Source: a virus
Taxonomy: Duplodnaviria > Heunggongvirae > Uroviricota > Caudoviricetes
Reading direction: 5' to 3' (one strand)
Length of the DNA stretch: 64,000 nt
Virus record (IMG/VR): IMGVR_UViG_3300032155_000026
Span: 12,916-76,915 of that record
Shown here in pieces: positions 1 through 64,000 of this stretch. Positions within the stretch are counted from its first letter, which is position 1. Every line of letters starts with the position of its first letter. The notes under the pieces were generated by a model. The model was given only the letters and a program-made list of their open reading frames with translations, was not told the DNA's origin and made no database searches. The translations under genes and the position numbers were made by a program.

Positions 1-1
1 C

Positions 2-295
2 GAGGTCGCCGTCGCCGAGACGATCGTGTGCGCCTGGGGCATCCCGCTGTTGTACGAGCCGCATGTTGTCGAGGTAGGCACGCGCGTGTACATCCCAGAC
101 TTTTTCGTCCCGTGGCACTCGGTGTGGCTGGAGGTCAAGGGCGAGTGGCGTAGCGGCAGCAAGGCAAAGTTCGGGAGGGCGCTGGACATCTTAGGGCCTG
201 AACGTCTTATCATTGTGCCGCCCCTGTACCGTCGGGAATTCGACGGTGCGGCACAGGGCCTGTACAGGGGCAGTCTTCGGAGGCAGATCAGGTGA
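2..295 (+). CDS. hypothetical protein, 5'-partial; PD-(D/E)xK nuclease-like motif
   Basis: Frame-2 ORF open to window start. YIPDF...WLEVKG fits D-x(n)-E-x-K. Stop at 293-295. Confidence 0.35.
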   Translation, partial: EVAVAETIVCAWGIPLLYEPHVVEVGTRVYIPDFFVPWHSVWLEVKGEWRSGSKAKFGRALDILGPERLIIVPPLYRREFDGAAQGLYRGSLRRQIR

Positions 296-1194
296 GTACC
301 AGGCGGTTGCGCGTCAGTGTTCAGATTTCTGAGGAGGAGAGGTTGGCGCGGCTCTCCTCCGTGGATAGCATCGAAGATCCGACCAGGCTGGCGCATGCGC
401 TGCTGTCGTTGGGCGGTGGCGCGTCGCAAGAGATGGACGATTACCCGCCGTATGTGCGGGCGTCTTCCATCTATAATGTATGCCCCCGCGAGCGGGTGCT
501 GGGCATGCGGGCCGGAAAGGTCGTTCCGAAGCGGGCGGCTGGGGTTCAGCTACAGACAGTCTATGACATGGGGCACGCGTTCCACGAGTACATGCAAAAC
601 AACCCGGCCTACTTCGGAGGCAAGCTGTACGGCTGGTGGGTGTGCTCTGCGTGCCAGAGGACGGTCTTTGGCACCAGGCACTCTGGCGCTTGCCAGGTAT
701 GCGGTGCGAAACCTGGGTCCTATAGGTACAAAGAGCACGGCTTCCAGATCCGCGAGCCTTGGCGTTTGTCAGGCCATGTGGACGCCTATCTCGAGATCGC
801 GCGCGGCGATTTTAGGATCTGCGACCTGAAAACGATCAACGGGAAGGACTTCGAGAAGCTGACCGCCCCTCATATCGAGCACCTGTACCAGGTGCACGCC
901 TACCTGCTGGGGCACAGGCATCACACGCTTCCTGTCACGGTAAACCAGAACGCGGCGCTGCTGCTCTACGCGAGCAAGCGGATGACGACGAAGACGTTTC
1001 CGTTCAAGGCGTTCCACGTTCGGCTTGACCCCATCATCGCTGCGGCGGTCGAGGACATCCTGTCCGAATTTACCCGCGCCGTGGGTGACTTCGCCTACAA
1101 CCCGGCGCCGCGACAGGACTGCCTGGCGTCGAATTTCATGTGCTATCGAGCCACGTCGTGTCCTTGCGTGGCTGAATGTCGGGAGGCTATGTGA
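292..1194 (+). CDS. Cas4/RecB-family PD-(D/E)xK exonuclease with Cys cluster
   Basis: HVDAYLE...ICDLKT core, QVHAY (QxxxY) motif, N-terminal Cys (NVCPR) plus C-terminal CxxxxxCxCxxxC. Inserted CxxC...CxxC zinc ribbon. Confidence 0.55.
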   Translation: MSTRRLRVSVQISEEERLARLSSVDSIEDPTRLAHALLSLGGGASQEMDDYPPYVRASSIYNVCPRERVLGMRAGKVVPKRAAGVQLQTVYDMGHAFHEYMQNNPAYFGGKLYGWWVCSACQRTVFGTRHSGACQVCGAKPGSYRYKEHGFQIREPWRLSGHVDAYLEIARGDFRICDLKTINGKDFEKLTAPHIEHLYQVHAYLLGHRHHTLPVTVNQNAALLLYASKRMTTKTFPFKAFHVRLDPIIAAAVEDILSEFTRAVGDFAYNPAPRQDCLASNFMCYRATSCPCVAECREAM

Positions 1195-1616
1195 TATCAG
1201 CGCTGCTCTCGAACCGTTTTGTGCTCGGAGGCCTGGGGCTGCTGCTTGGCCTGGTGCTGGCCGGCGTGTTTTACGTCAAGGCGGAACGCGCTGAGGCGCG
1301 GCTGTCTGACGAGATTGCGCAGCACACGGCTACCAAATCGGAGCTGTCTGCCGCGACCACGCGTGAGAATCTCCTGCAGGCGTCCGCGAAGGCGGATAGG
1401 GCTGCGATTGCGGCGCTGCAGAAGCAGCTGGCGCGTTCGCACAAGCAGATTGCCGACTGCGCGAGCAGGGAGGCCGAGGTGTCCGACCTGATGTCCGCTG
1501 CGCGGACGCAGCCCGTCAATGGAGTGATCGACAATGAAACGAGTCGTCGGGTTCTGCAGTTTCTTAATGATCGTGTGTTTGGCGTCGTGCACGACGACGC
1601 GTCCGCGGGTAGCTGA
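1176..1616 (+). CDS. i-spanin (Rz-like): N-terminal TM then coiled coil
   Basis: Hydrophobic N-terminus ISALLSNRFVLGGLGLLLGLVLAGVFYV followed by a charged helical region. Embeds the next gene out of frame. Confidence 0.5.
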   Translation: MSGGYVISALLSNRFVLGGLGLLLGLVLAGVFYVKAERAEARLSDEIAQHTATKSELSAATTRENLLQASAKADRAAIAALQKQLARSHKQIADCASREAEVSDLMSAARTQPVNGVIDNETSRRVLQFLNDRVFGVVHDDASAGS

Positions 1617-1827
1617 CCCGGTACGCGTGACGCACGGCTACGTACTGTGCGCGAGACCTGCGCACCCGGCCTACGGCGCGTTCGCGCCGGCTGAGCCTGC
1701 GTGGTCCGCGCGCAACACGGAGACGCTCCTGCGCAACGCGACCAGGATGCGCGCCTACGTGGATGCCTTGGAGTCGACGGTCGAGTGTTACGAAGCCCAG
1801 GTGCAATCGATTGCACCGGAGGAGTAG
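1534..1827 (+). CDS. o-spanin (Rz1-like) lipoprotein, overlapping the i-spanin in another frame
   Basis: Signal peptide with lipobox LASC; starts inside the 3' end of 1176..1616. Confidence 0.55.
   Translation: MKRVVGFCSFLMIVCLASCTTTRPRVADPVRVTHGYVLCARPAHPAYGAFAPAEPAWSARNTETLLRNATRMRAYVDALESTVECYEAQVQSIAPEE
1800..1817. repeat. palindrome copy 1 GGTGCAATCGATTGCACC (perfect)
   Basis: Sits at the 3' end of the o-spanin gene, 13 nt before the RNR ATG. Confidence 0.9.
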
Positions 1828-1830
1828 GAA

Positions 1831-4689
1831 ATGCTGCAACACGCGTCAGGGTTTCAGTCCGTCTTTGAGGAGTTCGTCTACAAACGCACCTACGCGCGCT
1901 TCCTGGACAAGGAAGGTCGTCGCGAGGATTGGCCTGAGACTGTGGCGCGTTACCGGGATTTTTTCCTGCCGCGCGTACCTGCGGCCAAGCAGCACGAGTT
2001 CCGGAAGGTCTGCGCCGGCATCGAGAGCCTCGAAGTCATGCCCTCCATGCGGGCGCTGTGGACCGCCGGTCCCGCGCTGGAACGGGAGAACCTTGCGGGG
2101 TTCAACTGCGCCGGCGTCGCGATAGACCACCCCAAGGCTTTCGCCGAAACGCTGTACCTGCTCATGAACGGCTGCGGCGTCGGCTTCTCGGTAGAGCGCC
2201 AGTTCATCAACCACCTGCCGGAGGTCCCGCACTCCTTGCAGAAGTCTGACCGGGTGCTGCCGGTTCCAGACTCCAAAGAGGGCTGGGCCCGAGCGTTCGG
2301 GGATCTGATCAAGGCGCTCTACGCCGGGGAGATTCCTGAGTGGGATCTGTCGAAGGTGCGCCCGCGCGGTGCGAAGTTGAAGACTTTTGGAGGCCGCGCC
2401 TCTGGCCCAGGCCCGCTGGACGCGTTGTTCAGATTTACGGTAGCCACGTTCCGGGAGGCCGCCGGGCGGAAGCTGTACTCGGTCGAGTGCCATCGGATCT
2501 GCTGCAAGATCGCCGAAATCGTGGTCGTTGGCGGGGTGCGCAGGTCTGCCTGCTTGTCCCTGTCGAACCCGAGTGACGACCGCATGCGCAGCATCAAATC
2601 CGGGCAGTTCTGGGAGACCATGCCGGAACTTGCCATGGCCAACAACAGCGCGGCGTGGACCGAGAAGCCGTCAGCCGAGATATTCCTCGGGGAGTGGCTG
2701 GCGCTGATCAAATCGAAGTCTGGCGAGCGGGGTATCTTCAACAGGGCCAGTGCCCGCTACATCGCCGCCTTGAACGGACGCCGGGACCCGAACCACGAGT
2801 GGCTTTGCAACCCCTGCTGCTTCTCCGGAGACACGCGGCTGCTGACCGCCACCGGCTACGAAAGGTTTGACGCGCTGGCCGGAAAGAGTGTCACCATAGT
2901 CAATTCTGACGGGCGGCAGACGCCTGGCCGCGTGTGGAGTTCCGGGGAGCGCGCGGTGGTTAAAGTGACATTCGCCGGTAGCCCTGGTGTGCCTGGGCAG
3001 ACGGTCGTGTGCACGCCAGACCACCGCTTCATGCTTGCTGATGGGTCCGAATGTCAGGCGCTCGACTTGGCTGGTAAGCGTGTCATGCCCTACCTGGCGC
3101 GCAGGGGCGTCGCCTCGCGTGCGGACTTCCTTGCTGGGTTTATACTGGGGGACGGCGCGCTGCCCAGGCTCGCTAGCCCGAGCCATCGTGGGTTGGAGGT
3201 GTACCTCGGCGCAAAGGATGGTGACGTCGCTGATTATTTTGGCGTCAGGACTGGCCCCTGGTACTCGGTAGAGGCCGCGGAGGCTGCTGAGAAGTGGGGA
3301 CTCCTGGCGACACGGGCGCCCGGCAGGGAACTGCCGGATGCCGCGAACGAAGACTTCATGTCAGGGCTTTGGACGGCGAACGGCTGCGTTGTTCGGAAGC
3401 ACTGCCGTGCGGCGTTGAAGACGACGTCGCGTAGGTTGGCGGATGCCGTCCTTGCGTGGCTTAAAGATCGCGACGTCCACGCCTACGTGACCGTCAACAA
3501 GCCGAAGGTTGTCTCGTTTGCTAACGGGGACTTTCCTTGCAAGGAAAGCTATGGCGTGAACGTTGCCGGGGCCCGTAATCTGGCCAAGCTGTCGACGGTG
3601 GTGCGTTTTCTCCAGGAGTACAAGATGGCCGCGCTGGAGGAGACCGTACTGGAACACGCCCCGTTCGTCAGATCGGTCAAGCCTTGCGGGCTGCGCGAGG
3701 TCTTCGACTTTACCGAGCCGGAGACGCATTGGGGTGTTGTTGAGGGCTTGGTGGTGCACAACAGCGAGACTCTCCTGCGCCCGCAATCCCTCTGCAACCT
3801 CTCCGAGGCCGTCGTGCGTCCCGGCGACTCTCTGGAAGACCTCCAGAGAAAGGTCCGTTTCGCCACGATTCTCGGCGTGGTGCAGAGCACGCTGACGAAG
3901 TTCGGGTTCGTCAGGCGCGAGTGGCGGCGTAACTGCGAAGAAGAGCGTCTGTGCGGCGTTTCACTTACGGGCCTGCGCGACCACCCAGTCCTCTGCCGTG
4001 CAAGCGACAAAGCGCGCCTCTGGTTAACGGCCATGCGACAGACTGCCGTGGCGACCGCGGAGGAGTGGAGCAAGGCGCTCGAGATCAATATGCCAGCCGC
4101 GCTCACCCTCGTGAAGCCCAGCGGCACGGTCGGCACCATGCTGAACGCCGCGCCAGGGCTGCACACGAGGTACGCGCCGTGCTACCTGCGGCGTGTCCGG
4201 GTGTCGACGACTGACCCAGTGTACCGCTTCCTGCGCGATCGCGGTGTTCCGGTGCAGCCCGAGGTTGGGCAGGAGCTGGAGACGTGCACGACAGCTGTGT
4301 TCGAGTTTCCGGTCCGCTCGCCGGAACATGCGGTGTTCCGGGACGAGGTTTCGGCCATCGAGCAGCTGGAGTATTGGCTCATGCTCCAGAAGTGCTGGTG
4401 TGAAATGAAGCCGTCCGTCACCGTCTACGTGAAGGACCACGAATGGCTGTCCGTCGGCGCCTGGGTTTACGACCACTGGGATTGGGTGTCCGGGATTGCC
4501 TTCCTGCCGTGGGACGGTGGTGTGTACCCGCTGATGCCGTACGAGGAAATTTCGGAGGCCGAGTTCCAGGCCAGGCTTGACGAGATGCCCGACATCGACT
4601 TCCGCGACCTGTCCGCGTACGAGTGCGACGACCACACGACTGGCGCCAAGGAACTGGCCTGCGTTGGTGGGGCCTGCGATCTCGCCTAA
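1831..4689 (+). CDS. ribonucleotide reductase catalytic subunit (probably class II, B12-dependent), interrupted by an intein
   Basis: 952-aa ORF. NCAGV...GCGVGFSVE region and active-site N-P-C|intein|S-E. Extein ~637 aa. No NrdB-like gene adjacent. Confidence 0.8.
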   Translation: MLQHASGFQSVFEEFVYKRTYARFLDKEGRREDWPETVARYRDFFLPRVPAAKQHEFRKVCAGIESLEVMPSMRALWTAGPALERENLAGFNCAGVAIDHPKAFAETLYLLMNGCGVGFSVERQFINHLPEVPHSLQKSDRVLPVPDSKEGWARAFGDLIKALYAGEIPEWDLSKVRPRGAKLKTFGGRASGPGPLDALFRFTVATFREAAGRKLYSVECHRICCKIAEIVVVGGVRRSACLSLSNPSDDRMRSIKSGQFWETMPELAMANNSAAWTEKPSAEIFLGEWLALIKSKSGERGIFNRASARYIAALNGRRDPNHEWLCNPCCFSGDTRLLTATGYERFDALAGKSVTIVNSDGRQTPGRVWSSGERAVVKVTFAGSPGVPGQTVVCTPDHRFMLADGSECQALDLAGKRVMPYLARRGVASRADFLAGFILGDGALPRLASPSHRGLEVYLGAKDGDVADYFGVRTGPWYSVEAAEAAEKWGLLATRAPGRELPDAANEDFMSGLWTANGCVVRKHCRAALKTTSRRLADAVLAWLKDRDVHAYVTVNKPKVVSFANGDFPCKESYGVNVAGARNLAKLSTVVRFLQEYKMAALEETVLEHAPFVRSVKPCGLREVFDFTEPETHWGVVEGLVVHNSETLLRPQSLCNLSEAVVRPGDSLEDLQRKVRFATILGVVQSTLTKFGFVRREWRRNCEEERLCGVSLTGLRDHPVLCRASDKARLWLTAMRQTAVATAEEWSKALEINMPAALTLVKPSGTVGTMLNAAPGLHTRYAPCYLRRVRVSTTDPVYRFLRDRGVPVQPEVGQELETCTTAVFEFPVRSPEHAVFRDEVSAIEQLEYWLMLQKCWCEMKPSVTVYVKDHEWLSVGAWVYDHWDWVSGIAFLPWDGGVYPLMPYEEISEAEFQARLDEMPDIDFRDLSAYECDDHTTGAKELACVGGACDLA
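2818..3762 (+). other. intein (315 aa) with LAGLIDADG homing endonuclease
   Basis: Starts Cys (CFSGDTRLL) right after NPC, ends VVHN followed by Ser. LAGFILGDGAL and GLWTANGCV dodecapeptide motifs. Confidence 0.75.
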
Positions 4690-4705
4690 CTGCAATCGAT
4701 TGCAT
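4690..4705. repeat. palindrome copy 2, variant cTGCAATCGATTGCAt
   Basis: Between the RNR stop and the sigma factor start. Confidence 0.8.
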
Positions 4706-4715
4706 CGGAGGCAGT

Positions 4716-5483
4716 GTGCAGAGACAGCAGGCTTGCGCCGACTGCGCGGATGAGGGAGCGTTCGTCCGAAAGTACCAGCGACTCGCGCGGGACTACGCGT
4801 ATTTCGTGATGCGCACGCGCAAGCCGTTTTTGTTCGGCCTGGATATGGACGACCTGGTCGGCGCCGCGCTGCAAGGCGTCCTCGGCGCGTTCAGGGTGCG
4901 GCACCTGATCGGCGGTGCGCCGCTTGAAGCTGTGGTGCGCTTGCGCATCCGGTGGGCCATCCAAAACGAGATCCGCAAGATGGACCCGACCCCGCCGACC
5001 TGGCGTGCCGCGCAGCGCGCGCTAAGAGAGGCGAGCGCGCGACTGGAATCCAGCGAGGGCGAGGTGACTGACGAGGCCCTTGGTGAGGCGCTGGGGTTGA
5101 GCAGCCAGGCTTTGTGGCAGTTGCGCTCGTCGGCGGCTGCCGCCTCTCCCGCGGTCGTCTCCGAATACGTGAGCGGCGAGGACGACGGGACCCTGTCGAG
5201 GTACGACCTGTGTGAAGACGGGGTTGGTCCTTCGGCGGAAGACGTGGTCGCTGGGCATGCAGCGCGCCGCCTCCTCCTGGACGCGATAGACAGTCTCCCG
5301 GAACGCACACGCTGGATTTTGATGGCGCATTTTTACGAGGACAGGTCGCTACAGGAGATAGCCGAGGCCCTGGGAATTTCAAAACAGCGAGTCGCGCAGT
5401 TGAAGGACCGTGGCCTCATGACATTGCGGGAGCGTCTGGGCGAGGACGCCGACGCGACTGTGTTTGAGGGCCTGCAACGATAG
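4716..5483 (+). CDS. RNA polymerase sigma factor, sigma-70 family (phage-encoded)
   Basis: Region 2-like DLVGAALQGVLGAFRV...WAIQNEIRK. Region 4 HTH LQEIAEALGISKQRVAQLKDRGLMTLRE. GTG 4716 with GGAGG 5 nt upstream. Confidence 0.7.
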   Translation: MQRQQACADCADEGAFVRKYQRLARDYAYFVMRTRKPFLFGLDMDDLVGAALQGVLGAFRVRHLIGGAPLEAVVRLRIRWAIQNEIRKMDPTPPTWRAAQRALREASARLESSEGEVTDEALGEALGLSSQALWQLRSSAAAASPAVVSEYVSGEDDGTLSRYDLCEDGVGPSAEDVVAGHAARRLLLDAIDSLPERTRWILMAHFYEDRSLQEIAEALGISKQRVAQLKDRGLMTLRERLGEDADATVFEGLQR

Positions 5484-5491
5484 GAGTTCCA

Positions 5492-5842
5492 GTGGAACGT
5501 ATCAAGGCGATTTTTGACGAGTGTTTCGACCTCATGACCGCGAAGAATCACGACTACGCCGGCGAGCAGGCACGAGACTTGTTTGCCAACCTGCGCGAGT
5601 GTGAGCGATTCGGGGTTCCGCTGCACCTCGGCATCATGACCAGGATGTCTGACAAGTGGTGCCGCGCATGCAACCTGCTGCAGCAGGACGCCGCGGTCAA
5701 GACGGAGTCTTTGGAGGACACGGTTCGCGACATGATCAACTACGGCGCTTTCATGTTGCTGGCCTTGCGGGAGCTGAAAACACAGGAGGGCCCTGTGGAG
5801 ATTGTACATGGCGACCAGCAAACGGGTAGTGGCGATCGGTGA
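5492..5842 (+). CDS. hypothetical protein; possible all-alpha NTP pyrophosphohydrolase-like (MazG/HisE-type)
   Basis: ORF track. ...ESLEDTVRDMINYGAFMLLA C-terminal pattern resembles the all-alpha NTP-PPase metal-binding helix. Confidence 0.35.
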   Translation: MERIKAIFDECFDLMTAKNHDYAGEQARDLFANLRECERFGVPLHLGIMTRMSDKWCRACNLLQQDAAVKTESLEDTVRDMINYGAFMLLALRELKTQEGPVEIVHGDQQTGSGDR

Positions 5843-6584
5843 CCTCCATGCTGGGCACGCCGTGGGGCTAACGCCCCCGTGGCGCGTCCGCGGGTACTCC
5901 AAGGAGCTGCGCAGGCTCCACAAGGAGATGTGGTCGTTCTATGTGCAGGCGTTGCAGGCCGAGGGGCCGATCGACGTTCTGCTCGTGAACGGCGACTTGA
6001 TCGATGGGAAGGGCGGCCGCAGTGGCGGCGTAGAGATCCTGGTGCCGGACCTGACTGAGCAGTGCGACATAGCTGCCGAGTGTATCAGGGAGGCTCGCGC
6101 GAAGTCTGTGGTCGTGACGTACGGCACGCCGTATCACGTATCGGGGGCGGACGGTACAGATTACGAGGCGCTGGTGGCCAGGGAGGTCGGCGCGGCCATC
6201 GGCGGACATGAGTGGGTGGAAGTCAACGGCAGGATCTTTGACGTGAAGCACAAGGTGTCAGGCAGCCAGGTGCCCCACGGCCGGTTCACTGCGCTGGCTC
6301 GCGAGCAGGTGTGGAACCTGTTGTGGGCAGAGCGAGGACATCCGAAAGCGGAGGTGCTGCTGCGGTCTCACGTGCACTATCACGTGTTCTGTGGCACGCC
6401 CAGGTGGCTGGCGATGACGTTGCCGCCGCTCCAAGGGCTTGGTAGTATCTACGGGACCAGACAGTGTTCAGGCACTGTCGATTTCGGCCTGGTGGCGTTT
6501 GACGTTCCTGAGAAGGGAGGCATCGCATGGCGGTCACACGTAATCGAGCTCAAAGCGGCCACGCCAAAGCCGGTAAGGCTCTGA
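5802..6584 (+). CDS. calcineurin-like metallophosphoesterase
   Basis: GDLHAG, GDLIDGKG and GTPYH motifs. Start 5802 or 5808. Confidence 0.7.
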   Translation: MYMATSKRVVAIGDLHAGHAVGLTPPWRVRGYSKELRRLHKEMWSFYVQALQAEGPIDVLLVNGDLIDGKGGRSGGVEILVPDLTEQCDIAAECIREARAKSVVVTYGTPYHVSGADGTDYEALVAREVGAAIGGHEWVEVNGRIFDVKHKVSGSQVPHGRFTALAREQVWNLLWAERGHPKAEVLLRSHVHYHVFCGTPRWLAMTLPPLQGLGSIYGTRQCSGTVDFGLVAFDVPEKGGIAWRSHVIELKAATPKPVRL

Positions 6585-6814
6585 CGGTCGACGTCGCTCG
6601 TATTTTCGATGAGTTGCGCGCCCGCTCTGGCGGGGAGGGGCTGACGACGCGGGAGGTCGCCGAGATTCTTGGCAAGAGCCGCCTCGTCGTGCGCGAGCTT
6701 ATCAGGAAGGCCATTGAGGAGGGGCGCTGTCGCCCCTCTACCAAACAGGTGCGGTCCGCGCTCACTGGCGTGGTCTCTCCCGTGCCGAGTTTCGTCTTCC
6801 TGGAGAAGGAGTAG
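6527..6814 (+). CDS. small HTH-like DNA-binding protein
   Basis: GAAGGGAGG RBS 6 nt before ATG. TTREVAEILGKSRLVVRELIRKAIEEG helix-turn-helix-like. Confidence 0.4.
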   Translation: MAVTRNRAQSGHAKAGKALTVDVARIFDELRARSGGEGLTTREVAEILGKSRLVVRELIRKAIEEGRCRPSTKQVRSALTGVVSPVPSFVFLEKE

Positions 6815-6818
6815 CGGA

Positions 6819-7490
6819 GTGTCCCGCAAAAAATTCTACCAGCCGGTGCGGGAGCGTGGGTATTCGCCCGCGTTCCTCGGACGCTACTTCGAGCCGACAC
6901 GAGAGGAGCTGGCTGGCCTCCTGCTCGATGGCAGCGTCCGCCGCGCCGATGTGTTTTTCGCGCGGCTACATGAGCGGTTCAGATTTGTGGCCTTCGCGGC
7001 CCCGTATGTCAGGCAGAGGCGCCCGGTACGTTGCGATCAATTCGAGACCTGGACTGCGGAAGATGCGTGCGTAGTCGCGAACACCGCCTTGTGGACCAAC
7101 TTTGCGATCACGATGCCGATCCTCGGCAGCGGCCTGGAGGGGAAGAAGTGGCCGCGTGTTCGTTTAGACACGAAGAGGCTGTTCGCGTCCTCTGGCACAC
7201 AGCCCGAGCGGCTCACAGTGGTGTTCGACCCAGAGGTTTATTGGCACCCGTTGGTCAGGATAGAGGCTACGGGGCGCGAGGTTTGGTGTGACGCGTTCTA
7301 CGTCGACACGCTGTTCAACTATCTAAAGCCGCAGGTGTCCGTGGAGCCTGGATACGTCGTGGCCCGGTGCACGTCTTACGGGGCGCGCATGCGTATTGAC
7401 GGGATGCGTCTGCAGTCAGCGGCGCGCGACAAGCTGCTTGAGTTGATCGGGAATGTGGGGGAGGGGTGCGCATGCGATTTGTCGGCATAG
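6819..7490 (+). CDS. hypothetical protein
   Basis: GTG 6819 after GGAG RBS, in frame with track ORF 6669..7490. Protein-like composition downstream. Confidence 0.45.
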   Translation: MSRKKFYQPVRERGYSPAFLGRYFEPTREELAGLLLDGSVRRADVFFARLHERFRFVAFAAPYVRQRRPVRCDQFETWTAEDACVVANTALWTNFAITMPILGSGLEGKKWPRVRLDTKRLFASSGTQPERLTVVFDPEVYWHPLVRIEATGREVWCDAFYVDTLFNYLKPQVSVEPGYVVARCTSYGARMRIDGMRLQSAARDKLLELIGNVGEGCACDLSA

Positions 7491-8014
7491 ACCCAGGGCT
7501 GTCGTGCACTGGCGTGGCCATTCTGCACCCAGAGGGTGCCATGGAGTCGTTCGCAGTCCGAACGGACGCCGCGCAGTCCGATCTTGCGCGGCAGTTGTCC
7601 GTGGTGCAATCAATTGCACCGAGAGTGCGCACAGGAGATGTCCTGATCTTTGAGGATTTTGGTGTGACCGTTCGGTTTGCGAAATCGGCCAAGCTGGTCG
7701 AACGCATTGAGCTGTGCGGGATGCTCAAGATGGCGCTCGGCCTCAAGAGCGGCGCACCAGTGCTGGTGTGCAGCCCTGGCCACCTCAAGAAGTTTTTCAC
7801 TGGCAACGGCAGCGCGTCGAAGACTGGAGTGTTGGACGCGGCTTGTCGACTCGGTGGGCGCAGGTTTGAGACTGACGACGAGGCGGACGCGTTTGCGTTA
7901 GCCCACGTAGGCAGGCGACTGGTCTGCGGCCCAGTCGACTCGGACGTGCTTAGGGCCGTCGAGGCCTGGTCCGGCAACGGCGCGGCTCTGAAACGGCTGC
8001 GCTTTGTCGCGTAA
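7466..8014 (+). CDS. RuvC-like Holliday junction resolvase
   Basis: MRFVGIDPGLSCTG N-terminal catalytic motif and DDEADAFALAHVG C-terminal Asp motif. Confidence 0.7.
   Translation: MRMRFVGIDPGLSCTGVAILHPEGAMESFAVRTDAAQSDLARQLSVVQSIAPRVRTGDVLIFEDFGVTVRFAKSAKLVERIELCGMLKMALGLKSGAPVLVCSPGHLKKFFTGNGSASKTGVLDAACRLGGRRFETDDEADAFALAHVGRRLVCGPVDSDVLRAVEAWSGNGAALKRLRFVA
7603..7620. repeat. palindrome copy 3, variant GGTGCAATCAATTGCACC
   Basis: Inside the RuvC-like gene. Confidence 0.8.
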
Positions 8015-8020
8015 TTCGAT

Positions 8021-8049
8021 TTTGCGCCTGTGGGGCACGGTGGTAGATT
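8021..8049 (+). promoter_or_regulatory. sigma70-like promoter (TTTGCG-N17-TAGATT)
   Basis: Hexamers and spacing upstream of the AAA+ gene; GATTTTG motif just upstream. Confidence 0.35.
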
Positions 8050-8095
8050 CAATTTGTTGGAACTGGATCTACACCGCCACCGCAGGAGGATAAGC

Positions 8096-9667
8096 GTGCG
8101 AAAGATCTCGAGCTACATCAAAGCGGGGTATCCCGTACTCTACGTGCAGACGGTCGAACAGGAGCGGGCGCTCCGGTCGCTGCTCACGGACCTGAAGGAG
8201 TCGGGGTTGAGTAGCGACCTCGAAGTCTTCATCTGGAAGATCACGACCGGTCTTTACCCGTACCTGGCGACGAACCCCGAAGCCGACCGCGTGGCCCAGG
8301 ATTTCCGGGAGGCTCTCGGCTGGATCAGCAAGGGGCAGGACGGGACGCCGCGTCCCGACACGGTCTACGTGTTCTTCAACGTCAAGGAGATGCTGCAGAA
8401 CCCGGCGAACCGCCAGCAGTTCCAGGACACAGCTTACGACATCCGCACGGTCGGGTCGCACATCATCGTGGTCGGCGGTCACATCGACCTTCCCGAAGAG
8501 CTGACCGACGTGGTGACCTTCGTGGACTGCCCGATGCCCACGAAGAGCGAGATCAAGGCCGTCTTCGCCAAGATGATCGCCAAATACAAGGAGCACATTC
8601 CCGAAAAGATCGAGCCCGCCCACCTGGATTCGGCCGCGTGCAACGCCGTCGGCCTGTCGGAGTTCAAGGCCGAGAACGCGGTGTCTCTCTCCATCGTGGA
8701 AAGCCGCAGTCTCGACGTCGACCTCCTGCGGGCCGAGAAGCAGGCGGCGGTCAAGCAGTCCGGTGTCCTGGAGTACGTGCATCACACGGAGAGCATGGAC
8801 TCGCTGGGCGGGTTCGACGTGCTCAAGGCGTTCGTGGGGAAGCGCAAGGGCTACTACGAGAACGTCGAGCGCGCCGAGGAGTTCGGCCTGCGGCCCCCGA
8901 AGGGGTTGATGCTCGTCGGCCTGGCCGGCACCGGCAAATCCCTCTCGGCCAAGGCGATCAGCGCCGCCCTCCAGCTGCCGCTGTTCAAATTCAACATCGG
9001 TGCCGTCTTCAAGGGCATCGTCGGCGCGTCCGAGGCGGCTGTGCGCGACGCGCTCAAGCTGGCAGAAACGGTTTCTCCCTGCGTGCTTCTGCTCGACGAG
9101 TTCGAAAAGGGGTTCTCCGGGCTGGAGTCGAGCGGCAAGACCGACTCCGGCGTGACGTCCCGCGTTATCCAGCAGCTTCTGACCTGGATGCAGGACACCA
9201 GGGCGCCGATCTACAAGGTGGCCACCTGCAACACGATTCGCAACCTGGACGCCGCGCTGTTCCGGCGCGGTCGCTGGGACGCCGTCTTCGCCGTCGACCT
9301 GCCCAACGTGCGGGAGCGGTCAGAGATCTTCTCCATCCACCTGCAGAAGCGCGGTCGTAACCCCGATGCGTTCGACCTCAAGGCGCTCGCCGCGGGCTCG
9401 ACCGACTTCGTCGGCGCAGAGATCGAGTCGGTGGTCGACGAGGCCTTGTACAACGCGTTCAACGACGGTACGGACCTTCAGACGAGCCACCTGCTGGGCG
9501 TGTGCAAGACGGTGGTCCCCATCGCCAAGACCGACAAGGAGGACGTCGCGCAGTTCCGCCACTGGATGAGGGAGCGGGCCACGCCGGTGTCGTCGCCCGA
9601 CGCCTCCGAAAGCCGCGGCGGCAAGGGGCGGGCCATTCGCGTGGCTGATGGCGCCGGTGTTCACTAA
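8096..9667 (+). CDS. AAA+ family ATPase
   Basis: Walker A GLAGTGKS, Walker B VLLLDEF, arginine-finger region. GTG 8096 after GGAGG. Confidence 0.75.
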   Translation: MRKISSYIKAGYPVLYVQTVEQERALRSLLTDLKESGLSSDLEVFIWKITTGLYPYLATNPEADRVAQDFREALGWISKGQDGTPRPDTVYVFFNVKEMLQNPANRQQFQDTAYDIRTVGSHIIVVGGHIDLPEELTDVVTFVDCPMPTKSEIKAVFAKMIAKYKEHIPEKIEPAHLDSAACNAVGLSEFKAENAVSLSIVESRSLDVDLLRAEKQAAVKQSGVLEYVHHTESMDSLGGFDVLKAFVGKRKGYYENVERAEEFGLRPPKGLMLVGLAGTGKSLSAKAISAALQLPLFKFNIGAVFKGIVGASEAAVRDALKLAETVSPCVLLLDEFEKGFSGLESSGKTDSGVTSRVIQQLLTWMQDTRAPIYKVATCNTIRNLDAALFRRGRWDAVFAVDLPNVRERSEIFSIHLQKRGRNPDAFDLKALAAGSTDFVGAEIESVVDEALYNAFNDGTDLQTSHLLGVCKTVVPIAKTDKEDVAQFRHWMRERATPVSSPDASESRGGKGRAIRVADGAGVH

Positions 9668-9745
9668 ACGTCGCAAAATGGTTGATCTTCGCGTCACCTT
9701 TTGCTAGGTTTGAAATAGGGGATATCCACCCCAAAACACGCAAGT

Positions 9746-9763
9746 GGTGCAATCGATTGCACC
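9746..9763. repeat. palindrome copy 4 (perfect)
   Basis: 12 nt upstream of ATG 9775; abuts the RBS. Confidence 0.9.
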
Positions 9764-9774
9764 AGGAGGGCAAC

Positions 9775-10683
9775 ATGGCAAAGGGCAAGGAAAAGGCAAA
9801 GGGCAAGGAAAAGGCCAAGGCGAAGGAAAAGGCCAAGGCGAAACAGTCTGCTACCGAGCAGGCCCCGGCCGTGTCCGACGAGCGGGTGCTCGACGGCGAG
9901 CTGCTCGGCCCCGAGTCGTCCGACAGGGCCACGCAGGTTCGCGAGATGATCGAGGGCGCGGTCAACAATATGACCGTCGCGTTCTACGATCTGGCCGTCG
10001 GCCTGTACGAGGCGTACGCGAAGAACTACGCGCAGATCTGGGGCTACCAGAACTTCGAGGCGTACGTGACCGCCCGCCTGGACATGAAGTACCGCCGGGC
10101 GGTCTATCTGGTGGACTGCGGCAAGGCGATCGTGGAGATCGGCATCGACCGCGAGAAGGTTCAGCACATCGGCTGGACGAAGTTCAAGGAGATCTCGGCC
10201 CTGATCCAGAAGAAGCCCGAGGAGGCCGACCGCTACCTCGCGCTGGCCGAGGGCTTTTCCGCCTCCCAGCTGAAGGAGGAGCTCCGCAAGGAGATCGAGA
10301 TCAAGCAGGGGCGGGAGGCCACCGGCGGCGTCATGCGCATGTCGCTGAAGTTCGAGGGCGACGCCATGAACACCGTGGCCGACGCGATCCGCATCGCCAA
10401 CGGCGAGCTGGGCAAGGAAGACGTCCACGCGTCCATCGGCCACATCTGCGCAGAATGGCTGATGGCCAAGAGCGCGGTCGGCGCGGCGTCGAGCCTCGAC
10501 GACTGGCTGGCCTACCTCGAGCGGACCTACGGCGTCCGCCTCCAGCGTGTCACCAGCGAGGAGTCTCTGGAGTCGCTGCTGGAAGGCGGCGAGGCCAGCG
10601 AGGCCGAGGAAGCCAGCATCGAGTCCATGCTCGGCGGCGAGGAAGACAACGACGTGCGCAAGCTGCTCGGCGTGGACGTCTAG
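9775..10683 (+). CDS. acidic protein with N-terminal K/E/A-rich repeat tail
   Basis: ATG 9775 after CCAGGAGGG. MAKGKEKAKGKEKAKAKEKAKAK N-terminus, then globular and acidic C-terminus. Confidence 0.55.
   Translation: MAKGKEKAKGKEKAKAKEKAKAKQSATEQAPAVSDERVLDGELLGPESSDRATQVREMIEGAVNNMTVAFYDLAVGLYEAYAKNYAQIWGYQNFEAYVTARLDMKYRRAVYLVDCGKAIVEIGIDREKVQHIGWTKFKEISALIQKKPEEADRYLALAEGFSASQLKEELRKEIEIKQGREATGGVMRMSLKFEGDAMNTVADAIRIANGELGKEDVHASIGHICAEWLMAKSAVGAASSLDDWLAYLERTYGVRLQRVTSEESLESLLEGGEASEAEEASIESMLGGEEDNDVRKLLGVDV
9778..9843 (+). repeat. 18-bp tandem coding repeat (aagggcaaggaaaaggca-like x4)
   Basis: Direct repeats encoding KGKEKA units. Confidence 0.7.
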
Positions 10684-10748
10684 TCGATCTGAACCAGGGT
10701 GACCGCGGCGGGCACCGCGGTCACCTGACAGGCAGCTGTGAGGAAGTC

Positions 10749-11390
10749 ATGAAGGATTTTTTAGAGGCGTTGTCCAGAGGACCGACGGACTGCTTCCAAT
10801 ACGCAATGCGCGAACTGGACGCTGGGAACGACAGGGGGCTGCACGCAGCGATGCGCAAGGCCGTCTGTCGTTATTTTTGGTGGATGGCCGGAGAGTTCTT
10901 CATCCTGGAGGGAGACCTTGGATGGGGACCAGGGCATCGTGAGTACGACGGCGACGCGCCGTTCCCGCCCAGAATCTGCGGGTACTGGCGTAACGTGGAC
11001 GCCTTTCTACACGATCTTGGATGCCTTCGGCGATCGCGTGCAGTCGAGGCCTTGGCCGGCGCACGGTGGGACCGCGCGAACACTTCGGTTGAGGCCCGCA
11101 CGCTCCGGTTCCTCTACGCACGGTTGCACACGGACGCGGAGGTACTCAACTACCTGTACGAGAGGCTGGCCCTTTCGAGGTCGGAGTATGAGGTAGGTGC
11201 CGCGCGCGTCTTCATGGGGCTGGTCAAGGATGACCCGGCGACGGCCCCGCTGGCGTGCGCGGGCCTCGCGCTGCTTTTGGCGAAGCAGCTGCGGCGCGTC
11301 AGCGTTCGCAAGGAAGTCGCGCTTGCCCGCCGGCAGGCGCGTGTGGCCACCCAGCCGAAGGAGTCGCTCTTCGCGCAGTGTGTTGCCTAG
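10749..11390 (+). CDS. hypothetical protein
   Basis: ATG 10749 after GAGGAAG. Only the 3' part of track ORF 9744..11390 is protein-like. Confidence 0.5.
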   Translation: MKDFLEALSRGPTDCFQYAMRELDAGNDRGLHAAMRKAVCRYFWWMAGEFFILEGDLGWGPGHREYDGDAPFPPRICGYWRNVDAFLHDLGCLRRSRAVEALAGARWDRANTSVEARTLRFLYARLHTDAEVLNYLYERLALSRSEYEVGAARVFMGLVKDDPATAPLACAGLALLLAKQLRRVSVRKEVALARRQARVATQPKESLFAQCVA

Positions 11391-11402
11391 TACCCGCGCA
11401 GG

Positions 11403-11432
11403 AGCCCCGTTCTACTTGGACGGGGCTTTTTT
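11403..11432 (+). terminator. rho-independent terminator
   Basis: AGCCCCGT-tctacttgg-ACGGGGCT hairpin followed by TTTTTT. Confidence 0.65.
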
Positions 11433-11521
11433 CAGGTCGCGAATAACGAGTCGCTCTCGAGTTTTCGAGAGGAACCCCTTATCATCCCCTGCACGCAGGG
11501 CGAAATGCTTTAGGAGGCAAT

Positions 11522-12349
11522 ATGTCCGAGAAGAGTGACCCGCGAGTTCTTGAAGTCCGGATGGTGCCGATCACCGAGATCCACCCGAACCCTTGGAATC
11601 CCAACGTCATGAGCGACGAGTTCTTCAACATGTTGACGTCCGACGTCTCCGGTGAGGATGTTGGTTTTGCGCAGCCCATCCTGGTGGCCGCGCAGGACGA
11701 CGGGACGTTCCGTATCATCGACGGAGAGAACCGGTACGAGGCCGCAAGGCTGTCTGGGTTCACGGAGATCCCGTGCATGATCGCGCAGGGGAAGCTGGCG
11801 ACGGACGAGGGCCTGCAGAAGATCCAAACCGTGCGCATGAACAAGCTGCACGGGCAGATGGACAAGCGCAAGTTCGAGGATCTGGTGCGGGGGCTGGCCA
11901 AGGAGTATACGCTGGACCAGCTTGCGGACGCCCTGGTGTTCACTGACCCGACCAAGCTCGAGGCCATGCTGGACGAGACGCGGCGCAACTTGCCGCCTGA
12001 GATGCGCAAGGAGTTCGACAAGGCCAAGGAAGAGATCAAGACGGTGGACGATCTTTCGCAGGTGCTGAATCGGCTGTTCACGCGCTACGGCTCCACGCTG
12101 CCGTACCGCTTCATGGTCCTGGATTTCGGCGGGAAGAAGCATATGTGGATTCGCTTCCCCGACGACAAGGCGTACGGCGCGGTCCTGGAGAAGGCCCGGC
12201 TGTGCCAGACCAGCGGGGTGACGTTCAGCTCCGTGCTCCTCCAGGCGCTGGCACGCGTGGACGCGGAATGGATCGACGAGGCCCTGCCGCACCTGGAGGC
12301 CGCTGAGCTCGAAACGGGCACGGAGGACTCGACAAACGCGGCACTCTAG
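11522..12349 (+). CDS. ParB-like nuclease domain protein
   Basis: ParB N-terminal domain signature PITEIHPNPWNPN; GGAGG RBS. Confidence 0.7.
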   Translation: MSEKSDPRVLEVRMVPITEIHPNPWNPNVMSDEFFNMLTSDVSGEDVGFAQPILVAAQDDGTFRIIDGENRYEAARLSGFTEIPCMIAQGKLATDEGLQKIQTVRMNKLHGQMDKRKFEDLVRGLAKEYTLDQLADALVFTDPTKLEAMLDETRRNLPPEMRKEFDKAKEEIKTVDDLSQVLNRLFTRYGSTLPYRFMVLDFGGKKHMWIRFPDDKAYGAVLEKARLCQTSGVTFSSVLLQALARVDAEWIDEALPHLEAAELETGTEDSTNAAL

Positions 12350-12350
12350 G

Positions 12351-12380
12351 TTGACGTAACCAGTTGGAATCAGTTAAAAT
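12351..12380 (+). promoter_or_regulatory. sigma70-like promoter (TTGACG-N17-TTAAAAT)
   Basis: Consensus-like hexamers 38 nt upstream of ATG 12418. Confidence 0.5.
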
Positions 12381-12417
12381 ACTCCTGTAGTGGAGAGATC
12401 CTACGCAAGGAGGGTTT

Positions 12418-13407
12418 ATGACAGCGGAGGCGAGAGTGTACGGGGCGCGGTCAGCCATTCAGAAAGCCGTCAGGCGGGGCGACGTGTCGCTCGGCCTGGC
12501 GTGCTTTGATTTGCTGAACCGGGACAAGAAACAGCAGGAGTGGCTGCGATTCCGGCTCCCCATCCTGGTGGCCGAGGACTGCTGGACGATGGCCGGCGAT
12601 TTCGCCAAGGCCAAGGCGGCGAGCAAGAACGACCCGCAGGCGCTGCGGCGGTTCATGGCGCGACTGCTCATCGCGAAAAAGAACCAGGACGCCAACTGGC
12701 TCTGGTCGATGGCCAAGGACGGCGCGTATCGCGTGGAGCACCCCGAGTGGCACCTCATCAACGAGATGATCACGCGTGCCGACGAGAACGGCGGGCCCAA
12801 GCGCGTGGCGCTTGACCAGCTTCTCGATCTCGCTGAGCGCGTGACTGGCGTGCGCGACCTGACGGAGTACGAGCGGGGGGCGGTACGCGTTCTGGACGAG
12901 AAGCGTCGTATCGGTGGGCTGGAGAGCGACCCGTACATGTGCCTGACGGCCATCGGGCTGATTCACGCGCGGCGTCTTCCGGAAGCGGGCGTGGCAGCCA
13001 TGCTCGACGAGCAAAAGGCGGTGTACAAGCAGGTGTGCCTCGTGGAGGCCCCCAAATTTCCGGAGTGGTGCTGGGACATGCACACCAGGGCTGGAAAAAT
13101 GGCCATGTCGGCGTTCATGAAGCAGGTGCGTCATCCAGTCATCGGCACGCGGGACCGACTGATCGAGGTCTGGTTCCATCTGGAGAGCGCCGCGATTGGC
13201 ATGAACGTCGTGGCCGAGCGTCTGGACCCGGCTGACGCCGCGCGGCCGCGTTTCGATCAGGAAATCTGGTACGGGCCCGGCAAGACGAACATGGCAAGGA
13301 TCTGCGGGGCCCCGCTCGACGAGATCACGGCCCTGTGGGAAAAAGAGTGGCGACCGAGGCTGTTCGAGCTGGTCCGGTGGGCCATGAAGAAGGAGGGTGT
13401 TGCGTGA
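12418..13407 (+). CDS. hypothetical protein
   Basis: 329-aa ORF with AGGAGGG RBS. Stop overlaps the next start (GTGA). Confidence 0.55.
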   Translation: MTAEARVYGARSAIQKAVRRGDVSLGLACFDLLNRDKKQQEWLRFRLPILVAEDCWTMAGDFAKAKAASKNDPQALRRFMARLLIAKKNQDANWLWSMAKDGAYRVEHPEWHLINEMITRADENGGPKRVALDQLLDLAERVTGVRDLTEYERGAVRVLDEKRRIGGLESDPYMCLTAIGLIHARRLPEAGVAAMLDEQKAVYKQVCLVEAPKFPEWCWDMHTRAGKMAMSAFMKQVRHPVIGTRDRLIEVWFHLESAAIGMNVVAERLDPADAARPRFDQEIWYGPGKTNMARICGAPLDEITALWEKEWRPRLFELVRWAMKKEGVA

Positions 13408-14873
13408 ACGTGTTGCTGCTCCCGCAGCTGTATTCCGCGAGCAATTTATTCGGCGTGAGCATGGTCAACTACCTGTACGACCTCGTGTCGGTCGTGAACG
13501 CCGTACGCGACGATGTACACTGGTGGTTCGGAGTCCCTGAGACGTCGGACGTTGTACGCTGGTCGGCAGAGGATTTTGCCGGGCTGGACCGTGTGACGGT
13601 GTTTCCTGTCTTGCCGAACGGCGGCGCGAACCGCTCCACGGTCAGGGATGGTTTTGCGGGAGTGGATTACCCGTTCTACAGTCGGGAGTGTCTGCGGCTC
13701 TTCGCGGACCTCCCGCGCTACCTACAGTTCGACGTGGTCCTGTCCAACTTCTACACAGCGCAGACGGTCCCGGCGCTGCAGGCGAGCTATCCGCCCGCGT
13801 ACCACTACTTGCTGCCGAAAGTCGGGCAGCCCACGGTCATCAACCTGCTCACGGAGACTTGGCTGGACAAATCGCTGAGTCAGCTGTGTGCGCCGGCTGG
13901 TCGGCAGGCCGTGGTATTCAGTGCCGCGGCCAGCGACATCAACCTGGTGTTGACCCGCGCTGATGCTGACGAGCTCGTCCTGGAGGCTCGCAAACTCCTC
14001 GCACCCGCGCTCGCGCGGTCGCTACGCCCGCTCGTACAGAGGCCGGTGCTGGACAGCGCGAAGGTGCCGGTGTTCGAGAGGCCGGTGGGCAGGCGGACCT
14101 TCTTTCACGGCGGGACGCTGGAAGCCAAGCGCCACGTGCGCGAGCTCGTGGAGCATGTCGGGAGACTCGCAGCAGTGTGCGACGTGCGCCTGCTGAACAC
14201 GACGCAGCTGCAGACTGCCCCTGCGTGGACAGAGGGCAGGCTCTCGTACCTCGAGATGCGCACCGGGTGCAATCGATTGCACTACCTGGAGGCGTTGGCC
14301 GACGGCGATTTTTGCTTGTGCATGGTGGATTACGAGGGCACTGGGCTGGGCTACACGGAAGCCATTCTGTCCGGTATGACGCCGGTGTGGCTGAGGCGTC
14401 CGTGGAACGTCGGGAGGCTTCCTGACGACTACCCGTTCTTCTGCCGTGGGAAGGCCGAGATGCACCAGGCGATGCACTTCTGCGCGACGTCCCCTGAGCG
14501 CGCCAAGGAGCTCGGGAAGCAGGCCGTGGAGTACGTGCGCAAGCTCTATGACAAGGAATCGCAGGGGCTCGAATGGTCGGACCTGCTCGACCAGGCTGCC
14601 GAGATCCGCGCGGGCAAGACGCGGGCCTTGGCGAGTGGCCACTTCATGACCGCGCTTGTGCGAGGAGGGCTGGCGACGCTTCCAGAACGGTTCACGACCA
14701 GAGAGCTGCTGGCCGCCGTAGCCGCACAGTCCGAGAAATTGACAGTGCAGAAGCTGGCGGCACAGGGTGCGCAGGTGCGCGCGTTGGCCATGTCGTTTGG
14801 AGCGTGCCCGCTCACTGGCGACCTTGCCGATGACGGGCTGTGGGTGCGCCAGGGAGGGCAGGCTGATGGATAG
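13404..14873 (+). CDS. putative glycosyltransferase-like protein (paralog of 15588..17030)
   Basis: GTG 13404 after AGGAGGG. C-terminal ...GTGLGYTEAILSGMTPVW...LPDDYPFF region parallels ...LSAGLIVLINKK...LPKDYPWYW in the paralog. Confidence 0.45.
   Translation: MNVLLLPQLYSASNLFGVSMVNYLYDLVSVVNAVRDDVHWWFGVPETSDVVRWSAEDFAGLDRVTVFPVLPNGGANRSTVRDGFAGVDYPFYSRECLRLFADLPRYLQFDVVLSNFYTAQTVPALQASYPPAYHYLLPKVGQPTVINLLTETWLDKSLSQLCAPAGRQAVVFSAAASDINLVLTRADADELVLEARKLLAPALARSLRPLVQRPVLDSAKVPVFERPVGRRTFFHGGTLEAKRHVRELVEHVGRLAAVCDVRLLNTTQLQTAPAWTEGRLSYLEMRTGCNRLHYLEALADGDFCLCMVDYEGTGLGYTEAILSGMTPVWLRRPWNVGRLPDDYPFFCRGKAEMHQAMHFCATSPERAKELGKQAVEYVRKLYDKESQGLEWSDLLDQAAEIRAGKTRALASGHFMTALVRGGLATLPERFTTRELLAAVAAQSEKLTVQKLAAQGAQVRALAMSFGACPLTGDLADDGLWVRQGGQADG
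14266..14283. repeat. palindrome copy 5 (17/18)
   Basis: Inside the glycosyltransferase-like gene. Confidence 0.85.
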
Positions 14874-15591
14874 CCGAGCATTTTTTGCCGAGCGCGTGCG
14901 GCGCTGCGAGGGGGAAGACGTCTTCCACTATTGCGACGAGTGGATGGACCGGTACGCCTGGGAGCTGCGAACGACACTGTTCGACAAGCATGTGGGTGTC
15001 CGTGGCTTAGACGTTGCGGACTTCGGGTGCGGCAGTGGCCGCTGGCTCGAGCGCTGCCTGGCCGCCGGCGCGCGCAGTGTCGTTGGTGTCGAGCAGGGAG
15101 CTGAGATTGCTGCTGTGGCCCGCCGCAGGCTGCCGACAGTTCCTATTTTCGACTGCGGCGCTGACCATCACGCACTCCCTGCCTTCTTAGGGGAGGCCTC
15201 CTGTGACCTGGTCCTGATGATCACGTCGTTCATGTACTGCAACACCGGGCGGTTGCGCATGCTCCGCAACGCCGGGGACGTCTTGCGGAATGGTGGGCGT
15301 CTGGTCATGATCGACTGGTTGTCTGATCATGTTCCGTTGTACCAGCAGGGGCACCCGCACAAGGATATATGGACGCTGCCGACTGTCCTGGAGGAAGTGG
15401 CTGTGGCCGGGTTTCACGTCGTGGCCTCGCACCCCCTGTCGTGGGTGGACACCAGCGTCTTTCACTACCTCGGTAAGAACTGGCTAGCGTATCAGCTGAC
15501 CTGCGCGCTCGAGCGGCTGACGCCGTGGGTGCCACAGTCGTTGGTGAAGTACAGGCTGCTGATCCTCGAGGTCAATCGGAGGGAGTCATGA
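14866..15591 (+). CDS. class I SAM-dependent methyltransferase
   Basis: Motif I LDVADFGCGSGRW. ATG 14866 after GGGAGGG, overlapping the upstream stop. Confidence 0.65.
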   Translation: MDSRAFFAERVRRCEGEDVFHYCDEWMDRYAWELRTTLFDKHVGVRGLDVADFGCGSGRWLERCLAAGARSVVGVEQGAEIAAVARRRLPTVPIFDCGADHHALPAFLGEASCDLVLMITSFMYCNTGRLRMLRNAGDVLRNGGRLVMIDWLSDHVPLYQQGHPHKDIWTLPTVLEEVAVAGFHVVASHPLSWVDTSVFHYLGKNWLAYQLTCALERLTPWVPQSLVKYRLLILEVNRRES

Positions 15592-17030
15592 GATTTTTGG
15601 TTGTCCCAAGTTATGAATTCTCGGCCAATGTTCTCGCTGACTCGTCGTTCACCCTGACGCGCCGGATTCTCGATGCGCTGCCCGACGGCACGCATTCGCT
15701 GTTTGTCGTCCCGAAGCTGGGAGACAAGGGACACAGACGATACGAGGCGCATGGAGAGCTGCCGACGTCTCCCAGGTATTCGTTGATCCCAATCCCCATG
15801 TTCTCTGGAAAGGTTGCCTGCGAGCTTGGTCTGCCCGACGCGCTGCTGGACATGTTCAACCCGGTAGCGGGCCGACGGGTAGACTATGACGCTATATTCA
15901 CGACCAACGCGTCACTGGCTGGCAGGTTGGCACAGATGGGAAGCATGCCGCGTGGTGCGGTAACACGCCCGCCGGTGGTTTACTACGACTACGGGACGCC
16001 GTTCATCGGGACTGACTGCGATCTGGCTTATCTCAAGAGCGGTCCGGTTGATCGGGTGCTGCCTTTTTACGAAGGCCTCGCCGCGTCCGACCTGTGCGTG
16101 TTTTTCAATGACTGGACACGCATGAAGGCCCAGTCACAGTTCCGAAAGATTTTTTCCTCTGCGCTGTGCCGCGATTTCGACAGAAAAGCCAAGGTAATCC
16201 CGCTGATGTTTGCGGACGGGAAACTGCAGACCGCGATTGCTGACGTGACTCGAAGAAAGGAACTGACGGTGTATTGGGGAGGACGGCTCACCGGAACCAA
16301 GAATGTCACGCTGGCGGCTGAGGTGGTCGATTACATGTACTCGTTCGGGCATAAGGTCGAGATGGTGATCACCACGGCTGGCACGTGGGTCGACAAAGGC
16401 AAGCTACGAGTTGGCGAGTGCGCGAAGTTTCCCTCGCAGATAGAACTGCACAAGGGACTGCCGCAGGAGGACGCGTGGCGAATCATGGCCTCGTGCCATA
16501 TCTCGGTGTTCCCGCAGTCGCTGCGTTTCGGGCCCGCGGCCCCCATGGAACAGCTGAGTGCGGGGCTGATCGTGCTTATCAACAAGAAGGATTCGACGTC
16601 GGTCCTTCCCAAGGACTACCCGTGGTATTGGGATGGGGAGGCCGAGTTGCACGCGCTCCTGCGCCACGTCGTGCGCAACTACGAGGAGGAGCGCCAAAAG
16701 CTCCCGAAGTGGCAGTTGTATGCCCGGAGTCTGGCGTTAGACGCGAACATCGGGCGGTTGCACGATGAGGTGTCTGCGCTGGTGGCGAGGAATGACGCCG
16801 TTACGCGCCGTGTCAAGAATCAGCTGTTCGCCGGGCGCGCAGCTGAGGCCGTAGCTGGGCAGTCTTGGCTGCAGTACAGTGACGACCTCCTGGCCAACCA
16901 CGTCATTTTCAAAATGCTCAAGCACATGTTGTATCCAAACATCAAAACTCCTGCGATGTGGCCCGTGTATCAGCATCTGCGCGTTGCCGGGCGCATCGAC
17001 GACACGCTGCCGGTGCCGGTCATCAAGTAG
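15588..17030 (+). CDS. putative glycosyltransferase-like protein (paralog of 13404..14873)
   Basis: ATG 15588 (TCATGA overlap). Paralogous to the upstream gene. Confidence 0.45.
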   Translation: MRFLVVPSYEFSANVLADSSFTLTRRILDALPDGTHSLFVVPKLGDKGHRRYEAHGELPTSPRYSLIPIPMFSGKVACELGLPDALLDMFNPVAGRRVDYDAIFTTNASLAGRLAQMGSMPRGAVTRPPVVYYDYGTPFIGTDCDLAYLKSGPVDRVLPFYEGLAASDLCVFFNDWTRMKAQSQFRKIFSSALCRDFDRKAKVIPLMFADGKLQTAIADVTRRKELTVYWGGRLTGTKNVTLAAEVVDYMYSFGHKVEMVITTAGTWVDKGKLRVGECAKFPSQIELHKGLPQEDAWRIMASCHISVFPQSLRFGPAAPMEQLSAGLIVLINKKDSTSVLPKDYPWYWDGEAELHALLRHVVRNYEEERQKLPKWQLYARSLALDANIGRLHDEVSALVARNDAVTRRVKNQLFAGRAAEAVAGQSWLQYSDDLLANHVIFKMLKHMLYPNIKTPAMWPVYQHLRVAGRIDDTLPVPVIK

Positions 17031-17083
17031 CGACGTTGACGCCCGCGCGTCGTTGTTTCTTCTCATGGTGGAGAGGAGGCCGT

Positions 17084-17470
17084 ATGCCCGGAACCACCGA
17101 GATCCGGCCTTCGTGCAACACGTCGACTGTCGTTGACGGGCGCGGGGGCATTTTCACCTACCTGCTGCCGCTCCCAGTCGTTGAGGCGAACATGGTTTTC
17201 CTCAAGGCCGGGAAGCTGCGTGGGGAGCATTTTCATAAGGAATTCCACGAGTTCTTTTTGGTAGTCGCTGGAAAGGGCCTGTACGAGACCTGGGACGACG
17301 CTGGGCGCAAGACGCAGCGGCTGCTCACCGGTGGGGAGCTGCTGCACGTCAGGCCCGGCACGCCGCATGTGCTGCACGCGATCGAAGACATGACGTGCGT
17401 AGCGATGCTGACCAAGCGCTGGGACGATTGCGCCGAGCCTATTACGGCGTTTGCCGCCGAGGAGCTGTGA
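17084..17470 (+). CDS. cupin-fold protein, sugar 3,4-ketoisomerase-like (FdtA/WxcM-type)
   Basis: Small cupin with GEHFHKEFHEFF...GTPHVLHA metal-site-like His residues. ATG 17084 after GGAGAGGAGG. Confidence 0.5.
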   Translation: MPGTTEIRPSCNTSTVVDGRGGIFTYLLPLPVVEANMVFLKAGKLRGEHFHKEFHEFFLVVAGKGLYETWDDAGRKTQRLLTGGELLHVRPGTPHVLHAIEDMTCVAMLTKRWDDCAEPITAFAAEEL

Positions 17471-18288
17471 TGCTGCTGGCCTACCCAGAAGGAAGATCCT
17501 CTGTTTTCCGCCGCCGTTTCGCCCCCGCTGTCGCCAAGGTTTATGACATGGGGCTGACGGACGCGCCCGACCGCGCAGACCTGGTGTACATCTCCACGCC
17601 GCCGCGCACCCATTTCGCACTCGCGCGTAAGCATCTGGAGGCCGGTAGGCATGTGATCGTCGAGAAACCGGCTGTGTTTTCGCGCAATGAGGCTGAGCTG
17701 CTGATCGAACTGGCCGCACGCAAGGAGCTGGTGCTGGTCGAGAGTTTCCAGTTTCTGCACCATGCGCAGTGGCGGCTCGTCCCGTCCGGGCAGGCAAGCA
17801 GAGCCAGGTTTCTCGCACCGGTGCCGCTCGCCGGGTGGCGTGAGAACCCCCTGGAAGCCGGGGCGCTCGGCGATTTCGGCGTGTATCCGCTGCGGGCCTT
17901 TTTGGACAGGCAGGCGGGCATGGTGGAGACCGTGGAGGTCGACTGCTGCGTCCTCGTTGGCGGCGTGCCTACGCACGTGTCCGGCGTTGCTCGCTGCGGT
18001 GCCGCGGAGTGTGCGTTCACGGTGGGGTATTCGGAGCGCTTCGAGTCGACGTTCGGGATAGACGGGGTGGTCCTGCACAAGGCGTTCAACCCGCAGGCCG
18101 ACGAAGAAGTTTTCGTCCTTGGGAGTTCGGTGCAATCGATTGCATCGGACGGCTGGGTTCTGATGCTGAATCACGTGCTGGACATGTGCGCGTGTGCGGC
18201 GCTTCGCGTGCGGGCCCGGCACGACCTGTTGCGGCAGGCGGATGCGTTTGAGAAGCTGCGCAGGGCAGTCGAGGAGGCCGCGAAATGA
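17470..18288 (+). CDS. Gfo/Idh/MocA-like oxidoreductase, N-terminally short
   Basis: DLVYISTPPRTHFALARKHLEAGRHVIVEKP matches the family core. No GxGxxG Rossmann start. TGATG coupling to the cupin gene. Confidence 0.45.
   Translation: MLLAYPEGRSSVFRRRFAPAVAKVYDMGLTDAPDRADLVYISTPPRTHFALARKHLEAGRHVIVEKPAVFSRNEAELLIELAARKELVLVESFQFLHHAQWRLVPSGQASRARFLAPVPLAGWRENPLEAGALGDFGVYPLRAFLDRQAGMVETVEVDCCVLVGGVPTHVSGVARCGAAECAFTVGYSERFESTFGIDGVVLHKAFNPQADEEVFVLGSSVQSIASDGWVLMLNHVLDMCACAALRVRARHDLLRQADAFEKLRRAVEEAAK
18129..18146. repeat. palindrome copy 6, variant ...GCATc
   Basis: Inside the oxidoreductase gene. Confidence 0.8.
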
Positions 18289-19385
18289 GAGTGCCGTTGT
18301 TCAGGTTGCAGATCGGGGCAAGAACGGAGAAGCTGCTGTTCGACGCCTTCCATTCAGGGAAATGGAGCAACACGGCGATAGAGCACGCTCCCCAGCTCGA
18401 GGCGTGGTGGGCCGCGCAGTGCCAGGCGCCATTCGCGCTTTCGACGAACTCTGGGACCGCGGCCGTGCGCGCCGCGCTGTTCGGAGTAGCTGGGCGTCGT
18501 GGCGGCATGGCGCTGACCACGACCTACTCATGCAGCGCGAACCTCACGCCGCTGCTGGAGATGGGGCTGGTGCCAGCCTGGTGCGACGTTGACCTGCAGT
18601 CGTTCGGAATGACCGGCGGGGCTGTGTTCGAGCGGCTGTCCGAGGGGCCGACGCCGGTGTGCTGCGTCCTCGTGCACATGTATGGGCAGCTGGCCAGGGA
18701 TACCGAAGACATCGTCGGGCTGTGCCGCGAGAAGGGCGTGGTCGTGATCCACGACCTGTCCGAGTGCGTCGGCATGGATGTGGCCAGTTTGGACGGTGAC
18801 GTGTTCATTGCGTCTGTCCGTACGGAGAAGATGCTTGGGGCCGGCGAGGGAGGCCTCGTCGCCTTCCGGAATTTCGACCATTACCGGGCCGCGAAGACGT
18901 TCGTGTGGCGGGGCAAGCCGTCCACGCTGAACTACTGGGTGACGTCCTACGGGGACAACGTCGCCATGACGAACCTGACGGCAGCAATAGCCCTGGGGCA
19001 GATTGACGTGCTGGAAGCCCAGGTCGAAGGCAAGCGACGCGTGGCCGAGATGTACCGCAGCAGCCGACTGGCGCAGTTCGGCGACTTTCAGAAGGTGGGG
19101 GCCGAAGACGTGGCCTGGCTGAACGCGCTGCTGCTGCAGTCAGAAATTGGGCTCACGCCGCAGGATCTCGCCAAGGCCCTCGCTGCGAAGGGGGTGGAGA
19201 CCCGGCCCGCGTTCACGCCGCTGCCGACCGTGCACAGGCTGCAGACTGGCAGCACCCGGTCGGCTGCGTGCGCCGCAGCCAGAGAGATTTTTGAGCGCTG
19301 TCTGATTTTGCCGTCACCGGCGGACCTGACGGCCGAGGAGCTCGAATACGTTGTGGGGTCAATAGAGGAGGTCATGGGACGATGA
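18285..19385 (+). CDS. DegT/DnrJ/EryC1/StrS-family PLP-dependent sugar aminotransferase
   Basis: 366-aa ORF with characteristic N-terminal region and aminotransferase fold signatures. Confidence 0.75.
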   Translation: MRVPLFRLQIGARTEKLLFDAFHSGKWSNTAIEHAPQLEAWWAAQCQAPFALSTNSGTAAVRAALFGVAGRRGGMALTTTYSCSANLTPLLEMGLVPAWCDVDLQSFGMTGGAVFERLSEGPTPVCCVLVHMYGQLARDTEDIVGLCREKGVVVIHDLSECVGMDVASLDGDVFIASVRTEKMLGAGEGGLVAFRNFDHYRAAKTFVWRGKPSTLNYWVTSYGDNVAMTNLTAAIALGQIDVLEAQVEGKRRVAEMYRSSRLAQFGDFQKVGAEDVAWLNALLLQSEIGLTPQDLAKALAAKGVETRPAFTPLPTVHRLQTGSTRSAACAAAREIFERCLILPSPADLTAEELEYVVGSIEEVMGR

Positions 19386-20395
19386 AGAGGGTTCTGATCA
19401 CTGGAGTCAAGGGAATGGCCGGGTCGCACCTGGCCGACTTTCTGGTGGGTGCGAAGCACCGCGAGTGCTTCACCGGAGAGGAGTGTCACTACAAGGTGTT
19501 CGGCAACGATCTACCTGACCGGCCGTGGGATGACAACATCGCCGGGAACAAAGAGCTTGTCTACCAGGACGTGGACATCCGAGACAGGGAAGCCGTGCAC
19601 GCGCTCATGCAGGAGGTGGCCCCGGACTGGGTCTTCCACCTGGCCGCGGAAGCCTTCGTGCCGGACAGCTGGGAGCGACCCCAGGACGTGCTGGAGACCA
19701 ACGTGGTGGGCACGGCGAACGTCCTCGAAGCTGCCCGTCTCCTGCCGAAGAAGCCGATCGTCCAGATCGCGTGCACGAGCGAGGAGTACGGGCTCGTGTA
19801 CCCGGAGGAGACGCCGGTGAATCCGAAGACGCAGCCGTTCCGGCCGATGTCGCCGTACGGGGTGTCCAAGGTGTCCTCTGAACTGCTCGGCGCCCAGTAC
19901 ACGCGCAGTTACGGGCTGGCCACAGTGCTGACCCGGACGTTCAACCACACAGGGCCCAGGCAGAATGACCAGTACGTCACGTCCTCGTTCTGCAAGCAGG
20001 CGTTGCTGGTGGCGGCCGGGCGGCAGGAGGCGGTCCTCCACGGTGATCTGTCCTCTGTGCGCGACTTCACCGACGTGCGGGACATCTGCCGCGCCTACGT
20101 CGAGGCCGTACGCTGGGTGGAGAAGACTGGCGTGGGCGGGCGCGTCTTCCAGATCGGCGGCGCGGACATCCTGTCCGCCGGAACGCTGCTGAAGGCCGTG
20201 TGCAAGAAGACCGGCCTGCTGTTCGGGGTGCACACGAAGCCGGTCCGCGAGCGTATGCGCCCAAGCGACGTCCCGTTGCTGAGCTGCGACAGCTCTGAGT
20301 TCTCCGAGATGACCGGGTGGCAGCCGCTCATCGGTTACAACGAGACGATCGACGACGTCCTGTCCTACTGGCGGGAGAGGTTGGGGCTGTCATGA
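19382..20395 (+). CDS. NDP-sugar 4,6-dehydratase/epimerase (GDP-mannose 4,6-dehydratase-like SDR)
   Basis: ITGVKGMAGSHL Rossmann, TSEEYG, YxxxK (SPYGVSKVSSELL), NHTGPRQN. Confidence 0.8.
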   Translation: MKRVLITGVKGMAGSHLADFLVGAKHRECFTGEECHYKVFGNDLPDRPWDDNIAGNKELVYQDVDIRDREAVHALMQEVAPDWVFHLAAEAFVPDSWERPQDVLETNVVGTANVLEAARLLPKKPIVQIACTSEEYGLVYPEETPVNPKTQPFRPMSPYGVSKVSSELLGAQYTRSYGLATVLTRTFNHTGPRQNDQYVTSSFCKQALLVAAGRQEAVLHGDLSSVRDFTDVRDICRAYVEAVRWVEKTGVGGRVFQIGGADILSAGTLLKAVCKKTGLLFGVHTKPVRERMRPSDVPLLSCDSSEFSEMTGWQPLIGYNETIDDVLSYWRERLGLS

Positions 20396-20613
20396 TCTTC
20401 GCGAGCGACGATTCCGAGAGTTACTGGTGCCCCATGGTTAGGTGCGGCCCTGGCCATTCCAGCAACCGGGAGGTTGGGGAGAAGGCCCCGAGGTACGCGG
20501 CCTGTGTCGGGAGCAGCTGCGCGTGTTGGCGGTGGATGCCCTCGAGCAACCTGGTGGGCTTCTGCGGGCTGGCGGGCATTCCCATGAACGAAGACGCTGA
20601 GAAGGAGAGATAG
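20392..20613 (+). CDS. small Cys-rich hypothetical protein
   Basis: ATGA overlap with the upstream stop. CPMVRCGP...CVGSSCACWRW. Confidence 0.35.
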   Translation: MIFASDDSESYWCPMVRCGPGHSSNREVGEKAPRYAACVGSSCACWRWMPSSNLVGFCGLAGIPMNEDAEKER

Positions 20614-20616
20614 GTC

Positions 20617-21303
20617 ATGAAGCTGAAATTCCACGGCGAGGAGCTGATCGCCGAGATGCGCAAGATGCTGGTTAATGGTCGGGTGGAGCCCCGGCTCATG
20701 GCCGAGCAGTATCTGTTCCAGCTGCCCGACAAGGTGTTGGCCGACGTGTTCATCATGGAGCACGTGAAGAAGGCGGCGCGGTCGAAGATCCTGCAGGAAG
20801 TCGTCCTGCCGGCAGCCCGGCTGGTCAGCCCATGGTTGGCTGGCGCTGACCCCGTGAGGGTGGCCCAGGTTCTCGAGGCCTTCCTGGATGCGACGGCTGA
20901 GCTGATCGAGTTCGACAAGCCCGAGGATGACGAAGTCGTTCCTGAGAAGCCTGCGTCTCGTGGGCTTCAGGATCTGGATCTCGGGGCGGCGTACCGGGAT
21001 CTGTACGACCGCCGCAGCCGTCTGGTGACCAAGCTGGAGGACGACAACAAGAACGCTCCGCTGATCGTCTACTTCGACAAGATGGACAAGGCGCTGGCCG
21101 GCGTCCAGTCCACGCTGGATTCGATCACGAAGTACCGGCAGGCGTGCGGAGAGCTCGGCGCCAGCAAGGTGGATGTCACCCACCGCTTCGAGTCCGCGAC
21201 GCAGGCCCTGCTGGGCGAGGATGACGACTCCAGGTCTGCCATGCATGACGTGGCGATGGAGTTCGTCGAGTTTCTGGAGAAGCTGGACGGTCACAGGAAG
21301 TAA
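20617..21303 (+). CDS. hypothetical protein
   Basis: 228-aa ORF with K/E/D-rich protein-like composition. The antisense 370-aa ORF is rejected. Confidence 0.55.
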   Translation: MKLKFHGEELIAEMRKMLVNGRVEPRLMAEQYLFQLPDKVLADVFIMEHVKKAARSKILQEVVLPAARLVSPWLAGADPVRVAQVLEAFLDATAELIEFDKPEDDEVVPEKPASRGLQDLDLGAAYRDLYDRRSRLVTKLEDDNKNAPLIVYFDKMDKALAGVQSTLDSITKYRQACGELGASKVDVTHRFESATQALLGEDDDSRSAMHDVAMEFVEFLEKLDGHRK

Positions 21304-21318
21304 CCGGAGGTGGGTGCC

Positions 21319-21450
21319 GTGCGCGATGGAGTCCTGGCCGGAATTGTGGACGTTTGCAAAGGCCTCCTGGTGGTCGGGCTGGTGTCTGGCGTCTTCATCA
21401 CCGCTGCCGCCGCCGCGCTGGTTTGGGTGTGCTTGTGGATGTCCCAGTAG
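21319..21450 (+). CDS. small hydrophobic membrane peptide (43 aa)
   Basis: GTG after GGAGGTGGG. One predicted TM segment. Confidence 0.25.
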   Translation: MRDGVLAGIVDVCKGLLVVGLVSGVFITAAAAALVWVCLWMSQ

Positions 21451-21475
21451 CCGAAGGAATCGGGTGGGGTGCAGC

Positions 21476-21850
21476 ATGAGAATCTATCTGGCGTGTCCGT
21501 ATAGTGACCCCGAGGAGGCAGTCCGGGGGAGGCGTTTCGTGCAGGTGTCGATGTGTGCTGCTCAGCTGATGCAGGAGGGGCACAACGTCTTCTCGCCGAT
21601 CACGCACTCGCATTTCATCGCCCAGCTGGGAGACCTCCCGCAGAAGTGGGATTTCTGGCGGCAGATCGACTTCGAGTACATCGAGCGGTTTGCCGAGGAA
21701 GTCTGGGTGCTGATGCTCCCCGGCTGGGAGAAGAGCGTGGGTGTTCGAGCCGAGACGTCTTACGCAGAAGAGCTGGGGATCCCCGTGAAGTTCCTGGACC
21801 CAGAGGCCTTCACGCTGGAATGGCCCGAGCCTGAAGACGACGTTTACTAG
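21476..21850 (+). CDS. nucleoside 2-deoxyribosyltransferase-like (Ndt/DUF1937 superfamily) protein
   Basis: MRIYLACPYS N-terminal signature of the Ndt-like fold. Confidence 0.5.
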   Translation: MRIYLACPYSDPEEAVRGRRFVQVSMCAAQLMQEGHNVFSPITHSHFIAQLGDLPQKWDFWRQIDFEYIERFAEEVWVLMLPGWEKSVGVRAETSYAEELGIPVKFLDPEAFTLEWPEPEDDVY

Positions 21851-21861
21851 GTAGAGGTCTC

Positions 21862-24006
21862 ATGCGTTCAGCCGCAAAAAAGTGGGGGGAGTCCGCGTGC
21901 TCCCCCGCCCTTTCTCCAAGCCGAAAGAGCGGCGAAGAGGCAGAGAGAACGATCCCTCTGAACGCTGCCATAGAGAAGGCGTTGGAGCTTTTGAGCAGGG
22001 CAGGGTTTTCTGAAAAATCAAAGGTTGCCCGCGCTTATGTCGAGCTCCTGAAACTGACCGTGGGCAAGTCCGGGGCCCCCTCAGATAAAGTACCGATATC
22101 GTTGATAAAGCATAGTTTCCAGAATTTGGCAGGCATGTTGATCTCTGGAGACTGGCGGATGCTCTTCCAGCCGAGAGGTCGGAAGGACATGAAGATCGTC
22201 GACGTGGAGGAGTTCGCACGCTCGGCGCAGTACCTGGGGCTGGGTGGTGCTGTCTGGCCAGGAGTCATGGACGACCTGTGGCAGATCTTCCACGGAGAGC
22301 ATTCGGACGAGATCATCGAAGTGGTCCTGGGCGGCGGTATCGGTTGCGGCAAGACGCACTCGGCCCAGATAGGGCTGGCGTACCAGACGTACCTGCTGTC
22401 GACGTACCACTGTCCGCAGTTGGAGTTCGGGCTGGCTCCCGGAACGCCGATCGATCTGGTGATCCAGTCCGTCGACCTGAGCAAGGCACGCAAGGTGGGC
22501 TTCGAGGCGTTGCGCACGTGGATGACGAAGAGCCCGTACTTCGCGAAGAACTTCCCCCCGGTGGAGGGGCTGGTGAACGTCCTCCGGATGCCCAACTCGA
22601 TCACGATCTTGCCGGTGTCGTCCTCGGATACGGCGGCGCTCGGCATGAACGTGTGGGGTGGGTTGGTCGACGAAATCTCGTTCATGCAGCGTACGGCCAA
22701 TTCGTCCCGCGCCAGGTTCACCGGGGAAGCGGAGTACGACCAGGCCGTCAAGATCTACACAACGATCATCCGGCGCATGCAGTCCCGTTTCAACAAGTGC
22801 GGCCGGGTGCCTGGGAAGCTCTTCCTGGCGGCGTCGGCGAACTACCCTGGTGACTTCGTAGACCGCAAGGTGAAAGAGGCGGCGTCGGACATTGCAGCCG
22901 GCCGGCGGTACACGACGTTCGTGACCATCCGAAGGGAGTGGGAGGTCAAGCCCCGCGGCGCGTTTTCGGAAGAGATGTTCCTGGTGGAGGTCGGTGACGA
23001 GGTCCGGCAGTCGCGCATCATCCAGAGCATGGAGGACGCGGTCGACCCAGACGCGGTGATTCCGGTCCCTGTGGATTTCCAGGACTCTTTCGAGAAGGAT
23101 CTGGAAGCGGCCATCCGGGACATCTGCGGCGTGGCCGTGGCTGGCACCAACACGTTCATCAAGCAGCGTGAGAAGTTGGCTGCCTGCTTCCAGAAGCACG
23201 TCGAGTATTACGACGGGCGTCAGCTCTTCGCCCCCGATTCCGTGGAGCTGTCCAAATACGATGGCCGCGTCGGCGACCTGCTGAACGAAGAGTTCCTGGA
23301 AGAGCTCCGGCAGTCCGGGCATCAATTCGTGGCGCACGTGGACTTGGCCCTGCGCCGAGACTCCTGCGGCATCGCCGTGTCACACGTGCCGGGATACCAG
23401 TTCGTCGGGAAGACGACCAACTGGGACCAGACGGAGAAGCGGTACGTGGAGGTTGCGGCCGGGGAGCAGCCGGTGTTCGTTGTAGACGGCGTGCTCGAAG
23501 TCGTCCCGCCCCTGGTCGACGAGATCGACCTGACCTTGGTGGGCGACCTGCTGACCGCGCTCGCGACCAGGCTCAATCTGGTGGGTGTGACCGCGGACTC
23601 GTTCGAGAGCACGGCCCTGCTGCAGCGGATGCGCAAGACCGTGAATGCTTTCGGGAAGAAGATCAAGGCGGCGGTGGTGTCCGTAGACGCCGAGCTGACC
23701 GGATACGCGACCGTGAGACAGGCCATTCGGGATGACCGGCTGTTGATGCCCAGGATCGAGAAGCTGCACCGCGAGTTGCGCGAACTGCAGATCGACCCGA
23801 AGAAGGCGAAGGTGGACCACCCGCCGACCGGCTCGAAGGACCTGGCCGACGCGGTGGCCGGGACGCTCCACGTGCTCGGAAACCTCCATCGCTCGCGTGG
23901 GAAGCTGCAAGCGGCGACGACTGCCACTGACGAGACCACCGGGCGTGTCTCGGTGATCCGACAGGAGTCGTCTAGCAGGCGTCGCTCCAGAAGGCGTCTG
24001 CTTTAG
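21862..24006 (+). CDS. terminase large subunit (ATPase plus nuclease)
   Basis: Walker A GGGIGCGKT, Walker B GLVDEISFM. C-terminal RNaseH-like Asp motifs (DLALRRDSCG, KDLADAVAGTL). About 130-aa N-terminal extension. Confidence 0.65.
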   Translation: MRSAAKKWGESACSPALSPSRKSGEEAERTIPLNAAIEKALELLSRAGFSEKSKVARAYVELLKLTVGKSGAPSDKVPISLIKHSFQNLAGMLISGDWRMLFQPRGRKDMKIVDVEEFARSAQYLGLGGAVWPGVMDDLWQIFHGEHSDEIIEVVLGGGIGCGKTHSAQIGLAYQTYLLSTYHCPQLEFGLAPGTPIDLVIQSVDLSKARKVGFEALRTWMTKSPYFAKNFPPVEGLVNVLRMPNSITILPVSSSDTAALGMNVWGGLVDEISFMQRTANSSRARFTGEAEYDQAVKIYTTIIRRMQSRFNKCGRVPGKLFLAASANYPGDFVDRKVKEAASDIAAGRRYTTFVTIRREWEVKPRGAFSEEMFLVEVGDEVRQSRIIQSMEDAVDPDAVIPVPVDFQDSFEKDLEAAIRDICGVAVAGTNTFIKQREKLAACFQKHVEYYDGRQLFAPDSVELSKYDGRVGDLLNEEFLEELRQSGHQFVAHVDLALRRDSCGIAVSHVPGYQFVGKTTNWDQTEKRYVEVAAGEQPVFVVDGVLEVVPPLVDEIDLTLVGDLLTALATRLNLVGVTADSFESTALLQRMRKTVNAFGKKIKAAVVSVDAELTGYATVRQAIRDDRLLMPRIEKLHRELRELQIDPKKAKVDHPPTGSKDLADAVAGTLHVLGNLHRSRGKLQAATTATDETTGRVSVIRQESSSRRRSRRRLL

Positions 24007-24154
24007 CGCTGACGACGTTTCTGTCGCCCGCCCCTCCCCTTCCCCAAGGGGCGGGTGAAAACGCAGCTGGGGCCATTCTGGAGCGCGTGGCGCCTATTTC
24101 CTTCTGGCTGACTGCCGAGGCTCCCACGCGTGGGTATTTGAGCGCCTACGCGTT

Positions 24155-24182
24155 TTGAGCCACCCTCCTTATCATCTATAAG
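24155..24182 (+). promoter_or_regulatory. sigma70-like promoter (TTGAGC-N16-TATAAG), family-c repeat
   Basis: Hexamers match. Shares GAGTTTTGAG/CCTTATCAT context with elements near 11.45k, 32.2k, 42.26k and 45.18k. Confidence 0.35.
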
Positions 24183-24293
24183 AGACCAGACGTTAGAGCG
24201 AAACGCCTTCGCAACCAAGGACTTATCGCCATTTTTGTGTGGTCTGGCTGACTGCGTGCGTTCAAAAAATCTCGATTTTGTGAGCTTTTATTG

Positions 24294-24321
24294 TTGACGC
24301 ACACGCGCCTTTTGGTACTCT
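24294..24321 (+). promoter_or_regulatory. promoter module A (TTGACG-N16-TACTCT), 6 nt before the conserved ATGGAAATAGTTCAACAAA start
   Basis: One of four homologous copies (26805, 32321, 47190). GATTTTG motif upstream. Confidence 0.55.
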
Positions 24322-24327
24322 CAACTC

Positions 24328-24531
24328 ATGGAAATAGTTCAACAAAATGGGGAGAACCAGATGGACCTTACCACCGCTTCCCGGATCATAGGCCTGCCCC
24401 ACCCGTTCCTGGTGGATGACGCCCGGAGAGCCCGGCTGAACCTGTACGCACAGAACATGCTGGACCGCCCGGCCAGGCGCACCCTCCGCGAGTTGGTGGC
24501 GCTGGACCTCTACATTTCCGCAACTTCCTAG
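24328..24531 (+). CDS. small hypothetical protein (MEIVQQ...), candidate leaderless start
   Basis: ATG at the predicted transcription start. Alternative SD-dependent start at 24361. Confidence 0.35.
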   Translation: MEIVQQNGENQMDLTTASRIIGLPHPFLVDDARRARLNLYAQNMLDRPARRTLRELVALDLYISATS

Positions 24532-24545
24532 AGGAGGCTGAGAGA

Positions 24546-24815
24546 GTGGCCGACAACCTGACAGAGATCGCTGACCAGCTGGAAGAGCTCTCCGCGGACG
24601 CGTACAACATCCTGAACCAGATGAGGGATTTGTTGAGGGGCGTTCCGGCTGACATCCGGCGCAGGGCCAAGGCGTACTGGCTGGCGCACATCGACTGCGC
24701 CCTGGAGAACAGGGACGGGTGCCTGGGGAAGTCGATGACCACCCTGGCTGACACGGTGGCCGAGCTCCGGGAGCTGCTGAAGGAGAGGGTGAATGATCAC
24801 CGCACGCGAGGCTGA
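24546..24815 (+). CDS. hypothetical protein
   Basis: GTG after GAGGAGG. Helical acidic protein. Confidence 0.45.
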   Translation: MADNLTEIADQLEELSADAYNILNQMRDLLRGVPADIRRRAKAYWLAHIDCALENRDGCLGKSMTTLADTVAELRELLKERVNDHRTRG

Positions 24816-25029
24816 CAGCTTTCTGCAGAGTGCCGCCTATGACATGGCGGATGGCGACGAGCGAGAGGCCGACCGCCTGTACAACGACATCGAGGTTATG
24901 GGCGACCTCCTCGCAACCAGAGTAGGGAGCGGCCGTGTCGCCGACGAGACCCTGCTGGTCCTGATGGAGAGTCGGGTCAGCCCAGTGGCCGAGGCGGCCG
25001 CGTACATTCTTGAACGCAGAACCGGGTAG
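24793..25029 (+). CDS. hypothetical protein
   Basis: ATG after GAGGG. Overlaps the upstream gene. Confidence 0.4.
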   Translation: MITAREADSFLQSAAYDMADGDEREADRLYNDIEVMGDLLATRVGSGRVADETLLVLMESRVSPVAEAAAYILERRTG

Positions 25030-25031
25030 TC

Positions 25032-25049
25032 GGTGCAATCGATTGCACC
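25032..25049. repeat. palindrome copy 7 (perfect)
   Basis: Intergenic between 25029 and 25065. Confidence 0.9.
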
Positions 25050-25064
25050 AGATAGGAGGAAGGC

Positions 25065-25268
25065 GTGAGTCAGGTGAGAAGGGTCCGCAGGTATGAGTAT
25101 GACTGCCAGGGGTTCGAGACCGGGCTGGCCGGCCTGCGGGAAGAGCGCCACGGGTGGTTGATGCGGACCGACGAGGTCGAGGAGTTGCTCCTGGCCGTAG
25201 TTAACGGAGAGATGTCCGCGGCAGACGCCCTGCTGGCGGTGCGGGACACGAGGAGGGCCGTGCGATGA
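25065..25268 (+). CDS. hypothetical protein
   Basis: GTG after GGAGGAAGG. Confidence 0.4.
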   Translation: MSQVRRVRRYEYDCQGFETGLAGLREERHGWLMRTDEVEELLLAVVNGEMSAADALLAVRDTRRAVR

Positions 25269-25561
25269 AGATCGATCTGAAGGACGTCAGCCTGCCGTGG
25301 CAGGTGAAGGGTTCGAACTACGCCTTTGTCCGCCTGGGTCCGCTTGGTAAACTGGTGGTGAAGGAATGCATCCGTATCCGTGGTGAGGAGCCCGTGTTCC
25401 AGATGTGGGTGTTCGGCGAGGAGCTGAAGATCAAGGCGAGCAGCGGGTTCAAGGTCGCGTCTCTGGGAGACGGGATGCGCGTGGCCGAGGCGTCTGCGCG
25501 TGCGGGGATCAAGGAGGCCTACCGGATCGTGATGGAAGAGTTCCCCGAACCGCTGGACTGA
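25265..25561 (+). CDS. hypothetical protein
   Basis: ATGA overlap with the upstream gene. Confidence 0.45.
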   Translation: MKIDLKDVSLPWQVKGSNYAFVRLGPLGKLVVKECIRIRGEEPVFQMWVFGEELKIKASSGFKVASLGDGMRVAEASARAGIKEAYRIVMEEFPEPLD

Positions 25562-25564
25562 CCG

Positions 25565-25951
25565 ATGGTTGAAAAATGGATTCGCCCTGGGCCGACCCTG
25601 GCTGGTTGTGAGACCGTCAGGGTGACCGACGACGTGCCGCCCGCTTGGCTCATTTGCAAGCGGGCGCTTCTGCCGAGCCGTGAGATGCTGCTGAGCTGGG
25701 GCGCGCTCATGATCTGCACCGAGGGGTACAGGTGTCCGAAGAGTGGTTACTGGGTCCCCGAGGGCAGCTTCAGGATGTTCGACGGCCGCGAGATCGGCCT
25801 GGTGACAGAGATGACCGTCGAACAGAGCGGGTTTCCGATCGTGCTCCTCTCCACCACGGTCCGGCGGGTCTTTCTGCGCGTGTCGTGGATCTGCGTGGTG
25901 GTCGACTGGACCGGCTACGGTTTCTGCTTCCCGAGGAGGTTGCGGCTGTGA
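25565..25951 (+). CDS. LPP-motif paralog family member P1
   Basis: ALLPSREMLLSWGALM motif. Ends PRRLRL*, encoded by AGGAGGTTGCGGCTGTGA. Confidence 0.5.
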   Translation: MVEKWIRPGPTLAGCETVRVTDDVPPAWLICKRALLPSREMLLSWGALMICTEGYRCPKSGYWVPEGSFRMFDGREIGLVTEMTVEQSGFPIVLLSTTVRRVFLRVSWICVVVDWTGYGFCFPRRLRL

Positions 25952-26166
25952 CGTACGTGCTCAACGGGAACCGCGTCCGGTTTTTGCAGGAGTCCGAATA
26001 CAGTGATTCACTGGTAGGGCAGGTGGTTCACCTGCCGCCCATGGAGTTGCTGCGGGATACAGACCGGCTGCGTGTTGGGCGGGCTGGTCGTGTCTGGCCT
26101 GTCCGGTTACCGGGATTCTTGTTGTTGAGCGCATGTTCGTTTTCTTTGACGGTCGCGGAACGGTAG
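25948..26166 (+). CDS. small hypothetical protein
   Basis: GTG overlapping the P1 stop (GTGA); junction RBS AGGAGG. Confidence 0.35.
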   Translation: MTYVLNGNRVRFLQESEYSDSLVGQVVHLPPMELLRDTDRLRVGRAGRVWPVRLPGFLLLSACSFSLTVAER

Positions 26167-26366
26167 TGACAGCCACCCGTAGTGCTGGCGACGAGGTGCG
26201 AGCCGTGCGCCTTGAAGGCTGCGATCCGTGGTGGTTCTCCTGCAGGTGGTTGATGTTGAGAGCCTTGGCGATTCGAGTACAACCGCTAGACGTTGTGCCG
26301 GAGGGCCCGGTGGTGGCACCGGCGATTGAAATCGTGACTGAACCGGTCAGGAGGTTGCGTCTGTGA
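26133..26366 (+). CDS. small hypothetical protein ending VRRLRL
   Basis: Track ORF. 3' end AGGAGGTTGCGTCTGTGA identical in form to the 25934..25951 junction. Confidence 0.35.
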   Translation: MFVFFDGRGTVVTATRSAGDEVRAVRLEGCDPWWFSCRWLMLRALAIRVQPLDVVPEGPVVAPAIEIVTEPVRRLRL

Positions 26367-26776
26367 TTCGGACGGCCGCGTGCAAGCCCTCGGTGCAGTT
26401 TGTCACCAGAGAGTGGAAGGGCGTCGTCTACCACATGCTGGGGCCCAGAGGCACGGATGACAGGCGTTATATCAAGCTGCGCTGCTGGGTGCTGCCCCCG
26501 GTCGAGGCTCTGCTGTCCTGGGGGCTGGTGGTTAAGGCTGATGCGCCGCAGGCCGCCCTGACAGACTACGCTGTCGCTGAATCGCAGAGATGCTTGATCG
26601 TGCGAAACATGCTGCCGCTGTTTGACGGGAAGACACCGCGTGCGCTGCGAACAGTCGCGTCCTGGTCGTGCACGCTGCGCGGGAACGGGCTGGAGTCGCT
26701 GGTGGTCGAGTTGGCCTGGCTAGCCCGCGCGGCGCTCAGGCAACCGGTGCAGGCCTGCCGACGCTTACGCGTCTAA
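26363..26776 (+). CDS. LPP-motif paralog family member P2
   Basis: WVLPPVEALLSWGLVV motif. Ends CRRLRV*. Confidence 0.5.
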   Translation: MIRTAACKPSVQFVTREWKGVVYHMLGPRGTDDRRYIKLRCWVLPPVEALLSWGLVVKADAPQAALTDYAVAESQRCLIVRNMLPLFDGKTPRALRTVASWSCTLRGNGLESLVVELAWLARAALRQPVQACRRLRV

Positions 26777-26804
26777 TTATTTCTGATTTTAGAGACTTTT
26801 CGTG

Positions 26805-26832
26805 TTGTCGCCTGCGCGCCTTCTGCTATTAT
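26805..26832 (+). promoter_or_regulatory. promoter module B (TTGTCG-N16-TATTAT), 6 nt before conserved ATGGAAATAGTTCAACAAA
   Basis: Homologous to module A, including the upstream GATTTTAGAG. Confidence 0.5.
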
Positions 26833-26838
26833 CAAGGC

Positions 26839-26994
26839 ATGGAAATAGTTCAACAAAAGGAGCAGGCAATGACCGCCAACGTATGGGATTCCGTGGAAGA
26901 GTTCTTCGACGATCGTGGGTTCGACTTCGACTCCATTGAGGACGCCCGCGACCTGTTCGGGGATGCGGCTGTGCGTGCCTACCTGGAGGCCTAG
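26839..26994 (+). CDS. small acidic protein (MEIVQQ... or SD-dependent MTANVWD from 26869)
   Basis: Conserved ATG 26839 is in frame with the AAAGGAGC-ATG 26869 start. Confidence 0.4.
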   Translation: MEIVQQKEQAMTANVWDSVEEFFDDRGFDFDSIEDARDLFGDAAVRAYLEA

Positions 26995-27276
26995 ATGAGC
27001 GTCCGGGAAGGGAGAGTCCGGGTGGCGGTCGTTTCCGCCAGCAAGCTCGGCTCGGCGTGCTGGAGCGCGCTCCGGGCAGTCGGTGGGTGCCACCAATGCG
27101 ACAGAGTCAGGGGCTGCGCCCTTCCGGAGGCCGTCCGTGGCCGGCTGCTGTTGGCAGAGCGTGCCTTCGACAGGCATCTGGAAGAGAGCGAACGCAAGCG
27201 TGTTCGACTGGCCGCTGAGTTGGCGTCTGCCAAAGAGGCCGTGGGAGGGCTGAGCGATGACCGTGGACAGATTTGA
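26995..27276 (+). CDS. hypothetical protein
   Basis: ATGA overlap with the upstream stop. Confidence 0.4.
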   Translation: MSVREGRVRVAVVSASKLGSACWSALRAVGGCHQCDRVRGCALPEAVRGRLLLAERAFDRHLEESERKRVRLAAELASAKEAVGGLSDDRGQI

Positions 27277-27586
27277 CGAGTTCGAGCTGTGGGCGAAGTC
27301 GGCGGTTCCGACCCGCTGGCTGACCCTGGGAGCGCCGGACGCCAAGGAGATCGTGGCCGCGGTCGAGAAACGACTGGCCGAGAAAAGCGATGAGATAAGG
27401 GCCCTGAAGCTGGCGCATGACCGACAGTCGGCGGCAGACCGAAAGCGCCTCGAAAGGATGGACGCGCGCCTTTGCGAGATGATCGACTGCGCGAGCTGGT
27501 CGAGTCGTTTGAGACGCTTGAGCACCTCGAATCCCAGACCGGGCAGGCGCGCGTTCGAGTGTCGTTTGACCTCGACTGCTACATGA
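27257..27586 (+). CDS. hypothetical protein, possibly frameshifted
   Basis: N-terminal 75 aa are protein-like. The frame-1 continuation 27421..27645 (LRELVESFETLEHL...) reads better than this frame's tail. Confidence 0.3.
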   Translation: MTVDRFDEFELWAKSAVPTRWLTLGAPDAKEIVAAVEKRLAEKSDEIRALKLAHDRQSAADRKRLERMDARLCEMIDCASWSSRLRRLSTSNPRPGRRAFECRLTSTAT

Positions 27587-27634
27587 GGCTCGGCGACGTG
27601 CTCGTGCGGATGTCGTCCGATGGAGGTGCTGAAG

Positions 27635-27811
27635 ATGATCGTTGACATTCACGATGTGTGTCCGTCCATGCGTTCCCTGGCCGAGACTGCCAGACGCGCG
27701 TACCTGGCTGGGTGCTCACGGATCGCGGCGGCGCTCCTGAAAGCTGGACACGCTCGCTACGGTGCCGTGTTCGCGGCGGCGTACTGGAACGCCAAGCGGC
27801 AGCTGGGGTAG
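27635..27811 (+). CDS. small hypothetical protein
   Basis: ATG 27635 after GGAGGTG (track start 27620). Confidence 0.35.
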   Translation: MIVDIHDVCPSMRSLAETARRAYLAGCSRIAAALLKAGHARYGAVFAAAYWNAKRQLG

Positions 27812-27813
27812 CC

Positions 27814-27831
27814 CGTGCAATCGATTGCACC
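27814..27831. repeat. palindrome copy 8 (perfect 16 core)
   Basis: Directly after the TAG stop at 27811. Confidence 0.9.
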
Positions 27832-28258
27832 GGAAGGTTGGCCGTCTAGGTGGGTTGAGTGTGAAGACGCCAGATGGCTCATGCCTGACTGCGACCCGCG
27901 CGACGTTGGGCAGCTTACGCGACTGGCAGACTTCCTCGAAACGCGCCGAGCGCTTTGGCTCCCGCCACTCGACTTGTTGCTCAAGACCAGAGGGCTGGTC
28001 CGGCGCGGCGAAACGGCATACTTTGCGCGCGCGCTTGGTGACGACTCCCTGGTCGACTCCATGCTTCCGTGGCTGTCTAGCAGGGAGGGCGTGTACATTG
28101 AGGAACGCATCCCGCGCCCCAAGGGGCCCGCTTTCGTGCTGCACGGGGACCAGGGTGAGTTTTTCTGGTATCCGGAGTGGTTCGCGCTCGCCCGCGAAGA
28201 CCTGCGGATGCGGGCTGACGTGGACAGGTTGCGCGCGGTCAGAAAGTTGAGACTCTGA
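27815..28258 (+). CDS. LPP-motif paralog family member P3 (start uncertain)
   Basis: ALWLPPLDLLLKTRG motif; ends VRKLRL*. The track start lies inside the palindrome, so the real start may be 27869 or 27881. Confidence 0.45.
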   Translation: MQSIAPEGWPSRWVECEDARWLMPDCDPRDVGQLTRLADFLETRRALWLPPLDLLLKTRGLVRRGETAYFARALGDDSLVDSMLPWLSSREGVYIEERIPRPKGPAFVLHGDQGEFFWYPEWFALAREDLRMRADVDRLRAVRKLRL

Positions 28259-28276
28259 CCCGCTACTGGAGGACGA

Positions 28277-28495
28277 ATGATTCGACAGACGTACGTGGTC
28301 ACGTTCGGTTTTGGGCAAATCCTGTCCGGATGCTATACCAAGGTGGTGGCATCCTCCAGGGACAAGGCCCAGGAGAGGGTCATTGACGAGTATGGCAGAC
28401 TGTGGTCGATGCTGTATGATTCCGAAGAGGCTGCTGGATGCGCGGAATACAACCTGAAGTTCGTGCCGTTCGGCACGCCCAATGGGAGGAGATGA
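28277..28495 (+). CDS. hypothetical protein
   Basis: GGAGGACGA-ATG; compact globular-looking 72 aa. Confidence 0.5.
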   Translation: MIRQTYVVTFGFGQILSGCYTKVVASSRDKAQERVIDEYGRLWSMLYDSEEAAGCAEYNLKFVPFGTPNGRR

Positions 28496-28496
28496 C

Positions 28497-29096
28497 ATGC
28501 GAGAGGGGCAGATGCTGCATGTGGACGCGGAGATACGCACGCAGGGCCCGTGCTTTATGGAGGTCGCAGGCCGGATCACCAAGGTTGAGACCGTGATGGA
28601 TCTGGTCGACGTCGTGCTGGCCTCGCGTGTCGGCGACGCGACGTGGAGGAAGCCGTTTGAAATGCGCGCTGAGGTTATGCGCGACCTTCTCGGGGTCCTG
28701 GAGGGGGGAGCGGCCGGGCGCCCGGAGACGTGGTTCCTCTCTGCCAGGGACTGCTACGAGGCGCAGCAGGAGCGCATGTGGCACCTGGCCAGGGCGTTCA
28801 GCAACCGCGGCTTTTCCGTGACCTGGCACGACGGGGAGGTTTTCTGGGCCAGTGTCCCGAAGTGGAAGGGCTGGATGTGGTTCCCGTCGTGCGGTCCGAA
28901 GGAGGCGACGGCTACCGTGTATGACATCGAGCAGGCGGCGCAGGCCGGAAGGAAGGGCATCCGGCAGCTGCTCCTGAACCTCAAGCGGGCCGTCGGCGAG
29001 GGGCCCGAGTTCGAGAAGGGGCTGCGCGCTACCGCGCGGGTGGTGGAATCCGTCCGCCGTGCGCTCGCGGACGCGGCACAGCCCATCGGGGGATAG
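28497..29096 (+). CDS. hypothetical protein
   Basis: ATG 28497 after GGGAGGAG, immediately after the upstream stop. Confidence 0.5.
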   Translation: MREGQMLHVDAEIRTQGPCFMEVAGRITKVETVMDLVDVVLASRVGDATWRKPFEMRAEVMRDLLGVLEGGAAGRPETWFLSARDCYEAQQERMWHLARAFSNRGFSVTWHDGEVFWASVPKWKGWMWFPSCGPKEATATVYDIEQAAQAGRKGIRQLLLNLKRAVGEGPEFEKGLRATARVVESVRRALADAAQPIGG

Positions 29097-29098
29097 TC

Positions 29099-29548
29099 AT
29101 GCGTGTGCCGCGCGAACCGACGCCGACCCCGTGCCTGCGTGCGGTGCGCTGGGGTGAGGCAACCTACATGATGTTGGCGGGCCCGAACGTCATGCAAGTC
29201 ATCGTCCGCAAATGGCCGGTCCTCCTCGCGCCTGTCGAACTGCTCGTACACCTTGAGGTGGTGAAGCCGTACGGAGCGCTTGGATGGCGTTCGCGCCTCC
29301 AGACGGGAGGGCCGGGCTGCCTGCTCACGACATTCATGATCGCCGAGATGGCCTGCATCGTGCAGCGTCTCGAGTTGTTTGACGGTGAGGTAGGACATCT
29401 GCACACGCGGGGCGTGCTCGTGTACGGTCGCGCGCCGTCCGGCAGACTAAGCCTCTCTTGCGATTCCGACTGGTTCTATCTGGCCCCAGGGTGCTACTCT
29501 AACGAGCCGTTGCGCGTGACGGAGTCGACCAGGCGGCTGCGCGTGTAA
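29099..29548 (+). CDS. LPP-motif paralog family member P4
   Basis: WPVLLAPVELLVHLEVV motif; ends TRRLRV*. Confidence 0.5.
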   Translation: MRVPREPTPTPCLRAVRWGEATYMMLAGPNVMQVIVRKWPVLLAPVELLVHLEVVKPYGALGWRSRLQTGGPGCLLTTFMIAEMACIVQRLELFDGEVGHLHTRGVLVYGRAPSGRLSLSCDSDWFYLAPGCYSNEPLRVTESTRRLRV

Positions 29549-29563
29549 CTGGAGGTGGCGTTC

Positions 29564-30013
29564 ATGGAATGGGTTGCACTGCACAGGACGATGGTTGAGT
29601 TTGGGCTCCCCCTGGCGCTCTGCATAGCGGGATGGTGGTTCTTGTGGCCCCACCGAAGGAATCGCCTGGAGAGGCCAGAACCCGAGACGCTTGAGCAATG
29701 CAGGGCGCAGTTGGAGCGTATCGCGGCGGCGCCTGGCGATACTGAAGAAGACTGGGTGCTCTTCGTGGCGAAGGGCGGGACGCTGCATGCCCACGGAAAG
29801 GCTAACGCGCGGGTGCGTGCGATATTTCTGTGCGAGCTGCTGAGTGTCTGCGACCCGGCGGTCTGCGCGCTTGTGTTCTCCGAGCACGCGGGGCGGCAGA
29901 TCCAGGCCCGGCAATTCGAGGAGTTGATGACCGGGGCACCTGCCGAGGCGTCCCCGGATAAACCGACGGCTGCCCGGAAGGCGTGTCCGCAAGACAGACT
30001 GCTGCGGCTGTAA
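29564..30013 (+). CDS. LPP-motif paralog family member P5 (weaker)
   Basis: EFGLPLALCIAGWW; ends DRLLRL*. ATG 29564 after GGAGGTGG (track GTG 29555). Confidence 0.45.
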   Translation: MEWVALHRTMVEFGLPLALCIAGWWFLWPHRRNRLERPEPETLEQCRAQLERIAAAPGDTEEDWVLFVAKGGTLHAHGKANARVRAIFLCELLSVCDPAVCALVFSEHAGRQIQARQFEELMTGAPAEASPDKPTAARKACPQDRLLRL

Positions 30014-30061
30014 TTTGCTGGAACGGCGCCTGATGTTATTGTCAGACATGGAGGACGTGTA

Positions 30062-30490
30062 ATGCCGTTTGATCTTCCACCGTTCGATGGGCTGCTAACG
30101 GGACGCTGGAGTAGCGGCCCAACGCGGTTCCAGTGGATGCCTCGCAGCCTCGACGCGGTTGACTACGAACCCTTTGTGATGGACGCAGTGCGCCCTCGCG
30201 CTAAATGGGATCGTGCAGCCGTTGCCAGAGAGCTGCACGACATCAAAGAGCGCCTGCAGATGCTCGCCGAGCACGCCAGTCTGACGTCCCAGGATGGAGT
30301 GTCGTGGCAGTTCATCTACGGAGACGAGAACGACGCACAGATAATCGGCTTTGGCCATACCACGGCACGGGTGGCGCTCCTGCGCAGAGCGTGTCGTGTG
30401 CATCGTGGATTCCGCAGACTCTTACGCCGTGTCCTGCGCTTGGATAGCGCCGAGCGCGTCGAGGGAGGCTCGCGTGTTCTGCGACTCTGA
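30062..30490 (+). CDS. LPP-motif paralog family member P6
   Basis: MPFDLPPFDGLLTGRW N-terminus; ends SRVLRL*. Confidence 0.5.
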   Translation: MPFDLPPFDGLLTGRWSSGPTRFQWMPRSLDAVDYEPFVMDAVRPRAKWDRAAVARELHDIKERLQMLAEHASLTSQDGVSWQFIYGDENDAQIIGFGHTTARVALLRRACRVHRGFRRLLRRVLRLDSAERVEGGSRVLRL

Positions 30491-30941
30491 TTTTCCTGAG
30501 TCGTTCAACCACGACGACGTGCGAAATGCGTACAAGGCGTGGCCCACGACGTGGGTGCGTGCCAGGTCAGGCCCAGCCGTGCTGATGCTCCGCAGACCTG
30601 TTCTGGTGACCGCGCGTGCTCTGCCAGTCGTACGGTTCTTGCCCCCGAAGGCCTGGCTTCTGGAAACCGGGCGGCTGCGCAGCGATATGATTACCTTGTG
30701 GAACTTCATGTATGCCAGGCGGGACGCGACTCGGTGCTGTGTCATGACCCTCGTCGACGTTGTGAGCGCTGATCGCGTGTATTGGAATTCTATCAACGAC
30801 GACCAGCGGCCTTTTTTGTTACGACCATCGTTGGGTCGGGCTGGCGTGGCGGGCGTATGTTCGGACGGACTCCCTGGCGCGGGTTCGGCGACTGCGTCTG
30901 TAGTGCAATCGATTGCACCAGACCGTGCCAGGAAGCTATGA
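30474..30941 (+). CDS. LPP-motif paralog family member P7
   Basis: GTG 30474 after GGGAGG. VVRFLPPKAWLLETGRL motif. C-terminus runs into palindrome #9. Confidence 0.45.
   Translation: MFCDSDFPESFNHDDVRNAYKAWPTTWVRARSGPAVLMLRRPVLVTARALPVVRFLPPKAWLLETGRLRSDMITLWNFMYARRDATRCCVMTLVDVVSADRVYWNSINDDQRPFLLRPSLGRAGVAGVCSDGLPGAGSATASVVQSIAPDRARKL
30902..30919. repeat. palindrome copy 9
   Basis: At the 3' end of P7, before gene 30966. Confidence 0.9.
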
Positions 30942-30965
30942 TGAAGAAAAAAGAGGTTTGACCAG

Positions 30966-31892
30966 ATGGCGAAACGGTACATCGACGAGCGACTTTCCTA
31001 CGCCCGCTGCAACACGCTTTGGAAAGAGCGAGAAGCCCACGTGGTCAAGGTGAACAGCAAGGGAGACTATGGCATCCGTCTGATGGATCGCACCTACCTG
31101 ATCAAATCCAGACGGGTGGACTGGAAGAAGGCGTACCGCCCGGTCTGGCAGGTCGTGTGGACCACCGGGATTCCGATCATCACGTTCTACCCGTGCGGCA
31201 CGATCGAGCTGCCCATGAACGCTCCAATCCGTGCGCGGCGGATGTGGTCGTTTCGGCAGCGCCGCTACGCGCTGAAAGGATACGACGCGAGCATCTGGGG
31301 TAGCGGCTACCACCAGCGCTTTCTGGCGTATTGGCGTTCGTGCCGGATTTCCCACAGGGTGCAGACGCACTATCTGTATCCGTGGATCGCGGAGAATTTC
31401 ACGAACGAGACGGACCGGTACGTGGTCAGGTTTCGGTTCGACGGGAGCACGCCCATCCCGGTCGGGCGCTTTTCCGAGAGCGCGCGCCTGGAGTATAGGC
31501 ACCGGCTCGTCATACGCTGCGACGCGGCAGGGCGCCTGCAGCATGTCGAATACGGCGACTCGGTCGCACAACCCTGTGTGGTGGTCGTTAAGGAGTCCGG
31601 AGAGCGTTTCCTCCCCAAGCTGGTCAAGCGAAAGACGACCTGGACCATGCATAGCATACTCGAGCAGGACGACTTTCTTGAGGAAGCCGTGGAGGAGTAC
31701 GTGGACGCGCGGGAATCCGCAGCGATGGCCGTACTCCTGAAGGCGTTCGTCCAGGGCCGGAGCACTGCGCGCGGGTGGGAGTTCCGGAATCTCGCCGAAG
31801 ATCTGTGGCGCAAGGCCAGGAAGCAGGCTGAGCATGAGTATCCGGAGAAGTTCGTGTCGCGTGGGAAGGAGAGGAGATTGCGCATATGCTGA
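30966..31892 (+). CDS. hypothetical protein (308 aa)
   Basis: Track ORF; W/Y/R-rich globular composition. Confidence 0.55.
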   Translation: MAKRYIDERLSYARCNTLWKEREAHVVKVNSKGDYGIRLMDRTYLIKSRRVDWKKAYRPVWQVVWTTGIPIITFYPCGTIELPMNAPIRARRMWSFRQRRYALKGYDASIWGSGYHQRFLAYWRSCRISHRVQTHYLYPWIAENFTNETDRYVVRFRFDGSTPIPVGRFSESARLEYRHRLVIRCDAAGRLQHVEYGDSVAQPCVVVVKESGERFLPKLVKRKTTWTMHSILEQDDFLEEAVEEYVDARESAAMAVLLKAFVQGRSTARGWEFRNLAEDLWRKARKQAEHEYPEKFVSRGKERRLRIC

Positions 31893-32170
31893 CGAGCAGT
31901 GACATTCAGCGCCTGAACGACCGCCTTGCCGCGGTCACCGATCGGGTGTGCCTGCGCCTCCCTTTGGAGGAGACCGAGGCGGTGCTGCGTGCGATGGGCG
32001 CCACCCCGGCGTGCCCCCTCGCAGAAGTCGTGGCCGGGGCCGGGGAGGCCGGGCAGGTGTGGTGTGCCGTTCTCGAGGATGGGGCGGATGCAGGACTCCA
32101 ACTCGAGCTGCGCTGGAAAACGCTGGCAGGGTCGGCCACCTACGCGATGGCGCGTGTGAAGAGAAATTAG
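31886..32170 (+). CDS. hypothetical protein
   Basis: ATG overlapping the upstream stop. Confidence 0.45.
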   Translation: MLTSSDIQRLNDRLAAVTDRVCLRLPLEETEAVLRAMGATPACPLAEVVAGAGEAGQVWCAVLEDGADAGLQLELRWKTLAGSATYAMARVKRN

Positions 32171-32320
32171 GCGCACACATTTGGCGTCTCCAGAGTTTTC
32201 GAGATCCAGGCCCTATAATCCTCTGTGAGACAGGCGAATTGCTTTTCCTGGGCGGGCCGCTCCACTGGGATTTCGAGCGCCCGCGCGTTCAAAAAATATT
32301 GATTTTGCGAGATTCTACTG

Positions 32321-32348
32321 TTGACGTACCGGTGCCTCCTGGTACACT
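32321..32348 (+). promoter_or_regulatory. promoter module C (TTGACG-N16-TACACT), 6 nt before conserved ATGGGAATCATTCAACAAA
   Basis: Near-identical to module A over about 90 nt (ttcaaaaaatNTNgattttgNgag...ttgacg). Confidence 0.55.
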
Positions 32349-32354
32349 GAAGTT

Positions 32355-32663
32355 ATGGGAATCATTCAACAAATGGAGGAAATCATGGAACCGCTGAAGT
32401 GCCCCCACTGCCAGAAGCCCATCCCGGAAGAGGCCCTGCGTGAGGAACCCGCCAACGTGGTCGAGTTCCGTGGCGCGCTGCTGCCGATCTCCACCACGAG
32501 CGCCCTGTGGTGCTGCGGAGGAGACATACACATGCGCATCGAGATGGTGGACGGGACGCCCACCGTCACCGAGGTGTACCCGGTGCCGGATGAGCTGTCG
32601 CTGCCCGCGTCCGAAGAGGCGCTGATGACCAAGCTCGGACTGACCTACGAGGATTTCCAGTGA
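32355..32663 (+). CDS. zinc-ribbon protein (CPHC...CC); alternative SD start 32385
   Basis: Conserved ATG in frame. GGAGGAAATC-ATG at 32385. Confidence 0.5.
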   Translation: MGIIQQMEEIMEPLKCPHCQKPIPEEALREEPANVVEFRGALLPISTTSALWCCGGDIHMRIEMVDGTPTVTEVYPVPDELSLPASEEALMTKLGLTYEDFQ

Positions 32664-32679
32664 TTGCCACCGGTGCAAT

Positions 32680-32701
32680 CGATTGCACCGGGCGTACTCC
32701 T
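32680..32701. repeat. palindrome copy 10, 22-bp perfect CCGGTGCAATCGATTGCACCGG
   Basis: After the stop at 32663. Confidence 0.9.
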
Positions 32702-32737
32702 GAAGAGGCGCCCGGTGCACAACCCGCAGGAGAAGAG

Positions 32738-33079
32738 ATGATGCTGACCGCAACGAAGTTGCCGGTGTACAGAGTAGGCGGTGGCCTGCGCATCCGCCAG
32801 GCCGTGCGCATGGCGATCTGCGAGCGCCTGTCAGACCTGACCAGTGGATTGCACCCCAGCGTCCCGCTGGACGAGATGTTCGAGGTCTGCCGGGCCGTCG
32901 GCCTGGAGGCCGTGGACGAAGCGCAGGAGCCCTGGAGCGGCCTCCTCTGCGGAAGAGAGGGCAGGGCGAGCATCGCCCTCCTGTCTCTGGATTTCGGGGA
33001 GGTGGTGGAGGAGCACCTGCAGGTGTCCTGGTACCGGCTGGAAAGCGGGCGGTTCGAAGTGACCGCCTACGTGCTCTAG
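32738..33079 (+). CDS. hypothetical protein
   Basis: GGAGAAGAG-ATG 32738 in track frame. Confidence 0.5.
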   Translation: MMLTATKLPVYRVGGGLRIRQAVRMAICERLSDLTSGLHPSVPLDEMFEVCRAVGLEAVDEAQEPWSGLLCGREGRASIALLSLDFGEVVEEHLQVSWYRLESGRFEVTAYVL

Positions 33080-33092
33080 GAGGAAGCCGTGG

Positions 33093-33221
33093 GTGAGCGA
33101 CACGGTGTCCTACGCGTTGCTGCAAGACATTGTGGAGCTTTCAGCAGAGCTAGATATGGAGTGCCCGCTTCAGGAATATCTGGACGACTACGACGAGATT
33201 ATTGACCACGAGGGAGGATGA
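33093..33221 (+). CDS. small acidic peptide (42 aa)
   Basis: GTG after GGAGGAAGCC. Clean acidic ORF ...LQEYLDDYDEIIDHEGG. Confidence 0.3.
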   Translation: MSDTVSYALLQDIVELSAELDMECPLQEYLDDYDEIIDHEGG

Positions 33222-33224
33222 ACA

Positions 33225-33473
33225 ATGGCGAGCAAGCGACATCTGCGACGCAAGAGTTGTCAGGGGAAGGCCAGACACGCCAGCGAGGAGAACGCGTGGA
33301 AGGCCGTGGATGGGACACAGGATGTGACCGGCACGATCGGCCTGACGCCGTACAAATGCGCGTTTTGTGGCTGGTGGCACATAGGGCATAATAGAGGAAA
33401 GGTGATCGCTGACCGCTGCGGTCACTCGCAGAAAGCGGCAGCCAGCGGCCAACTGCACGGCGGTCGGGGATAG
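33225..33473 (+). CDS. zinc-finger-like small protein
   Basis: CQGK...CAFCGWWH...C..H pattern. Confidence 0.45.
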   Translation: MASKRHLRRKSCQGKARHASEENAWKAVDGTQDVTGTIGLTPYKCAFCGWWHIGHNRGKVIADRCGHSQKAAASGQLHGGRG

Positions 33474-33483
33474 GAGGACGATC

Positions 33484-33813
33484 ATGGCTTCTTTGCAAAA
33501 GACGATGTCTGGCGTTCCGCAGGTAGTGATGGCCGAAGGGTCCGTCATTCCGGTCCCACTGGTCGAGGCCGCGGTGTCGATGCTACTCGCGATTCCCGCT
33601 GATATTCTGGAAAGGGTTGCGGCGGCGATGGACAGAGCCAGCGTGGACGCGGAGCTGCTGGAGTATCCGCCTGCGCAGTATGGCGCGCGGGTGCTTCGCG
33701 ACTTCATGTCCGGGCGTCCGGTGGACGCGGAGCAATTCGTCGTGGTCTGCAACGCGGTTGCGCACGTGGTGGCGCCTACTTTCGGCAAAGAGTGCGGGGC
33801 CTGCCATGGCTGA
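33484..33813 (+). CDS. hypothetical protein
   Basis: GGAGGACGATC-ATG. Confidence 0.5.
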   Translation: MASLQKTMSGVPQVVMAEGSVIPVPLVEAAVSMLLAIPADILERVAAAMDRASVDAELLEYPPAQYGARVLRDFMSGRPVDAEQFVVVCNAVAHVVAPTFGKECGACHG

Positions 33814-34081
33814 GCGCGGAACACTCGCCCCCGGCGAACCCCACCCGGCGGCACGGCTGGCGCTCCTGTGGCTTCGGGCGTTCCCGCTCTCTGACCTCAT
33901 GGCTTGGCAGGAGGTTCTGGCCTCGACCGCCATAGAGGGCAACCGGATGGCCGAAGTCTGTGCGGAGACGCTGAGGCGCTTTATCGCTGGAGAGCCGGTG
34001 AGCGATCGATACCTGCTCGGGCTGGTTTGCGTGTTACGTGACCTGAACAGCCTGTGCGGTGCAACCGATTGCACGGAGTAA
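33810..34081 (+). CDS. hypothetical protein
   Basis: ATGGCTGA start/stop overlap. 3' end runs through palindrome #11. Confidence 0.45.
34058..34075. repeat. palindrome copy 11, variant ...CAACCGATTG...
   Basis: At the 3' end of gene 33810..34081. Confidence 0.8.
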
Positions 34082-34090
34082 GGTGGGTGT

Positions 34091-34510
34091 ATGGCGACCT
34101 GGTGCAGCTACCGAGCGACGTTTACGTTCCCGGATGTCAGTTCCGTTGCGCACGCGCTGGAACTCTGGACGCATTTCGAGTCCGGCCGGTATCAGGACTA
34201 TCATTTTGCGCAGCCCGACCAGGACCTGCCGTTCATGCTCCACTGCGAGAGTCGGGGCTACGGAGACATGGAGTCGTTGTTCTTCGACCTCGGAAGGCTG
34301 GCCCTGTTCGGGACCCTGGTGACCGCGGACGATGCGGAACACGGGGACTGCTCGTTCTTCGTCGGTCCGAATGACCGGGCGATACTGGCCGCGAAGAGGC
34401 TGGATGTCTGCCAACGGATTGAGGATCTGATGATGTCGTATGGGCAGCCAAGACCGAATGAGACTGACGCGTTCCTCAAACGGCTGAGGCTCCTCGCGGA
34501 GGACGTATGA
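34091..34510 (+). CDS. hypothetical protein
   Basis: Track ORF; globular composition. Confidence 0.5.
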   Translation: MATWCSYRATFTFPDVSSVAHALELWTHFESGRYQDYHFAQPDQDLPFMLHCESRGYGDMESLFFDLGRLALFGTLVTADDAEHGDCSFFVGPNDRAILAAKRLDVCQRIEDLMMSYGQPRPNETDAFLKRLRLLAEDV

Positions 34511-34782
34511 GGTGGTTGGTCATCCCGTTGGTGCTCGCCGCCCAGCTGGCCGTGGCTGAGGTGTCCTGGCGTCTCGGCAAGGCCGCAGGTGAGCGCGAGG
34601 CGGTCGTCGCGGCGCAGACCCGCGCTGAAGTGACGTGCGAGCAATATTTCGACGCTGTGTTGGATCTTCTCGCGATAGCCGACGAGCACACGACACGGCT
34701 GTCCGCTGTCGAAGAGGATCTGTCCGCCACGGTGCTGCGCATGGATGGCGCGCACCATGAGCTAGTCAGGAGGCCCAAGTGA
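34507..34782 (+). CDS. hypothetical protein with N-terminal hydrophobic helix
   Basis: ATGA overlap. WLVIPLVLAAQLAVA membrane/signal-like helix. Confidence 0.45.
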   Translation: MRWLVIPLVLAAQLAVAEVSWRLGKAAGEREAVVAAQTRAEVTCEQYFDAVLDLLAIADEHTTRLSAVEEDLSATVLRMDGAHHELVRRPK

Positions 34783-34985
34783 CGACGTGTTTCGTGATCT
34801 ACGGTTACGACGATGAGGACAACGCGCCCGTGCTGCTATGCACGGACAACAGGCGGGAGGCGGCGCAGTGCGCGCGTGACTACGGGGCCGTCGTGTACGA
34901 GTACGACAAGGTCGGTGGCCGGGTCGGCGGCAGCCTGTGCAATGGCCGGAGGGTCTGGCCGCGGGAGGGAAGTCGTGAAGAATGA
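34779..34985 (+). CDS. hypothetical protein
   Basis: GTGA overlap with the upstream gene. Confidence 0.4.
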   Translation: MTTCFVIYGYDDEDNAPVLLCTDNRREAAQCARDYGAVVYEYDKVGGRVGGSLCNGRRVWPREGSREE

Positions 34986-35124
34986 GCGTGTTCGCATCGC
35001 GCGCCTTTGGGCGAAGACGGTGGCGGCGGTGGCCGTGTGCGCGGCTGGCGCGTATTGCATGCACGTGACTGGCGGGGAGACGGGCATCGGCTGGGCGATT
35101 CTCGGCCTGATGATCATCTGGTAG
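34975..35124 (+). CDS. small membrane peptide
   Basis: GTG after GGGAGGGAAG. One TM segment (TVAAVAVCAAGAYC...WAILGLMIIW). Confidence 0.3.
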   Translation: MKNERVRIARLWAKTVAAVAVCAAGAYCMHVTGGETGIGWAILGLMIIW

Positions 35125-35145
35125 AATGAAGGCAGGAGGAAAATC

Positions 35146-36126
35146 ATGCCCTGCGTGACATACATGGACGATTTCGAGTATATCGAGTTGCGCTATGCGA
35201 TGGACCCTGAAATGCGGAAGCTGTGCGACGAAGTCCGGGACCTCACCGGCATGGTGTTTGCCGTCGGCAAGACGACGCAGGCGGTCGGGAGGTCAGGCGT
35301 GTGGCCGTTCCGGAAGACGGACACGCTGGAGCGGTACACCGTGTACCTGCGGCTGCCTGACACCCCGGAAGCGCAGTGTATCAACCTGCTGACCGGGCTG
35401 GGAGGTGGGTACAGTCGGGCTGAGGCCGGCGCGTTCCTGATCGGCGTACGGCTCCTGGCGAGTTCAGGAAGGCACCGGGGGCGTAGGCGCGAAAGGGGCG
35501 TGCCCCTGCGCGACGCGGAGGACGGCGCCGGTGGCATGGCAAGCGTCGAGCTCACCGGGCGGCAGATCGCAGAGCTTCACGCCCTGGTGGGCGACGACCC
35601 CACGGCGCCCGTCACTGTGCACAGGGCCCCCATGGGGCACTCCGGCCCTGGCCTGTACGCATGGTTCTCGGAGAACACGGAAGAGGGGGCTGTCTTTTTG
35701 GGCGGTGCCTCCGACGTTCGCCCCTGCTCTTTCACGGAAGAGTGGTGTATCTCCCGTGCTCGATCCGAGGGGGCCAGCGACCCGACCACTGGACAACCGG
35801 AGGCAGCCGGTTCCCGCCCCTGCACCTGCGGAGAGAGGCCGAGCATGATGCAATGCCAGGACTGTCTGCCGGGCAGTGAGGCGCCGGAAGGCACGTACTG
35901 TTCGGACGGCGAGCACCCCGGATGTGTGTGCACTGACGGTGCGTGGCCTGCGTGCAAGAAAGACGTTCGTGCCGCCGACAACTTGAGGGCCGTGATCACC
36001 CAGATGCGTGATGTCGTCCGCGAGGCCGATGAAGAGCTGCACGCCACCGCGTACGCCGTCCACCGCAAGCTGCAGGCGCTCTTGGCGCAGACGGCCGAGC
36101 TGAGCATGGGAGGCGACAATGAGTGA
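35146..36126 (+). CDS. hypothetical protein (326 aa), Cys-rich C-terminal half
   Basis: GGAGGAAAATC-ATG; multiple Cys pairs (CTCG...CQDC...CVCTDGAWPAC). Confidence 0.55.
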   Translation: MPCVTYMDDFEYIELRYAMDPEMRKLCDEVRDLTGMVFAVGKTTQAVGRSGVWPFRKTDTLERYTVYLRLPDTPEAQCINLLTGLGGGYSRAEAGAFLIGVRLLASSGRHRGRRRERGVPLRDAEDGAGGMASVELTGRQIAELHALVGDDPTAPVTVHRAPMGHSGPGLYAWFSENTEEGAVFLGGASDVRPCSFTEEWCISRARSEGASDPTTGQPEAAGSRPCTCGERPSMMQCQDCLPGSEAPEGTYCSDGEHPGCVCTDGAWPACKKDVRAADNLRAVITQMRDVVREADEELHATAYAVHRKLQALLAQTAELSMGGDNE

Positions 36127-36472
36127 TGGTCTGAACGACATGCGGTGCCGGTACTGCGGTCATGCCGTGGGGCACGAAAAGGGCTGTCCCTACCCCACGA
36201 TCACGTCGATCGAGGACGGGGAGGCCGTTCAGGAATGGGCAAAGCGGCAGTGGGCGCGTGCCGAGCGGAGCGAGGCCGAGGCGGAGGAGCTCCGCATGGC
36301 CAAGCACAGCACGGGACAGGCGCTCGTGTTCGCCGTGGAAGAACGCGAACGTCTTCTCAAGCAGCGGGAGGCACTGCTGGCTCTGATCGCGGACGGGCCT
36401 GGTGAAGAAGACGGGCCCTGGGCGCCCGGCTGGGAAGAGCGGGCCGGCATCCCGCGTAAGGAGGTCATATGA
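36119..36472 (+). CDS. hypothetical zinc-ribbon protein
   Basis: MRCRYCGH...GCPYP. Confidence 0.5.
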   Translation: MSDGLNDMRCRYCGHAVGHEKGCPYPTITSIEDGEAVQEWAKRQWARAERSEAEAEELRMAKHSTGQALVFAVEERERLLKQREALLALIADGPGEEDGPWAPGWEERAGIPRKEVI

Positions 36473-36921
36473 GCGGCGGACATTGGGACCACCGCCAGTA
36501 CGGGATGACGTCGTTCCTGCAAGACGCCGCCGACGACGAGACCGTGATCGAGCGCTTCCCCAAGCTGGCGAAGCTCCTGGGCGAGCTCGGCGACGCGCTC
36601 GGGAAGGTCGCGCATGACCTCGACTGGGACCTGAGCGGCGACACGCTCATCAAGGACGACGTCGCGTTCGAGCAGGCAGCACTGGATAGCCTGCGTATGG
36701 TGCTGGACGACTCCCGCCACGATGCGGAAGAGCCGTACGCGTACTTCGTCCGGGAGCTCCGAGAAGAGCGCAGGAATTGCGTCATGTGCGGAGGTTGCGA
36801 GGCTGTGCTGCACACGGAGCACGTCATCGAGCACAACGCCGGCAGGGGCGCCGACGAGACGATCGAATGCCCGACATGTCGTGCCCAGTACGAGATGTAC
36901 TGGCTGCGCTGCCTGGATTAG
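36469..36921 (+). CDS. hypothetical protein with C-terminal 4-Cys zinc-binding motif
   Basis: CVMCGGCE...CPTCRAQ. Confidence 0.55.
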   Translation: MSGGHWDHRQYGMTSFLQDAADDETVIERFPKLAKLLGELGDALGKVAHDLDWDLSGDTLIKDDVAFEQAALDSLRMVLDDSRHDAEEPYAYFVRELREERRNCVMCGGCEAVLHTEHVIEHNAGRGADETIECPTCRAQYEMYWLRCLD

Positions 36922-36934
36922 AAGGAGGGGGGGC

Positions 36935-37120
36935 ATGCTTTTAGAGATTTTCGGGATCATCGGAATAATGGCCTCCATCGTGGCCGTCGTCGGCCTCATC
37001 CTCGGCATAGGCGCGTGTGCCGCGGAGAGCGTTGCCATTCGGAACGGTGGATTCATACACAACGGGATGTGGTACAGTGTGCGGGCCGAGCCGCGGACGC
37101 CCAAAGGGCCGGAGGAGTAA
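36935..37120 (+). CDS. small membrane protein
   Basis: GGAGGGGGGGC-ATG. TM helix FGIIGIMASIVAVVGLILGIGA. Confidence 0.35.
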   Translation: MLLEIFGIIGIMASIVAVVGLILGIGACAAESVAIRNGGFIHNGMWYSVRAEPRTPKGPEE

Positions 37121-37122
37121 CA

Positions 37123-37503
37123 GTGGCCAAGAAGACGCTGAGGGATCTGAAGGCGATCGCCCTGGATCTCTACAAGGAAAAGATCCTCACGAGTCAGCAG
37201 GTTCCGCCGGAGGTGCTTCAGACCGTGTTCCTCCCGCTCGCGCTGTGTGACAAGGCGGCGCTGACCAAGATGCGCAAGCGTGGAATCGTCGTCCTTTACG
37301 AGTACCTGGACAAGGCCGGGCCTTTGTACGTCAACGGCTACCCGACTTTCGCCTCCTGCCACGGGCTGACCAAGAAGGAATGGGACACAGTGCTGGCCGA
37401 GCACGAGAAGATTTTGCGGAAGGTCGAGCCGGTCAGGTACGTCGAGATCCTCGAGAAAAGACACCTGGCGAAGTTAGGAGGTGCGCAATGCGTGGATGGA
37501 TAG
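37123..37503 (+). CDS. hypothetical protein
   Basis: GTG after GGAGGAGTAACA. Confidence 0.45.
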   Translation: MAKKTLRDLKAIALDLYKEKILTSQQVPPEVLQTVFLPLALCDKAALTKMRKRGIVVLYEYLDKAGPLYVNGYPTFASCHGLTKKEWDTVLAEHEKILRKVEPVRYVEILEKRHLAKLGGAQCVDG

Positions 37504-37829
37504 GCGTCGACCTGGACGGGACGCTGGCCGAGTACGACAGGTGGGCTGGCCCGGAGCACATTGGCCCGCCGGTCCCCCAGATGGTCAACCGAGTGCGCCA
37601 GTGGCTGGCCGACGGTGCTGATGTGCGCGTGTTCACGGCGCGCGTCTGGCACGACGGCACCCCCACGAGGGTGCACGAGGCGATGGTGGCCGAGCAGGCC
37701 ATCCAGGCGTGGTGCGCGCAGCACGTCGGCAAGGTGCTGCCCGTCACGTGCACGAAGGATTTCGGGATGATCGTCTTGTACGACGACCGCTGCGTTCGGG
37801 TCGAGAAGAACACTGGGAGGTTGCTGTGA
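37488..37829 (+). CDS. small protein with HAD-like motif I (VDLDGTL)
   Basis: ATG after GGAGGTGCGCA; DxDGT motif at the N-terminus. Confidence 0.4.
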   Translation: MRGWIGVDLDGTLAEYDRWAGPEHIGPPVPQMVNRVRQWLADGADVRVFTARVWHDGTPTRVHEAMVAEQAIQAWCAQHVGKVLPVTCTKDFGMIVLYDDRCVRVEKNTGRLL

Positions 37830-38032
37830 TGCTGTATGCTGTAGCCCTGCACGTGACCGAAAAAACGGATACGGGAAATCGAGAGCAGATCCTGCTCAAC
37901 TTCGTTGAGGCGTCGTCCCCCGAGGAGGCGGTCGGCCTGTCCATTTGTTCGGACAGGGTGATCGGCGTCATCGGCGCCGTGAAGGCCAAGAGCGTTCCTG
38001 GGCAGACTGACTCGGCGGCCACGGAGCTTTAA
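37829..38032 (+). CDS. hypothetical protein
   Basis: GTGATG overlap start. Confidence 0.35.
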   Translation: MLYAVALHVTEKTDTGNREQILLNFVEASSPEEAVGLSICSDRVIGVIGAVKAKSVPGQTDSAATEL

Positions 38033-38043
38033 TCGGTGCAATC
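38024..38043. repeat. palindrome copy 12, 20-bp perfect
   Basis: Between the TAA at 38022 and ATG 38065. Confidence 0.9.
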
Positions 38044-38064
38044 GATTGCACCGCTGGAGGGAGC

Positions 38065-38451
38065 ATGTCTAAGGGAATTCGTCTGCATCCGAAGTTTGGG
38101 TTGAACCCGACCATGCCCGTGTGTTTCTTCTGCGGGCGGGACACCGGCGAGGTCGCCCTGCTCGGGGCCGCGTATCACGGCGAGGCACCCACGAAGATGG
38201 TGCTCGACAAGAGGCCGTGCGCCGCGTGCGAGAAAGAGTGGGAGGCGAGCATCGCCTTGATCGAGGCCCGCCGGATCAACGGCGAGATCGACCCGACAGG
38301 TCGTGTGGTCGTGGTCACGCGCGAGGCTGCGACACGCATCTTACGTCAGCCGCTCCTGGACGACGTGCTTAGTGTCGGAAAGGCCCTGCTCGAGCCCGCG
38401 GCTTTCGAGGAGCTGTTTGGCGCACACCTTGCCGAAGCGTCCGTGCAGTAA
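38065..38451 (+). CDS. zinc-ribbon protein
   Basis: GGAGGGAGC-ATG; CFFCGR...CAACEKEW. Confidence 0.5.
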   Translation: MSKGIRLHPKFGLNPTMPVCFFCGRDTGEVALLGAAYHGEAPTKMVLDKRPCAACEKEWEASIALIEARRINGEIDPTGRVVVVTREAATRILRQPLLDDVLSVGKALLEPAAFEELFGAHLAEASVQ

Positions 38452-38518
38452 CGCTTTCGTTTGTCGTCCTGGCGCTTTTTCGCTATTCTTCATTCAGGTG
38501 GAAGAAGGAGCCAAGCAA

Positions 38519-38799
38519 TGAAGAAGGTCGTCTGCATCCTGGTGGCGGTGCTGGTACTCGCCACCAACGCGCTGGCCGGAAAGGACTGCTGGAAGGTCAC
38601 GGACCCAGACAAGCGCGCCCTCTGCGAAGGGGCTACGGTGCGTCCGAAGAAGACCCCGCAAGCCGGTGGTTCGTGCTGGAAGATCATGGACCATGACCTG
38701 CGCGCCTTGTGCGAAGGGAAGTGCTGGAAGATCAACGACTGGGATCTTCGGATGTCCTGTCGTGGCATGACCGACGAAGAGGAACCCGTGGATGAATAG
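38519..38799 (+). CDS. secreted small protein with three CWK(V/I)xDxDxRAxCEG repeats
   Basis: Signal peptide MKKVVCILVAVLVLATNALAG; GAAGGAG RBS. Confidence 0.5.
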
Positions 38800-39486
38800 G
38801 CTCTGCGAGGTCTGTCAGCGTCCCTGACCGACGAAGAGGCGAAGCATCCGCGACGACGCTACCACAGCGGTTGCGCAGAACCGGCCTGCCGAGAGCGCAA
38901 GGTCGGGAGTTACAAAGCCAGGGACCGCACGGCGTCGTCAGTGGCCCGCGTTCGCAAGACGGCCGAGACGGTTGGGGCGAAGCGTGCCCAGACGTGGAGC
39001 GTCGAGAGATCCCTTCCCAGAGATGACGATCCACGGGTTGCCGGCGCTCCACGCGTGGAACAACCCGTTTTACGGCTGACGAATCGTTCTTTGACGTGCT
39101 TATTGCTGTGGAGGTCGCGTATGTGGAGAATCCCGGCCTATGCGTGGTGTCCGCGAAAGCTCGGCACCCCTCGAGTCGACGGTGGGCGGCCCGGAGACCG
39201 CTCGGGGCAGGTCTGCGGCACCTGTATCCCGAGCGCCTGACCTCCGGCGCATACCGGGGAGCCGCACCGAACGGTCCGGCTCCCACCTCCACAGCGATCA
39301 GCGCGTTGCTCCTTGTTCTTTCTCCGCATGTCGGCCTCGTGGAAGGACACGATGAACCGATAAAGTCGCAAGCGTGTTGACTCGGATGGGCGGCCAGCCC
39401 GTAACGGTAGGCGCAGCGTGGCGTCTGCGGCCTTTGCGACAGCCGGTACTCAAGCCCGGCCCGGCATGCGGAGAAGGAACAAATTT

Positions 39487-39563
39487 CGGGGTGTAGGTCA
39501 GCCTGGAAGACCGCCTGCTTTGGGAGCAGGACGCCGGAGGTTCAAATCCTCTCGCCCCGACCA
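39487..39563 (+). tRNA. tRNA-Pro (anticodon UGG)
   Basis: Cloverleaf folded by hand. 7-bp acceptor stem with one G-U, D-stem GGTC/GACC, anticodon stem CCTGC/GCAGG, loop TTTGGGA. T-arm GGAGG-TTCAAAT-CCTCT; discriminator A plus CCA. Confidence 0.85.
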
Positions 39564-39775
39564 CTTGAGGTTCTGTGCTCGAAAGAGCTGGTTACGCTAC
39601 AGGGCGGTAGCTGCAGCCGACGTTGACGGCAAAGCGCGTGACGCTGGCCCGAGTTTGATCTGCTACTGCCTCCCAGGTGTCGGGAAAAGGCGAAGTCGAG
39701 TGACGCTCGACATGCTCCGAATGCTGCTAGGGCAGAAAGCCGGGACTGACGCGAGACACCGCAGAGCCAAACTGA

Positions 39776-39982
39776 ATGGCGGAGTCTATGGGCAATGGAG
39801 AGACCAGAACGCTGTACGTGTGCGCGGACGGGATCGAGGGCCTGCTGGAGACGGGCCTGGCCAGGTCGGTGGGGAACGGGTGTTTCGTGCTCACGTCGAA
39901 AGGGCGCAAGACGCTCGAGGACGTGATCAGCGACCACAAGACCGGGCAGCTTCGCCCGGAAGCCGCGACTGTCGGCGGCTAA
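39776..39982 (+). CDS. small hypothetical protein
   Basis: Track ORF; weak RBS. Confidence 0.3.
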   Translation: MAESMGNGETRTLYVCADGIEGLLETGLARSVGNGCFVLTSKGRKTLEDVISDHKTGQLRPEAATVGG

Positions 39983-40002
39983 CCGCAAGAGAAGGAGGGC
40001 TT

Positions 40003-40215
40003 ATGCGAATCAGGGTGGTTATCGATGCGGCGTTCGAAGTGGAGACGCCGGAGGCCATGATGCAGGTCAGCGCTGACCTCGACGAGGCTGTGAGCAAGCT
40101 GCGCAGTCGCGGGACCGTGTCGACGTCGTTCAGGCAGTGGCGGGCCCGCCTCGCCGATGACGTCGACGCGGAGGGCGGCACCGAGTCCGACCAGACGCCG
40201 GTGGAGGTGCAGTGA
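40003..40215 (+). CDS. small acidic hypothetical protein
   Basis: GAAGGAGGGCTT-ATG. Confidence 0.4.
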   Translation: MRIRVVIDAAFEVETPEAMMQVSADLDEAVSKLRSRGTVSTSFRQWRARLADDVDAEGGTESDQTPVEVQ

Positions 40216-40460
40216 TGCGGCTCTACTACATGTGCCTGCTGCTCGGACTGTTCCTGCTCGTTTCGTTCGGCGTCATCATCCCGCACGGCGTGTCCGCGAA
40301 CGACACGCTGGCCGTGGCCGTGACCGGGGCCTACATGCTGTTCGTCGTCCCGTGGGTGGGCTGGCGTGGCGTCCGCCGTATCCACCAGGAGTGGAAAAAC
40401 CGCAACCGCCCTGTGACGCAGGTCACTGGGGAAGATCCGAAGGAGGGTTCCCATGCGTAA
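40212..40460 (+). CDS. NfeD-like small membrane protein (partner of SPFH)
   Basis: Two TM helices; translationally coupled to the SPFH gene. Confidence 0.45.
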   Translation: MMRLYYMCLLLGLFLLVSFGVIIPHGVSANDTLAVAVTGAYMLFVVPWVGWRGVRRIHQEWKNRNRPVTQVTGEDPKEGSHA

Positions 40461-41307
40461 GATCCTGAGCCTCTGCATCCTGGCGCTCCTGCTGCTGGCC
40501 CTGGGGGCCTGCTCCCGTGTCGAGCCCGGCTACGTCGGCGTGAAGGTCAACCTGCTCGGCGGCGCCAAGGGCGTGGACCACGAGGTTCTCGGCACCGGTC
40601 GCTACTGGATCGGCTTCAACGAGCAACTGTTCCTGTTCCCGGTGTTCACGCAGCAGCACGTCTGGACCAAGGACAAGACCGAAGGGAGTCCGACCGACGA
40701 GTCCATGACCTTCCAGACCTCCGAGGGCCTGTCCGTGAACACCGACCTCGGCATCGCCTACAAGATCAGGCCGGATATGGTCGCCGTCGTGTTCCAGAAG
40801 TACCGCAAGGGCGTGGAAGAAATCACCAGCGTGTACCTGCGGAACATGGTGCGCGACGCGTTCAACAGCGCAGCGTCCACGCGCAAGGTCGAGTCCGTGT
40901 ACGGGGCCGGAAGGGCCGAGCTCCTGGCCGAGGTCGAGCGGCTGGTCCGTGCCCAGGCCGATCCCATCGGCATCGAGGTCGAGCGCATCTGGTGGGTGAA
41001 CGAGCTGCGACTGCCGGGCGCGGTGATCGCGCAGATCAACGGGAAGATCGCGGCCACGCAGGAGGCCGAGAAGCGCGAGAACGAAGTCCGCATGGTCATG
41101 GCCGAGGCGAGCAAGGCCAGGGAGAAGGCTCGCGGCGAGGCTGACGCCATTCTGCTGCGTGCCAAGGCCGAGGCCGACGCGAACCTCATGGTCGCGAAGT
41201 CGCTGACCCCGGAACTGGTCCACTACAGAACCATCGAGCGCTGGTCGGGTCAGTTGCCCCAGGTCACCGGGAGCGGGGTGCCGTTGATCAACCTCGGGCA
41301 GAAGTAA
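40453..41307 (+). CDS. SPFH/band-7 (prohibitin/HflKC-like) lipoprotein
   Basis: Lipobox LALGAC. SPFH domain pattern (VGVKVNLLGG...GRYWIGFNEQLFLFPVFTQQ), coiled-coil C-terminus. Confidence 0.7.
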   Translation: MRKILSLCILALLLLALGACSRVEPGYVGVKVNLLGGAKGVDHEVLGTGRYWIGFNEQLFLFPVFTQQHVWTKDKTEGSPTDESMTFQTSEGLSVNTDLGIAYKIRPDMVAVVFQKYRKGVEEITSVYLRNMVRDAFNSAASTRKVESVYGAGRAELLAEVERLVRAQADPIGIEVERIWWVNELRLPGAVIAQINGKIAATQEAEKRENEVRMVMAEASKAREKARGEADAILLRAKAEADANLMVAKSLTPELVHYRTIERWSGQLPQVTGSGVPLINLGQK

Positions 41308-41328
41308 CGCGCCGCGGCGCACATGGAG

Positions 41329-41352
41329 GCCGGTGCAATCGATTGCACCGGC
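41329..41352. repeat. palindrome copy 13, 24-bp perfect, with U-tract (terminator)
   Basis: After the SPFH gene. Confidence 0.9.
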
Positions 41353-41364
41353 TTCTTTGTTTGT
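41329..41364 (+). terminator. rho-independent terminator built on the 24-bp palindrome copy
   Basis: GCCGGTGCAATCGATTGCACCGGC followed by TTCTTTGTTTGT. Confidence 0.7.
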
Positions 41365-41414
41365 ACGCACCCTGGCCGCCGTGGTAGACTTAACGCAAAG
41401 TCCGGAGGGCATAC

Positions 41415-41798
41415 ATGCTGAGCGAACACACTGTCGAGAATTTCAACACGCTGGTCAGAGCGGCTGCCAATGGAGACGTGGCGTTGCTGGATGCCTATGA
41501 CGTCACGCTGGGGCGCGCACAGCCCGTCATAGCAGCAGCCACCAGGGAAGACTCCGGCGAGGTGACGTTCGTGCCGTTCGCGCTGCTCCTCGACGAGAAC
41601 CCCTACGTGAGGCTGCGCCCGCCGGCCGTGGGAACCGGTCAGCCCTATGAAGTTGAGTGTGCCGCCTGCAAGGACCGAGGGTTCCTGATAGTGAATAACT
41701 CTGGGCGTCTTCGGGTGGCCCGGTGCGCGGTCTGTGCCATGTTCGATTCCGACGGCGTGGCGGAACAGGCCGTGCTGGCCTCGCTGGCCGACTTTTGA
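41415..41798 (+). CDS. hypothetical protein
   Basis: GGAGGGCATAC-ATG. Confidence 0.5.
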   Translation: MLSEHTVENFNTLVRAAANGDVALLDAYDVTLGRAQPVIAAATREDSGEVTFVPFALLLDENPYVRLRPPAVGTGQPYEVECAACKDRGFLIVNNSGRLRVARCAVCAMFDSDGVAEQAVLASLADF

Positions 41799-41808
41799 GG
41801 ATTGCGCG

Positions 41809-42084
41809 ATGGACATCGGCGAACTGCTCGACGGGTACCAGGACAAGGCTGGCCGCACCACGATCCTCCGCAAGGGTGTGGTGGTCGCCACGACCGAGCG
41901 TGCCATCCTCTTTTTCGATGACGAGTCCGTGACCGAATTCTGGGTGTCCAGGAAGATGATCTGCGACTGGCGGTTCGTCGAGGACGGGACCAGACAGGGT
42001 CTGGCCGATCGTCACCTGGCGCGCAACGACGAGATTGAGCTGCTCATTCCGAAGTGGTTGGCACGGAAAGAAGGGTTGATCTGA
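41809..42084 (+). CDS. hypothetical protein
   Basis: ATG 41809 in track frame. Confidence 0.45.
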   Translation: MDIGELLDGYQDKAGRTTILRKGVVVATTERAILFFDDESVTEFWVSRKMICDWRFVEDGTRQGLADRHLARNDEIELLIPKWLARKEGLI

Positions 42085-42100
42085 GCAGCGGGCGTGCTCC

Positions 42101-42137
42101 AGAAAGAAAAAAGGGCCCCAGGTGCGAACTGGGGCCC
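42101..42137 (-). terminator. intrinsic-terminator-like hairpin oriented for minus-strand transcripts
   Basis: GGGCCCCAG-gtgcgaa-CTGGGGCCC with A-tract on the + side, i.e. a U-tract on the minus strand. Confidence 0.4.
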
Positions 42138-42260
42138 CGGCCGCGGGGAGGGCGTTTCCGCAGCCTGTGGTGGAGTGGAGGTGAGCCGCCACCACCCTGA
42201 TGGGACCCCCTCCCCGCTAAAACGTCAAGTACACGGGCGCTTTACGCCCGCCTTCGAGTT

Positions 42261-42288
42261 TTGAGCCCGCGAGCATCCCCTCTATACT
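42261..42288 (+). promoter_or_regulatory. sigma70-like promoter (TTGAGC-N16-TATACT), family-c repeat
   Basis: GAGTTTTGAGC context as at 24155. Confidence 0.45.
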
Positions 42289-42349
42289 GGTCTTGGTGGC
42301 CGAGGCTCCATACGAGGCCCTACGCACGCCTAGACAGGGTCTATGAGAC

Positions 42350-42697
42350 ATGTCTGATCAGGAGGAGATGATGGGAGAGCGTGACAAGCAAATTTCGGTC
42401 GTACTGTTGTGGGGAGAGGAGGCGTTCCGCATCCTCTGTGATCTGCGGCGTCGAACCGGCGAGGACCTGAAAAAGTTGGCAGCCGCCGTCGAGATCTACG
42501 TGTTCGACACGGAGGCCGCCGCAGAGGCATTTCGGCAGGGGATCTGCGCCGCGCGCACGCGAGAGGACGTCTTCGAGCTGTCGAGCGTGCAGTACAACTG
42601 CGTGGCGACAGCGTTGCGCGTGGCTGGCAGGAAGGGGGCGGTGCACAGGCAAGAGACCCTTCCGAGTGACATAGACCGCCTGCCCGTCGGCAGGTAG
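42350..42697 (+). CDS. hypothetical protein
   Basis: CAGGAGGAG-ATG. Confidence 0.5.
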   Translation: MSDQEEMMGERDKQISVVLLWGEEAFRILCDLRRRTGEDLKKLAAAVEIYVFDTEAAAEAFRQGICAARTREDVFELSSVQYNCVATALRVAGRKGAVHRQETLPSDIDRLPVGR

Positions 42698-42709
42698 GAA
42701 AAACCCCAC

Positions 42710-42738
42710 TTGCGCGTGGGAGGGGCGGTGTGTATAAA
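42710..42738 (+). promoter_or_regulatory. sigma70-like promoter (TTGCGC-N17-TATAAA)
   Basis: Immediately upstream of the MazG gene. ATG 42741 sits too close to the -10, so 42762 is preferred as the start. Confidence 0.45.
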
Positions 42739-42761
42739 ATATGCGCCGCGCGGAGAAGAAG

Positions 42762-43106
42762 ATGAGGCTGTCCGATTATCAGCGGGGCGCGACGGAGACA
42801 GCGGTGTACCCCGAACAGGGAAACGTCGGTGGGTTGATGTACGCCGCGCTCGGCTTGGCTGGGGAGGCTGGTGAGATCGCGAACAAGGTGAAGAAGGTGT
42901 TCCGTGACGGAGCGACCGACTCGCCGGACAAACGTGCGGAGCGCATGCTGGAGTTGCAGAAAGAGCTCGGGGACGTCCTGTGGTACGTGGCGGCGCTGGC
43001 CACCGAGCTCGGCTGCGACCTGGATGCGGTAGCGCGGGGGAATCTCCAGAAGCTGCAGTCGCGCAAGGCTCGCGGCGTGCTCGGGGGGAGCGGAGACGAC
43101 AGATGA
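42762..43106 (+). CDS. MazG-like nucleoside triphosphate pyrophosphohydrolase
   Basis: EAGEIANKVKK and ELGDVLWYVAALATELGCDLD helices typical of MazG/HisE all-alpha NTP-PPases. Confidence 0.7.
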   Translation: MRLSDYQRGATETAVYPEQGNVGGLMYAALGLAGEAGEIANKVKKVFRDGATDSPDKRAERMLELQKELGDVLWYVAALATELGCDLDAVARGNLQKLQSRKARGVLGGSGDDR

Positions 43107-43327
43107 CCAGACCAACAGATTTGAGTGCGCCTGCCGTATTGGGCACCGGCTGGGCGCGTGGCGCTGACAGACCGAACTGTGGGAAGTTCGGTGGCAAGCT
43201 GGTCGAGTTCAAAGAGGTCATGGTTGAACCCGACGTGTTCCGCTACACCGTGACGGTGGAAGTGTCGGCGCACACCGCAGACGCCACCACGTTCGTGCGG
43301 GCGCTACGTTCGATCGGCGTTCTCTAG
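43103..43327 (+). CDS. hypothetical protein
   Basis: ATGA overlap with the mazG-like stop. Confidence 0.4.
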   Translation: MTRPTDLSAPAVLGTGWARGADRPNCGKFGGKLVEFKEVMVEPDVFRYTVTVEVSAHTADATTFVRALRSIGVL

Positions 43328-43421
43328 CGGGGGGTGGGCGGCTCGAAAGGGTCGCCCACTTTTCGTTTTGTCCAGGCCCGCCCGCTGGGTATGCTGTCTT
43401 CAGAAACAAGGAGGTCCAACC

Positions 43422-43868
43422 ATGGAAGAGCATGAGCAGACGCCCGACCCCATGCGTGGAGTCGTCGCGATTGTCCAAGGGCAGGTAGCAGCGGAGCAGA
43501 AGATGCGGGCGCGCCACGCGGCGCTGCGCCGCCTGTCCGACATCCCGATGAGCGCGCAGCAGGCCTCGAAGGAAAAGAACCGACTGCTCGCCGCGGTCGC
43601 CGGCCTCGCAGAGCGCAAGCCCTTCAAGGTGGGCGACGTCGTGTGCTGGAAGCACGACTTGAAAAACTGCGTCGCTCCGCAGCTGGGGCAGCCCGCCGTG
43701 GTCGTTGAGGTTCTCGACCCGCCGCTGCGGATGACCGATCCTGGAATGCACGGGTCCCCGTACTACGGGGAGTGTCTCGACGTGCGTATCGCCCTGGTGC
43801 ACCCGGAAGACGAGATGATCACGGTGTACGCGGCCGAGTCCTGGCGTCTGCAGCACTGGGCCGACTGA
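43422..43868 (+). CDS. hypothetical protein
   Basis: AAGGAGGTCCAACC-ATG. Confidence 0.5.
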   Translation: MEEHEQTPDPMRGVVAIVQGQVAAEQKMRARHAALRRLSDIPMSAQQASKEKNRLLAAVAGLAERKPFKVGDVVCWKHDLKNCVAPQLGQPAVVVEVLDPPLRMTDPGMHGSPYYGECLDVRIALVHPEDEMITVYAAESWRLQHWAD

Positions 43869-43872
43869 TCGT

Positions 43873-43890
43873 GGTGCAACCGATTGCACT
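43873..43890. repeat. palindrome copy 14, variant
   Basis: After the stop at 43868. Confidence 0.8.
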
Positions 43891-43918
43891 GAAGGTCAAG
43901 AGTCTGGAGGAGCTGTCC

Positions 43919-44125
43919 ATGTGGAGCGACCCGCTGTTCTTGAAGGCGATGAAGGTCATGGACTCGTGCCGCACTGACGGGCAGCGCGCCGTGGCCGCCG
44001 AGTATGTCAGGAGGGCGTTCCTGAAAGCAACCGAGAGGGGAGACGGCTCGAAGGCCGCGCGGTTCTGGGCGCGGCAATTCGGGTGGGACGTGATCTCCCC
44101 AAGGAGTCGAAAATGCGCATCATAG
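43919..44125 (+). CDS. small hypothetical protein
   Basis: GGAGGAGCTGTCC-ATG; overlaps the thyX start. Confidence 0.35.
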   Translation: MWSDPLFLKAMKVMDSCRTDGQRAVAAEYVRRAFLKATERGDGSKAARFWARQFGWDVISPRSRKCAS

Positions 44126-44829
44126 ACCAGTCAGCAGAAGTCTTGTCCTTGGAGGATCTGAACCTGGTGGAGGTCGCGGCCAGAACCTGCTACAAATCGG
44201 AAGAGCGGGCTGGGATCAAGACGCTCGAACAGTTCGTGAAGGGGCTGCGTGTCCGCGGACACACGGCCATGCTCGAGTTCGCCACGGCCACGGTGCGTCT
44301 GGTCACGAACCGGGGCGTGACCCACGAACTGGTGCGTCACCGCCTTGCGTCGTACGCGCAGGAGTCGACCCGTTACTGCGATTATGGTGACGGGCACACG
44401 CGGTTCGTCAGGCCTGTGTGGTGCGATGCCACCGCCGCCGAGATGAACCAGGTGCTGGACCTCGCTGTTGCTGGGAAGGTTTCCGGCAACGACTTTCGCG
44501 TCCTCGCCGAGGAGCGCCTGATGGCGACGCCGGACGTGGAGTGGCTGCTCGCCTGCTGGTCGGCGGCCGCGTCCTATGAATACCTGCGCAAGGAGTGCGG
44601 CTGGCGTCCCGAGCAGGCCCGCGAAGTTCTGCCCAACGCGCTCAAGACCGAAATCGTGGTCAAGGCCAACCTGCGCGAGTGGCGGCACATCTTCTCCCTG
44701 CGCGTACTCGGGCGGACTGGCAGGCCCCACCCGCAGATCAGCGCCCTGCTGTCCCCGCTGCTCGAGAGATTCTCGCTCGAGTTTCCTGGGGTGTTCGACG
44801 ACCAGGTCGAGGCGCTCACGCGTCATTGA
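44113..44829 (+). CDS. thyX: flavin-dependent thymidylate synthase ThyX
   Basis: ThyX signature RHRLASYAQESTRY (RHR-x7-S). AAGGAG RBS. Size is right. Confidence 0.8.
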   Translation: MRIIDQSAEVLSLEDLNLVEVAARTCYKSEERAGIKTLEQFVKGLRVRGHTAMLEFATATVRLVTNRGVTHELVRHRLASYAQESTRYCDYGDGHTRFVRPVWCDATAAEMNQVLDLAVAGKVSGNDFRVLAEERLMATPDVEWLLACWSAAASYEYLRKECGWRPEQAREVLPNALKTEIVVKANLREWRHIFSLRVLGRTGRPHPQISALLSPLLERFSLEFPGVFDDQVEALTRH

Positions 44830-44851
44830 CGAGTCAGGACGCCGAGGTCCT

Positions 44852-45037
44852 ATGAGTGCGGGGCCCGGAGTCGCCATGAAAAAGAGTCAGCATGTTTTGA
44901 ACGAGCTGCATGTCTACTGCAGATTGAGGACGTGTAAAATGCCGAAATGGCTGGCGAAATGCCTGGCTGGGCTCTTCGGGTGGGTGACCGAGCCGCTCAT
45001 CTACAACAAGAAGCCGCGGCCGCCCCGCTGGGGGTAG
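44852..45037 (+). CDS. small basic hypothetical protein
   Basis: ATG 44852 in track frame; Cys pairs. Confidence 0.3.
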   Translation: MSAGPGVAMKKSQHVLNELHVYCRLRTCKMPKWLAKCLAGLFGWVTEPLIYNKKPRPPRWG

Positions 45038-45266
45038 CGTTGACAGCGAACGGTGCCTGGACTATGTGAAAGGCACTTCCCACAGTTGGTCTGTACCACA
45101 GGCCACGCGCCCACCTGGTGCCCGCCGGGTGGGCGCACTTCTTTGTCGGATAACGACGAGCATATTTGACGCCTCCAGAGTTTTTGGAGCGTTCCCCATC
45201 CCTTCCATAAGACCACCGACGTTCGTGTGAAAAGTCATCGCACCCAAGCGTTTACGAGAAACGCCT

Positions 45267-45284
45267 GGTGCAATCGATTGCAGC
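45267..45284. repeat. palindrome copy 15, variant ...GCAGc
   Basis: Intergenic, upstream of gene 45377. Confidence 0.8.
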
Positions 45285-45376
45285 GTCCGCGTGTTTTGTG
45301 CGCACGGCGTCTTGCGCTATCCTCTTCCCATCAAGAAAAACGTCGGTAGACCGACGACAGACAGCTGGGAGGACTT

Positions 45377-45961
45377 ATGGAAAGGGCCAAGCAGGACAGG
45401 ACGTGGCAGCTCATGATGGACCAGATACGCGGGCTCTGCGGAAGGATCGGCGTAGGGCCGATGGACCTCGCCACGCTGCGCGAGATCCACAAGCAGCGCT
45501 GGAATCTGGTCGACGTGGTGCGCGTGTTCCGCCCGCTGACCGCGGAAGAGACCGAGTTTCTCGCGTGGTACTGCGCGATTGACGAGTGGTGCCGCGAGCA
45601 GTGCGAGCGTCTGACCTCGATGGGGTACGAGGAGTACGGGCAGGTCGAGAACGGCTTCGAGGTCAGGCTGATCAACGACCTCGCTGTTACGCTGCTGGGG
45701 TTTTTCTGGGACTGTCTCATCGACATCCTCGAGCCGCGCGACGCCGTGGCGCTGTACGGTCCCGGAACCATTTCGTTCGGGTTCCTGCCCGACGGGCAGC
45801 TGGTCGTGGCTTTCCGGAAGCCGGATCGCGCGGCCGACGCGGCCGCAGCTGGCGCCGGCATGCCCGACGCGCGGGCGCTCGCTATTCTCGCGCGCGCTCT
45901 CGGCGTCGCGGCCAACGGGCCCTCCCAGGAGGAAGCCGACACCCCGCACATCGTGCACTAG
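45377..45961 (+). CDS. hypothetical protein
   Basis: Track ORF; globular composition. Confidence 0.55.
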   Translation: MERAKQDRTWQLMMDQIRGLCGRIGVGPMDLATLREIHKQRWNLVDVVRVFRPLTAEETEFLAWYCAIDEWCREQCERLTSMGYEEYGQVENGFEVRLINDLAVTLLGFFWDCLIDILEPRDAVALYGPGTISFGFLPDGQLVVAFRKPDRAADAAAAGAGMPDARALAILARALGVAANGPSQEEADTPHIVH

Positions 45962-45972
45962 GAGGGGGGCGC

Positions 45973-47132
45973 ATGCACGTAGCAGTTCTTGTCATCTACA
46001 ACCCGGAGGAGCAGTCGCTGGAAGACGCGCTGCTTCCCTTCCATGAATTCGAGTGCACGGGCAACGAAGCCTACGTCGAGGATATCGACGTTACTGAGGA
46101 GCGGCTGGCGGAATACGAGGCTAGCGAGGATGACATGATCCGGCTCGCCGACGGAACACTGGCCGACCCGTGGGATTGGGACGGCCCTGTTATCGTCAGG
46201 CCACGCCGGAAGAGATCGCGGCTATCGAGGACCGTACCTTTAAGGGCTCGTACCGACGTGCAGCCGACGACATACGTGTCGGGTGTACGCCCCCTGGCAG
46301 CGAGAAGGCCCGTTTCAAGACGTCCGATCGTCTGTCCTTCCTGGAGTGGCTCGAGGACACCTATGGCGCGGCGGTGGTGAGTCCTGGCGAGAAGCCGGAC
46401 ATCGCCAACGACGCCAAATACGGCTATGCGCGGGTCGACGGGGACGGAAACGTCTTGCAGGTGATCCGCAGGACAAACCCGAACTCTCGGTGGGACGGGT
46501 GGGCTCTCGGGGGCCGCTGGCCAGACATGCTGGTCGTCAAGATGAACGCGCCGCACGAGCGCGGCCGCAGCCTCGGACGTGCGCGCTCCGAACCAGATCC
46601 GGAGCTTGAGGAAGACGGCCGCATCGCCTGCGATGCAGCGCCGGCTGGCCAGATCGACTGGGAGTACATGCACCTGCTGGAGCGGCGCAAAGCGGAGCGT
46701 ACGTGGGACGCTGATCAGGAGCGACTGCGTGAGCAGGAGCGCAAGCTCCTTGCTGACGGGCAGACGTGGGAGTCCTTGATGGCTGCGGACTCTTCGGATG
46801 TGCGCGACAGGTTTGAGGGGGCCTGTCGCGCCTACGGTCTGACTCCCGACGTTGACGTCTACAGGCGTTGGCGGTTGAGCTGCACTGGTTTCTTCTGGAT
46901 TCTCGGCGTCAACCTCATGAAGTGCCCGACGAAGGAGAAGCTCGTGGCCGCGCAGGAGGTGCCCGTAACGTACGCGGTCGTCAAGGATGGCGAGTGGCAC
47001 ACGAAGAGCGCGGGCGGGTTGTTCGACCAGGACGCTGACGCCGCGTGCCGGGACTGGCAGGAGCGTTTTCAGGAGCTGCTCGAGGACGTCCCGCCTGACT
47101 GGATGATCGCAGTCGTTGACTGCCACTACTAA
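45973..47132 (+). pseudogene. hypothetical protein with apparent -1 frame change near 46170-46190 (or two overlapping genes)
   Basis: Frame-1 ORF from ATG 45973 is protein-like only to about 46188. Frame-0 ORF 46170..47132 is protein-like throughout but lacks an RBS. Confidence 0.35.
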
Positions 47133-47189
47133 GCGAACGGCCTCGGCAACGGGGCCGTTCCTTTTTTCAGCAATTCCGAGATTTTAGGT

Positions 47190-47217
47190 TTGACCACCGG
47201 CAGTCTTTTGCTACACT
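47190..47217 (+). promoter_or_regulatory. promoter module D (TTGACC-N16-TACACT), 6 nt before conserved ATGGAAATCATTCAACAAA
   Basis: Fourth copy of the module. Here the conserved ATG is out of frame with the downstream gene 47357. Confidence 0.5.
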
Positions 47218-47275
47218 GAAGTCATGGAAATCATTCAACAAATGACGGAATACCAGCCCCAGGCGAGAGACAGCC

Positions 47276-47293
47276 GGTGCAATCGATTGCACC
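47276..47293. repeat. palindrome copy 16 (perfect 18; 24-bp near-palindrome)
   Basis: Between promoter module D and ATG 47357. Confidence 0.9.
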
Positions 47294-47356
47294 AGCCACC
47301 GCAGGGGCATCGGGCGGGCACCCGAGGGACGCCGTCGCACCTGTGGGAGGTTCCTC

Positions 47357-47611
47357 ATGACCATGGTCGCTTCAGTCAAATCTCTGGCACCTGACCCGCA
47401 CGAGACCTACGCCATCCTCAAGAACGGCGTCGGGAAGTGGGAGTGCACCTGCCCTGCCTACAAATTCACGAAGCCCGACGCGAAGGGGAGGAAGTTCCCC
47501 TGCAAGCACCTGCGGGCGGCCTGGACCTTCGGCCAGAAGCTGAAGAAGGACGGCCAGCCGGCCGGCTTCGACGGCAACGCGATCGTAATCTTCGATTCCA
47601 GCAAATTCTAA
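47357..47611 (+). CDS. SWIM-type zinc-finger small protein
   Basis: CTCPAYKF...CKH (CxC-x(n)-CxH) motif. GGGAGG RBS. Confidence 0.55.
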   Translation: MTMVASVKSLAPDPHETYAILKNGVGKWECTCPAYKFTKPDAKGRKFPCKHLRAAWTFGQKLKKDGQPAGFDGNAIVIFDSSKF

Positions 47612-47658
47612 GGGCGTGGTGGGGGAGCCGCCGGCTCCTCCCCAGCGAGGAGTACGAC

Positions 47659-47895
47659 ATGAACGTCAGCGAATCCAAAGAGCTCAAGGGGTACGTGGAG
47701 ATCGACGGCAGGGTGCCGGCCTGGGAAAACCCGACGCAGGGATGGAAGCTGGAGAACAGGGTGACCACCCACCTGCTCGGGGGGTGCTATGGCATCGACA
47801 AGGTGGTCAAGACCGTCCCGCACCCGCAGCAGCCGCGCAAGTGGACGCTGAAGGTGATGACGCACAAGGAAGTCCTGTATTTCGGATTGCGGTAA
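47659..47895 (+). CDS. hypothetical protein
   Basis: GAGGAGTACGAC-ATG. Confidence 0.45.
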   Translation: MNVSESKELKGYVEIDGRVPAWENPTQGWKLENRVTTHLLGGCYGIDKVVKTVPHPQQPRKWTLKVMTHKEVLYFGLR

Positions 47896-47909
47896 AGAGG
47901 AGCCATTCG

Positions 47910-48194
47910 ATGAACATGCGCGAATTTGCACAGCTGCTCACACGCCTGTAGAACGAGGACCTGGAAAAAGCCAGGGCGGTACTGCACGAGGAGCAGCGCA
48001 GGCGGCAGCGGCTGCTGCGCCACGAGTTCTCTGTGGGGGACCGGGTGTCCTTCGACTACAAGGGCCAGCGTCACAGCGGAACGATCAGCAGGCTGAACGA
48101 CATGACTGCCACCGTGGACGTTGATAGCCCGCGCCGGCTGTCCGGGCGTGTCGCATTCGAGTTCCTGCACAAGCAAAACGGGAGGACCGCATGA
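47910..48194 (+). CDS. small protein interrupted by an in-frame TAG at 47949-47951
   Basis: Strong RBS AAAGAGGAG 7 nt before ATG 47910. 13 codons, then TAG, then 80 in-frame protein-like codons ending in ATGA overlap with the next gene. Confidence 0.3.
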
Positions 48195-48406
48195 GCAACA
48201 AATTCGACGAGAGCAAGATGGTGGTGCTCGCGCGCAAGGAAGTCGGCAACGGCCTGACCGTCGAGGTCTACCGCTATGCTGACCACGAGCCGTCCGTCCG
48301 CGTGCTCAAGGGCGGGTTCAAGCTGACCAATTTCCGCGCGGCCGACGTGCCCGGCATCACGGCGGCGATGACCGAGGCCGTGCACGACCTGCGTGTCGGA
48401 GCGTAG
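48191..48406 (+). CDS. hypothetical protein
   Basis: GGGAGGACCGC-ATG. Confidence 0.5.
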   Translation: MSNKFDESKMVVLARKEVGNGLTVEVYRYADHEPSVRVLKGGFKLTNFRAADVPGITAAMTEAVHDLRVGA

Positions 48407-48407
48407 C

Positions 48408-48758
48408 ATGCGGGGGCGCATCAAGATCACGCGACACAAGAGAGGCAAAGCGACGCTGTCTGGAATTCCTTTCCAAGACCTACGGAGCCTTCTCACGGCG
48501 GCGTCGCTGTGGCGGCACGAGCATGGCGAAAAGCCTGACGACTTCGCCGATACGGTGGCGTGGCACAGACGTCAGCGCGCTATCCTAGACATGTGTGAAC
48601 AGGCCGTGGATCGCGCGATCGACGAGGCAAATGGCCGAACACGCATGCCGCTGACGCGCGAGGCACGTTTGGAGGCCGTCCGGCAAAGCCGGCGCATCAG
48701 GCAACAGCTCGCCGCCATTCATGCTCGGTACACGGCGATCGTGGCCGAGGAGCTGTAA
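48408..48758 (+). CDS. hypothetical basic protein
   Basis: TAGCATG stop/start arrangement (track start 48393). Confidence 0.45.
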   Translation: MRGRIKITRHKRGKATLSGIPFQDLRSLLTAASLWRHEHGEKPDDFADTVAWHRRQRAILDMCEQAVDRAIDEANGRTRMPLTREARLEAVRQSRRIRQQLAAIHARYTAIVAEEL

Positions 48759-48759
48759 C

Positions 48760-48948
48760 ATGCGTGCTTACGGAACGCCCGGAGTTCGGACGGCCAGACA
48801 AGACCCTGCCACCGGCGAGTGGTTCTATCGGGGCCACTGGTACGAGAGCAGGGAGGACCTCTACGACGCGTACCAGGCGGAAGAGGACGCCAAGATCGAT
48901 CGGTATGAGGCAGACCGGGAAGATTTCCGGTCGGGAGCGATTGAATGA
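48760..48948 (+). CDS. small hypothetical protein
   Basis: ATG 48760 immediately after the upstream stop. Confidence 0.4.
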   Translation: MRAYGTPGVRTARQDPATGEWFYRGHWYESREDLYDAYQAEEDAKIDRYEADREDFRSGAIE

Positions 48949-49160
48949 GCAACGAAGTCGTCAAGGCCCTGGAGAACGTGAAGTTGCTGGCCAAAGAGAT
49001 CGGGGTGCGCGCCGTGCGCATGCCGCACAGCCGTTGTGTCCGCGTGGTTGGCGCGCCTACGGCCCTGGACGAGGTCCGGGAGGACGTGTTGGCGACGTAC
49101 GGCCGGCGCGCCCGGTTTCTGCAACCGGATGACCACACGCTGATCGTGTCCCTGCAATAG
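48945..49160 (+). CDS. hypothetical protein
   Basis: ATGA overlap; followed by a CGCGAAC-aagc-GTTCGCG hairpin. Confidence 0.45.
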   Translation: MSNEVVKALENVKLLAKEIGVRAVRMPHSRCVRVVGAPTALDEVREDVLATYGRRARFLQPDDHTLIVSLQ

Positions 49161-49372
49161 CCCGCGAACAAGCGTTCGCGACGTCGGCCCTGGGCGGCAA
49201 CGCCTGGGGCCATGCCGTTTGTGGCGCCAAAACGACGAGCATATCTGGCGTCTCCCGAGTCCTGAGCCTGCCGCCCTTACCACCCATTGTCCACACGACG
49301 ATTCACTTTGACAGAAAAAAGTTGGTCGCGGTCTTGACGGCGACGCGTCGCTTTTTCTGATCTGGGTAGCGA

Positions 49373-49390
49373 AGTGCAATCGATTGCACC
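49373..49390. repeat. palindrome copy 17
   Basis: Just upstream of the head-module gene start at 49402. Confidence 0.9.
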
Positions 49391-49401
49391 GGGAGTATCG
49401 T

Positions 49402-49989
49402 GTGGAAGTGTCGCGTACGCTGAAATCCGTGAGCCTGGAGGGCGGCTACCATTACGTCTATGGCGTGGTGTACTCGCCCCTGCAGGTCGACACGGACTGG
49501 GAGACGATGACCCAGGCGGACATCGTCAAAATGGCGCACGAGTTCCTCGCCGAGGGCAGGACGACGAACATCGACGTGATGCACGATAACCAGGTCAGCG
49601 GCGCTGCCGTAGTCGAGTCGTTCATCGCACGGAAGGGAGACCCGGACTACCCCGAAGGGGCCTGGGTGCTCGGAGTCAGGATTCCAGAGGGTCCGCTCTG
49701 GGAGGCCGTGCAGAAGGGCGTGCTCAATGGGTTCAGTGTCGAGGCTTCGGTACTGAAGGTGCCGAAGAAGGTTCTGGTGGACCTGGTGCGCATAGCGCTT
49801 GGCGAGACAGAAATGAGCACCGCCGGGGAGATCGCGCCGCACAAGCATCACTACTACCTGGAGTTCGACGCGAACGGGGTGGTGACGCTGGGCGTGACCG
49901 ACGAGGTGCTCGGGCACATCCACCAGATCGGCGGGACGACCGCCACGGATCTGGCCGATGGGCACAGCCACAGGTTTTTCGTGGAGTAA
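49402..49989 (+). CDS. hypothetical protein at the start of the head module
   Basis: GTG after GGGAG. Immediately upstream of the scaffold-like gene. His-rich C-terminus (HKHHYY...GHIHQIGG...GHSHRF). Confidence 0.45.
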   Translation: MEVSRTLKSVSLEGGYHYVYGVVYSPLQVDTDWETMTQADIVKMAHEFLAEGRTTNIDVMHDNQVSGAAVVESFIARKGDPDYPEGAWVLGVRIPEGPLWEAVQKGVLNGFSVEASVLKVPKKVLVDLVRIALGETEMSTAGEIAPHKHHYYLEFDANGVVTLGVTDEVLGHIHQIGGTTATDLADGHSHRFFVE

Positions 49990-49992
49990 GAA

Positions 49993-51033
49993 ATGAGCAC
50001 CCCCAACAAGCACGTACAGCAGGAGCGGGAAGTGGTGTTCCTGGTTTCGCCGAAGGCACATTTTGTGTCGCTGGTGGGCAGGGGTGCGAACCAGACCCCG
50101 TTTCGCGTCGTGAAAACGCAAGAGAAACAAGGAGACGCGCCCGTGAAAGTTCTGCAGTCCCTCATCGTGCCGGCTGGCATGGACCAGGAAGCCGTGTGCG
50201 GCCTCTTCGACGAGGACGTTCGCGGCGTGCTCAAGTTCGATAAGGCCCTCGGAAACGGCAAGAACACCGTATTCGAGCAGTACGCCCGGTCGGCGTTCAA
50301 GGCCGAGTCCCTGGAGCTGGTGACGCTGGACGAGAAGTCCGGGGTCCTGGCCGTGCGTGGCGAGCTGTCCGACACCGACCAGGGCGGCGTGATCGCCAAG
50401 CTGTTCAAGCCGGTGAAGAAGGCGGAAGCCCTGGAGATCAGCGACGACCTGTCCGCGATGGCCCCGGAGGCTGTGGTCAAGGCCGTGAGCGACGCCGTCT
50501 ATGGCGAGCTGTACCGTGCCTGCGAGGCCAGCCAGATGATCCTGTTCCAGGAGAGCACGCCCGACGTCGACAAGGTGGCGATGGTGCAAAAGCTGCTGCT
50601 CGGCTTCGTCGAGTACCTGACCAGCGTGCTGCCCGTCACCAAGGGTGCGCCGCTGATCAAGCCCGAGCCCGTCGACCAGACCGCCACCCCCAACGAGGAG
50701 CCCGAAATGACCGCCACCAAGGACGAGACCCCCAAGACGCCCGAGCAGCCCCAGGTGGAGCCGGCCGTCGAGACCGTGAAGAGCGACGTTCCCGCTGACC
50801 CGATCGCGGCCCTGACTGCCCTGATCGAGCCGCTGGTGCAGCGCCTCGACGCGGTCGAGAAGGCTGTTGCCTCGGACGTGAACAAGTCCGTGCAGGCCCT
50901 GGCCGAGACCGTGGCCAAGCTGGAGAAGGCTGTCCCGGCGATTCCTTCCAGGGACGCCGACGACGTGGAGAAAACCGAAAAGAGCGACCGCAAGCCCGAC
51001 GTCTTCGCCGGCGTCCTGGGCCTGGGCCGTTAA
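49993..51033 (+). CDS. putative scaffolding protein
   Basis: Acidic, helical, Ala/Glu/Lys-rich. Directly upstream of the major capsid gene. Confidence 0.5.
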   Translation: MSTPNKHVQQEREVVFLVSPKAHFVSLVGRGANQTPFRVVKTQEKQGDAPVKVLQSLIVPAGMDQEAVCGLFDEDVRGVLKFDKALGNGKNTVFEQYARSAFKAESLELVTLDEKSGVLAVRGELSDTDQGGVIAKLFKPVKKAEALEISDDLSAMAPEAVVKAVSDAVYGELYRACEASQMILFQESTPDVDKVAMVQKLLLGFVEYLTSVLPVTKGAPLIKPEPVDQTATPNEEPEMTATKDETPKTPEQPQVEPAVETVKSDVPADPIAALTALIEPLVQRLDAVEKAVASDVNKSVQALAETVAKLEKAVPAIPSRDADDVEKTEKSDRKPDVFAGVLGLGR

Positions 51034-51053
51034 CCCGAGAGGAGAATACCGAC

Positions 51054-51965
51054 ATGAAGCCCAGCAACCGTGACATCGTCGCCAAGGCTGACATCGCCGT
51101 TTCCGATCTGGTGGCCGACGGCGGCTACCTGAACCCCGAGCAGTCCAGCAAGTTCCTCGAGATGGTCTATGACGAGCCGACCCTGCTGCGCGACGTGCGT
51201 CGCGTCTCCATGGCCGGCCCGATCAAGAACATCGACAAGATCGGGTTCGCCTCCCGCATCATGCGCGCCGCGCCCCGCTCCGGCATCCCCCTGGACGCTG
51301 CCGACCGTGCCAAGGCGACCACCGACCAGGTCGTGCTGACCACGAAGGAGGCGATCTGCGAGGTCAACATCCCGTACGACGTGCTCGAGGATAACATCGA
51401 GAAGGGCGGACTCGAGGGCACCATCATGCGCATGATGGCCGCGCGCGCCGCCGTGGACCTGGAAGAGCTCCTGGTCAAGGGTGACACCGCGTCCGCCGAC
51501 GCGTACCTGGCCCTGCAGGACGGCGCCCTGAAGCTGGCCGCCACCCATGCGCTGGACGCGCAGGGCGGCGCCATCGGCAAGGCGGTGTTCAAGGCCGCCA
51601 TGAAGGAAATGCCGTCCAAGTACCGCAACAACCCGTCCACCCTGCGGTTCTACATCTCGCCCAACGCCGAGGTGGACTACCGCGACACCCTGGCCGACCG
51701 ACAGACCGCGACCGGCGACGCCCTGGTCGAGGGCGTGCGCCCCGTCTTCGCCTTCGGCTCCCCCGTGCGCGCGTGTGCGGCCCTGGCGAACAGCCAGCTG
51801 CTGTACACCAACCCGCAGAACCTGATCATGGGCGTGCAGCGTCAGATCATGGTCGAGACCGACAAGGACATCCGTGCGCGGGTGCTGATCATCGTCATGA
51901 CCATGCGCCTGGCCATCGCGGTCGAGGAAGTCGACGCCATCGTGAAGACCACGAACATCGGCTAG
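51054..51965 (+). CDS. major capsid protein (HK97-fold type)
   Basis: 303 aa; ...LRFYISPNAEVDYRDTL... and overall pattern typical of sipho/podovirus MCPs. Strong RBS GAGAGGAGAATACCGAC-ATG. Confidence 0.75.
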   Translation: MKPSNRDIVAKADIAVSDLVADGGYLNPEQSSKFLEMVYDEPTLLRDVRRVSMAGPIKNIDKIGFASRIMRAAPRSGIPLDAADRAKATTDQVVLTTKEAICEVNIPYDVLEDNIEKGGLEGTIMRMMAARAAVDLEELLVKGDTASADAYLALQDGALKLAATHALDAQGGAIGKAVFKAAMKEMPSKYRNNPSTLRFYISPNAEVDYRDTLADRQTATGDALVEGVRPVFAFGSPVRACAALANSQLLYTNPQNLIMGVQRQIMVETDKDIRARVLIIVMTMRLAIAVEEVDAIVKTTNIG

Positions 51966-51977
51966 AACGTCTGACCT

Positions 51978-52001
51978 GGGAGGTCGGGAAACCGGCCTCC
52001 C
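51978..52001 (+). terminator. GC-rich hairpin after the capsid gene (partial terminator/attenuator)
   Basis: GGGAGGTCGGGAAACCGGCCTCCC with a weak U-tract. A related CGGGAAACCGGC hairpin lies at 52626..52644. Confidence 0.3.
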
Positions 52002-52022
52002 TGTTCTCCAAAGGAGGAGAAT

Positions 52023-52268
52023 ATGAGCCTCGCGCGGAACGAATGGGAAAAGATCAAGCTGGCCGTCGTGACCGGCGCCAACGCCGCCACGAACATCGCC
52101 GTGACCGGCATGGCGGCGGAAGACGCCATCATCGGCATCGTGAACCTGACCGACGCCGCGGCCGTGTCGCTGGCCGGGCTCGTGATCACTGACGGCAACT
52201 TCAAGATCACGGCCTCGACCGCCTCGAAGGCGCTCCTCGTCCTGTGGGTCGACAAGAGCGCCGGCTAA
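52023..52268 (+). CDS. small virion-associated hypothetical protein (paralog of next)
   Basis: AAAGGAGGAGAAT-ATG; ends LLVLWVDKSAG. Confidence 0.5.
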   Translation: MSLARNEWEKIKLAVVTGANAATNIAVTGMAAEDAIIGIVNLTDAAAVSLAGLVITDGNFKITASTASKALLVLWVDKSAG

Positions 52269-52280
52269 CCGGAGGATGCC

Positions 52281-52619
52281 ATGACCAAGGAAACCATCGC
52301 TGCCAATTTCGGCCAGGGGGGCGCGAAGCTCAGTGAGCAGGGCGTCGGCGGTCTGCGGGCCATCCTGACCGAGCTGCAGGGGCTGAAGTTCGCCGTCGTG
52401 GCCGGCGCCAACGCCGACACCGGCATCACGCTGATTGGCGCCAAGACCGAGGACACGCTGCTGTTCGTGCTCGGGCTGGACCCCGACAACGCCACCCCGG
52501 CTGACCAGGTGATCGACTGGACGACGGCGTTCGCGATCACGGCCGACGACACGATCAAGGCCGCCACCCAGGCGACCGCCGGGTACGACCTGGTCGTCGT
52601 GTGGCTGGACAAGCGCTAG
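52281..52619 (+). CDS. small virion-associated hypothetical protein (paralog of previous)
   Basis: CGGAGGATGCC-ATG; ends LVVVWLDKR; shared VTGANA/VAGANA core. Confidence 0.5.
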   Translation: MTKETIAANFGQGGAKLSEQGVGGLRAILTELQGLKFAVVAGANADTGITLIGAKTEDTLLFVLGLDPDNATPADQVIDWTTAFAITADDTIKAATQATAGYDLVVVWLDKR

Positions 52620-52654
52620 CGGCCGGCCGGGAAACCGGCTCCGTGAGACTAGAC

Positions 52655-52686
52655 GAGGGCGGGGCAACCCGCCCTCTTTAGTTTGT
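52655..52686 (+). terminator. rho-independent terminator
   Basis: GAGGGCGGG-GCAA-CCCGCCCTC followed by TTTAGTTTGT. Confidence 0.65.
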
Positions 52687-52697
52687 AGGAGGGACGT

Positions 52698-53300
52698 ATG
52701 GCCCTGGATGTGACAGTTGGTGGCGCGGGCTCTGACAGCTACGCGACCGTGGCAGAGGCTGACGCGTATCTCGCTGTAAGGCCCGGATTTGACGTGACCG
52801 CCTGGAGTGAGCTGGACGAAGGCGACAAGGAGCTGCGTCTGCAGTTGGCCACGCAGGTACTGGACACGAAGCTGAAGTTTCGTGGCGTGCGCGCGTGCAA
52901 GACTCAGGCGCTCGCCTGGCCCAGGCTGTTCCCAGGTGACCCACTGTACGCCGAGACGGACGCAGCTGGCGGGCTGGGGCAGGTCTGGGCTGATTGGACG
53001 ACGCTGGAAGACTATGCGGAGCTTGTGGCCGTGGACACTCCCGAGGTCCCGACTGGCGTGAAAAAGGCGCAGATCGAAATCGCCTTCCAGGTCGTGCACA
53101 GCCACCTGCTGACCCTGCAGCCGTTCGCGGACGGGGCTGTCTCAGTGGCGTCCATCGATCTGGACGCGATCTCCGTGACGCTGAAGCAGGAAGAGCGCAA
53201 CCCAGCCAAGCCGTTCAGCAAGGCCGATTTTGACGCAATGTCCATCGTGCGTTTGTACCTGGGGCGCTGGCTGACCGGGTCTCGGATGTCGCTGATCTAG
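52698..53300 (+). CDS. head-tail connector (gp6-like adaptor)
   Basis: SYATVAEADAYL N-terminal motif and position after the capsid genes. Confidence 0.55.
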   Translation: MALDVTVGGAGSDSYATVAEADAYLAVRPGFDVTAWSELDEGDKELRLQLATQVLDTKLKFRGVRACKTQALAWPRLFPGDPLYAETDAAGGLGQVWADWTTLEDYAELVAVDTPEVPTGVKKAQIEIAFQVVHSHLLTLQPFADGAVSVASIDLDAISVTLKQEERNPAKPFSKADFDAMSIVRLYLGRWLTGSRMSLI

Positions 53301-53316
53301 TGCAATCGATTGCACC
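53299..53316. repeat. palindrome copy 18
   Basis: Overlaps the TAG of the connector gene; 13 nt before ATG 53329. Confidence 0.9.
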
Positions 53317-53328
53317 GCGGGAGACGCC

Positions 53329-53694
53329 ATGGCCTTCGACTACAGACAGATCCGGCAGCTGGCCGAGCAGCAGATCAAGGAATACGGACGCCCGATCACG
53401 ATCAAGGGTGAGATCAAGGGGACGTTCGATCCGACCACCGGCAAATACACCGGAGGGTCCCAGACGACGCGCCAGGCCTACGGCATCGTGACGGCTTACG
53501 CGCGCAACGAGATAGACGGCACGCTCATCCAGGCCAAGGACCAGAAGGTGCTTCTCGCCGCCGACAGCCTGTCTGCACCGCCAGAGGTGGGCGAGCTGCT
53601 CGTGGTCGGGTCCGTAGAGTACCGGGTCGTGAGCGTCCGCGCCGTTGAGCCTGGCGGCACCGCCCTCTTGTACAAAGTGCAGGTGCGCAAGTGA
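53329..53694 (+). CDS. head closure / head-tail joining protein
   Basis: Size and position in the module; beta-rich. Confidence 0.45.
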   Translation: MAFDYRQIRQLAEQQIKEYGRPITIKGEIKGTFDPTTGKYTGGSQTTRQAYGIVTAYARNEIDGTLIQAKDQKVLLAADSLSAPPEVGELLVVGSVEYRVVSVRAVEPGGTALLYKVQVRK

Positions 53695-54092
53695 GCAACT
53701 TCGCTGCGGCCCTAGACAGGTTCAAGAAGGAGGCCCTTGAGAAGGTAGAGACGATCGTGCGGGAGTCCGCGATCGAGGTCGGAGACCGCATCGTGCACCG
53801 CACCCCCGTCAAGACCGGTCGGGCGCGGCGAAATTGGGTGGCGACGCTGGGAGCACCCACCAACTACGCCTTGAACGAGTTCGACAAGAATGGGGCGTTG
53901 ACCGTCGCGCGAATCCGGCAGGTGCTGGAGGCGTTCAAGTTGGGGGAAGTCATCTTCATCGCGAACCGTGTGGATTACGCGCTCGGGCTGGAATACGGGC
54001 GCAGCCGCCAGGCGCCGAACGGAATGGTCCGAGTGACGGTTGTCGAGTGGCAGGACATCGTGGCGGCGAAGGCGCGGGCGTTCGGGGGGTAG
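53691..54092 (+). CDS. HK97 gp10-like tail component
   Basis: VKTGRARRNW motif region and position. Confidence 0.5.
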   Translation: MSNFAAALDRFKKEALEKVETIVRESAIEVGDRIVHRTPVKTGRARRNWVATLGAPTNYALNEFDKNGALTVARIRQVLEAFKLGEVIFIANRVDYALGLEYGRSRQAPNGMVRVTVVEWQDIVAAKARAFGG

Positions 54093-54095
54093 GTA

Positions 54096-54506
54096 GTGTC
54101 AGTTTCCGCCATCCAATCAGCCCTGAACGGGCACCTGGCGTCGTTCGCGACTGCGGCATCGCTACGCGTCGCGTACGAGAACAGCGCATTCACCCCAAAC
54201 GACGGCGAGACCTACCTCCAGCCCAGATTGATGCCGGCGCTGCCCGTGGCTGCGGCGCTCGGGGAGGCGGCACAAAACAAGCAGCCAGGTGTATTTCAGG
54301 TGACCATCGTCGCACCGTCCGGCCAGGGCTGGGGCGACTTGTCAGCGCTCGCAGACGGCCTGCGCGCGCATTTCAAACGCGGCACCAAGCTCATGACTGG
54401 CGCGCTGACCGTCACGTCCTCGAGCGTGGGCCCCATGCTGACTGACGACGGTCGCGGCGTGACGCTCCCTGTGAGCGTGGCGTTCCTGGCGTACGTCGAT
54501 AATTAG
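54096..54506 (+). CDS. tail terminator-like protein
   Basis: Position immediately before the major tail gene; 136 aa. Confidence 0.4.
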   Translation: MSVSAIQSALNGHLASFATAASLRVAYENSAFTPNDGETYLQPRLMPALPVAAALGEAAQNKQPGVFQVTIVAPSGQGWGDLSALADGLRAHFKRGTKLMTGALTVTSSSVGPMLTDDGRGVTLPVSVAFLAYVDN

Positions 54507-54518
54507 GGAGGAGAAGTC

Positions 54519-55424
54519 ATGGTTTTCGCGACCGGCGGATTTCACGGCCTGCGGTACGTCCCCGAAGTGACCTGGGGCGACACCCCTGCAACCCCTGCCA
54601 TGGTCGATCTGCGGCACACGTCCTGCTCGCTGGTGCTGTCGAAAGACAGCTTCGAGAGCCAGGAACTGCGGAACGACCGCCAGATCACCGACCTGCGCGT
54701 TGGCGCGCAGAAGATCCAGGGCGACATTGCCTTCGAGCTGTCCTACGGCGAGTTCGACCCGTTCCTTGAAGCCGCGCTGTTCGGTGCGTGGAACACCGAT
54801 GTTCTGAAGGCCGGCACGACGGCGAAGTTCTTCACCATCGAACGCGCCTTCTCCGACATCGGCGTCTACGGCGCGTTCACCGGATGCATGGTGGCGTCGA
54901 TGGCGCTCAGCCTCAAGCCGAACGCCATCGTGACCGGCTCGTTCAACCTCATCGGCAAGGGGGCTGCGTACTCCGATACGCCGCTGGACGCCTCCACGAC
55001 CCCGTCGCAGACGAACCCGGCGCTGGACGCGTTCTCCGGTTCGATCAAGGAGGGCGGGTCTGCCATCGCCGTCGTCACCGGCATCGACCTGCAGGTGGAG
55101 AACGGCCTCGAGGCGGTCTACGTGGTCGGTTCCAACGTGGCCGCGGCTGTCGTGCCTGGCCGCTGCAAGGTGACCGGGACGGTGTCGGCGTACTTCGAGA
55201 ACCAGACGCTGCTGAACAAGTTCATCAACGAGACGGCGTCGGACATCGAGGTCACCCTCGGCAACGGCACCGCGAAGTCGTACAAGATCCTGCTGCCGGA
55301 AGTGCGCTACGCGGGTGCCGACAACCCGGTGTCCGGCGAGGGCCCCGTCGTGCTGAGCATGCCGTTTCAGGCTGTGTACGACACCACCGAGGCCACGAGC
55401 CTCAAGATCACCCGCATCCCGTAA
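54519..55424 (+). CDS. major tail protein
   Basis: 301 aa, beta-rich, strong RBS GGGAGGAGAAGTC-ATG. Followed by chaperone and tape-measure genes. Confidence 0.65.
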   Translation: MVFATGGFHGLRYVPEVTWGDTPATPAMVDLRHTSCSLVLSKDSFESQELRNDRQITDLRVGAQKIQGDIAFELSYGEFDPFLEAALFGAWNTDVLKAGTTAKFFTIERAFSDIGVYGAFTGCMVASMALSLKPNAIVTGSFNLIGKGAAYSDTPLDASTTPSQTNPALDAFSGSIKEGGSAIAVVTGIDLQVENGLEAVYVVGSNVAAAVVPGRCKVTGTVSAYFENQTLLNKFINETASDIEVTLGNGTAKSYKILLPEVRYAGADNPVSGEGPVVLSMPFQAVYDTTEATSLKITRIP

Positions 55425-55442
55425 GACGCAAGGAGGGCGACG

Positions 55443-55826
55443 ATGATTGACCTGAAGACTCTCGACACGACCATGGCCGAACACGGGGTGGCGATGGAAG
55501 TCCTCCACCCCGTGACCAGGGAGCCGATCGGCGCACAGATCAAGCTGGTCGGTTCCGATTCCGAACGGTTCCGCAACCTGTCACGCGAGCTGGTGCGGCG
55601 CCGCGTTGGCAAGAAGCTCTCTGCTGCGTCCGCCGAGATGCTGGAGCAGGAGGCCCTCGAGCTTCTGGCGGACTGCACCCTCGGCTGGTCCGGCGTCATG
55701 CTGGATGGACAGGAGCTGCAGTTCTCCAAGAAGGCGGCCGTGGACCTGTACGCGAGGTTCCCGTGGCTGCGCGAACAGGCTGACGCCTTCATCGCGGACC
55801 GCGCAAATTTTTTGCCGCGGTCGTAG
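55443..55826 (+). CDS. tail assembly chaperone (G-like)
   Basis: Position between major tail and tape measure; slippery site near the 3' end. Confidence 0.6.
   Translation: MIDLKTLDTTMAEHGVAMEVLHPVTREPIGAQIKLVGSDSERFRNLSRELVRRRVGKKLSAASAEMLEQEALELLADCTLGWSGVMLDGQELQFSKKAAVDLYARFPWLREQADAFIADRANFLPRS
55805..55811 (+). other. -1 programmed frameshift slippery heptamer AAATTTT (G/GT-type)
   Basis: XXXYYYZ in the zero frame 12 nt before the stop. The -1 frame continues without a stop into 55841..56167. Confidence 0.6.
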
Positions 55827-55840
55827 CTGACCTGTGCGAG

Positions 55841-56167
55841 GTGCTGCGCGCGAAGCTGGAGTTGGACTACCCGGGGAAGGACGGGCTGAGCAAGCGTGAA
55901 CACCTCGCACAAGTGGAGGCGGCGACCGGGAGGAAAGTGATCGTTGAGCCAGAGCCGCCCTTCGTGGGCGTATACCTCTGGAACTGGTTTTGGGAGCTAA
56001 ACGCTGGCCGTGGGGCCACAGGGTTCGGGCCCGCCCCCTTGTCGTACGAGGGGATAGCAGCGTGGGCGAGACTTGCAGGAGTGTGTCTGACACCGTGGGA
56101 GCTGCGAGCGATCAAGACGCTGGACGCGACCTACATGGCCTTCGTGGCCGAACGGAGTAGCGTGTGA
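55841..56167 (+). CDS. tail assembly chaperone extension (T-like), expressed by -1 frameshift from 55443
   Basis: The -1 frame is open from 55811 and contiguous with this ORF. No independent RBS. Confidence 0.55.
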   Translation: MLRAKLELDYPGKDGLSKREHLAQVEAATGRKVIVEPEPPFVGVYLWNWFWELNAGRGATGFGPAPLSYEGIAAWARLAGVCLTPWELRAIKTLDATYMAFVAERSSV

Positions 56168-58602
56168 CCGACTTTGCCGATCTCGGAGTCCGTGTCCGTG
56201 CTGAGGGCGCTGCGGAGACTGCCAAGCAGCTCGATCAGCTGTCCGCGGCCGGACGGAAGGCGGAAGACTCCACCAAGAATCTCGAGTCTGCCAGCAAGAC
56301 CTTGCAGCAGACCATGCTCAAGCTCGCCGCAGCCGTCGGTGCGTACAAGCTGGCTGGTCTGGTCAAGGACGCGTCTCTGCTGGCCGCCAGGTATCAGACG
56401 CTCGGCGTCGTGATGAACACGGCTGGGCGCAACGCCGGGTACTCCGCGGTAGAAATGTCGCTGTTCGAGGACAGCCTGCGCAAGCAGGGTATCGCCGCTA
56501 TTGAGGCGCGCGAGACCCTCGCGAAGCTGTCTGCCGCGAACATCGACCTGGCGCAGGCATCCAAGCTGGCGCGAGCCTCGCAGGACTTGGCGGTCGTTGG
56601 TGGAATCAACTCTTCTGAGGCGTTCGCGCGCCTGACGCACGGTCTGATCTCCGGCCAGACCGAAATCTTGCGTACGCTCGGGCTGAACGTGACGTTTGAG
56701 CAGTCGTACGCCAGACTGGCCGCGCAGCTCGGAAAGAACGCAGCGCAGCTCACGCAGCAGGAAAAGATCCAGGCCCGCGTGAACATCGCCCTGGAGGCTG
56801 CGGCCAGGTATCAGGGTATTTACGAAGAGTCGATGAAGACGGCGGGCAAGCAGCTGACGTCCATCAAGCGCTACTGGGACGATCTGCTCGTGTCGTTCGG
56901 CAGCGCGCAGCTGCCCGCAGTCAGCCACATCGTCCTGGAGATCACCGAACGTATCAAGGCGATGCAGAAGGTGGTCTCCGACCCGACCATGCAGTCTGAG
57001 CTGGCTGGCATTGGCAAGACGGCCATCGACAGCTTCGACAACCTGGTGGCGTTCGGCGAGGCGGCTGGGCGCGTGTTCCTGAGCGTGCTCGAGGGGTGGA
57101 ACAAGCTCCCGGAGGCTGTCCAGCAGCTCGGCATCGTAGGGGCGCTGGTCGGCGGCATCAAGGGAGCCGCGTTCGTCGGCACGTTCGCACACATGTACGG
57201 CTGGGCCGACAACATGGACAAGGCCATGGCCCTGATCGGGTCCGGCGAGCTGTCCATCGGCGAGTTTTCCAAGATGAACAGCGCCGACCTCGACAAGTAC
57301 CTCAAGAGTCGGGAACGCGGCGCGGTCAGCAGAAAGCTGGACGCAGCCATCACTGGGACAGACGGCATCACCCCCGGCGCGCTTGTGGGGCCCGGCACCG
57401 CGCTCGACATGACCAAGCACCCGGCGATGCTCGACGGCAAGCAGCCGCTCAGCGAAGCCGAGATACGAAAGATCGAGAGCGCGACGAACAAGCTCCGGCT
57501 GGCTATGCTGGAGTTGACCGGGTCGCAGTTCGATCTGGAGATGGAGAAGGCACGGCAGGAGATCGCCGGACTGGCCCGCGTGCTCGGCGAGGGCAGCGCG
57601 CAGGTCCGCGAGTTCGCGACTGCGCGGTATGCCAAGGTTCGGCAAGAGTTCGATCCGGCCTACCACCCGAATCACGGCGTCGCCATCCCGCAGGATGCGC
57701 TCGACCGGGCAGCCGCCGCGACTGACGCGGTATCCGCCGGAAATGCGGCCGCCGCTAGGTCGTACGAAGACCCGAACATGACTAAGATCGTGCTTGAGCG
57801 GTCGAAGACCGAACAGGCCTTCGCTACCGAATTCAAGAGGATCACCCAGGGGAACACCGCGGTCGAGATCGAGGAGCTGCAAAAACGCGTCCGCGAGTGG
57901 GAACGCGCGGGCATCGAGCGCACCCAGATCGAAGAGTACGTGGCGAAGCGCATGGTCGACCTGGAGAAGGAGTCCACGGTCGAACGGCTGCGGCTGCAGA
58001 AGGACTGGGTTTCCGGCGTGCAGCGCGGAATGCTGGAATACGCCTACGAGATGGAGAAGACCAGCGACAACGTCGCGAGGGCCACGATCAAGGCATTCCG
58101 CACGATGGAAGACGCCATAGTCGACTTCGTCATGAAGGGCAAGATCGAGTTCAAGAGCCTGACGAATTCGATCATTGCCGACATGGTGCGCATGGTGGTG
58201 CAGCAGCAGATCACCGCCCCGCTGGCCAAGGCCGGCAGCAACTTCTTCGGCAGCATGTTCAGCAGCATCTTCCACGGCGGCGGCGATGTCGGCGGCGTCG
58301 GTGGGCGGTCCAGGGCTGTTTCTGCCGCGACGTTCATCGGAGCCCCCAGGCTGCACGACGGGCTGGCGCCTGATGAGTTTCCGGCCATCCTGCAGAAAGG
58401 CGAGCGCGTCATCCCGAAGAGCCAGGCTGGCGGTGGCGGTTCCCCGGTGAACATCCGAGTGGACCTCAAAAACGAGTCTGGGCAGCAGCTCAAGGCAACG
58501 CGGCACGAGACGTCGTTCGACGGTGCGGAGTACGTCGTGACCGTGTGGCTGGACGCCTACAACCGCAATGCCTACGGGCTGCGCGAGGCGCTGTCTGGCT
58601 AG
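56164..58602 (+). CDS. tape measure protein
   Basis: 812 aa, alpha-helical and Ala/Gln-rich, GTGA-coupled. Canonical position. Confidence 0.8.
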   Translation: MTDFADLGVRVRAEGAAETAKQLDQLSAAGRKAEDSTKNLESASKTLQQTMLKLAAAVGAYKLAGLVKDASLLAARYQTLGVVMNTAGRNAGYSAVEMSLFEDSLRKQGIAAIEARETLAKLSAANIDLAQASKLARASQDLAVVGGINSSEAFARLTHGLISGQTEILRTLGLNVTFEQSYARLAAQLGKNAAQLTQQEKIQARVNIALEAAARYQGIYEESMKTAGKQLTSIKRYWDDLLVSFGSAQLPAVSHIVLEITERIKAMQKVVSDPTMQSELAGIGKTAIDSFDNLVAFGEAAGRVFLSVLEGWNKLPEAVQQLGIVGALVGGIKGAAFVGTFAHMYGWADNMDKAMALIGSGELSIGEFSKMNSADLDKYLKSRERGAVSRKLDAAITGTDGITPGALVGPGTALDMTKHPAMLDGKQPLSEAEIRKIESATNKLRLAMLELTGSQFDLEMEKARQEIAGLARVLGEGSAQVREFATARYAKVRQEFDPAYHPNHGVAIPQDALDRAAAATDAVSAGNAAAARSYEDPNMTKIVLERSKTEQAFATEFKRITQGNTAVEIEELQKRVREWERAGIERTQIEEYVAKRMVDLEKESTVERLRLQKDWVSGVQRGMLEYAYEMEKTSDNVARATIKAFRTMEDAIVDFVMKGKIEFKSLTNSIIADMVRMVVQQQITAPLAKAGSNFFGSMFSSIFHGGGDVGGVGGRSRAVSAATFIGAPRLHDGLAPDEFPAILQKGERVIPKSQAGGGGSPVNIRVDLKNESGQQLKATRHETSFDGAEYVVTVWLDAYNRNAYGLREALSG

Positions 58603-58618
58603 TGCAATCGATTGCACC
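58601..58618. repeat. palindrome copy 19
   Basis: Overlaps the TAG of the tape measure gene, upstream of 58634. Confidence 0.9.
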
Positions 58619-58633
58619 GAAGGAGAACATGAC

Positions 58634-58969
58634 ATGGCCTGGCCCACGATCATAGCGCCGTCGTCCATCGAAGAGAAGGACTACACGCCGCAGATCAAGA
58701 CCGAAAGCGAGGCGAACTACGTCCAGTCGCGCAGGCGCGGCACGCGTTCGCGCATGCTGTTCAAGCTGACGTGGGAGAGCATGTCGACGACGGACTATGA
58801 ACTGCTGAAAGCGGCTGTCCGCACGGACATGGGTTCGACGTTCTCCTGGACGCACCCGCTGACGTCGACCGTGTACGAGTGCCGCTATTCCAGTGACGGG
58901 GTGCAGGGGCGAGCCCGTGCTGGCCGTGTGGGGTCGTGGACCGTTTCCGTTGAGATCGAGGAGGTCTGA
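58634..58969 (+). CDS. minor tail protein (lambda gpM-like)
   Basis: 111 aa and position. AGGAG RBS. Confidence 0.45.
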   Translation: MAWPTIIAPSSIEEKDYTPQIKTESEANYVQSRRRGTRSRMLFKLTWESMSTTDYELLKAAVRTDMGSTFSWTHPLTSTVYECRYSSDGVQGRARAGRVGSWTVSVEIEEV

Positions 58970-59577
58970 TGCTGCCGCTGTCGACCGCCGCGATTTTCGA
59001 GAAGAACCGACTGGCATCGTCCGGGGCGTGGATTCTCCTGTGCCAGATCACGCTGACGGATGGCACCGTGATTCGCGTCTGTCAGAACGACGAAGACGTG
59101 ATCTGGAACGGAGAACAGTGGGTGGCGTTCCCGTTCGAGATCGACGTGATCGGCTTCGAGCGGAAGGGCGAGATCCCGCGCGCCGTCGCAAAGGTGTCGA
59201 ACGTGACGCGGGCCATAGAAGGCTATCTGCAGTCTGGCGGTGGTGGCGTCGGCAGCAGCGTGTGGCTGGCCGTCGTGCATTCTGACCACCTCGACCTGAC
59301 CGAGCCTGAGATAGAGGCTGATTTCATCTGCACGTCGGCCACGTCTGACGCGAAGTGGGCGACGTTCTCGCTCGGAGCGCCCAGCCACTTCAGGAGGCGC
59401 GTGCCGCAGTGCCGCATCCGGAAGAATAACTGTCGTTTCCGGTTCAAATCCACGGAGTGTGGGTACTCCGGTACGGAGACTGATTGCGACAAGACGCTCG
59501 CGGCCTGCCGCAGCTTCAACAATTCGGTCCGGTACGGCGGCTTCCCCGGCATCGGGAGTGGGAGCGTTTATGTCTAA
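58969..59577 (+). CDS. minor tail protein (lambda gpL-like)
   Basis: C-terminal Cys cluster (CRIRKNNCRFRFKSTECGY...C) as in gpL. TGATG coupling. Confidence 0.55.
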   Translation: MLPLSTAAIFEKNRLASSGAWILLCQITLTDGTVIRVCQNDEDVIWNGEQWVAFPFEIDVIGFERKGEIPRAVAKVSNVTRAIEGYLQSGGGGVGSSVWLAVVHSDHLDLTEPEIEADFICTSATSDAKWATFSLGAPSHFRRRVPQCRIRKNNCRFRFKSTECGYSGTETDCDKTLAACRSFNNSVRYGGFPGIGSGSVYV

Positions 59578-59977
59578 GGCGTGGTTGGAGAAATTCATTG
59601 GCGTGCCGTTCGTTGACGGCGGACGGGAGCTGCGCGGCTGCGATTGCTGGGGTCTGGTCATGCTGGTGTTCGCTGAATACGGCGTGTCGCTTCCCGACTA
59701 CCGGATCTCGTGCTTCCAGAGCGCGGCGATCCACGCCCAGATAGAACGCGCCCGCGTGGAGTGGCGCAGGCTGCCAGAGCCGGCAGAGCCTTCGCTGGTG
59801 GTGTTTAAGAGCACCAACCCGCAGGCGCGTCGCTGCATGACAGACCACCTTGGCGTGTATGTCGGAGGTGGGATGGTGCTGCACACGCTCGTCAAACAGC
59901 AGGCGCACCTGGATAGGATCAGCCACCCGTTTTGGGCCAGGAAGATCGAGGGGTTCTACGAGTATGTCGGACGCTAA
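59570..59977 (+). CDS. tail assembly protein, NlpC/P60 peptidase fold (lambda gpK-like)
   Basis: GCDCWGLV catalytic Cys motif and His further on. Confidence 0.6.
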   Translation: MSKAWLEKFIGVPFVDGGRELRGCDCWGLVMLVFAEYGVSLPDYRISCFQSAAIHAQIERARVEWRRLPEPAEPSLVVFKSTNPQARRCMTDHLGVYVGGGMVLHTLVKQQAHLDRISHPFWARKIEGFYEYVGR

Positions 59978-62900
59978 GATTTACATGACAGTGGTGCGAA
60001 ACCCGTTCCTCTTTCTGTCCGATCCGAACAGGGGCAGGGAGATCGTGGAGCTCGACTACGTGCCGGGCCGTACGCTCATGGAGTACGCCGAGGACTACCG
60101 CCCGTCGGACATGCCCATGGCCTATTCGATCAACGGCGGCGTTACGCCCGGCCTGGCCATCCCCCAGCCAGGCGACTTCTTGGCCGTGTGTCCTGACCAT
60201 CGCGGCGGCGGTGGCGGTGGCGGCGGCAAGAACCCCATAAAGACCATCCTGATGCTGGCTGTGGTTGTTGTCGCGGCCTACGTGGTTGGTCCGGCGGCCG
60301 CAGGCATGGTTGATGCGTCGCTTGGCGTAGGGGCGCTCGCAGGCACGTCCACGCACGCCTTCCTGGTCAGCGCCGCAGGCGCGCTTGCGTCCGCGGCGAC
60401 TATCGCCATCGGCGGCTTGATTTTGAATGCTGCGTTTCCCACGCCGTCACCTGACCTCGGCGGGGCCGCCGTGTCTGCAAGCGATTGGGAGGCAGAGTCC
60501 CCAACGTATGGTTGGGACCAGAGTGCTAACCCGCAGTCTGAGGGACGCGCGTTGCCTGTCATGTTCGGGAAAGTCCGGTGCACGCCGACCATCATCGGCA
60601 AATACGTGACTGCCGCAGACGACGGCAAGCAGTACCTGAACCTCTTGCTGGCCCTCTCCGAGGGAGAGGACGTTCCAGGGTCTGGTCGGGGCGTTGTCGA
60701 GGTCGAGGACATCTACCTCAATGGTCGTCAGATCGGCGATTACACCGGTGTCACGTACGAAGTGCGGCCGGGCACCGTCGATCAGTCCGTGACCGACGGG
60801 TTTGGCGACACCGTTTCCCACGAATCGGTGTCGCGCCCGTTGAAGCGTGGAGAGGATTACTCTTCCAGCAAAGCCTACGCCGTCGGCGACGTGGTGTGGG
60901 AGAATTCCGTGGCCTACGAGGCCATTGCGATCACGAACGCCGGCGAAGCGCCGTCGACGACTCCGGCAAAGTGGCGCACGTACTGGATCGAGATCCCCTT
61001 GTTCGGCACGGCGACGTCGGCTCTTGGTCTTGGCGCGATCTGCCCGTACGGCCTGTACTACGCGAATAACGACGGCGGGCTCTCGCAGGAGAGCATCTAC
61101 CTGGACGTCGACTATAAGATCGATGGCGGGAGCTGGACTCCGTGGCTCGCCGATTACGAGATCTCCGGAGCGCAGCGCGAGCCTGTGACCAAATACTGGC
61201 GCAAGGACGGGCTGGCCGAGGGCAAGTACAGCGTGCGCATGCGTTACCACCGCAAGCCGTCCACGTCGGCGCGGGCCGGCACGCAGTGCACGTTCGACTT
61301 TCTTCAGGAGATCGTGGTCGACGATTTTTCGTACCCATGCACGGCCCTGGTCGCCATACGTGCACTGGCCACTGACCAGCTGTCCGGAGGGCTTCCCAGA
61401 GTAGAGGTCCTGGCCAAGCGCATGACGCTGAGCGTGTGGGACGGGACCGCGTGGGAGCAGAAGGCAGCCACGAACCCGGCGTGGGCCACGTGGAGCCTCA
61501 TCCAGAACGCGCGGTACGGCATGGGCTGGCCCAAGGAGAGAATGCTGTACAGCGAGTTCGCTGACTGGGCAGCTTGGTGCGACGAGAAGGGGCTGACCGT
61601 CAATGTCTACATCGACGTCTTTTCGTCGGGACCGGAGGCGTTGAAGCGCACCAGCGAGCTCGGGCGCGGGACGATGATTCAGCGTGGCATGAACGTCGGG
61701 TGCCTGGCGGACATGCCAGCGGACCCCGTCCAGATGTTTTCTGTCGGCAACATCCTGGCTGATTCGTTCAGCCAGTCGTGGCTGGAGCTGAAAGACCGCG
61801 CGAACGTCATCGAGATCACTTACCCAGACGAAGCGACCGAGTTCACCCGGCAGACGGTGGAGCTGCGCAGGAAGAACCTCGACGAGAACACGGACGACGT
61901 GGTGCGCCAGAGCGTGTCCCTCCCAGGCTGCACGTCGAGGGAGCTGGCGGTCAGGCACGGGCGTTTCTTGCTGAACAGCAACGAGTACCTGCTGCGCACG
62001 GCCATGTGGAAGGCGGACGTCGACGCGATCGCCTGCCAGCCTGGCGACGTGGTCATGCTTCAGCACGACCTCCCGATGTGGGGCGAGGGCGGGCGTGTCG
62101 TCGGCTGTGCGGGCACGACGCTGACTTTGGACAAACAGGTGACCCTGGAGCCCGGCGTGTCGTACGCCGTGCAGCTGCGCTACTCCGTCCTGCCCGCGGC
62201 GTGGGATGCTGGAACGAGTTATCTGCATGGTGCGCACGTTGTCCATGGTGGACGCATGTTCAAAGCGCGCACTAGCGTCGCGGCCGGAACGTCCACCAGT
62301 GACCGCACTTACTGGGCGGCGGTCTCCGACTGGTTTGAGGAGTTGCCAGTGCAATCGGTTGCACTGCAGACGACGACTGCCGTGCTTGAGCTGACGCGCA
62401 CGCCGGCCGGGACCGTCAGCAAATTCGACGTCTACCAGTTTGGAGAGTTGAACAGGCTGCACGACAAATTCCGCGTCCTGTCCATCAGCAGGGACAAGGA
62501 TCTTGTGTGCACCCTGACAGCGCTGGAGTACAATGCGGCTGTCTACAACGATGACGAAGTCATCCCGCCATACTCGACGGCGTCAGCCATCCGCACACAG
62601 TACGGCATAACGGCCAACGAGGTTTGGGAGGTAGGCCCTGATGGCACGGCACTCCCTTACATCATTCTGACGTGGCAGGGCATGGCCGTCTCTTGGGACG
62701 TCTACTACAGAGAGGTCGGCGGTGCCTGGGTGCGTCATGGAACGTCGAGCCGACCGCGGTACAGGATCGACGGGCTGCCCGGCGTCAAGACGTATGAGTT
62801 TTCCGCGGCGACTGGCGCGCCGGATCGCGGTACCAAGGTGCAGCTGAGTGTCGGCGGGAAGGAAAAAATCCCTGACGCGCTCGAGGGCCTGACCATCGCG

Positions 62901-63698
62901 TGTCTCGGTAACCTGGCGTTGCTGCGCTGGCAGCTGCACCAGGAGCTGGACGTGCGCATCGGAGGTCGTGTGCTATTCAGGCACGCCCCGGTAATGTCCG
63001 GGGCGTCTTGGGGGTCGGCTACAGGTATAGGCGACGGTGTACCTGGCGGGTCCACGATAGCCGTGTTGCCGCTGAAGGCTGGGTCGTATCTGGCCAGGGT
63101 GTACGACGCGCAGGGAATCGCGTCGGAGCCAGCCATCGTCACGACGGCTGGCGCGACGGTGCTGGAATTCGGACCGGTGCAGTCGATTGAAGAGCACCCG
63201 CAGTTCCTCGGAGACGCAGTCGGTTGCGCAGCGCTCGACGGAAGTCTGCGGCTTATCGGCAACGCCCTTGTGGACGACATAGTGCTGATCGATGATGTCT
63301 CGTCTCTGGATGGTCTTGGCGGGGTGCGCGTCGGCGGAACGTACGGATTTTCGGCAGGCATGGACTTCACGACCCCGCGCCGCGTGCGTCTACTCTCAGT
63401 AGTGGGTGCGCAGTGTTTCAACGTAGTCGACGTCGTAGATGCCCGCGAGCAACCAGTCGACGACTGGTTGGATGTTGACGGTGTGGACGTTGGAGCGGCA
63501 GACGCCACCGTGTGGTTCTCTGAGACAGATGACGACCCGGCGAACCCCGACGCCGTATGGTCGGATTGGAATAGGCTGGATGCGGCAGATGTGTTCACGA
63601 GGGGGCTGCGCTTTCAGCTGAGGCTGGAGTCGCGGGACACCGATGTGAATATTTACGTTTCGCACCTGGCGGTGCATGCCGAGGAGGTTATACAGTGA
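59964..63698 (+). CDS. tail tip: gpI-like domain fused to host-specificity gpJ-like protein
   Basis: N-terminal ~200 aa resembles lambda I (Gly run GGGGGGGG, hydrophobic segment). Then a J-like region (PVMFGKVRCTPTIIGKYV...), 1244 aa. Confidence 0.65.
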   Translation: MSDAKIYMTVVRNPFLFLSDPNRGREIVELDYVPGRTLMEYAEDYRPSDMPMAYSINGGVTPGLAIPQPGDFLAVCPDHRGGGGGGGGKNPIKTILMLAVVVVAAYVVGPAAAGMVDASLGVGALAGTSTHAFLVSAAGALASAATIAIGGLILNAAFPTPSPDLGGAAVSASDWEAESPTYGWDQSANPQSEGRALPVMFGKVRCTPTIIGKYVTAADDGKQYLNLLLALSEGEDVPGSGRGVVEVEDIYLNGRQIGDYTGVTYEVRPGTVDQSVTDGFGDTVSHESVSRPLKRGEDYSSSKAYAVGDVVWENSVAYEAIAITNAGEAPSTTPAKWRTYWIEIPLFGTATSALGLGAICPYGLYYANNDGGLSQESIYLDVDYKIDGGSWTPWLADYEISGAQREPVTKYWRKDGLAEGKYSVRMRYHRKPSTSARAGTQCTFDFLQEIVVDDFSYPCTALVAIRALATDQLSGGLPRVEVLAKRMTLSVWDGTAWEQKAATNPAWATWSLIQNARYGMGWPKERMLYSEFADWAAWCDEKGLTVNVYIDVFSSGPEALKRTSELGRGTMIQRGMNVGCLADMPADPVQMFSVGNILADSFSQSWLELKDRANVIEITYPDEATEFTRQTVELRRKNLDENTDDVVRQSVSLPGCTSRELAVRHGRFLLNSNEYLLRTAMWKADVDAIACQPGDVVMLQHDLPMWGEGGRVVGCAGTTLTLDKQVTLEPGVSYAVQLRYSVLPAAWDAGTSYLHGAHVVHGGRMFKARTSVAAGTSTSDRTYWAAVSDWFEELPVQSVALQTTTAVLELTRTPAGTVSKFDVYQFGELNRLHDKFRVLSISRDKDLVCTLTALEYNAAVYNDDEVIPPYSTASAIRTQYGITANEVWEVGPDGTALPYIILTWQGMAVSWDVYYREVGGAWVRHGTSSRPRYRIDGLPGVKTYEFSAATGAPDRGTKVQLSVGGKEKIPDALEGLTIACLGNLALLRWQLHQELDVRIGGRVLFRHAPVMSGASWGSATGIGDGVPGGSTIAVLPLKAGSYLARVYDAQGIASEPAIVTTAGATVLEFGPVQSIEEHPQFLGDAVGCAALDGSLRLIGNALVDDIVLIDDVSSLDGLGGVRVGGTYGFSAGMDFTTPRRVRLLSVVGAQCFNVVDVVDAREQPVDDWLDVDGVDVGAADATVWFSETDDDPANPDAVWSDWNRLDAADVFTRGLRFQLRLESRDTDVNIYVSHLAVHAEEVIQ
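62347..62366. repeat. palindrome copy 20, variant CAGTGCAATCGGTTGCACTG
   Basis: Inside the J-like gene. Confidence 0.75.
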
Positions 63699-64000
63699 GC
63701 CAGAACGACTTCGTGATCGATAACGCCGCGGGACTGATCTTCCGTCTGGATGTCCAGAATGCGCTGCAGGCGCTGGCGAGCCTGAACTCGGGCCCAGCTG
63801 CGCCGACTACCACGTACCCGCTCATGCTGTGGGCGGACACGGCGCACAACCTGCTCAAGATGCGCAACACCGCGGATGACGTATGGGTGCCGCTGTGTGA
63901 CCTCGGAGTGGCGCTGGCTCGCGGAGATCATACGCATTCTGGTGTCTACGAGGCCATCGACCCGGCCATCGTGCGGGACGACGCGCCTCTCTCCGCCCCG
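63695..64000 (+). CDS. tail fiber protein, 3'-partial
   Basis: GTG overlapping the J-like stop. Open to window end. Confidence 0.4.
   Translation, partial: MSQNDFVIDNAAGLIFRLDVQNALQALASLNSGPAAPTTTYPLMLWADTAHNLLKMRNTADDVWVPLCDLGVALARGDHTHSGVYEAIDPAIVRDDAPLSAP

Follow-up and report, generated by a model that had tools for sequence, protein, structure and literature searches.

A family of evenly spaced palindromes in the genomes of a phage clade as a candidate multi-copy operator

The 64-kb stretch of phage DNA analysed here (the window) carries 20 copies of a perfect palindrome, GTGCAATCGATTGCAC in its exact 16-mer form, and phages with the same capsid type carry the same site design. The palindrome is best explained, tentatively, as a multi-copy double-stranded DNA operator for a two-fold-symmetric, most likely phage-encoded protein that would act genome-wide. 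Clade-wide occurrence and even spacing, both invisible to an earlier note on this DNA, change the picture most. No description of the palindrome family was found in the searchable papers or in the annotations examined.

Results

Copies in the window

The exact 16-mer was present 13 times in the window and absent from 100 dinucleotide-preserving shuffles. With up to three mismatches, 21 matches were obtained where 0.27 were expected. Six had one mismatch, one had two (4690) and one had three (63177). The last was left out as doubtful, and the family was counted as 20, comprising 13 exact and seven near-exact copies (Table 1). The family of about 20 members described in the earlier note is therefore real. 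Its coordinates agree with ours within 1-4 nt and the ClaI centre ATCGAT was recovered.

Gene context was based on our own rough gene calls, with about 89% of the window coding and all genes on one strand. In line with the mainly intergenic placement reported before, about 15 of the 20 copies were located outside ORFs (binomial P = 4e-11), usually with a stop codon on one side and the following gene's Shine-Dalgarno sequence on the other. In ten of these ~15 the palindrome ends 10-16 nt short of the downstream start codon and the Shine-Dalgarno sequence comes directly 3' of it; seven start 0-5 nt past the upstream stop or overlap it. The gene downstream of copy 9747 is conserved in the phages DLP_5, V-YDF132 and L338C, and a copy upstream of the protease gene was also found in DLP_5, V-YDF132 and IMG/VR locus L045. 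The earlier statement that all copies within ORFs are degenerate was wrong, as the copy at 14267 is exact and lies inside an ORF, and exact copy 1801 lies within the end of a putative ORF.

Table 1. Palindrome copies (16-mers) and candidate binding proteins in the window; strand is given where assigned.
Feature	Coordinates	Strand	Sequence	Context
Copy	1801..1816		exact	ends 14 nt before ATG of ribonucleotide reductase (RNR) gene (1831); within last 27 nt of putative ORF 1534-1827
Copy	4690..4705		2 outer-base mismatches (CTGCAATCGATTGCAT)	directly past RNR stop, 10 nt before sigma-factor start 4716
Small HTH protein	6527..6814	+		95 aa, basic helix-turn-helix (LTTREVAEILGKSRLVVRELIRK)
Copy	7604..7619		1 mismatch, centre CA as in DLP_5	inside RuvC-like ORF 7472-8014
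Copy	9747..9762		exact	intergenic; ends 12 nt before start of gene 9775-10683
ParB/Noc/KorB-fold protein, conserved	11522..12349	+		always adjoins ~480-aa glycosyltransferase
Copy	14267..14282		exact	inside ORF 13404-14873
Copy	18130..18145		1 mismatch	inside ORF 17470-18288
Copy	25033..25048		exact	3 nt past stop, 16 nt before next start
Copy	27815..27830		exact	3 nt past stop at 27811; downstream start uncertain
Copy	30903..30918		exact	intergenic; 47 nt before start 30966
Copy	32673..32688		exact	9 nt past stop, 49 nt before start 32738; followed by second, unrelated GC-rich hairpin
Copy	34059..34074		1 mismatch (AACCGATT)	16 nt before start 34091
Copy	38036..38051		exact	3 nt past stop, 13 nt before start 38065
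Hairpin	41325..41356	+	exact copy 41333-41348	copy and GC-rich flanks form 14-pair stem, then T-rich tail
Copy	43874..43889		1 mismatch	5 nt past stop, 29 nt before start 43919
Copy	45268..45283		1 mismatch	long intergenic region, ~130 nt downstream of predicted terminator 45107-45136
Copy	47277..47292		exact	intergenic; downstream of predicted terminator 47135-47160 and promoter-like site 47190-47217
Copy	49374..49389		exact	12 nt before prohead protease gene start
Copy	53300..53315		exact	overlaps head-tail adaptor stop, 13 nt before next start
Copy	58602..58617		exact	overlaps tape-measure stop, 16 nt before next start
Copy	62349..62364		1 mismatch	inside J-like central tail fibre gene
Doubtful match	63177..63192		3 mismatches; may be chance	inside same J-like central tail fibre gene

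Site design in related phages

The search of related phages proposed in the earlier note showed that the design is shared across a clade of capsid relatives. It combines TGCAA arms with a lineage-specific centre, at one site per 2-3 kb. Motif-bearing relatives were the Stenotrophomonas phages DLP_5 and Summit, Vibrio phage V-YDF132, Rhizobium phages L338C and RHph_TM16 and Rhodobacter phage RcZahn, and among 83 IMG/VR loci of capsid relatives about 50 had the motif, in the arm variants TGCAAT, TGCAAG, TGCAAA, TGCACA and TGAAAT. The GC content of relatives with the design ranged from 32% to 66%, and their genomes are roughly 100 kb. DLP_5 holds about 30-35 copies of TGCAAT(CA/TG)ATTGCA, the asymmetric centre occurring in both orientations (18 CA and 8 TG among exact 14-mers). 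V-YDF132 holds 29 copies of TGCAATTAATTGCA and L338C 59 copies of TGCAAC-N1-2-GTTGCA; the site of RHph_TM16 is TGCAA-NNNN-TTGCA. The site sequence is uniform within most genomes, with the exception of L338C and RHph_TM16, whose centres vary. Between lineages both arms change together, which, with the uniformity within genomes, fits readout by a symmetric dimer.

Conservation, spacing and promoters

At 90% identity between DLP_5 and Summit, all 17 copies compared keep their position, including those inside genes, and 238 of 238 motif bases are identical, compared with 90.9% in the flanks. Copies within ORFs occupy all three reading phases. The motif is under purifying selection at the DNA level, and a functional, non-random motif, as previously supposed, is supported. 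About two thirds of the DLP_5 copies are located inside genes and are perfectly kept in Summit, so the earlier inference that function is tied to an intergenic context is unsupported.

The gaps between sites had a coefficient of variation of 0.40-0.53, whereas random placement would give about 0.96; P was <= 0.002 in four genomes. Spacing in the window was also even when the null model allowed sites at gene junctions alone (P = 2e-4). We know of no description of even spacing and perfect in-gene conservation for classical phage operators.

Promoters resembling TTGACA-17-TATAAT (sigma70-like) start 7-12 nt downstream of 9 of the 29 sites in V-YDF132 and 10 of the 59 in L338C, where about 0.4 were expected in each. 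Several copies come straight after terminators. The V-YDF132 palindrome forms the 5' end of a regulatory cassette of about 90 nt (palindrome, promoter, leader) that is repeated at least nine times. No sigma70-like promoter was predicted next to any copy in the window or in DLP_5, and the promoter link therefore comes from two relatives.

Candidate binding proteins

The sigma factor at 4716, the HTH protein at 6527 and the ParB_N protein at 11522, all named in the earlier note, were confirmed by Pfam and NCBIfam. Among the three roles suggested there, an operator for a dimeric regulator fits best; these proteins were not supported as conserved binders. No homologue of the HTH protein or the sigma factor could be detected in the remaining phages that carry the motif. 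The HTH protein may be a lineage-specific binder.

The ParB-like protein is the only conserved protein with a DNA-binding fold in the window. Its AlphaFold model (pLDDT 83) matches the N-terminal and DNA-binding domains of ParB, Noc and KorB over about 190 columns. At the HTH recognition position (residues 143-155) it has an acidic helix that varies between homologues, and the arginine-patch motif, GERRxRA in the ParB family, reads GENR or GEHR where GERR would be usual. Phages with TGCAAT, TGCAAG, TGCAAA or CGCAAT sites share the same conserved blocks of the protein. Kitkat and the IMG/VR locus L277 carry the protein and lack the motif, and L338C has its 59 sites and no orthologue. The protein is conserved, but it neither co-varies nor strictly co-occurs with the site, and the evidence for it as the binder is weak to negative. 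The scan of window proteins, which covered a part of all ORFs, identified neither ParA nor a gp71-like repressor, and no KorA partner was seen. No phage protein tracking the motif was found.

Discussion

A possible genome-wide operator

If the palindrome is an operator, the two halves of a bound dimer would each recognise one TGCAA(T) arm. About one site per 2-3 kb is maintained across the whole one-directional genome, in a narrow intergenic gap where one is available and within a gene otherwise. The bound candidate protein would control transcription genome-wide. Just upstream of host-type early promoters, where sites are placed in relatives, it may play an operator role; elsewhere it may act as a regularly spaced roadblock or insulator stopping read-through. 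Such control would suit a large phage with the temperate relatives DLP5 and DLP3, carried as extrachromosomal prophages: stable lysogeny is known for DLP3, and DLP5 was obtained as a phagemid (PMC7326821). The temperate evidence concerns these relatives, and the window phage encodes its own sigma factor, which was counted against the operator reading.

The proposed logic would be the one known from the stoperators of mycobacteriophages, the CIR operators of phiC31 and the KorB sites of RK2. In cluster A mycobacteriophages (L5 gp71 and relatives), stoperators occur in dozens of copies, about one per 2 kb and mostly in short intergenic gaps; one class lies at an early promoter, and the bound repressor stops elongating RNA polymerase and silences the prophage (PMC9283540, PMC6550527). 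They are asymmetric 13-mers, read by a monomer, oriented with transcription and confined to one actinophage cluster (PMC9283540, PMC6550527). The window copies are likewise genome-wide, 20 in 64 kb, and mostly outside ORFs. Unlike stoperators, the palindromes are perfect (14-16 bp) and orientation-free, the DLP_5 centre occurring both ways; they are kept inside genes, evenly spaced and common to phages of several proteobacterial classes.

The CIRs of Streptomyces phage phiC31 are reportedly highly conserved inverted repeats of about 17 bp with many intergenic copies, to which the phage repressor is reported to bind and which accompany early promoters and terminators. Their copies concentrate in the early region. 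The palindromes, too, have multiple conserved intergenic copies. Some copies are terminator-adjacent, and promoter-proximal placement was seen in V-YDF132 and L338C and predicted for no copy in the window. Sequence and host phylum differ, and to our knowledge even spacing, in-gene copies and clade-wide arm conservation have not been described for CIRs.

OB, parS, NBS and the dispersed centromeres of N15 are 13-16 bp palindromes distributed over a replicon, near promoters, distant from them or inside genes, that load a sliding, silencing dimer of the ParB family. ParB-parS, KorB-OB (the KorB operators of plasmid RK2; PMC11790492) and Noc-NBS resemble the present case in the length of the palindromic site, and the window encodes a protein of the same predicted overall fold. 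The palindrome sequence is unrelated to parS, NBS and OB, and the ParB-like protein, unlike KorB, ParB and Noc, has no conserved basic recognition helix and carries GENR/GEHR in place of GERR. In contrast to ParB and parS, protein and site neither co-vary nor strictly co-occur, and whereas parS sites cluster near the origin and have a ParA partner, the palindromes are evenly dispersed and ParA was not seen among the proteins scanned.

Possible role in genome organisation

Even spacing and perfect in-gene conservation exceed what has been documented for classical operators and are no less compatible with a structural or coverage role. A protein that organises the genome, not a classical regulator, could instead load or anchor at the sites, a reading we consider unlikely. 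A sliding clamp like ParB, KorB or Noc, a bridging or condensing protein, a plasmid-prophage partition centromere or a small terminase recognising 'self' DNA would be examples. Coverage of the whole chromosome would require one site every 2-3 kb, and this reading agrees with the even spacing in four genomes, the tolerance and conservation of in-gene sites, the size of the palindromes (14-16 bp, like parS, NBS and OB), the fold of the ParB-like protein and the maintenance of DLP5 as a phagemid (PMC7326821). Full-length homologues of the ParB-like protein in IMG/VR loci L200-L208, L275, L278 and L279, among them a contig with a T4-type capsid, are all accompanied by palindromes of the GCAAxNNxTTGC type, and loci with the N-terminal domain alone are not. 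The acidic, poorly conserved recognition-position helix, the conserved blocks that do not differ between half-site variants, the separate occurrence of protein and motif and the lack of ParA among the proteins scanned stand against it, and coverage alone does not explain the fixed placement upstream of promoters in two phages.

A broader and somewhat unlikely conjecture is that the sites form an evenly spaced 'addressing' system, not a transcription switch, throughout a large clade of ~100-kb proteobacterial siphoviruses, with a protein loaded every 2-3 kb. The loaded protein would coat, compact, protect, segregate, package or self-mark the chromosome, possibly together with hypermodified DNA.

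DNA modification, nicking and host proteins

Localized single-strand nicks at defined sequences occur in T5 and some Pseudomonas phages. Landmarks for such a DNA-level enzymatic event, either nicking or a presumed hypermodification that is put on or left off, would be an improbable function of the palindromes. Regular spacing would agree with nicking, but known phage nick sites are asymmetric and on one strand. For modification, the clade has a conserved gene set resembling a base-modification pathway (glycosyltransferase, aminotransferase, epimerase, ThyX-like, PPDK-like and phosphatase genes), the ParB/Srx-fold protein always adjoins the glycosyltransferase, and DLP3 DNA is resistant to 15 restriction enzymes, including ClaI (PMC7326821). 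However, recognition by modification enzymes usually spans 2-6 bp rather than 14-16 bp, and promoter-proximal placement is predicted by neither event.

It is similarly improbable that the sites bind a host protein, either recruiting it or titrating it from host targets once the phage genome is amplified. The lack of a phage protein tracking the motif and the identical outer TGCAA arms in phages of Vibrio, Stenotrophomonas, Rhizobium and Rhodobacter would agree with a host factor, as would the 5-4-5 geometry, which resembles CRP/FNR-type or LacI-type operators and is a lead only. The inner positions, however, vary by lineage, even between the Rhizobium phages L338C and RHph_TM16, which a conserved host factor does not predict, and no known host operator of the same sequence was found. 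The earlier note regarded a generic host REP element as the finding that would undercut a phage role. A scan of 185,579 species genomes with the 18-mer yielded 24 stretches, of which 20 were singletons in unrelated taxa and four were short contigs of one MAG, probably mis-binned phage. No bacterial genome carries multiple copies or the motif as a repeat family, and a REP/BIME family was rejected because many host-chromosome copies were not found.

RNA structures and mobile elements

An RNA stem-loop in polycistronic mRNA, acting in processing, stability or translational coupling as proposed in the earlier note, or as a nut-like antitermination signal, is highly improbable. Most window copies do have a stop codon on one side and the following Shine-Dalgarno sequence on the other, and each copy is transcribed in the same sense since all genes are on one strand. 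One copy belongs to a terminator-like hairpin (41325-41356; -27.6 kcal/mol, z = -7.3), confirming the single terminator noted before at 41329. The other copies do not qualify as intrinsic terminators, as the core hairpin is weak and lacks a T run. The core folds at only -5.2 kcal/mol for the window 16-mer and -2.5 kcal/mol for the 14-mers of DLP_5 and V-YDF132. Degenerate copies lack compensating changes, the sequence itself is fixed within a genome beyond pairing, the DLP_5 centre is either CA or TG, and a search of Rfam gave no match. Some V-YDF132 copies lie after a terminator and before a promoter and would therefore rarely be transcribed.

A larger mobile unit of the MITE type was not supported. 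Window flanks share only about one base on each side of the palindrome, and the lack of conserved flanks argues against a MITE; a mobile unit was also rejected because the flanks of DLP_5 and Summit are as divergent as their genomes overall. The promoter-early stem-loop (PeSL) cassettes of T4-type phages are promoter and hairpin units in plastic early regions, implicated in module shuffling. The palindromes resemble them as short repeated regulatory units at many gene boundaries, and in the V-YDF132 cassette, but they also occur alone, in late genes and in ORFs, and homology breakpoints avoid them. A recombination joint or selfish spreading palindrome that shuffles gene modules in the manner of such cassettes would account for an identical short sequence at many gene boundaries and for the repeated cassette; it is very improbable given that none of seven DLP_5-Summit homology breaks lies within ~200 nt of a site, that window flanks are not conserved, and that even spacing and in-gene conservation are unexpected for a spreading element.

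Significance

If the sites are as they appear, one cis-element, present genome-wide and under very strong selection, is shared by a widespread group of large phages. Among these are Stenotrophomonas phages under study for therapeutic use, as well as common phages of Vibrio and Rhizobium. Its even spacing and perfect conservation inside genes need explanation. The 16-mer could be used as bait to fish out the binding protein, and the site family provides a simple sequence marker of the clade in metagenomes. The site would also readily explain the silencing, insulation or organisation of a one-directional phage genome of 100 kb that is at times episomal, and an addressing system, if true, would represent a novel form of phage chromosome organisation. 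Editing the sites may tame temperate therapeutic candidates.

Distribution and conservation of the palindrome

The occurrence of the palindrome across a whole clade of phages is the main new result. The window, with 63% GC and a GC skew that is positive throughout, is part of a large siphovirus. All credible genes, judged by codon-position GC, are carried on the + strand. Among their products are a class II ribonucleotide reductase carrying a LAGLIDADG intein, a sigma factor of the FliA/WhiG type, an AAA ATPase and a ParB_N protein. Also encoded are a sugar-modification cluster, the large terminase, prohead protease and major capsid protein, a tape measure of lambda type and a J-like tail fibre. 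Megablast of 20 kb of the window against 50,697 phage records yielded no near-identical relatives. Capsid proteins with 45-49% identity to that of the window were found in phages of roughly 80-110 kb, namely Stenotrophomonas DLP_5, DLP_3 and Summit, Rhizobium L338C and RHph_I4, Agrobacterium JP1, Rhodobacter RcZahn and several Vibrio phages. A 217,215-bp JGI contig (P0001) records a protein identical to the ParB-like protein of the window; as the genomes of the relatives measure 85-110 kb, the window may stem from a phage of larger size or from an assembly that is concatemeric.

The exact 16-mer was present with 13 copies in the 64-kb window and was absent from 100 dinucleotide-preserving shuffles. 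With up to three mismatches, 21 matches were found against 0.27 expected. The family comprised 20 members, namely the exact copies, six copies with a single mismatch and one copy with two; a doubtful match at 63177 with three mismatches was left out. About 15 of the 20 were located outside ORFs (binomial P = 4e-11, based on our own rough gene calls, 89% coding), showing preferential siting in non-coding slivers. Ten of these ended 10-16 nt ahead of the following start codon, the Shine-Dalgarno sequence lying immediately 3' of the palindrome, and seven overlapped the upstream stop codon or started 0-5 nt past it. The earlier note had described counts and intergenic placement accurately, including a single copy resembling a terminator. 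One correction concerns the copies within ORFs, which it took to be the degenerate ones, as two of them are exact (Table of features). The flanks shared nothing past about one base per side, which argues against a larger mobile unit such as a MITE.

Conservation was assessed in the first 50 kb of DLP_5 and Summit, which are 90% identical. All 17 motif copies held the same position in both phages, and the motif bases were identical at 238 of 238 positions, compared to 90.9% in the 60-nt flanks (chance ~1e-10). Copies within ORFs used all three reading phases, the commonest of which reads as the innocuous peptide (L/V)-Q-(S/L)-I-A, so the proteins accommodate the DNA word and not the reverse. 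The palindrome is a sequence-specific, two-fold-symmetric DNA word under strong purifying selection. Site density was also regular over whole genomes, with a coefficient of variation (CV) of inter-site gaps far below the ~0.96 of randomly placed sites (P <= 0.002 for each of the four genomes). No gap in the window was shorter than 1,386 bp or longer than 6.9 kb, and the even spacing persisted against random sites limited to gene junctions (P = 2e-4).

Palindrome variants, spacing and associated predicted promoters in the window and isolated relatives
Phage	GC	Motif	Copies	CV of gaps	Promoter type	Start of -35 downstream of site	Sites with promoter (expected)
Window	63%	GTGCAATCGATTGCAC	20	0.44			
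Stenotrophomonas DLP_5	58%	TGCAAT(CA/TG)ATTGCA	30-35 (35 for CV), about two thirds within annotated genes	0.47			
Vibrio V-YDF132	48%	TGCAATTAATTGCA	29 in 77 kb	0.40	TTGACA-17-(C/G)AnAAT	7-10 nt	9 (0.36)
Rhizobium L338C		TGCAAC-N1-2-GTTGCA, centre variable	59 in 109.6 kb	0.53	TTGACA-17-TAGATT type	7-12 nt	10 (0.40)
RcZahn		TGCAATCAATTGCA and degenerate copies	a few				
RHph_TM16		gTGCAA-NNNN-TTGCAc	10 in 40 kb				

The 16-mer of the window was also multi-copy in IMG/VR contigs that differ widely in GC, again directly upstream of ribosome-binding sites. Isolated relatives had the same palindrome design, the centre being specific to the lineage. In the 83 IMG/VR loci that code for a related capsid protein, the variants were TGCAAT (29 loci), TGCAAG (7), (T/C)GCAAA (3), TGAAAT (3) and TGCACA or TGCACT (2-3). 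A few loci had other TG(C/A)A-type palindromes and 25 had none. The arms always changed as a pair between lineages, and the sequence was uniform within most genomes. A different palindrome, TGCTGGTACCAGCA, was present three times in 20 kb of the 131.7-kb contig IMGVR_UViG_3300017991_000004, around a gene sharing the ParB N-domain alone, and may belong to a comparable but unrelated family.

A scan for the 18-mer in 185,579 bacterial and archaeal genomes, one per species, returned 24 stretches, 20 of which were singletons in unrelated taxa and four on short contigs of a single MAG. No host repeat family was present, which rules out the generic host REP element considered in the earlier note. The MAG contigs (L261, L265, L270 and L271; GenBank SXOX01, 'Proteobacteria bacterium F1-120-MAGs237', 65-67% GC) each held the exact 18-mer, one of them twice. 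They had no nucleotide-level match to the window. They are probably pieces of a related phage that ended up in a bacterial genome bin, and so offer a possible hint to a host.

The motif family is not described in the searchable literature. Searches for GCAATCGATTGC, GCAATCAATTGC and GCAATTAATTGC retrieved unrelated matches, mostly primers judging by titles; text searches of the papers on DLP3 and on Rhodobacter phages found no mention of the motif, and keyword searches on the motif found nothing relevant. Operator-like repeats dispersed over a phage or plasmid genome are already known as a kind. In contrast to these, the present family is palindromic, evenly spaced, conserved inside genes and common to phages of several proteobacterial classes.

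Coordinates of features in the window and in related phages
Genome or locus	Position	Feature
Window	1801; 14267	Exact copies within ORFs
Window	41325-41356	Only copy resembling a terminator
Window	47277	Copy downstream of a predicted terminator and a predicted promoter-like site
Window	32689-32725	Second GC-rich inverted repeat (CCGGGCG...CGCCCGG), unrelated to the palindrome, directly after copy 32673, ahead of the start at 32738
Window	1831-4689	B12-dependent (class II) ribonucleotide reductase, apparently split by an intein; LAGLIDADG homing-endonuclease domain (weak Pfam hits, residues 506-584)
Window	4716-5483	FliA/WhiG-type sigma factor
Window	6527	HTH protein
Window	9775-10683	Conserved 302-aa protein
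Window	11522-12349	ParB-like protein
Window	11522-20395	ParB/Srx-fold and ~480-aa glycosyltransferase pair
Window	39487-39563	tRNA-Pro (anticodon TGG), single tRNA amid small genes of unassigned function
DLP_5 (L116)	14232-20799	ParB/Srx-fold and glycosyltransferase pair
V-YDF132 (L248)	8800-14795	ParB/Srx-fold and glycosyltransferase pair
Kitkat (L247)	44671-47105	ParB/Srx-fold and glycosyltransferase pair
RHph_TM16 (L281)	15667-20816	ParB/Srx-fold and glycosyltransferase pair
L275; L279		ParB/Srx-fold and glycosyltransferase pair
L275 (Logan SRR29366204, 104-kb contig)	10001-17853	T4-type portal with intein, gp23-type capsid, two tandem ParB_N genes upstream of terminase; exact TGCAATTGATTGCA present twice in 20.8 kb
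L338C (L249)	8059-9782	Genes 089-090, IbrA/IbrB-like pair (PAPS-reductase-like and ParB_N protein); motif present, ParB-like orthologue absent
V-YDF132 (L246+L248)	e.g. 13003, 14937, 16378, 23619, 41559, 80744	~90-nt regulatory cassette, at least nine repeats: palindrome, 7-8 nt, promoter, conserved 'ctacccaaa' leader, 'AGTCAGGAGACGA' Shine-Dalgarno, start codon; often a terminator ahead

Candidate binding proteins

A dimeric protein binding all copies would be the simplest mechanism. The HTH protein and the sigma factor, both proposed as binders from the sequence, had no detectable homologues in DLP_5, V-YDF132, L338C, RcZahn (part of its genome for the sigma factor) or IMG/VR. The third proposed binder, the ParB-like protein, was among the best-conserved proteins common to the window and DLP_5, with 95 homologues, many on 88-104-kb contigs. 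Its AlphaFold model (pLDDT 83) matched the N-terminal and DNA-binding domains of ParB, Noc and KorB. Each full-length homologue found in IMG/VR was accompanied by palindromes of the GCAAxNNxTTGC type, including one whose contig has a T4-type capsid. However, the fold was not matched by co-variation or strict co-occurrence with the site. The helix at the ParB recognition position was acidic and variable, the conserved blocks were identical across phages with TGCAAT, TGCAAG, TGCAAA and CGCAAT sites, and no specificity pattern emerged when 18 aligned homologues were labelled with their site variants. Arthrobacter phage Kitkat and contig L277 possessed the protein and lacked the motif, and L338C held its 59 sites with no orthologue. 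The evidence against the ParB-like protein as binder is stronger than the evidence for it.

In every genome where the neighbourhood was seen, the ParB-like gene adjoined, or was within a gene or two of, a gene for a ~480-aa glycosyltransferase, and DLP3 DNA is resistant to 15 restriction enzymes (PMC7326821). DNA modification therefore seems no less likely a role than site binding. The pair occurred in phages of quite different capsid types, usually near an aminotransferase, epimerase, deacetylase, methyltransferase or radical-SAM gene. It looks like a mobile DNA-hypermodification module, whose ParB-fold member may act as an enzyme and not in partition. L338C also carried a methyltransferase with an N-terminal ParB domain.

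A phylogenetic profile of the core proteins revealed none exclusive to motif-bearing genomes. Other proteins common to DLP_5, V-YDF132 and L338C were structural, involved in replication and recombination, or a few small unknowns. The 302-aa protein had no Pfam, NCBIfam or PDB-fold match; its model was only partly confident and its homologue search was swamped by a low-complexity N-terminus. A MerR-type 133-aa protein, encoded just beyond the left end of the window, was conserved in DLP_5 and V-YDF132, and was rejected with no detectable homologue in L338C and a MerR protein in the motif-less L277. A resemblance to LacI-family, NrdR or sigma-54 sites was considered and dropped, as the outer bases differ and the centre is variable (CG, CA, TA, NN or even 1 nt).

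Predicted promoters and function of the sites

The palindrome was locked to predicted early promoters in V-YDF132 and L338C. The distance to the -35 element places the palindrome centre near -50. Several promoter-linked copies came straight after a terminator, and DLP_5 showed the order terminator, palindrome, Shine-Dalgarno 3' of the capsid gene. Promoters of that type were not predicted beside copies in the window or DLP_5. The promoter link, the terminator-adjacent copies and the temperate phagemid relatives favour, as a tentative reading, a phage-encoded global transcription regulator acting at the sites as operator and roadblock or insulator. Of the roles suggested in the earlier note, the operator for a dimeric phage regulator fits best.

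A non-transcriptional role through coverage of the genome, namely clamp loading, compaction, partition or packaging recognition, is kept in play by the regular spacing and by the unchanged copies within genes, and is rated less likely than the regulator. Smaller probabilities were given to the sites as enzymatic landmarks, as targets of a host factor, as RNA elements or as recombination joints. An RNA stem-loop, also suggested in the earlier note, is unlikely to be the purpose of the palindrome. The predicted fold of the 16-mer reached -5.2 kcal/mol, and the 14-mers of DLP_5 and V-YDF132 only -2.5 kcal/mol, which many shuffles equalled. Degenerate copies had no compensating changes, the asymmetric centre in DLP_5 occurred in both orientations, some copies were placed where little transcription is expected, and an Rfam search of the window detected only a tRNA. 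Recombination junctions were dismissed, as the DLP_5/Summit homology breakpoints fall away from the sites.

The favoured global regulator would have known counterparts. Whole replicons are silenced through mycobacteriophage stoperators (PMC9283540) and through the KorB sites of RK2 (PMC11790492), in the same situation as that of DLP5 and DLP3, temperate phages carried as phagemids (PMC7326821).

What the first reader, a model, noticed from the sequence alone, without database searches (positions are those of the whole stretch)
13404..20395. Complete NDP-amino-deoxy-sugar pathway plus two glycosyltransferase paralogs and a methyltransferase inside the phage replication region
Eight consecutive, translationally coupled genes. 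Their predicted products are two paralogous GT-like proteins, a SAM-methyltransferase, a cupin 3,4-ketoisomerase-like protein, a Gfo/Idh/MocA-like oxidoreductase, a DegT-family aminotransferase and a Gmd-like 4,6-dehydratase. This is the enzyme set needed to make and transfer a methylated amino-dideoxy hexose. It sits among nucleotide-metabolism and DNA-processing genes (RNR, ParB-like, Ndt-like, MazG, ThyX), not in a lysogenic-conversion position. The target could be DNA bases (a hypermodification system), virion proteins (capsid or tail glycosylation) or host surface glycans. No hydroxymethylase or other base-activating enzyme is recognisable in the window, which weakens but does not exclude the DNA-hypermodification reading.
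Basis: inference. Interest (0 to 1): 0.75.

Follow-up and report, generated by a model that had tools for sequence, protein, structure and literature searches.

The report
Phage amino-sugar glycosylation cassette, ParB-linked
A phage operon makes a methylated amino sugar and carries two sugar-attaching enzymes; across a whole lineage of phages it sits beside one particular ParB-like DNA protein and the DNA-packaging genes, so it most likely decorates the phage's own DNA, but this is unproven.

Summary
The cassette is real. Window 13404-20395 holds seven + strand genes, not eight. The eighth is the upstream gene 12418-13407, which belongs to the same operon. Six of seven junctions overlap by 1-8 nt.

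The two ~485-aa proteins are true distant paralogs of one phage-specific GT-B (GT4-like) glycosyltransferase family. The sugar genes fit a GDP-mannose to GDP-4-keto-6-deoxymannose to perosamine-type 4-amino sugar route, plus a SAM methyltransferase, a metal cupin and an N-terminally shortened sugar-ketoreductase-like protein.

The new result is comparative. The same module recurs in more than 12 divergent phage lineages. It comprises a MgsA_C-like helical protein, variable sugar genes, one or two GTs of this family, and a specific ParB-like protein next to the terminase. Among 50,697 phage records this ParB subfamily occurs in 22. All 20 of those inspected or independently hit carry this GT family.

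The cultured relatives Stenotrophomonas phages DLP3 and DLP5 have restriction-resistant DNA of unknown chemistry. No TET/JBP or ThyA-type base activator was found anywhere.

Best reading, at about 50%: glycosylation of phage DNA with a cationic amino sugar, after replication and before packaging. Rivals are virion-protein glycosylation, host-glycan modification and a small-molecule product.

The parts
11522..12349 (+). ParB-like protein (ParB_N / Noc-Spo0J-type N-terminal domain only; box II reads GENR here and G-H-H-R in most orthologs). It is the specific partner of the GT family.
   Evidence: Pfam ParB_N 1.6e-10 and phrog_26387 7e-59. PDB hits to Noc and Spo0J cover residues 10-138 only. 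Orthologs at 26-44% identity lie next to the GT in every lineage examined.
12351..12380 (+). Sigma-70-like promoter match (TTGACG-18-TAAAAT, 10 of 12) in the 68-nt gap before g0. Possible operon start.
   Evidence: This is a consensus match only: 3 were found against 1.6 expected in the scanned region.
12418..13407 (+). g0: an all-alpha 329-aa protein of a MgsA_C-like family with no AAA+ domain. First gene of the cassette.
   Evidence: No Pfam, PHROG or NCBIfam hit. Homologs head the cassette in L001, L020-22, KarBoss, RcZahn and RHph_TM16, and DLP3 gp78 is a member encoded about 7 kb upstream of that phage's sugar genes. Shared motifs are QKxxRRG, AEDxG/W, KNQ/R and DxHTxxG. hhalign against the MgsA_C-annotated phage proteins gave E 4e-4, probability 34%. 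DLP3 gp78 matches both groups. The single-sequence AF2 model was unusable, pLDDT 44.
13404..14873 (+). GT1: GT-B (GT4-like) glycosyltransferase, 'GT1-type' subfamily, with the canonical EX7E motif (YEGTGLGYTEA) and HGGTLEAKR.
   Evidence: Family HMM 6e-43. Motifs. Orthologs in L001, L007, L020/22, Kitkat gp88, L005 and L010.
14866..15591 (+). Class I SAM-dependent methyltransferase (Methyltransf_25/11/12 type). It is not a DNA-MTase family.
   Evidence: Pfam 2e-11 and NCBIfam small-molecule MT models. An MT recurs in the module in most lineages, but orthology across lineages is weak.
15588..17030 (+). GT2: GT-B glycosyltransferase, 'GT2-type' subfamily (YWGGRLTGTK; only the second Glu of EX7E is kept), with a family-specific C-terminal helical extension.
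   Evidence: phrog_30253 1e-25. AF2 pLDDT 72.8. Foldseek PDB E 1e-11 to retaining GT-B enzymes. BFVD top hits are the Arthrobacter phage GTs. The family has 454 cluster representatives at E<=1e-10.
17084..17470 (+). Small metal-binding cupin (HxHx3HE ... PGTPH), WbuC/CapF-cupin-like. Probably a sugar epimerase or isomerase.
   Evidence: Pfam Polysacc_synt_C 6e-7 and Cupin_2 1.6e-6. Cap5F cupin domain 3e-3. 62% identical to the L001 ortholog, the best-conserved protein of the cassette.
17470..18288 (+). Gfo/Idh/MocA-family protein resembling sugar 3-ketoreductase, with a shortened N-terminal dinucleotide-binding region (an alternative GTG start lies at 17467).
   Evidence: Pfam PF01408 4e-13, profile positions 58-117 only. 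KijD10 (3rbv) 1.3e-14, aligned from its residue 67. The L001 ortholog is equally short.
18285..19385 (+). DegT/DnrJ/EryC1 PLP-dependent sugar aminotransferase. The nearest solved relatives are GDP-perosamine synthases (C4 amination).
   Evidence: Pfam 6.5e-43. LegC/PseC-like by NCBIfam, below the equivalog cut-offs. PDB 3bn1 and 3dr7, 5e-27.
19382..20395 (+). Extended SDR of the GDP-sugar 4,6-dehydratase / 4-reductase group.
   Evidence: Pfam GDP_Man_Dehyd 3e-63. PDB: Rmd 2pk3 5e-53, GDP-heptose 4,6-dehydratase 7us5 5e-48, Gmd 2e-30.
20617..21303 (+). Context: acidic helical 228-aa protein in the position of the small terminase subunit.
   Evidence: Position only. Proteins of 187-268 aa occupy the same slot between ParB and TerL in DLP3, JP1, RcTiptonus, RHph_TM16, KarBoss and VH2_2019. 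No family hit.
21476..21850 (+). Context: DUF1937/DUF4406 (nucleoside 2-deoxyribosyltransferase-like, SLOG) protein.
   Evidence: Pfam 4e-17. Proteins annotated 'DprA-like' lie directly upstream of the GT in JP1 and RcTiptonus.
21862..24006 (+). Context: terminase large subunit.
   Evidence: 31-39% identical to TerL of DLP3, JP1, RcTiptonus, RHph_TM16, KarBoss and L020-22. Weak phrog_2 match.
8030..10683 (+). Context: Cdc48-type AAA ATPase (8030-9667) and a 333-aa unknown protein (9682-10683). They precede the cassette in the nearest relatives.
   Evidence: Pfam AAA 1.4e-24. Syntenic orthologs in L001, L020, L021 and L022, and a VH2_2019 gp9 ortholog of the 333-aa protein.

Best explanation
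The operon 12418-20395, with the adjacent ParB-like gene 11522-12349, is a DNA-glycosylation (hypermodification) module that acts after replication and before packaging.

Inferred steps:
1. The SDR converts host GDP-mannose (or a similar GDP-hexose) to the GDP-4-keto-6-deoxy sugar.
2. The DegT enzyme aminates C4 to give a perosamine-type 4-amino-4,6-dideoxyhexose.
3. The cupin and the ketoreductase-like protein change the stereochemistry, or make a second 6-deoxy sugar from the same intermediate.
4. The SAM methyltransferase methylates the sugar, at N or O.
5. The two GT-B paralogs transfer the sugar or sugars, either one after the other (a disaccharide) or onto different acceptor contexts.
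6. The ParB-like protein, and perhaps the MgsA_C-like g0, present double-stranded phage DNA to the transferases, as ParB-like activators do for phage thymine dioxygenases.

The expected result is a bulky, positively charged adduct that blocks host nucleases.

What is shown: the gene content, the folds and family memberships, the co-inheritance of the GT family with ParB, and the position before the terminase.
What is inferred: the identity of the sugar, the order of the steps, DNA as the acceptor, and which base is modified.
For: 1. Co-inheritance with ParB. tblastn with the window ParB (E<=1e-10) finds 22 of 50,697 phage records. Nineteen of them are exactly the records found with GT-family queries. 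A twentieth, VH2_2019, has a family GT (HMM 8e-68) directly upstream of its ParB. Major-capsid homologs occur in 231 records, so the link is not simply shared ancestry.

2. Mobility of the module. It occurs with different packaging and structural modules: GpA-type TerL in L007, a T4-type portal in L009, and a split TerL in the Arthrobacter phage Kitkat. Hosts range from Actinobacteria to Proteobacteria.

3. Conserved order. The order is [MgsA_C-like]-[variable sugar genes]-GT-(small ORF)-ParB-TerS?-TerL.

4. Published precedent. ParB-like proteins lacking a DNA-binding domain activate phage 5mYOX thymine dioxygenases specifically on dsDNA. The neighbourhoods of those enzymes are enriched for GTs (31%), ParBs (27%), terminases (19%), O-methyltransferases and sugar epimerases (PMC13229309).

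5. GT4-type GT-B enzymes do glycosylate phage DNA. Examples are GT53 (Pyle et al. 2023) and the arabinosyl-5hoC transferases, whose structural matches are the same as here: 6kih, MshA and PimA.

6. Cultured carriers. Stenotrophomonas phages DLP3 and DLP5 carry the module (gp78, gp96-104). DLP3 DNA resisted all 15 restriction enzymes tested, including SmaI and ApaI, whose sites contain only G and C (PMC7326821, PMC8228603).

7. Chemistry. All variants of the sugar part would yield a free or methylated amine: DegT/SDR amino sugars, or a PIG-L deacetylase beside a BshA/MshA-like GT. That fits known cationic DNA hypermodifications. This point is inference.

8. DLP3 capsid. Its major capsid protein was covered 92% by unmodified peptides, which argues mildly against heavy capsid glycosylation.
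Against: 1. No base-activating enzyme was found, neither a ThyA-type hydroxymethylase or hydroxylase nor a TET/JBP 5mYOX. This holds for the window, for the neighbourhoods of eight related loci, and for the proteins of unknown function in the complete genomes of DLP3 and Kitkat. Every known DNA O-glycosylation needs such a hydroxyl. Only Pfam was used, and divergent 5mYOXs are known to escape it.

2. ParB-like genes next to terminase genes are common in phages generally, so part of the linkage could reflect conserved synteny of a packaging block.

3. The restriction resistance of DLP3 and DLP5 is uncharacterised. No knockout links it to this module. The same laboratory reports resistance for most of its Stenotrophomonas phages, so it is weak evidence.

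4. The methyltransferase and sugar enzymes are of types equally at home in protein or polysaccharide glycosylation.

5. The GTs are not consistently basic (pI 6.4 and 9.1; family median 6.8).

6. Only 64 kb of the contig was visible.
Confidence: 0.5

Rival explanations
1. Virion-protein glycosylation. The GT pair decorates capsid, tail-tube or fibre proteins with the methylated amino sugar late in infection. This would shield the particle or alter adsorption, as reported for some mycobacteriophages and for chloroviruses.
For: - The cassette is expressed with the late and packaging genes, directly before TerL.
- 'GTs plus a methyltransferase' is the gene set known from mycobacteriophage virion glycosylation (my own knowledge, not re-read here).
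- Kitkat has a further GT inside its tail-gene block.
- Structural neighbours in BFVD include giant-virus GTs.
- Sugar diversification between relatives would also fit immune or receptor pressure on virions.
Against: - It does not explain the strict co-inheritance with a ParB-like and a MgsA_C-like protein.
- The cassette is about 30 kb from the structural genes in this window.
- The DLP3 major capsid protein was covered 92% by unmodified peptides.
- The known mycobacteriophage enzymes are, to my knowledge, GT-A rather than this GT-B family.
Confidence: 0.2
2. Host-envelope glycan modification. The enzymes add a perosamine-type sugar to, or remodel, host O-antigen, capsule or cell-wall polymers. 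This would exclude superinfecting phages or stop progeny from re-adsorbing to debris. It is the reading proposed for the DLP3 GT by its authors.
For: - Perosamine and methylated 6-deoxy sugars are typical O-antigen constituents (established knowledge).
- The nearest solved relatives of the DegT and SDR proteins are O-antigen and capsule enzymes.
- DLP3 is temperate, causes lysogenic conversion, and its authors suggested LPS modification.
Against: - The module is in the lytic late operon, with no composition anomaly and no moron-like isolation.
- It is also present in phages described as virulent (the Rhodobacter RcF cluster) and in Gram-positive Arthrobacter phages whose envelopes are quite different. 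Yet the GT/ParB core is conserved.
- The GTs are soluble, and no flippase, Wzy or Gtr-type membrane partners are present.
- It gives no role to the ParB-like and MgsA_C-like partners.
Confidence: 0.15
3. Small-molecule product. The cassette makes a soluble amino-glycoside (mycothiol/bacillithiol-like or aminoglycoside-like). The enzyme logic (a GT4 like BshA/MshA/BtrM, a PIG-L deacetylase, DegT aminotransferases, a Gfo-type oxidoreductase, an N-methyltransferase, and a radical SAM enzyme in L009) mirrors those pathways.
For: - Foldseek top hits include MshA, and DLP5's GT was annotated as a BshA-like synthase.
- PIG-L deacetylases sit beside the GT in DLP3, RcZahn, KarBoss and VH2_2019.
- A radical SAM gene is present in L009.
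Against: - No enzyme for an aglycone (inositol, malate or 2-deoxystreptamine) is present.
- It does not explain the ParB, MgsA_C and terminase linkage.
- The window's own version has no deacetylase.
Confidence: 0.07

Closest known systems
Gene block gp78 and gp96-gp104 of Stenotrophomonas phages DLP3, DLP5 and Summit (Delepquintavirus), with the equivalent blocks of Rhodobacter phage RcZahn, Vibrio phages KarBoss and VH2_2019, and Rhizobium phage RHph_TM16
   Same: - Same GT family: DLP3 gp102 scores 3e-54 against the family HMM.
- Orthologous ParB (37% identity), TerL (33%) and major capsid protein (48%).
- A MgsA_C-like protein, an SDR, a DegT and a class I MT in the same order ahead of ParB-TerS-TerL.
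   Different: - Those phages have a single GT, with an EX7E motif of its own type, and a PIG-L deacetylase.
- The window has two GT paralogs plus a cupin and a ketoreductase-like protein, has no deacetylase, and has ParB moved to the upstream side.
- None of these blocks has been studied functionally. In DLP3 the MT was interpreted as Erm and the GT as an LPS modifier.
Phage post-replicative DNA hypermodification clusters built around 5mYOX (TET/JBP) dioxygenases, with ParB-like activators and GTs (Burke 2021; Pyle 2023 bioRxiv 10.1101/2023.12.21.572611; O'Toole 2026 PMC13229309)
   Same: - A ParB-like protein with the N-terminal nucleotide-binding-type domain and no detectable HTH.
- One or two GTs, an O-methyltransferase-type enzyme and sugar-nucleotide enzymes.
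- Position beside the terminase.
   Different: - No 5mYOX and no C5-MTase were found here or in relatives.
- The ParB box II is GENR or GHHR rather than GERR.
- I could not test homology of this ParB to the published 5mYOX-associated ParBs, because no sequences were available.
Pre-replicative pyrimidine glycosylation: T4 glucosyl-5hmC (alpha- and beta-GT) and arabinosyl-5-hydroxycytosine of RB69 and Acinetobacter phage DLP3 (Lee 2025/2026, PMC13326640)
   Same: - Several GT-B transferases per phage and phage-encoded NDP-sugar synthesis.
- The same structural neighbours for the GTs: 6kih, MshA and PimA.
   Different: - Those systems depend on a ThyA-family dCMP hydroxymethylase or hydroxylase. 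None is present in the window, in DLP3 or in Kitkat. Only a ThyX is present here.
- They have no ParB partner.
GDP-perosamine pathway of O-antigen synthesis (Gmd plus Per/RfbE)
   Same: An SDR closest to GDP-sugar 4,6-dehydratases and 4-reductases, and a DegT closest to GDP-perosamine synthases.
   Different: - Scores are far below the NCBIfam equivalog cut-offs.
- No N-acyltransferase is present. A methyltransferase is present instead.
- The context is a phage rather than a polysaccharide locus.
Mycobacteriophage virion O-glycosylation (Che8, Corndog, Myrna; my own knowledge)
   Same: Phage-encoded GTs plus a methyltransferase, used in the lytic cycle.
   Different: A different GT fold and family (to my knowledge), no ParB or MgsA_C partners, and no amino-sugar pathway.

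Membership tests
GT-B fold glycosyltransferase, GT4-like (retaining) | Two Rossmann-like domains with the donor site in the C-terminal domain | tested here: met
   GT2 AF2 model (pLDDT 72.8, pTM 0.74) has alternating beta-alpha elements in two halves. Foldseek gives E 1e-11 to 1e-9 and TM 0.55-0.73 to MshA, PimA, glycogen synthase and sucrose-phosphate synthase. GT1 is included by homology (family HMM 6e-43). It was not modelled.
GT-B fold glycosyltransferase, GT4-like (retaining) | EX7E motif and G-R/K phosphate-binding motif | tested here: met
   GT1 has YEGTGLGYTEA and HGGTLEAKR. GT2 has GGRLTGTK but keeps only the second Glu (LRFGPAAPMEQ). The motif is therefore fully met for GT1 and partly met for GT2.
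GT-B fold glycosyltransferase, GT4-like (retaining) | Pfam PF00534 Glycos_transf_1 above the gathering score | tested here: not met
   GT2 scores 18.7 bits against a 26.4-bit cut-off. GT1 has no hit. This is a divergent, phage-specific family with 454 representatives at E<=1e-10.
GDP-mannose 4,6-dehydratase (Gmd) | Equivalog-level sequence match | tested here: not met
   TIGR01472 scores 107.6 bits against a 415-bit cut-off. LegB-like and RmlB models score higher but are also below their cut-offs. The best solved relatives are Rmd and GDP-heptose 4,6-dehydratase. The protein belongs to the GDP-sugar SDR group. Whether it is a dehydratase or a reductase is not decided.
GDP-perosamine synthase-type C4 aminotransferase | DegT/DnrJ/EryC1 fold and closest relatives acting at C4 of a 4-keto-6-deoxy sugar | tested here: met
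   PF01041 scores 147.7 bits against a 19.8-bit cut-off. The best PDB matches are 3bn1 and 3dr7, 5e-27. Regiochemistry and the nucleotide carrier are inferred, not tested.
   FdtA scores 20.9 bits against a 23-bit cut-off. Polysacc_synt_C (30.0 against 28.7) and Cupin_2 (28.2 against 27.2) pass. A metal-ligand motif (His/Glu) is present, unlike the metal-independent FdtA (sequence).
Gfo/Idh/MocA oxidoreductase | N-terminal Rossmann fold with a GxGxxG dinucleotide-binding motif | tested here: not met
   Only profile positions 58-117 of 120 match. KijD10 aligns from its residue 67. The N-terminus reads MLLAYPEGRSSVF, with no GxGxxG. The L001 ortholog is equally short.
5mYOX/ParB-type post-replicative DNA hypermodification cluster | A TET/JBP (PF12851) dioxygenase in the cluster | tested here: not met
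   No such Pfam hit among 92 unknown proteins of the window and six related loci, among 65 unknown proteins of DLP3 and Kitkat, or among the cassette genes themselves. Divergent members can escape Pfam (PMC13229309).
5mYOX/ParB-type post-replicative DNA hypermodification cluster | A ParB-like partner with an N-terminal NBD and no classical DNA-binding HTH, with GT(s) and a terminase nearby | tested here: met
   ParB_N domain at residues 11-89. PDB homology ends by residue ~138, and no HTH family is detected. GTs and TerL lie within 10 kb. Orthology to the published ParBs was not testable.
ThyA-dependent pre-replicative pyrimidine glycosylation (T4, RB69) | A ThyA-family dCMP/dUMP hydroxymethylase or hydroxylase | tested here: not met
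   The window has only ThyX (PF02511). DLP3's 'thymidylate synthase' is a phosphatase. No ThyA was found in the DLP3 or Kitkat unknowns. The rest of this phage's genome was not visible.
Chromosome-segregation ParB | GERR arginine box, central HTH and parS-type binding | tested here: not met
   Box II is GENR here and G(G/S)HHR in orthologs. No HTH was detected. parS binding is not testable.
MgsA/RarA C-terminal domain (PF12002) for g0 | A significant profile match | tested here: inconclusive
   g0 itself has no Pfam hit. Syntenic relatives do: Kitkat gp80 1e-8, DLP3 gp78 1.6e-3, and L005, L008 and L010 from the precomputed annotation. hhalign of g0 against that group gave E 4e-4, probability 34%.

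The most novel reading that the evidence does not exclude
A ParB-partnered pair of GT-B transferases puts a cationic, methylated perosamine-type amino sugar on phage DNA without any ThyA- or TET-type hydroxylating enzyme. That would mean either direct glycosylation of a canonical base, or use of an unrecognised base activator (candidates: the MgsA_C-like protein, the metal cupin, or the PPDK-like and phosphatase genes of relatives). This would be a new chemical class of DNA hypermodification. It would be shared by a widespread lineage of roughly 58-110-kb siphoviruses of Proteobacteria and Actinobacteria, and it would explain the restriction-resistant DNA of DLP3 and DLP5.
Probability: 0.25. 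Interest if true: 0.9.

Novelty: new variant of a known kind. Interest (0 to 1): 0.7.

Why it matters
If the module modifies DNA, it adds amino sugars to the chemistry of natural DNA. It also gives a second kind of enzyme, after the thymine dioxygenases, that works with a ParB-like partner on double-stranded DNA. And it raises the question of how a sugar is attached with no known hydroxylated base.

The practical consequences are these:
- The carriers include phage-therapy candidates against Stenotrophomonas maltophilia, whose restriction-resistant DNA is still unexplained.
- Such DNA resists restriction enzymes and possibly CRISPR nucleases, and it can disturb sequencing.
- The GT/ParB pair could become a tool for labelling DNA.

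The question is directly testable because several carriers are in culture: DLP3, DLP5, Summit, RcZahn, RcTiptonus, JP1, KarBoss, VH2_2019 and Kitkat.

If the target turns out to be the virion or the host envelope, the finding is still a well-defined, mobile glycosylation module, but a much more ordinary one.

Tried and rejected
- Near-identity DNA search of the cassette against 50,697 phage records found nothing.
- Single-protein scans of IMG/VR with GT1 and GT2 found nothing. The profile scans gave only 4 viral and 3 metagenome loci, which overlap one another.
- I could not recover the rest of the source contig. Exact-protein look-ups and an exact 43-mer scan of the metagenome collection all failed. 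So 64 kb is all that could be read, and the idea that the 217-kb contig is a dimer of a ~108-kb genome stays untested.
- g0 had no word-sharing homologs and no PDB relatives. The single-sequence model was unusable, pLDDT 44.
- The search for a base activator gave no TET/JBP and no ThyA. One weak Thy1 hit among the DLP3 and Kitkat unknowns (7e-7) and one weak DUF1599 hit (1.7e-3) could not be assigned to a protein.
- The isoelectric point of the GTs does not discriminate between DNA and other acceptors.
- The methyltransferases of the different lineages could not be shown to be orthologous.
- Rejected: that the DLP3 'thymidylate synthase' could supply a hydroxymethyl pyrimidine. It is a dual-specificity phosphatase.
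- Rejected: that the MT is an Erm rRNA methylase. The published evidence is a whole-lysogen MIC shift.
- Rejected: that the ParB merely serves plasmid-prophage partition. It is present in phages described as virulent, and its box II differs from that of segregation ParBs.
- The literature searches found no paper that characterises this module.

Full report
**What is in the window**

The window is a 63% G+C, almost entirely + strand phage segment. In order it encodes:
- a class II ribonucleotide reductase with an intein, a sigma-70-like factor, a phosphoesterase, RuvC and a Cdc48-type AAA ATPase;
- two unknown genes, then a ParB-like gene, then the cassette;
- a putative small terminase, a DUF1937 protein and the large terminase;
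- many small ORFs, then MazG and ThyX;
- from 49 kb on, protease, major capsid, tape measure and a J-like tail fibre of a siphovirus.

There is no near-identical DNA in 50,697 phage records. The protein database puts the source on a 217,215-bp JGI contig, which I could not retrieve.

**Check of the observation**

Inside 13404-20395 there are seven genes, not eight:

| Gene | Coordinates | Length |
|---|---|---|
| GT1 | 13404-14873 | 489 aa |
| Methyltransferase (MT) | 14866-15591 | 241 aa |
| GT2 | 15588-17030 | 480 aa |
| Cupin | 17084-17470 | 128 aa |
| Gfo/Idh/MocA-like | 17470-18288 | 272 aa |
| DegT aminotransferase | 18285-19385 | 366 aa |
| SDR | 19382-20395 | 337 aa |

All seven have GC3 of 0.74-0.88 and GGAGG-type ribosome-binding sites. 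Six junctions overlap by 1-8 nt. Only GT2 to cupin has a gap, of 53 nt.

The upstream gene 12418-13407 (g0, 329 aa) overlaps the GT1 start. It follows a 68-nt gap that contains the best promoter-like match in the region. It is conserved together with the cassette (see below). The operon is therefore 12418-20395, eight genes.

**The two glycosyltransferases**

Pairwise BLAST barely links them (E 5e-4 over 43 residues), and Pfam does not recognise GT1 at all. An exhaustive profile search seeded from GT2 and its ten detectable homologs found a family of ~450-530-aa proteins, with 454 cluster representatives at E<=1e-10. A local HMM of 140 full-length members scores GT2 at 1e-120 and GT1 at 6e-43. 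They are real, old paralogs.

The AlphaFold model of GT2 (pLDDT 72.8) is a GT-B fold with a helical C-terminal extension. Its best solved matches are retaining GT4/GT5/GT20 enzymes: MshA, PimA, sucrose-phosphate synthase and glycogen synthase.

Two subfamilies can be told apart. GT1-type proteins keep the canonical EX7E motif. GT2-type proteins have GGR(L/F)xxxK and only the second glutamate.

**The sugar genes**

- SDR. Its closest solved relatives are GDP-6-deoxy-D-lyxo-4-hexulose reductase (5e-53), GDP-heptose 4,6-dehydratase (5e-48) and GDP-mannose 4,6-dehydratases.
- DegT. Its closest solved relatives are GDP-perosamine synthases (5e-27). The NCBIfam best models are LegB/LegC-like, but all score far below their equivalog cut-offs.
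- Most economical route (inference): host GDP-mannose, then GDP-4-keto-6-deoxymannose, then a 4-amino-4,6-dideoxyhexose. No nucleotidyltransferase is encoded, so 'complete' holds only relative to a host GDP-hexose pool.
- Cupin. It is a metal-ligand cupin of the WbuC/CapF type. FdtA falls below its cut-off.
- Gfo-like protein. It resembles the sugar 3-ketoreductase KijD10 but lacks the first ~60 residues, including GxGxxG. Its ortholog is equally short.
- MT. It is a small-molecule-type class I enzyme, not a DNA MTase family.

**Comparative genomics, the main new result**

The nearest relatives are metagenomic loci with 35-62% amino-acid identity to the window's proteins and 44-49% G+C in their own DNA. 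They keep AAA, the 333-aa protein, g0, GT1, GT2, DegT, SDR, ParB and TerL. The MT, cupin and Gfo genes are variably present (L001, L020-22).

More distant lineages keep a recognisable core:

| Lineage | Module content |
|---|---|
| Arthrobacter phages Kitkat and KellEzio | gp80 MgsA_C-like, gp88 GT1-type, gp93 GT2-type, gp95 ParB, gp100 MT; no sugar genes |
| L005, L010 | the same arrangement |
| L007 | g0-like, GT1, GT2, MT, DegT, SDR, ParB, HTH, GpA-type TerL |
| L008 | sugar nucleotidyltransferase, three family GTs, MgsA_C, ParB |
| L009 | DegT, GT, MT, SDR, radical SAM, GT, ParB, next to a T4-type portal |

Cultured Proteobacteria phages carry it too:

| Phage(s) | Module content |
|---|---|
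| Stenotrophomonas DLP3, DLP5, Summit | gp78 MgsA_C-like about 7 kb upstream; then PIG-L deacetylase, SDR, DegT, MT, GT, ParB, TerL |
| Rhodobacter RcZahn | MgsA_C-like ('AAA-ATPase'), deacetylase, SDR, DegT, MT, GT at the right end; ParB is gene 1 at the left end of the linear record |
| Vibrio KarBoss | g0-like, unknown 217 aa, SDR, DegT, unknown 228 aa, GT, ParB, unknown 266 aa, TerL (all annotated 'hypothetical protein'; roles from homology) |
| Vibrio VH2_2019 | homolog of the window's 333-aa protein, PIG-L deacetylase, MT, WbqC-like, GT, ParB, unknown 268 aa, TerL; no g0, SDR or DegT homolog detected |
| Rhizobium RHph_TM16 | weak g0-like (HMM 8e-3), SDR, DegT, GT, ParB, TerL; Y1_11 was found by tblastn only and not inspected |
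| Rhodobacter RcTiptonus group, Agrobacterium JP1 | DprA-like protein, GT, ParB, TerL |

The decisive statistic concerns ParB. tblastn with the window's ParB at E<=1e-10 finds only 22 of 50,697 phage records. Nineteen of them are exactly the union of the records found with GT-family queries. A twentieth has a family GT adjacent to its ParB. The other two are close Vibrio relatives that I did not open.

By contrast, homologs of the major capsid protein occur in 231 records. The module also sits in phages with unrelated terminase and portal types. This ParB subfamily and this GT family are therefore inherited as a unit.

g0 belongs to a helical family that includes the proteins annotated MgsA_C or 'AAA-ATPase' in these phages. 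It usually heads the cassette. The evidence for this is moderate.

**What this says about the target**

Fold alone cannot decide. GT4-type GT-B enzymes glycosylate DNA in some phages, and proteins, lipids and small molecules elsewhere. Context can say more.

O'Toole et al. (PMC13229309) showed that ParB-like proteins with the N-terminal domain and a dimerisation domain, but no DNA-binding domain, are required activators of phage thymine dioxygenases specifically on dsDNA. They also showed that GTs, ParBs, terminases, O-methyltransferases and sugar epimerases are the commonest neighbours of such enzymes. The present module has all of these neighbours but not the dioxygenase.

Its cultured carriers DLP3 and DLP5 have DNA resistant to all 15 restriction enzymes tested, with the modification 'currently undetermined' (PMC7326821, PMC8228603). 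SmaI and ApaI have sites made only of G and C, and both were blocked. A modification of T alone would therefore not explain the result.

The sugar part varies between relatives: none, DegT plus SDR, an added deacetylase, or an added second GT with cupin and reductase. The GT/ParB core stays constant. Every variant would leave an amine on the product, which matches the cationic character of many known DNA hypermodifications. This last point is inference.

**What speaks against DNA**

I found no ThyA-type or TET/JBP-type enzyme in any of the following:
- the cassette and the rest of the window;
- the neighbourhoods of six metagenomic relatives;
- the proteins of unknown function in the complete genomes of DLP3 and Kitkat. 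DLP3's annotated 'thymidylate synthase' is a phosphatase.

All established DNA O-glycosylations need such a hydroxyl. Pfam can miss divergent dioxygenases, and 64 kb is all I could read of this phage. Even so, the absence across complete relatives is a real gap.

The restriction data are uncontrolled with respect to this module. The same laboratory reports resistance for most of its phages. ParB-like genes beside terminases are also common in phages in general.

**Verdict on mechanism**

| Reading | Probability |
|---|---|
| Glycosylation of phage DNA by the GT pair with a methylated perosamine-type amino sugar, after replication and before packaging, helped by the ParB-like and possibly the MgsA_C-like protein | about 0.5 |
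| Virion-protein glycosylation | about 0.2 |
| Host-envelope glycan modification | about 0.15 |
| Soluble amino-glycoside product | about 0.07 |

- Virion glycosylation has late expression in its favour. It leaves the ParB and MgsA_C partners unexplained, and the DLP3 capsid protein was 92% covered by unmodified peptides.
- Host-envelope modification was proposed by the authors of the DLP3 paper. It fits poorly with a lytic-operon position and with conservation from Arthrobacter to Vibrio phages.
- A soluble product is suggested by the BshA/MshA-plus-PIG-L logic.

Within the DNA reading, the version in which no classical base activator exists, which would be new chemistry, has about 0.25 absolute probability.

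**Novelty**

I found no paper that describes this module. Its parts have been annotated piecemeal: 'Erm', 'BshA-like', 'Noc', 'AAA-ATPase'.

It resembles the 5mYOX/ParB/GT clusters but fails their defining feature. I therefore file it as a new variant of a known kind (phage glycosylation and hypermodification gene clusters), not as a member of that family.

Noticed in passing
window 1831-4689: The class II ribonucleotide reductase (952 aa) carries a LAGLIDADG/Hom_end-type insert at about residues 506-584. This is probably an intein with a homing endonuclease. TerL of relative L009 and the RcTiptonus TerL (1046 aa) also look intein-bearing.
   Followed up: no
window 10749-11390: A real 213-aa gene (GC3 0.77, helical, no family hit) is hidden in the tail of a 548-aa ORF (9744-11390). 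The first two-thirds of that ORF is the wrong frame of the gene 9682-10683.
   Followed up: partly
window 25565-25951, 26363-26776, 29099-29548, 29555-30013: Four small paralogous proteins share an 'LLSWG'-like core and a C-terminal RRLRV, RRLRL or RLLRL motif. They are interspersed with ORFs of unknown function between TerL and the MazG/ThyX region.
   Followed up: no
whole window / source contig: The source contig is 217,215 bp. All relatives with known genome size are 58-110 kb, and the closest IMG/VR relative is a 98-kb contig. The contig may be a head-to-tail dimer of a ~108-kb genome. This could not be tested because the contig is absent from the searchable collections.
   Followed up: partly
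L012 35757-36530 (Stenotrophomonas phage DLP3, MT110073 gene 141) and L012 12296-12976 (gene 99): There are annotation problems in the public record. 'Thymidylate synthase' gp141 is a dual-specificity phosphatase by Pfam. 'Erm' gp99 is the cassette's class I methyltransferase, it had no Pfam hit, and its erythromycin-resistance role rests on a whole-lysogen MIC shift.
   Followed up: yes
L012 31123-33066; L016 14198-16309; L019 12563-14567: A pyruvate-phosphate-dikinase-like gene recurs near the packaging genes in DLP3, RHph_TM16 and VH2_2019. In DLP3 and RHph_TM16 a tyrosine/dual-specificity phosphatase lies nearby. No homolog is in this window. It is a possible further component of whatever these phages do to their DNA.
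   Followed up: no
window 21476-21850; L018 983-1399; L015 8182-8571: Small SLOG-type proteins lie beside the cassette. Here it is DUF1937 (nucleoside 2-deoxyribosyltransferase-like). In JP1 and RcTiptonus it is a protein annotated 'DprA-like', directly upstream of the GT. I could not show that these are homologous to each other.
   Followed up: partly
window 40453-41307: An SPFH/band-7-type lipoprotein (phrog_200, 2.7e-75) with a lipobox-like N-terminus has very high GC3 (0.92), which suggests strong expression. DLP3 gp69 also has a Band_7 domain.
   Followed up: no
L011 15621-16721 (Arthrobacter phage Kitkat gene 29): A third, unrelated glycosyltransferase sits inside the tail-gene block of Kitkat, between the tail terminator and the tail assembly chaperones. 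It is probably the member that matched Glyco_trans_1_4 and 'GT4-conflict' in the pooled Pfam scan.
   Followed up: no
window 4623-5483: A phage-encoded sigma-70 family protein (regions 4 and 4.2, 6e-15) lies between the RNR and a metallophosphoesterase.
   Followed up: no
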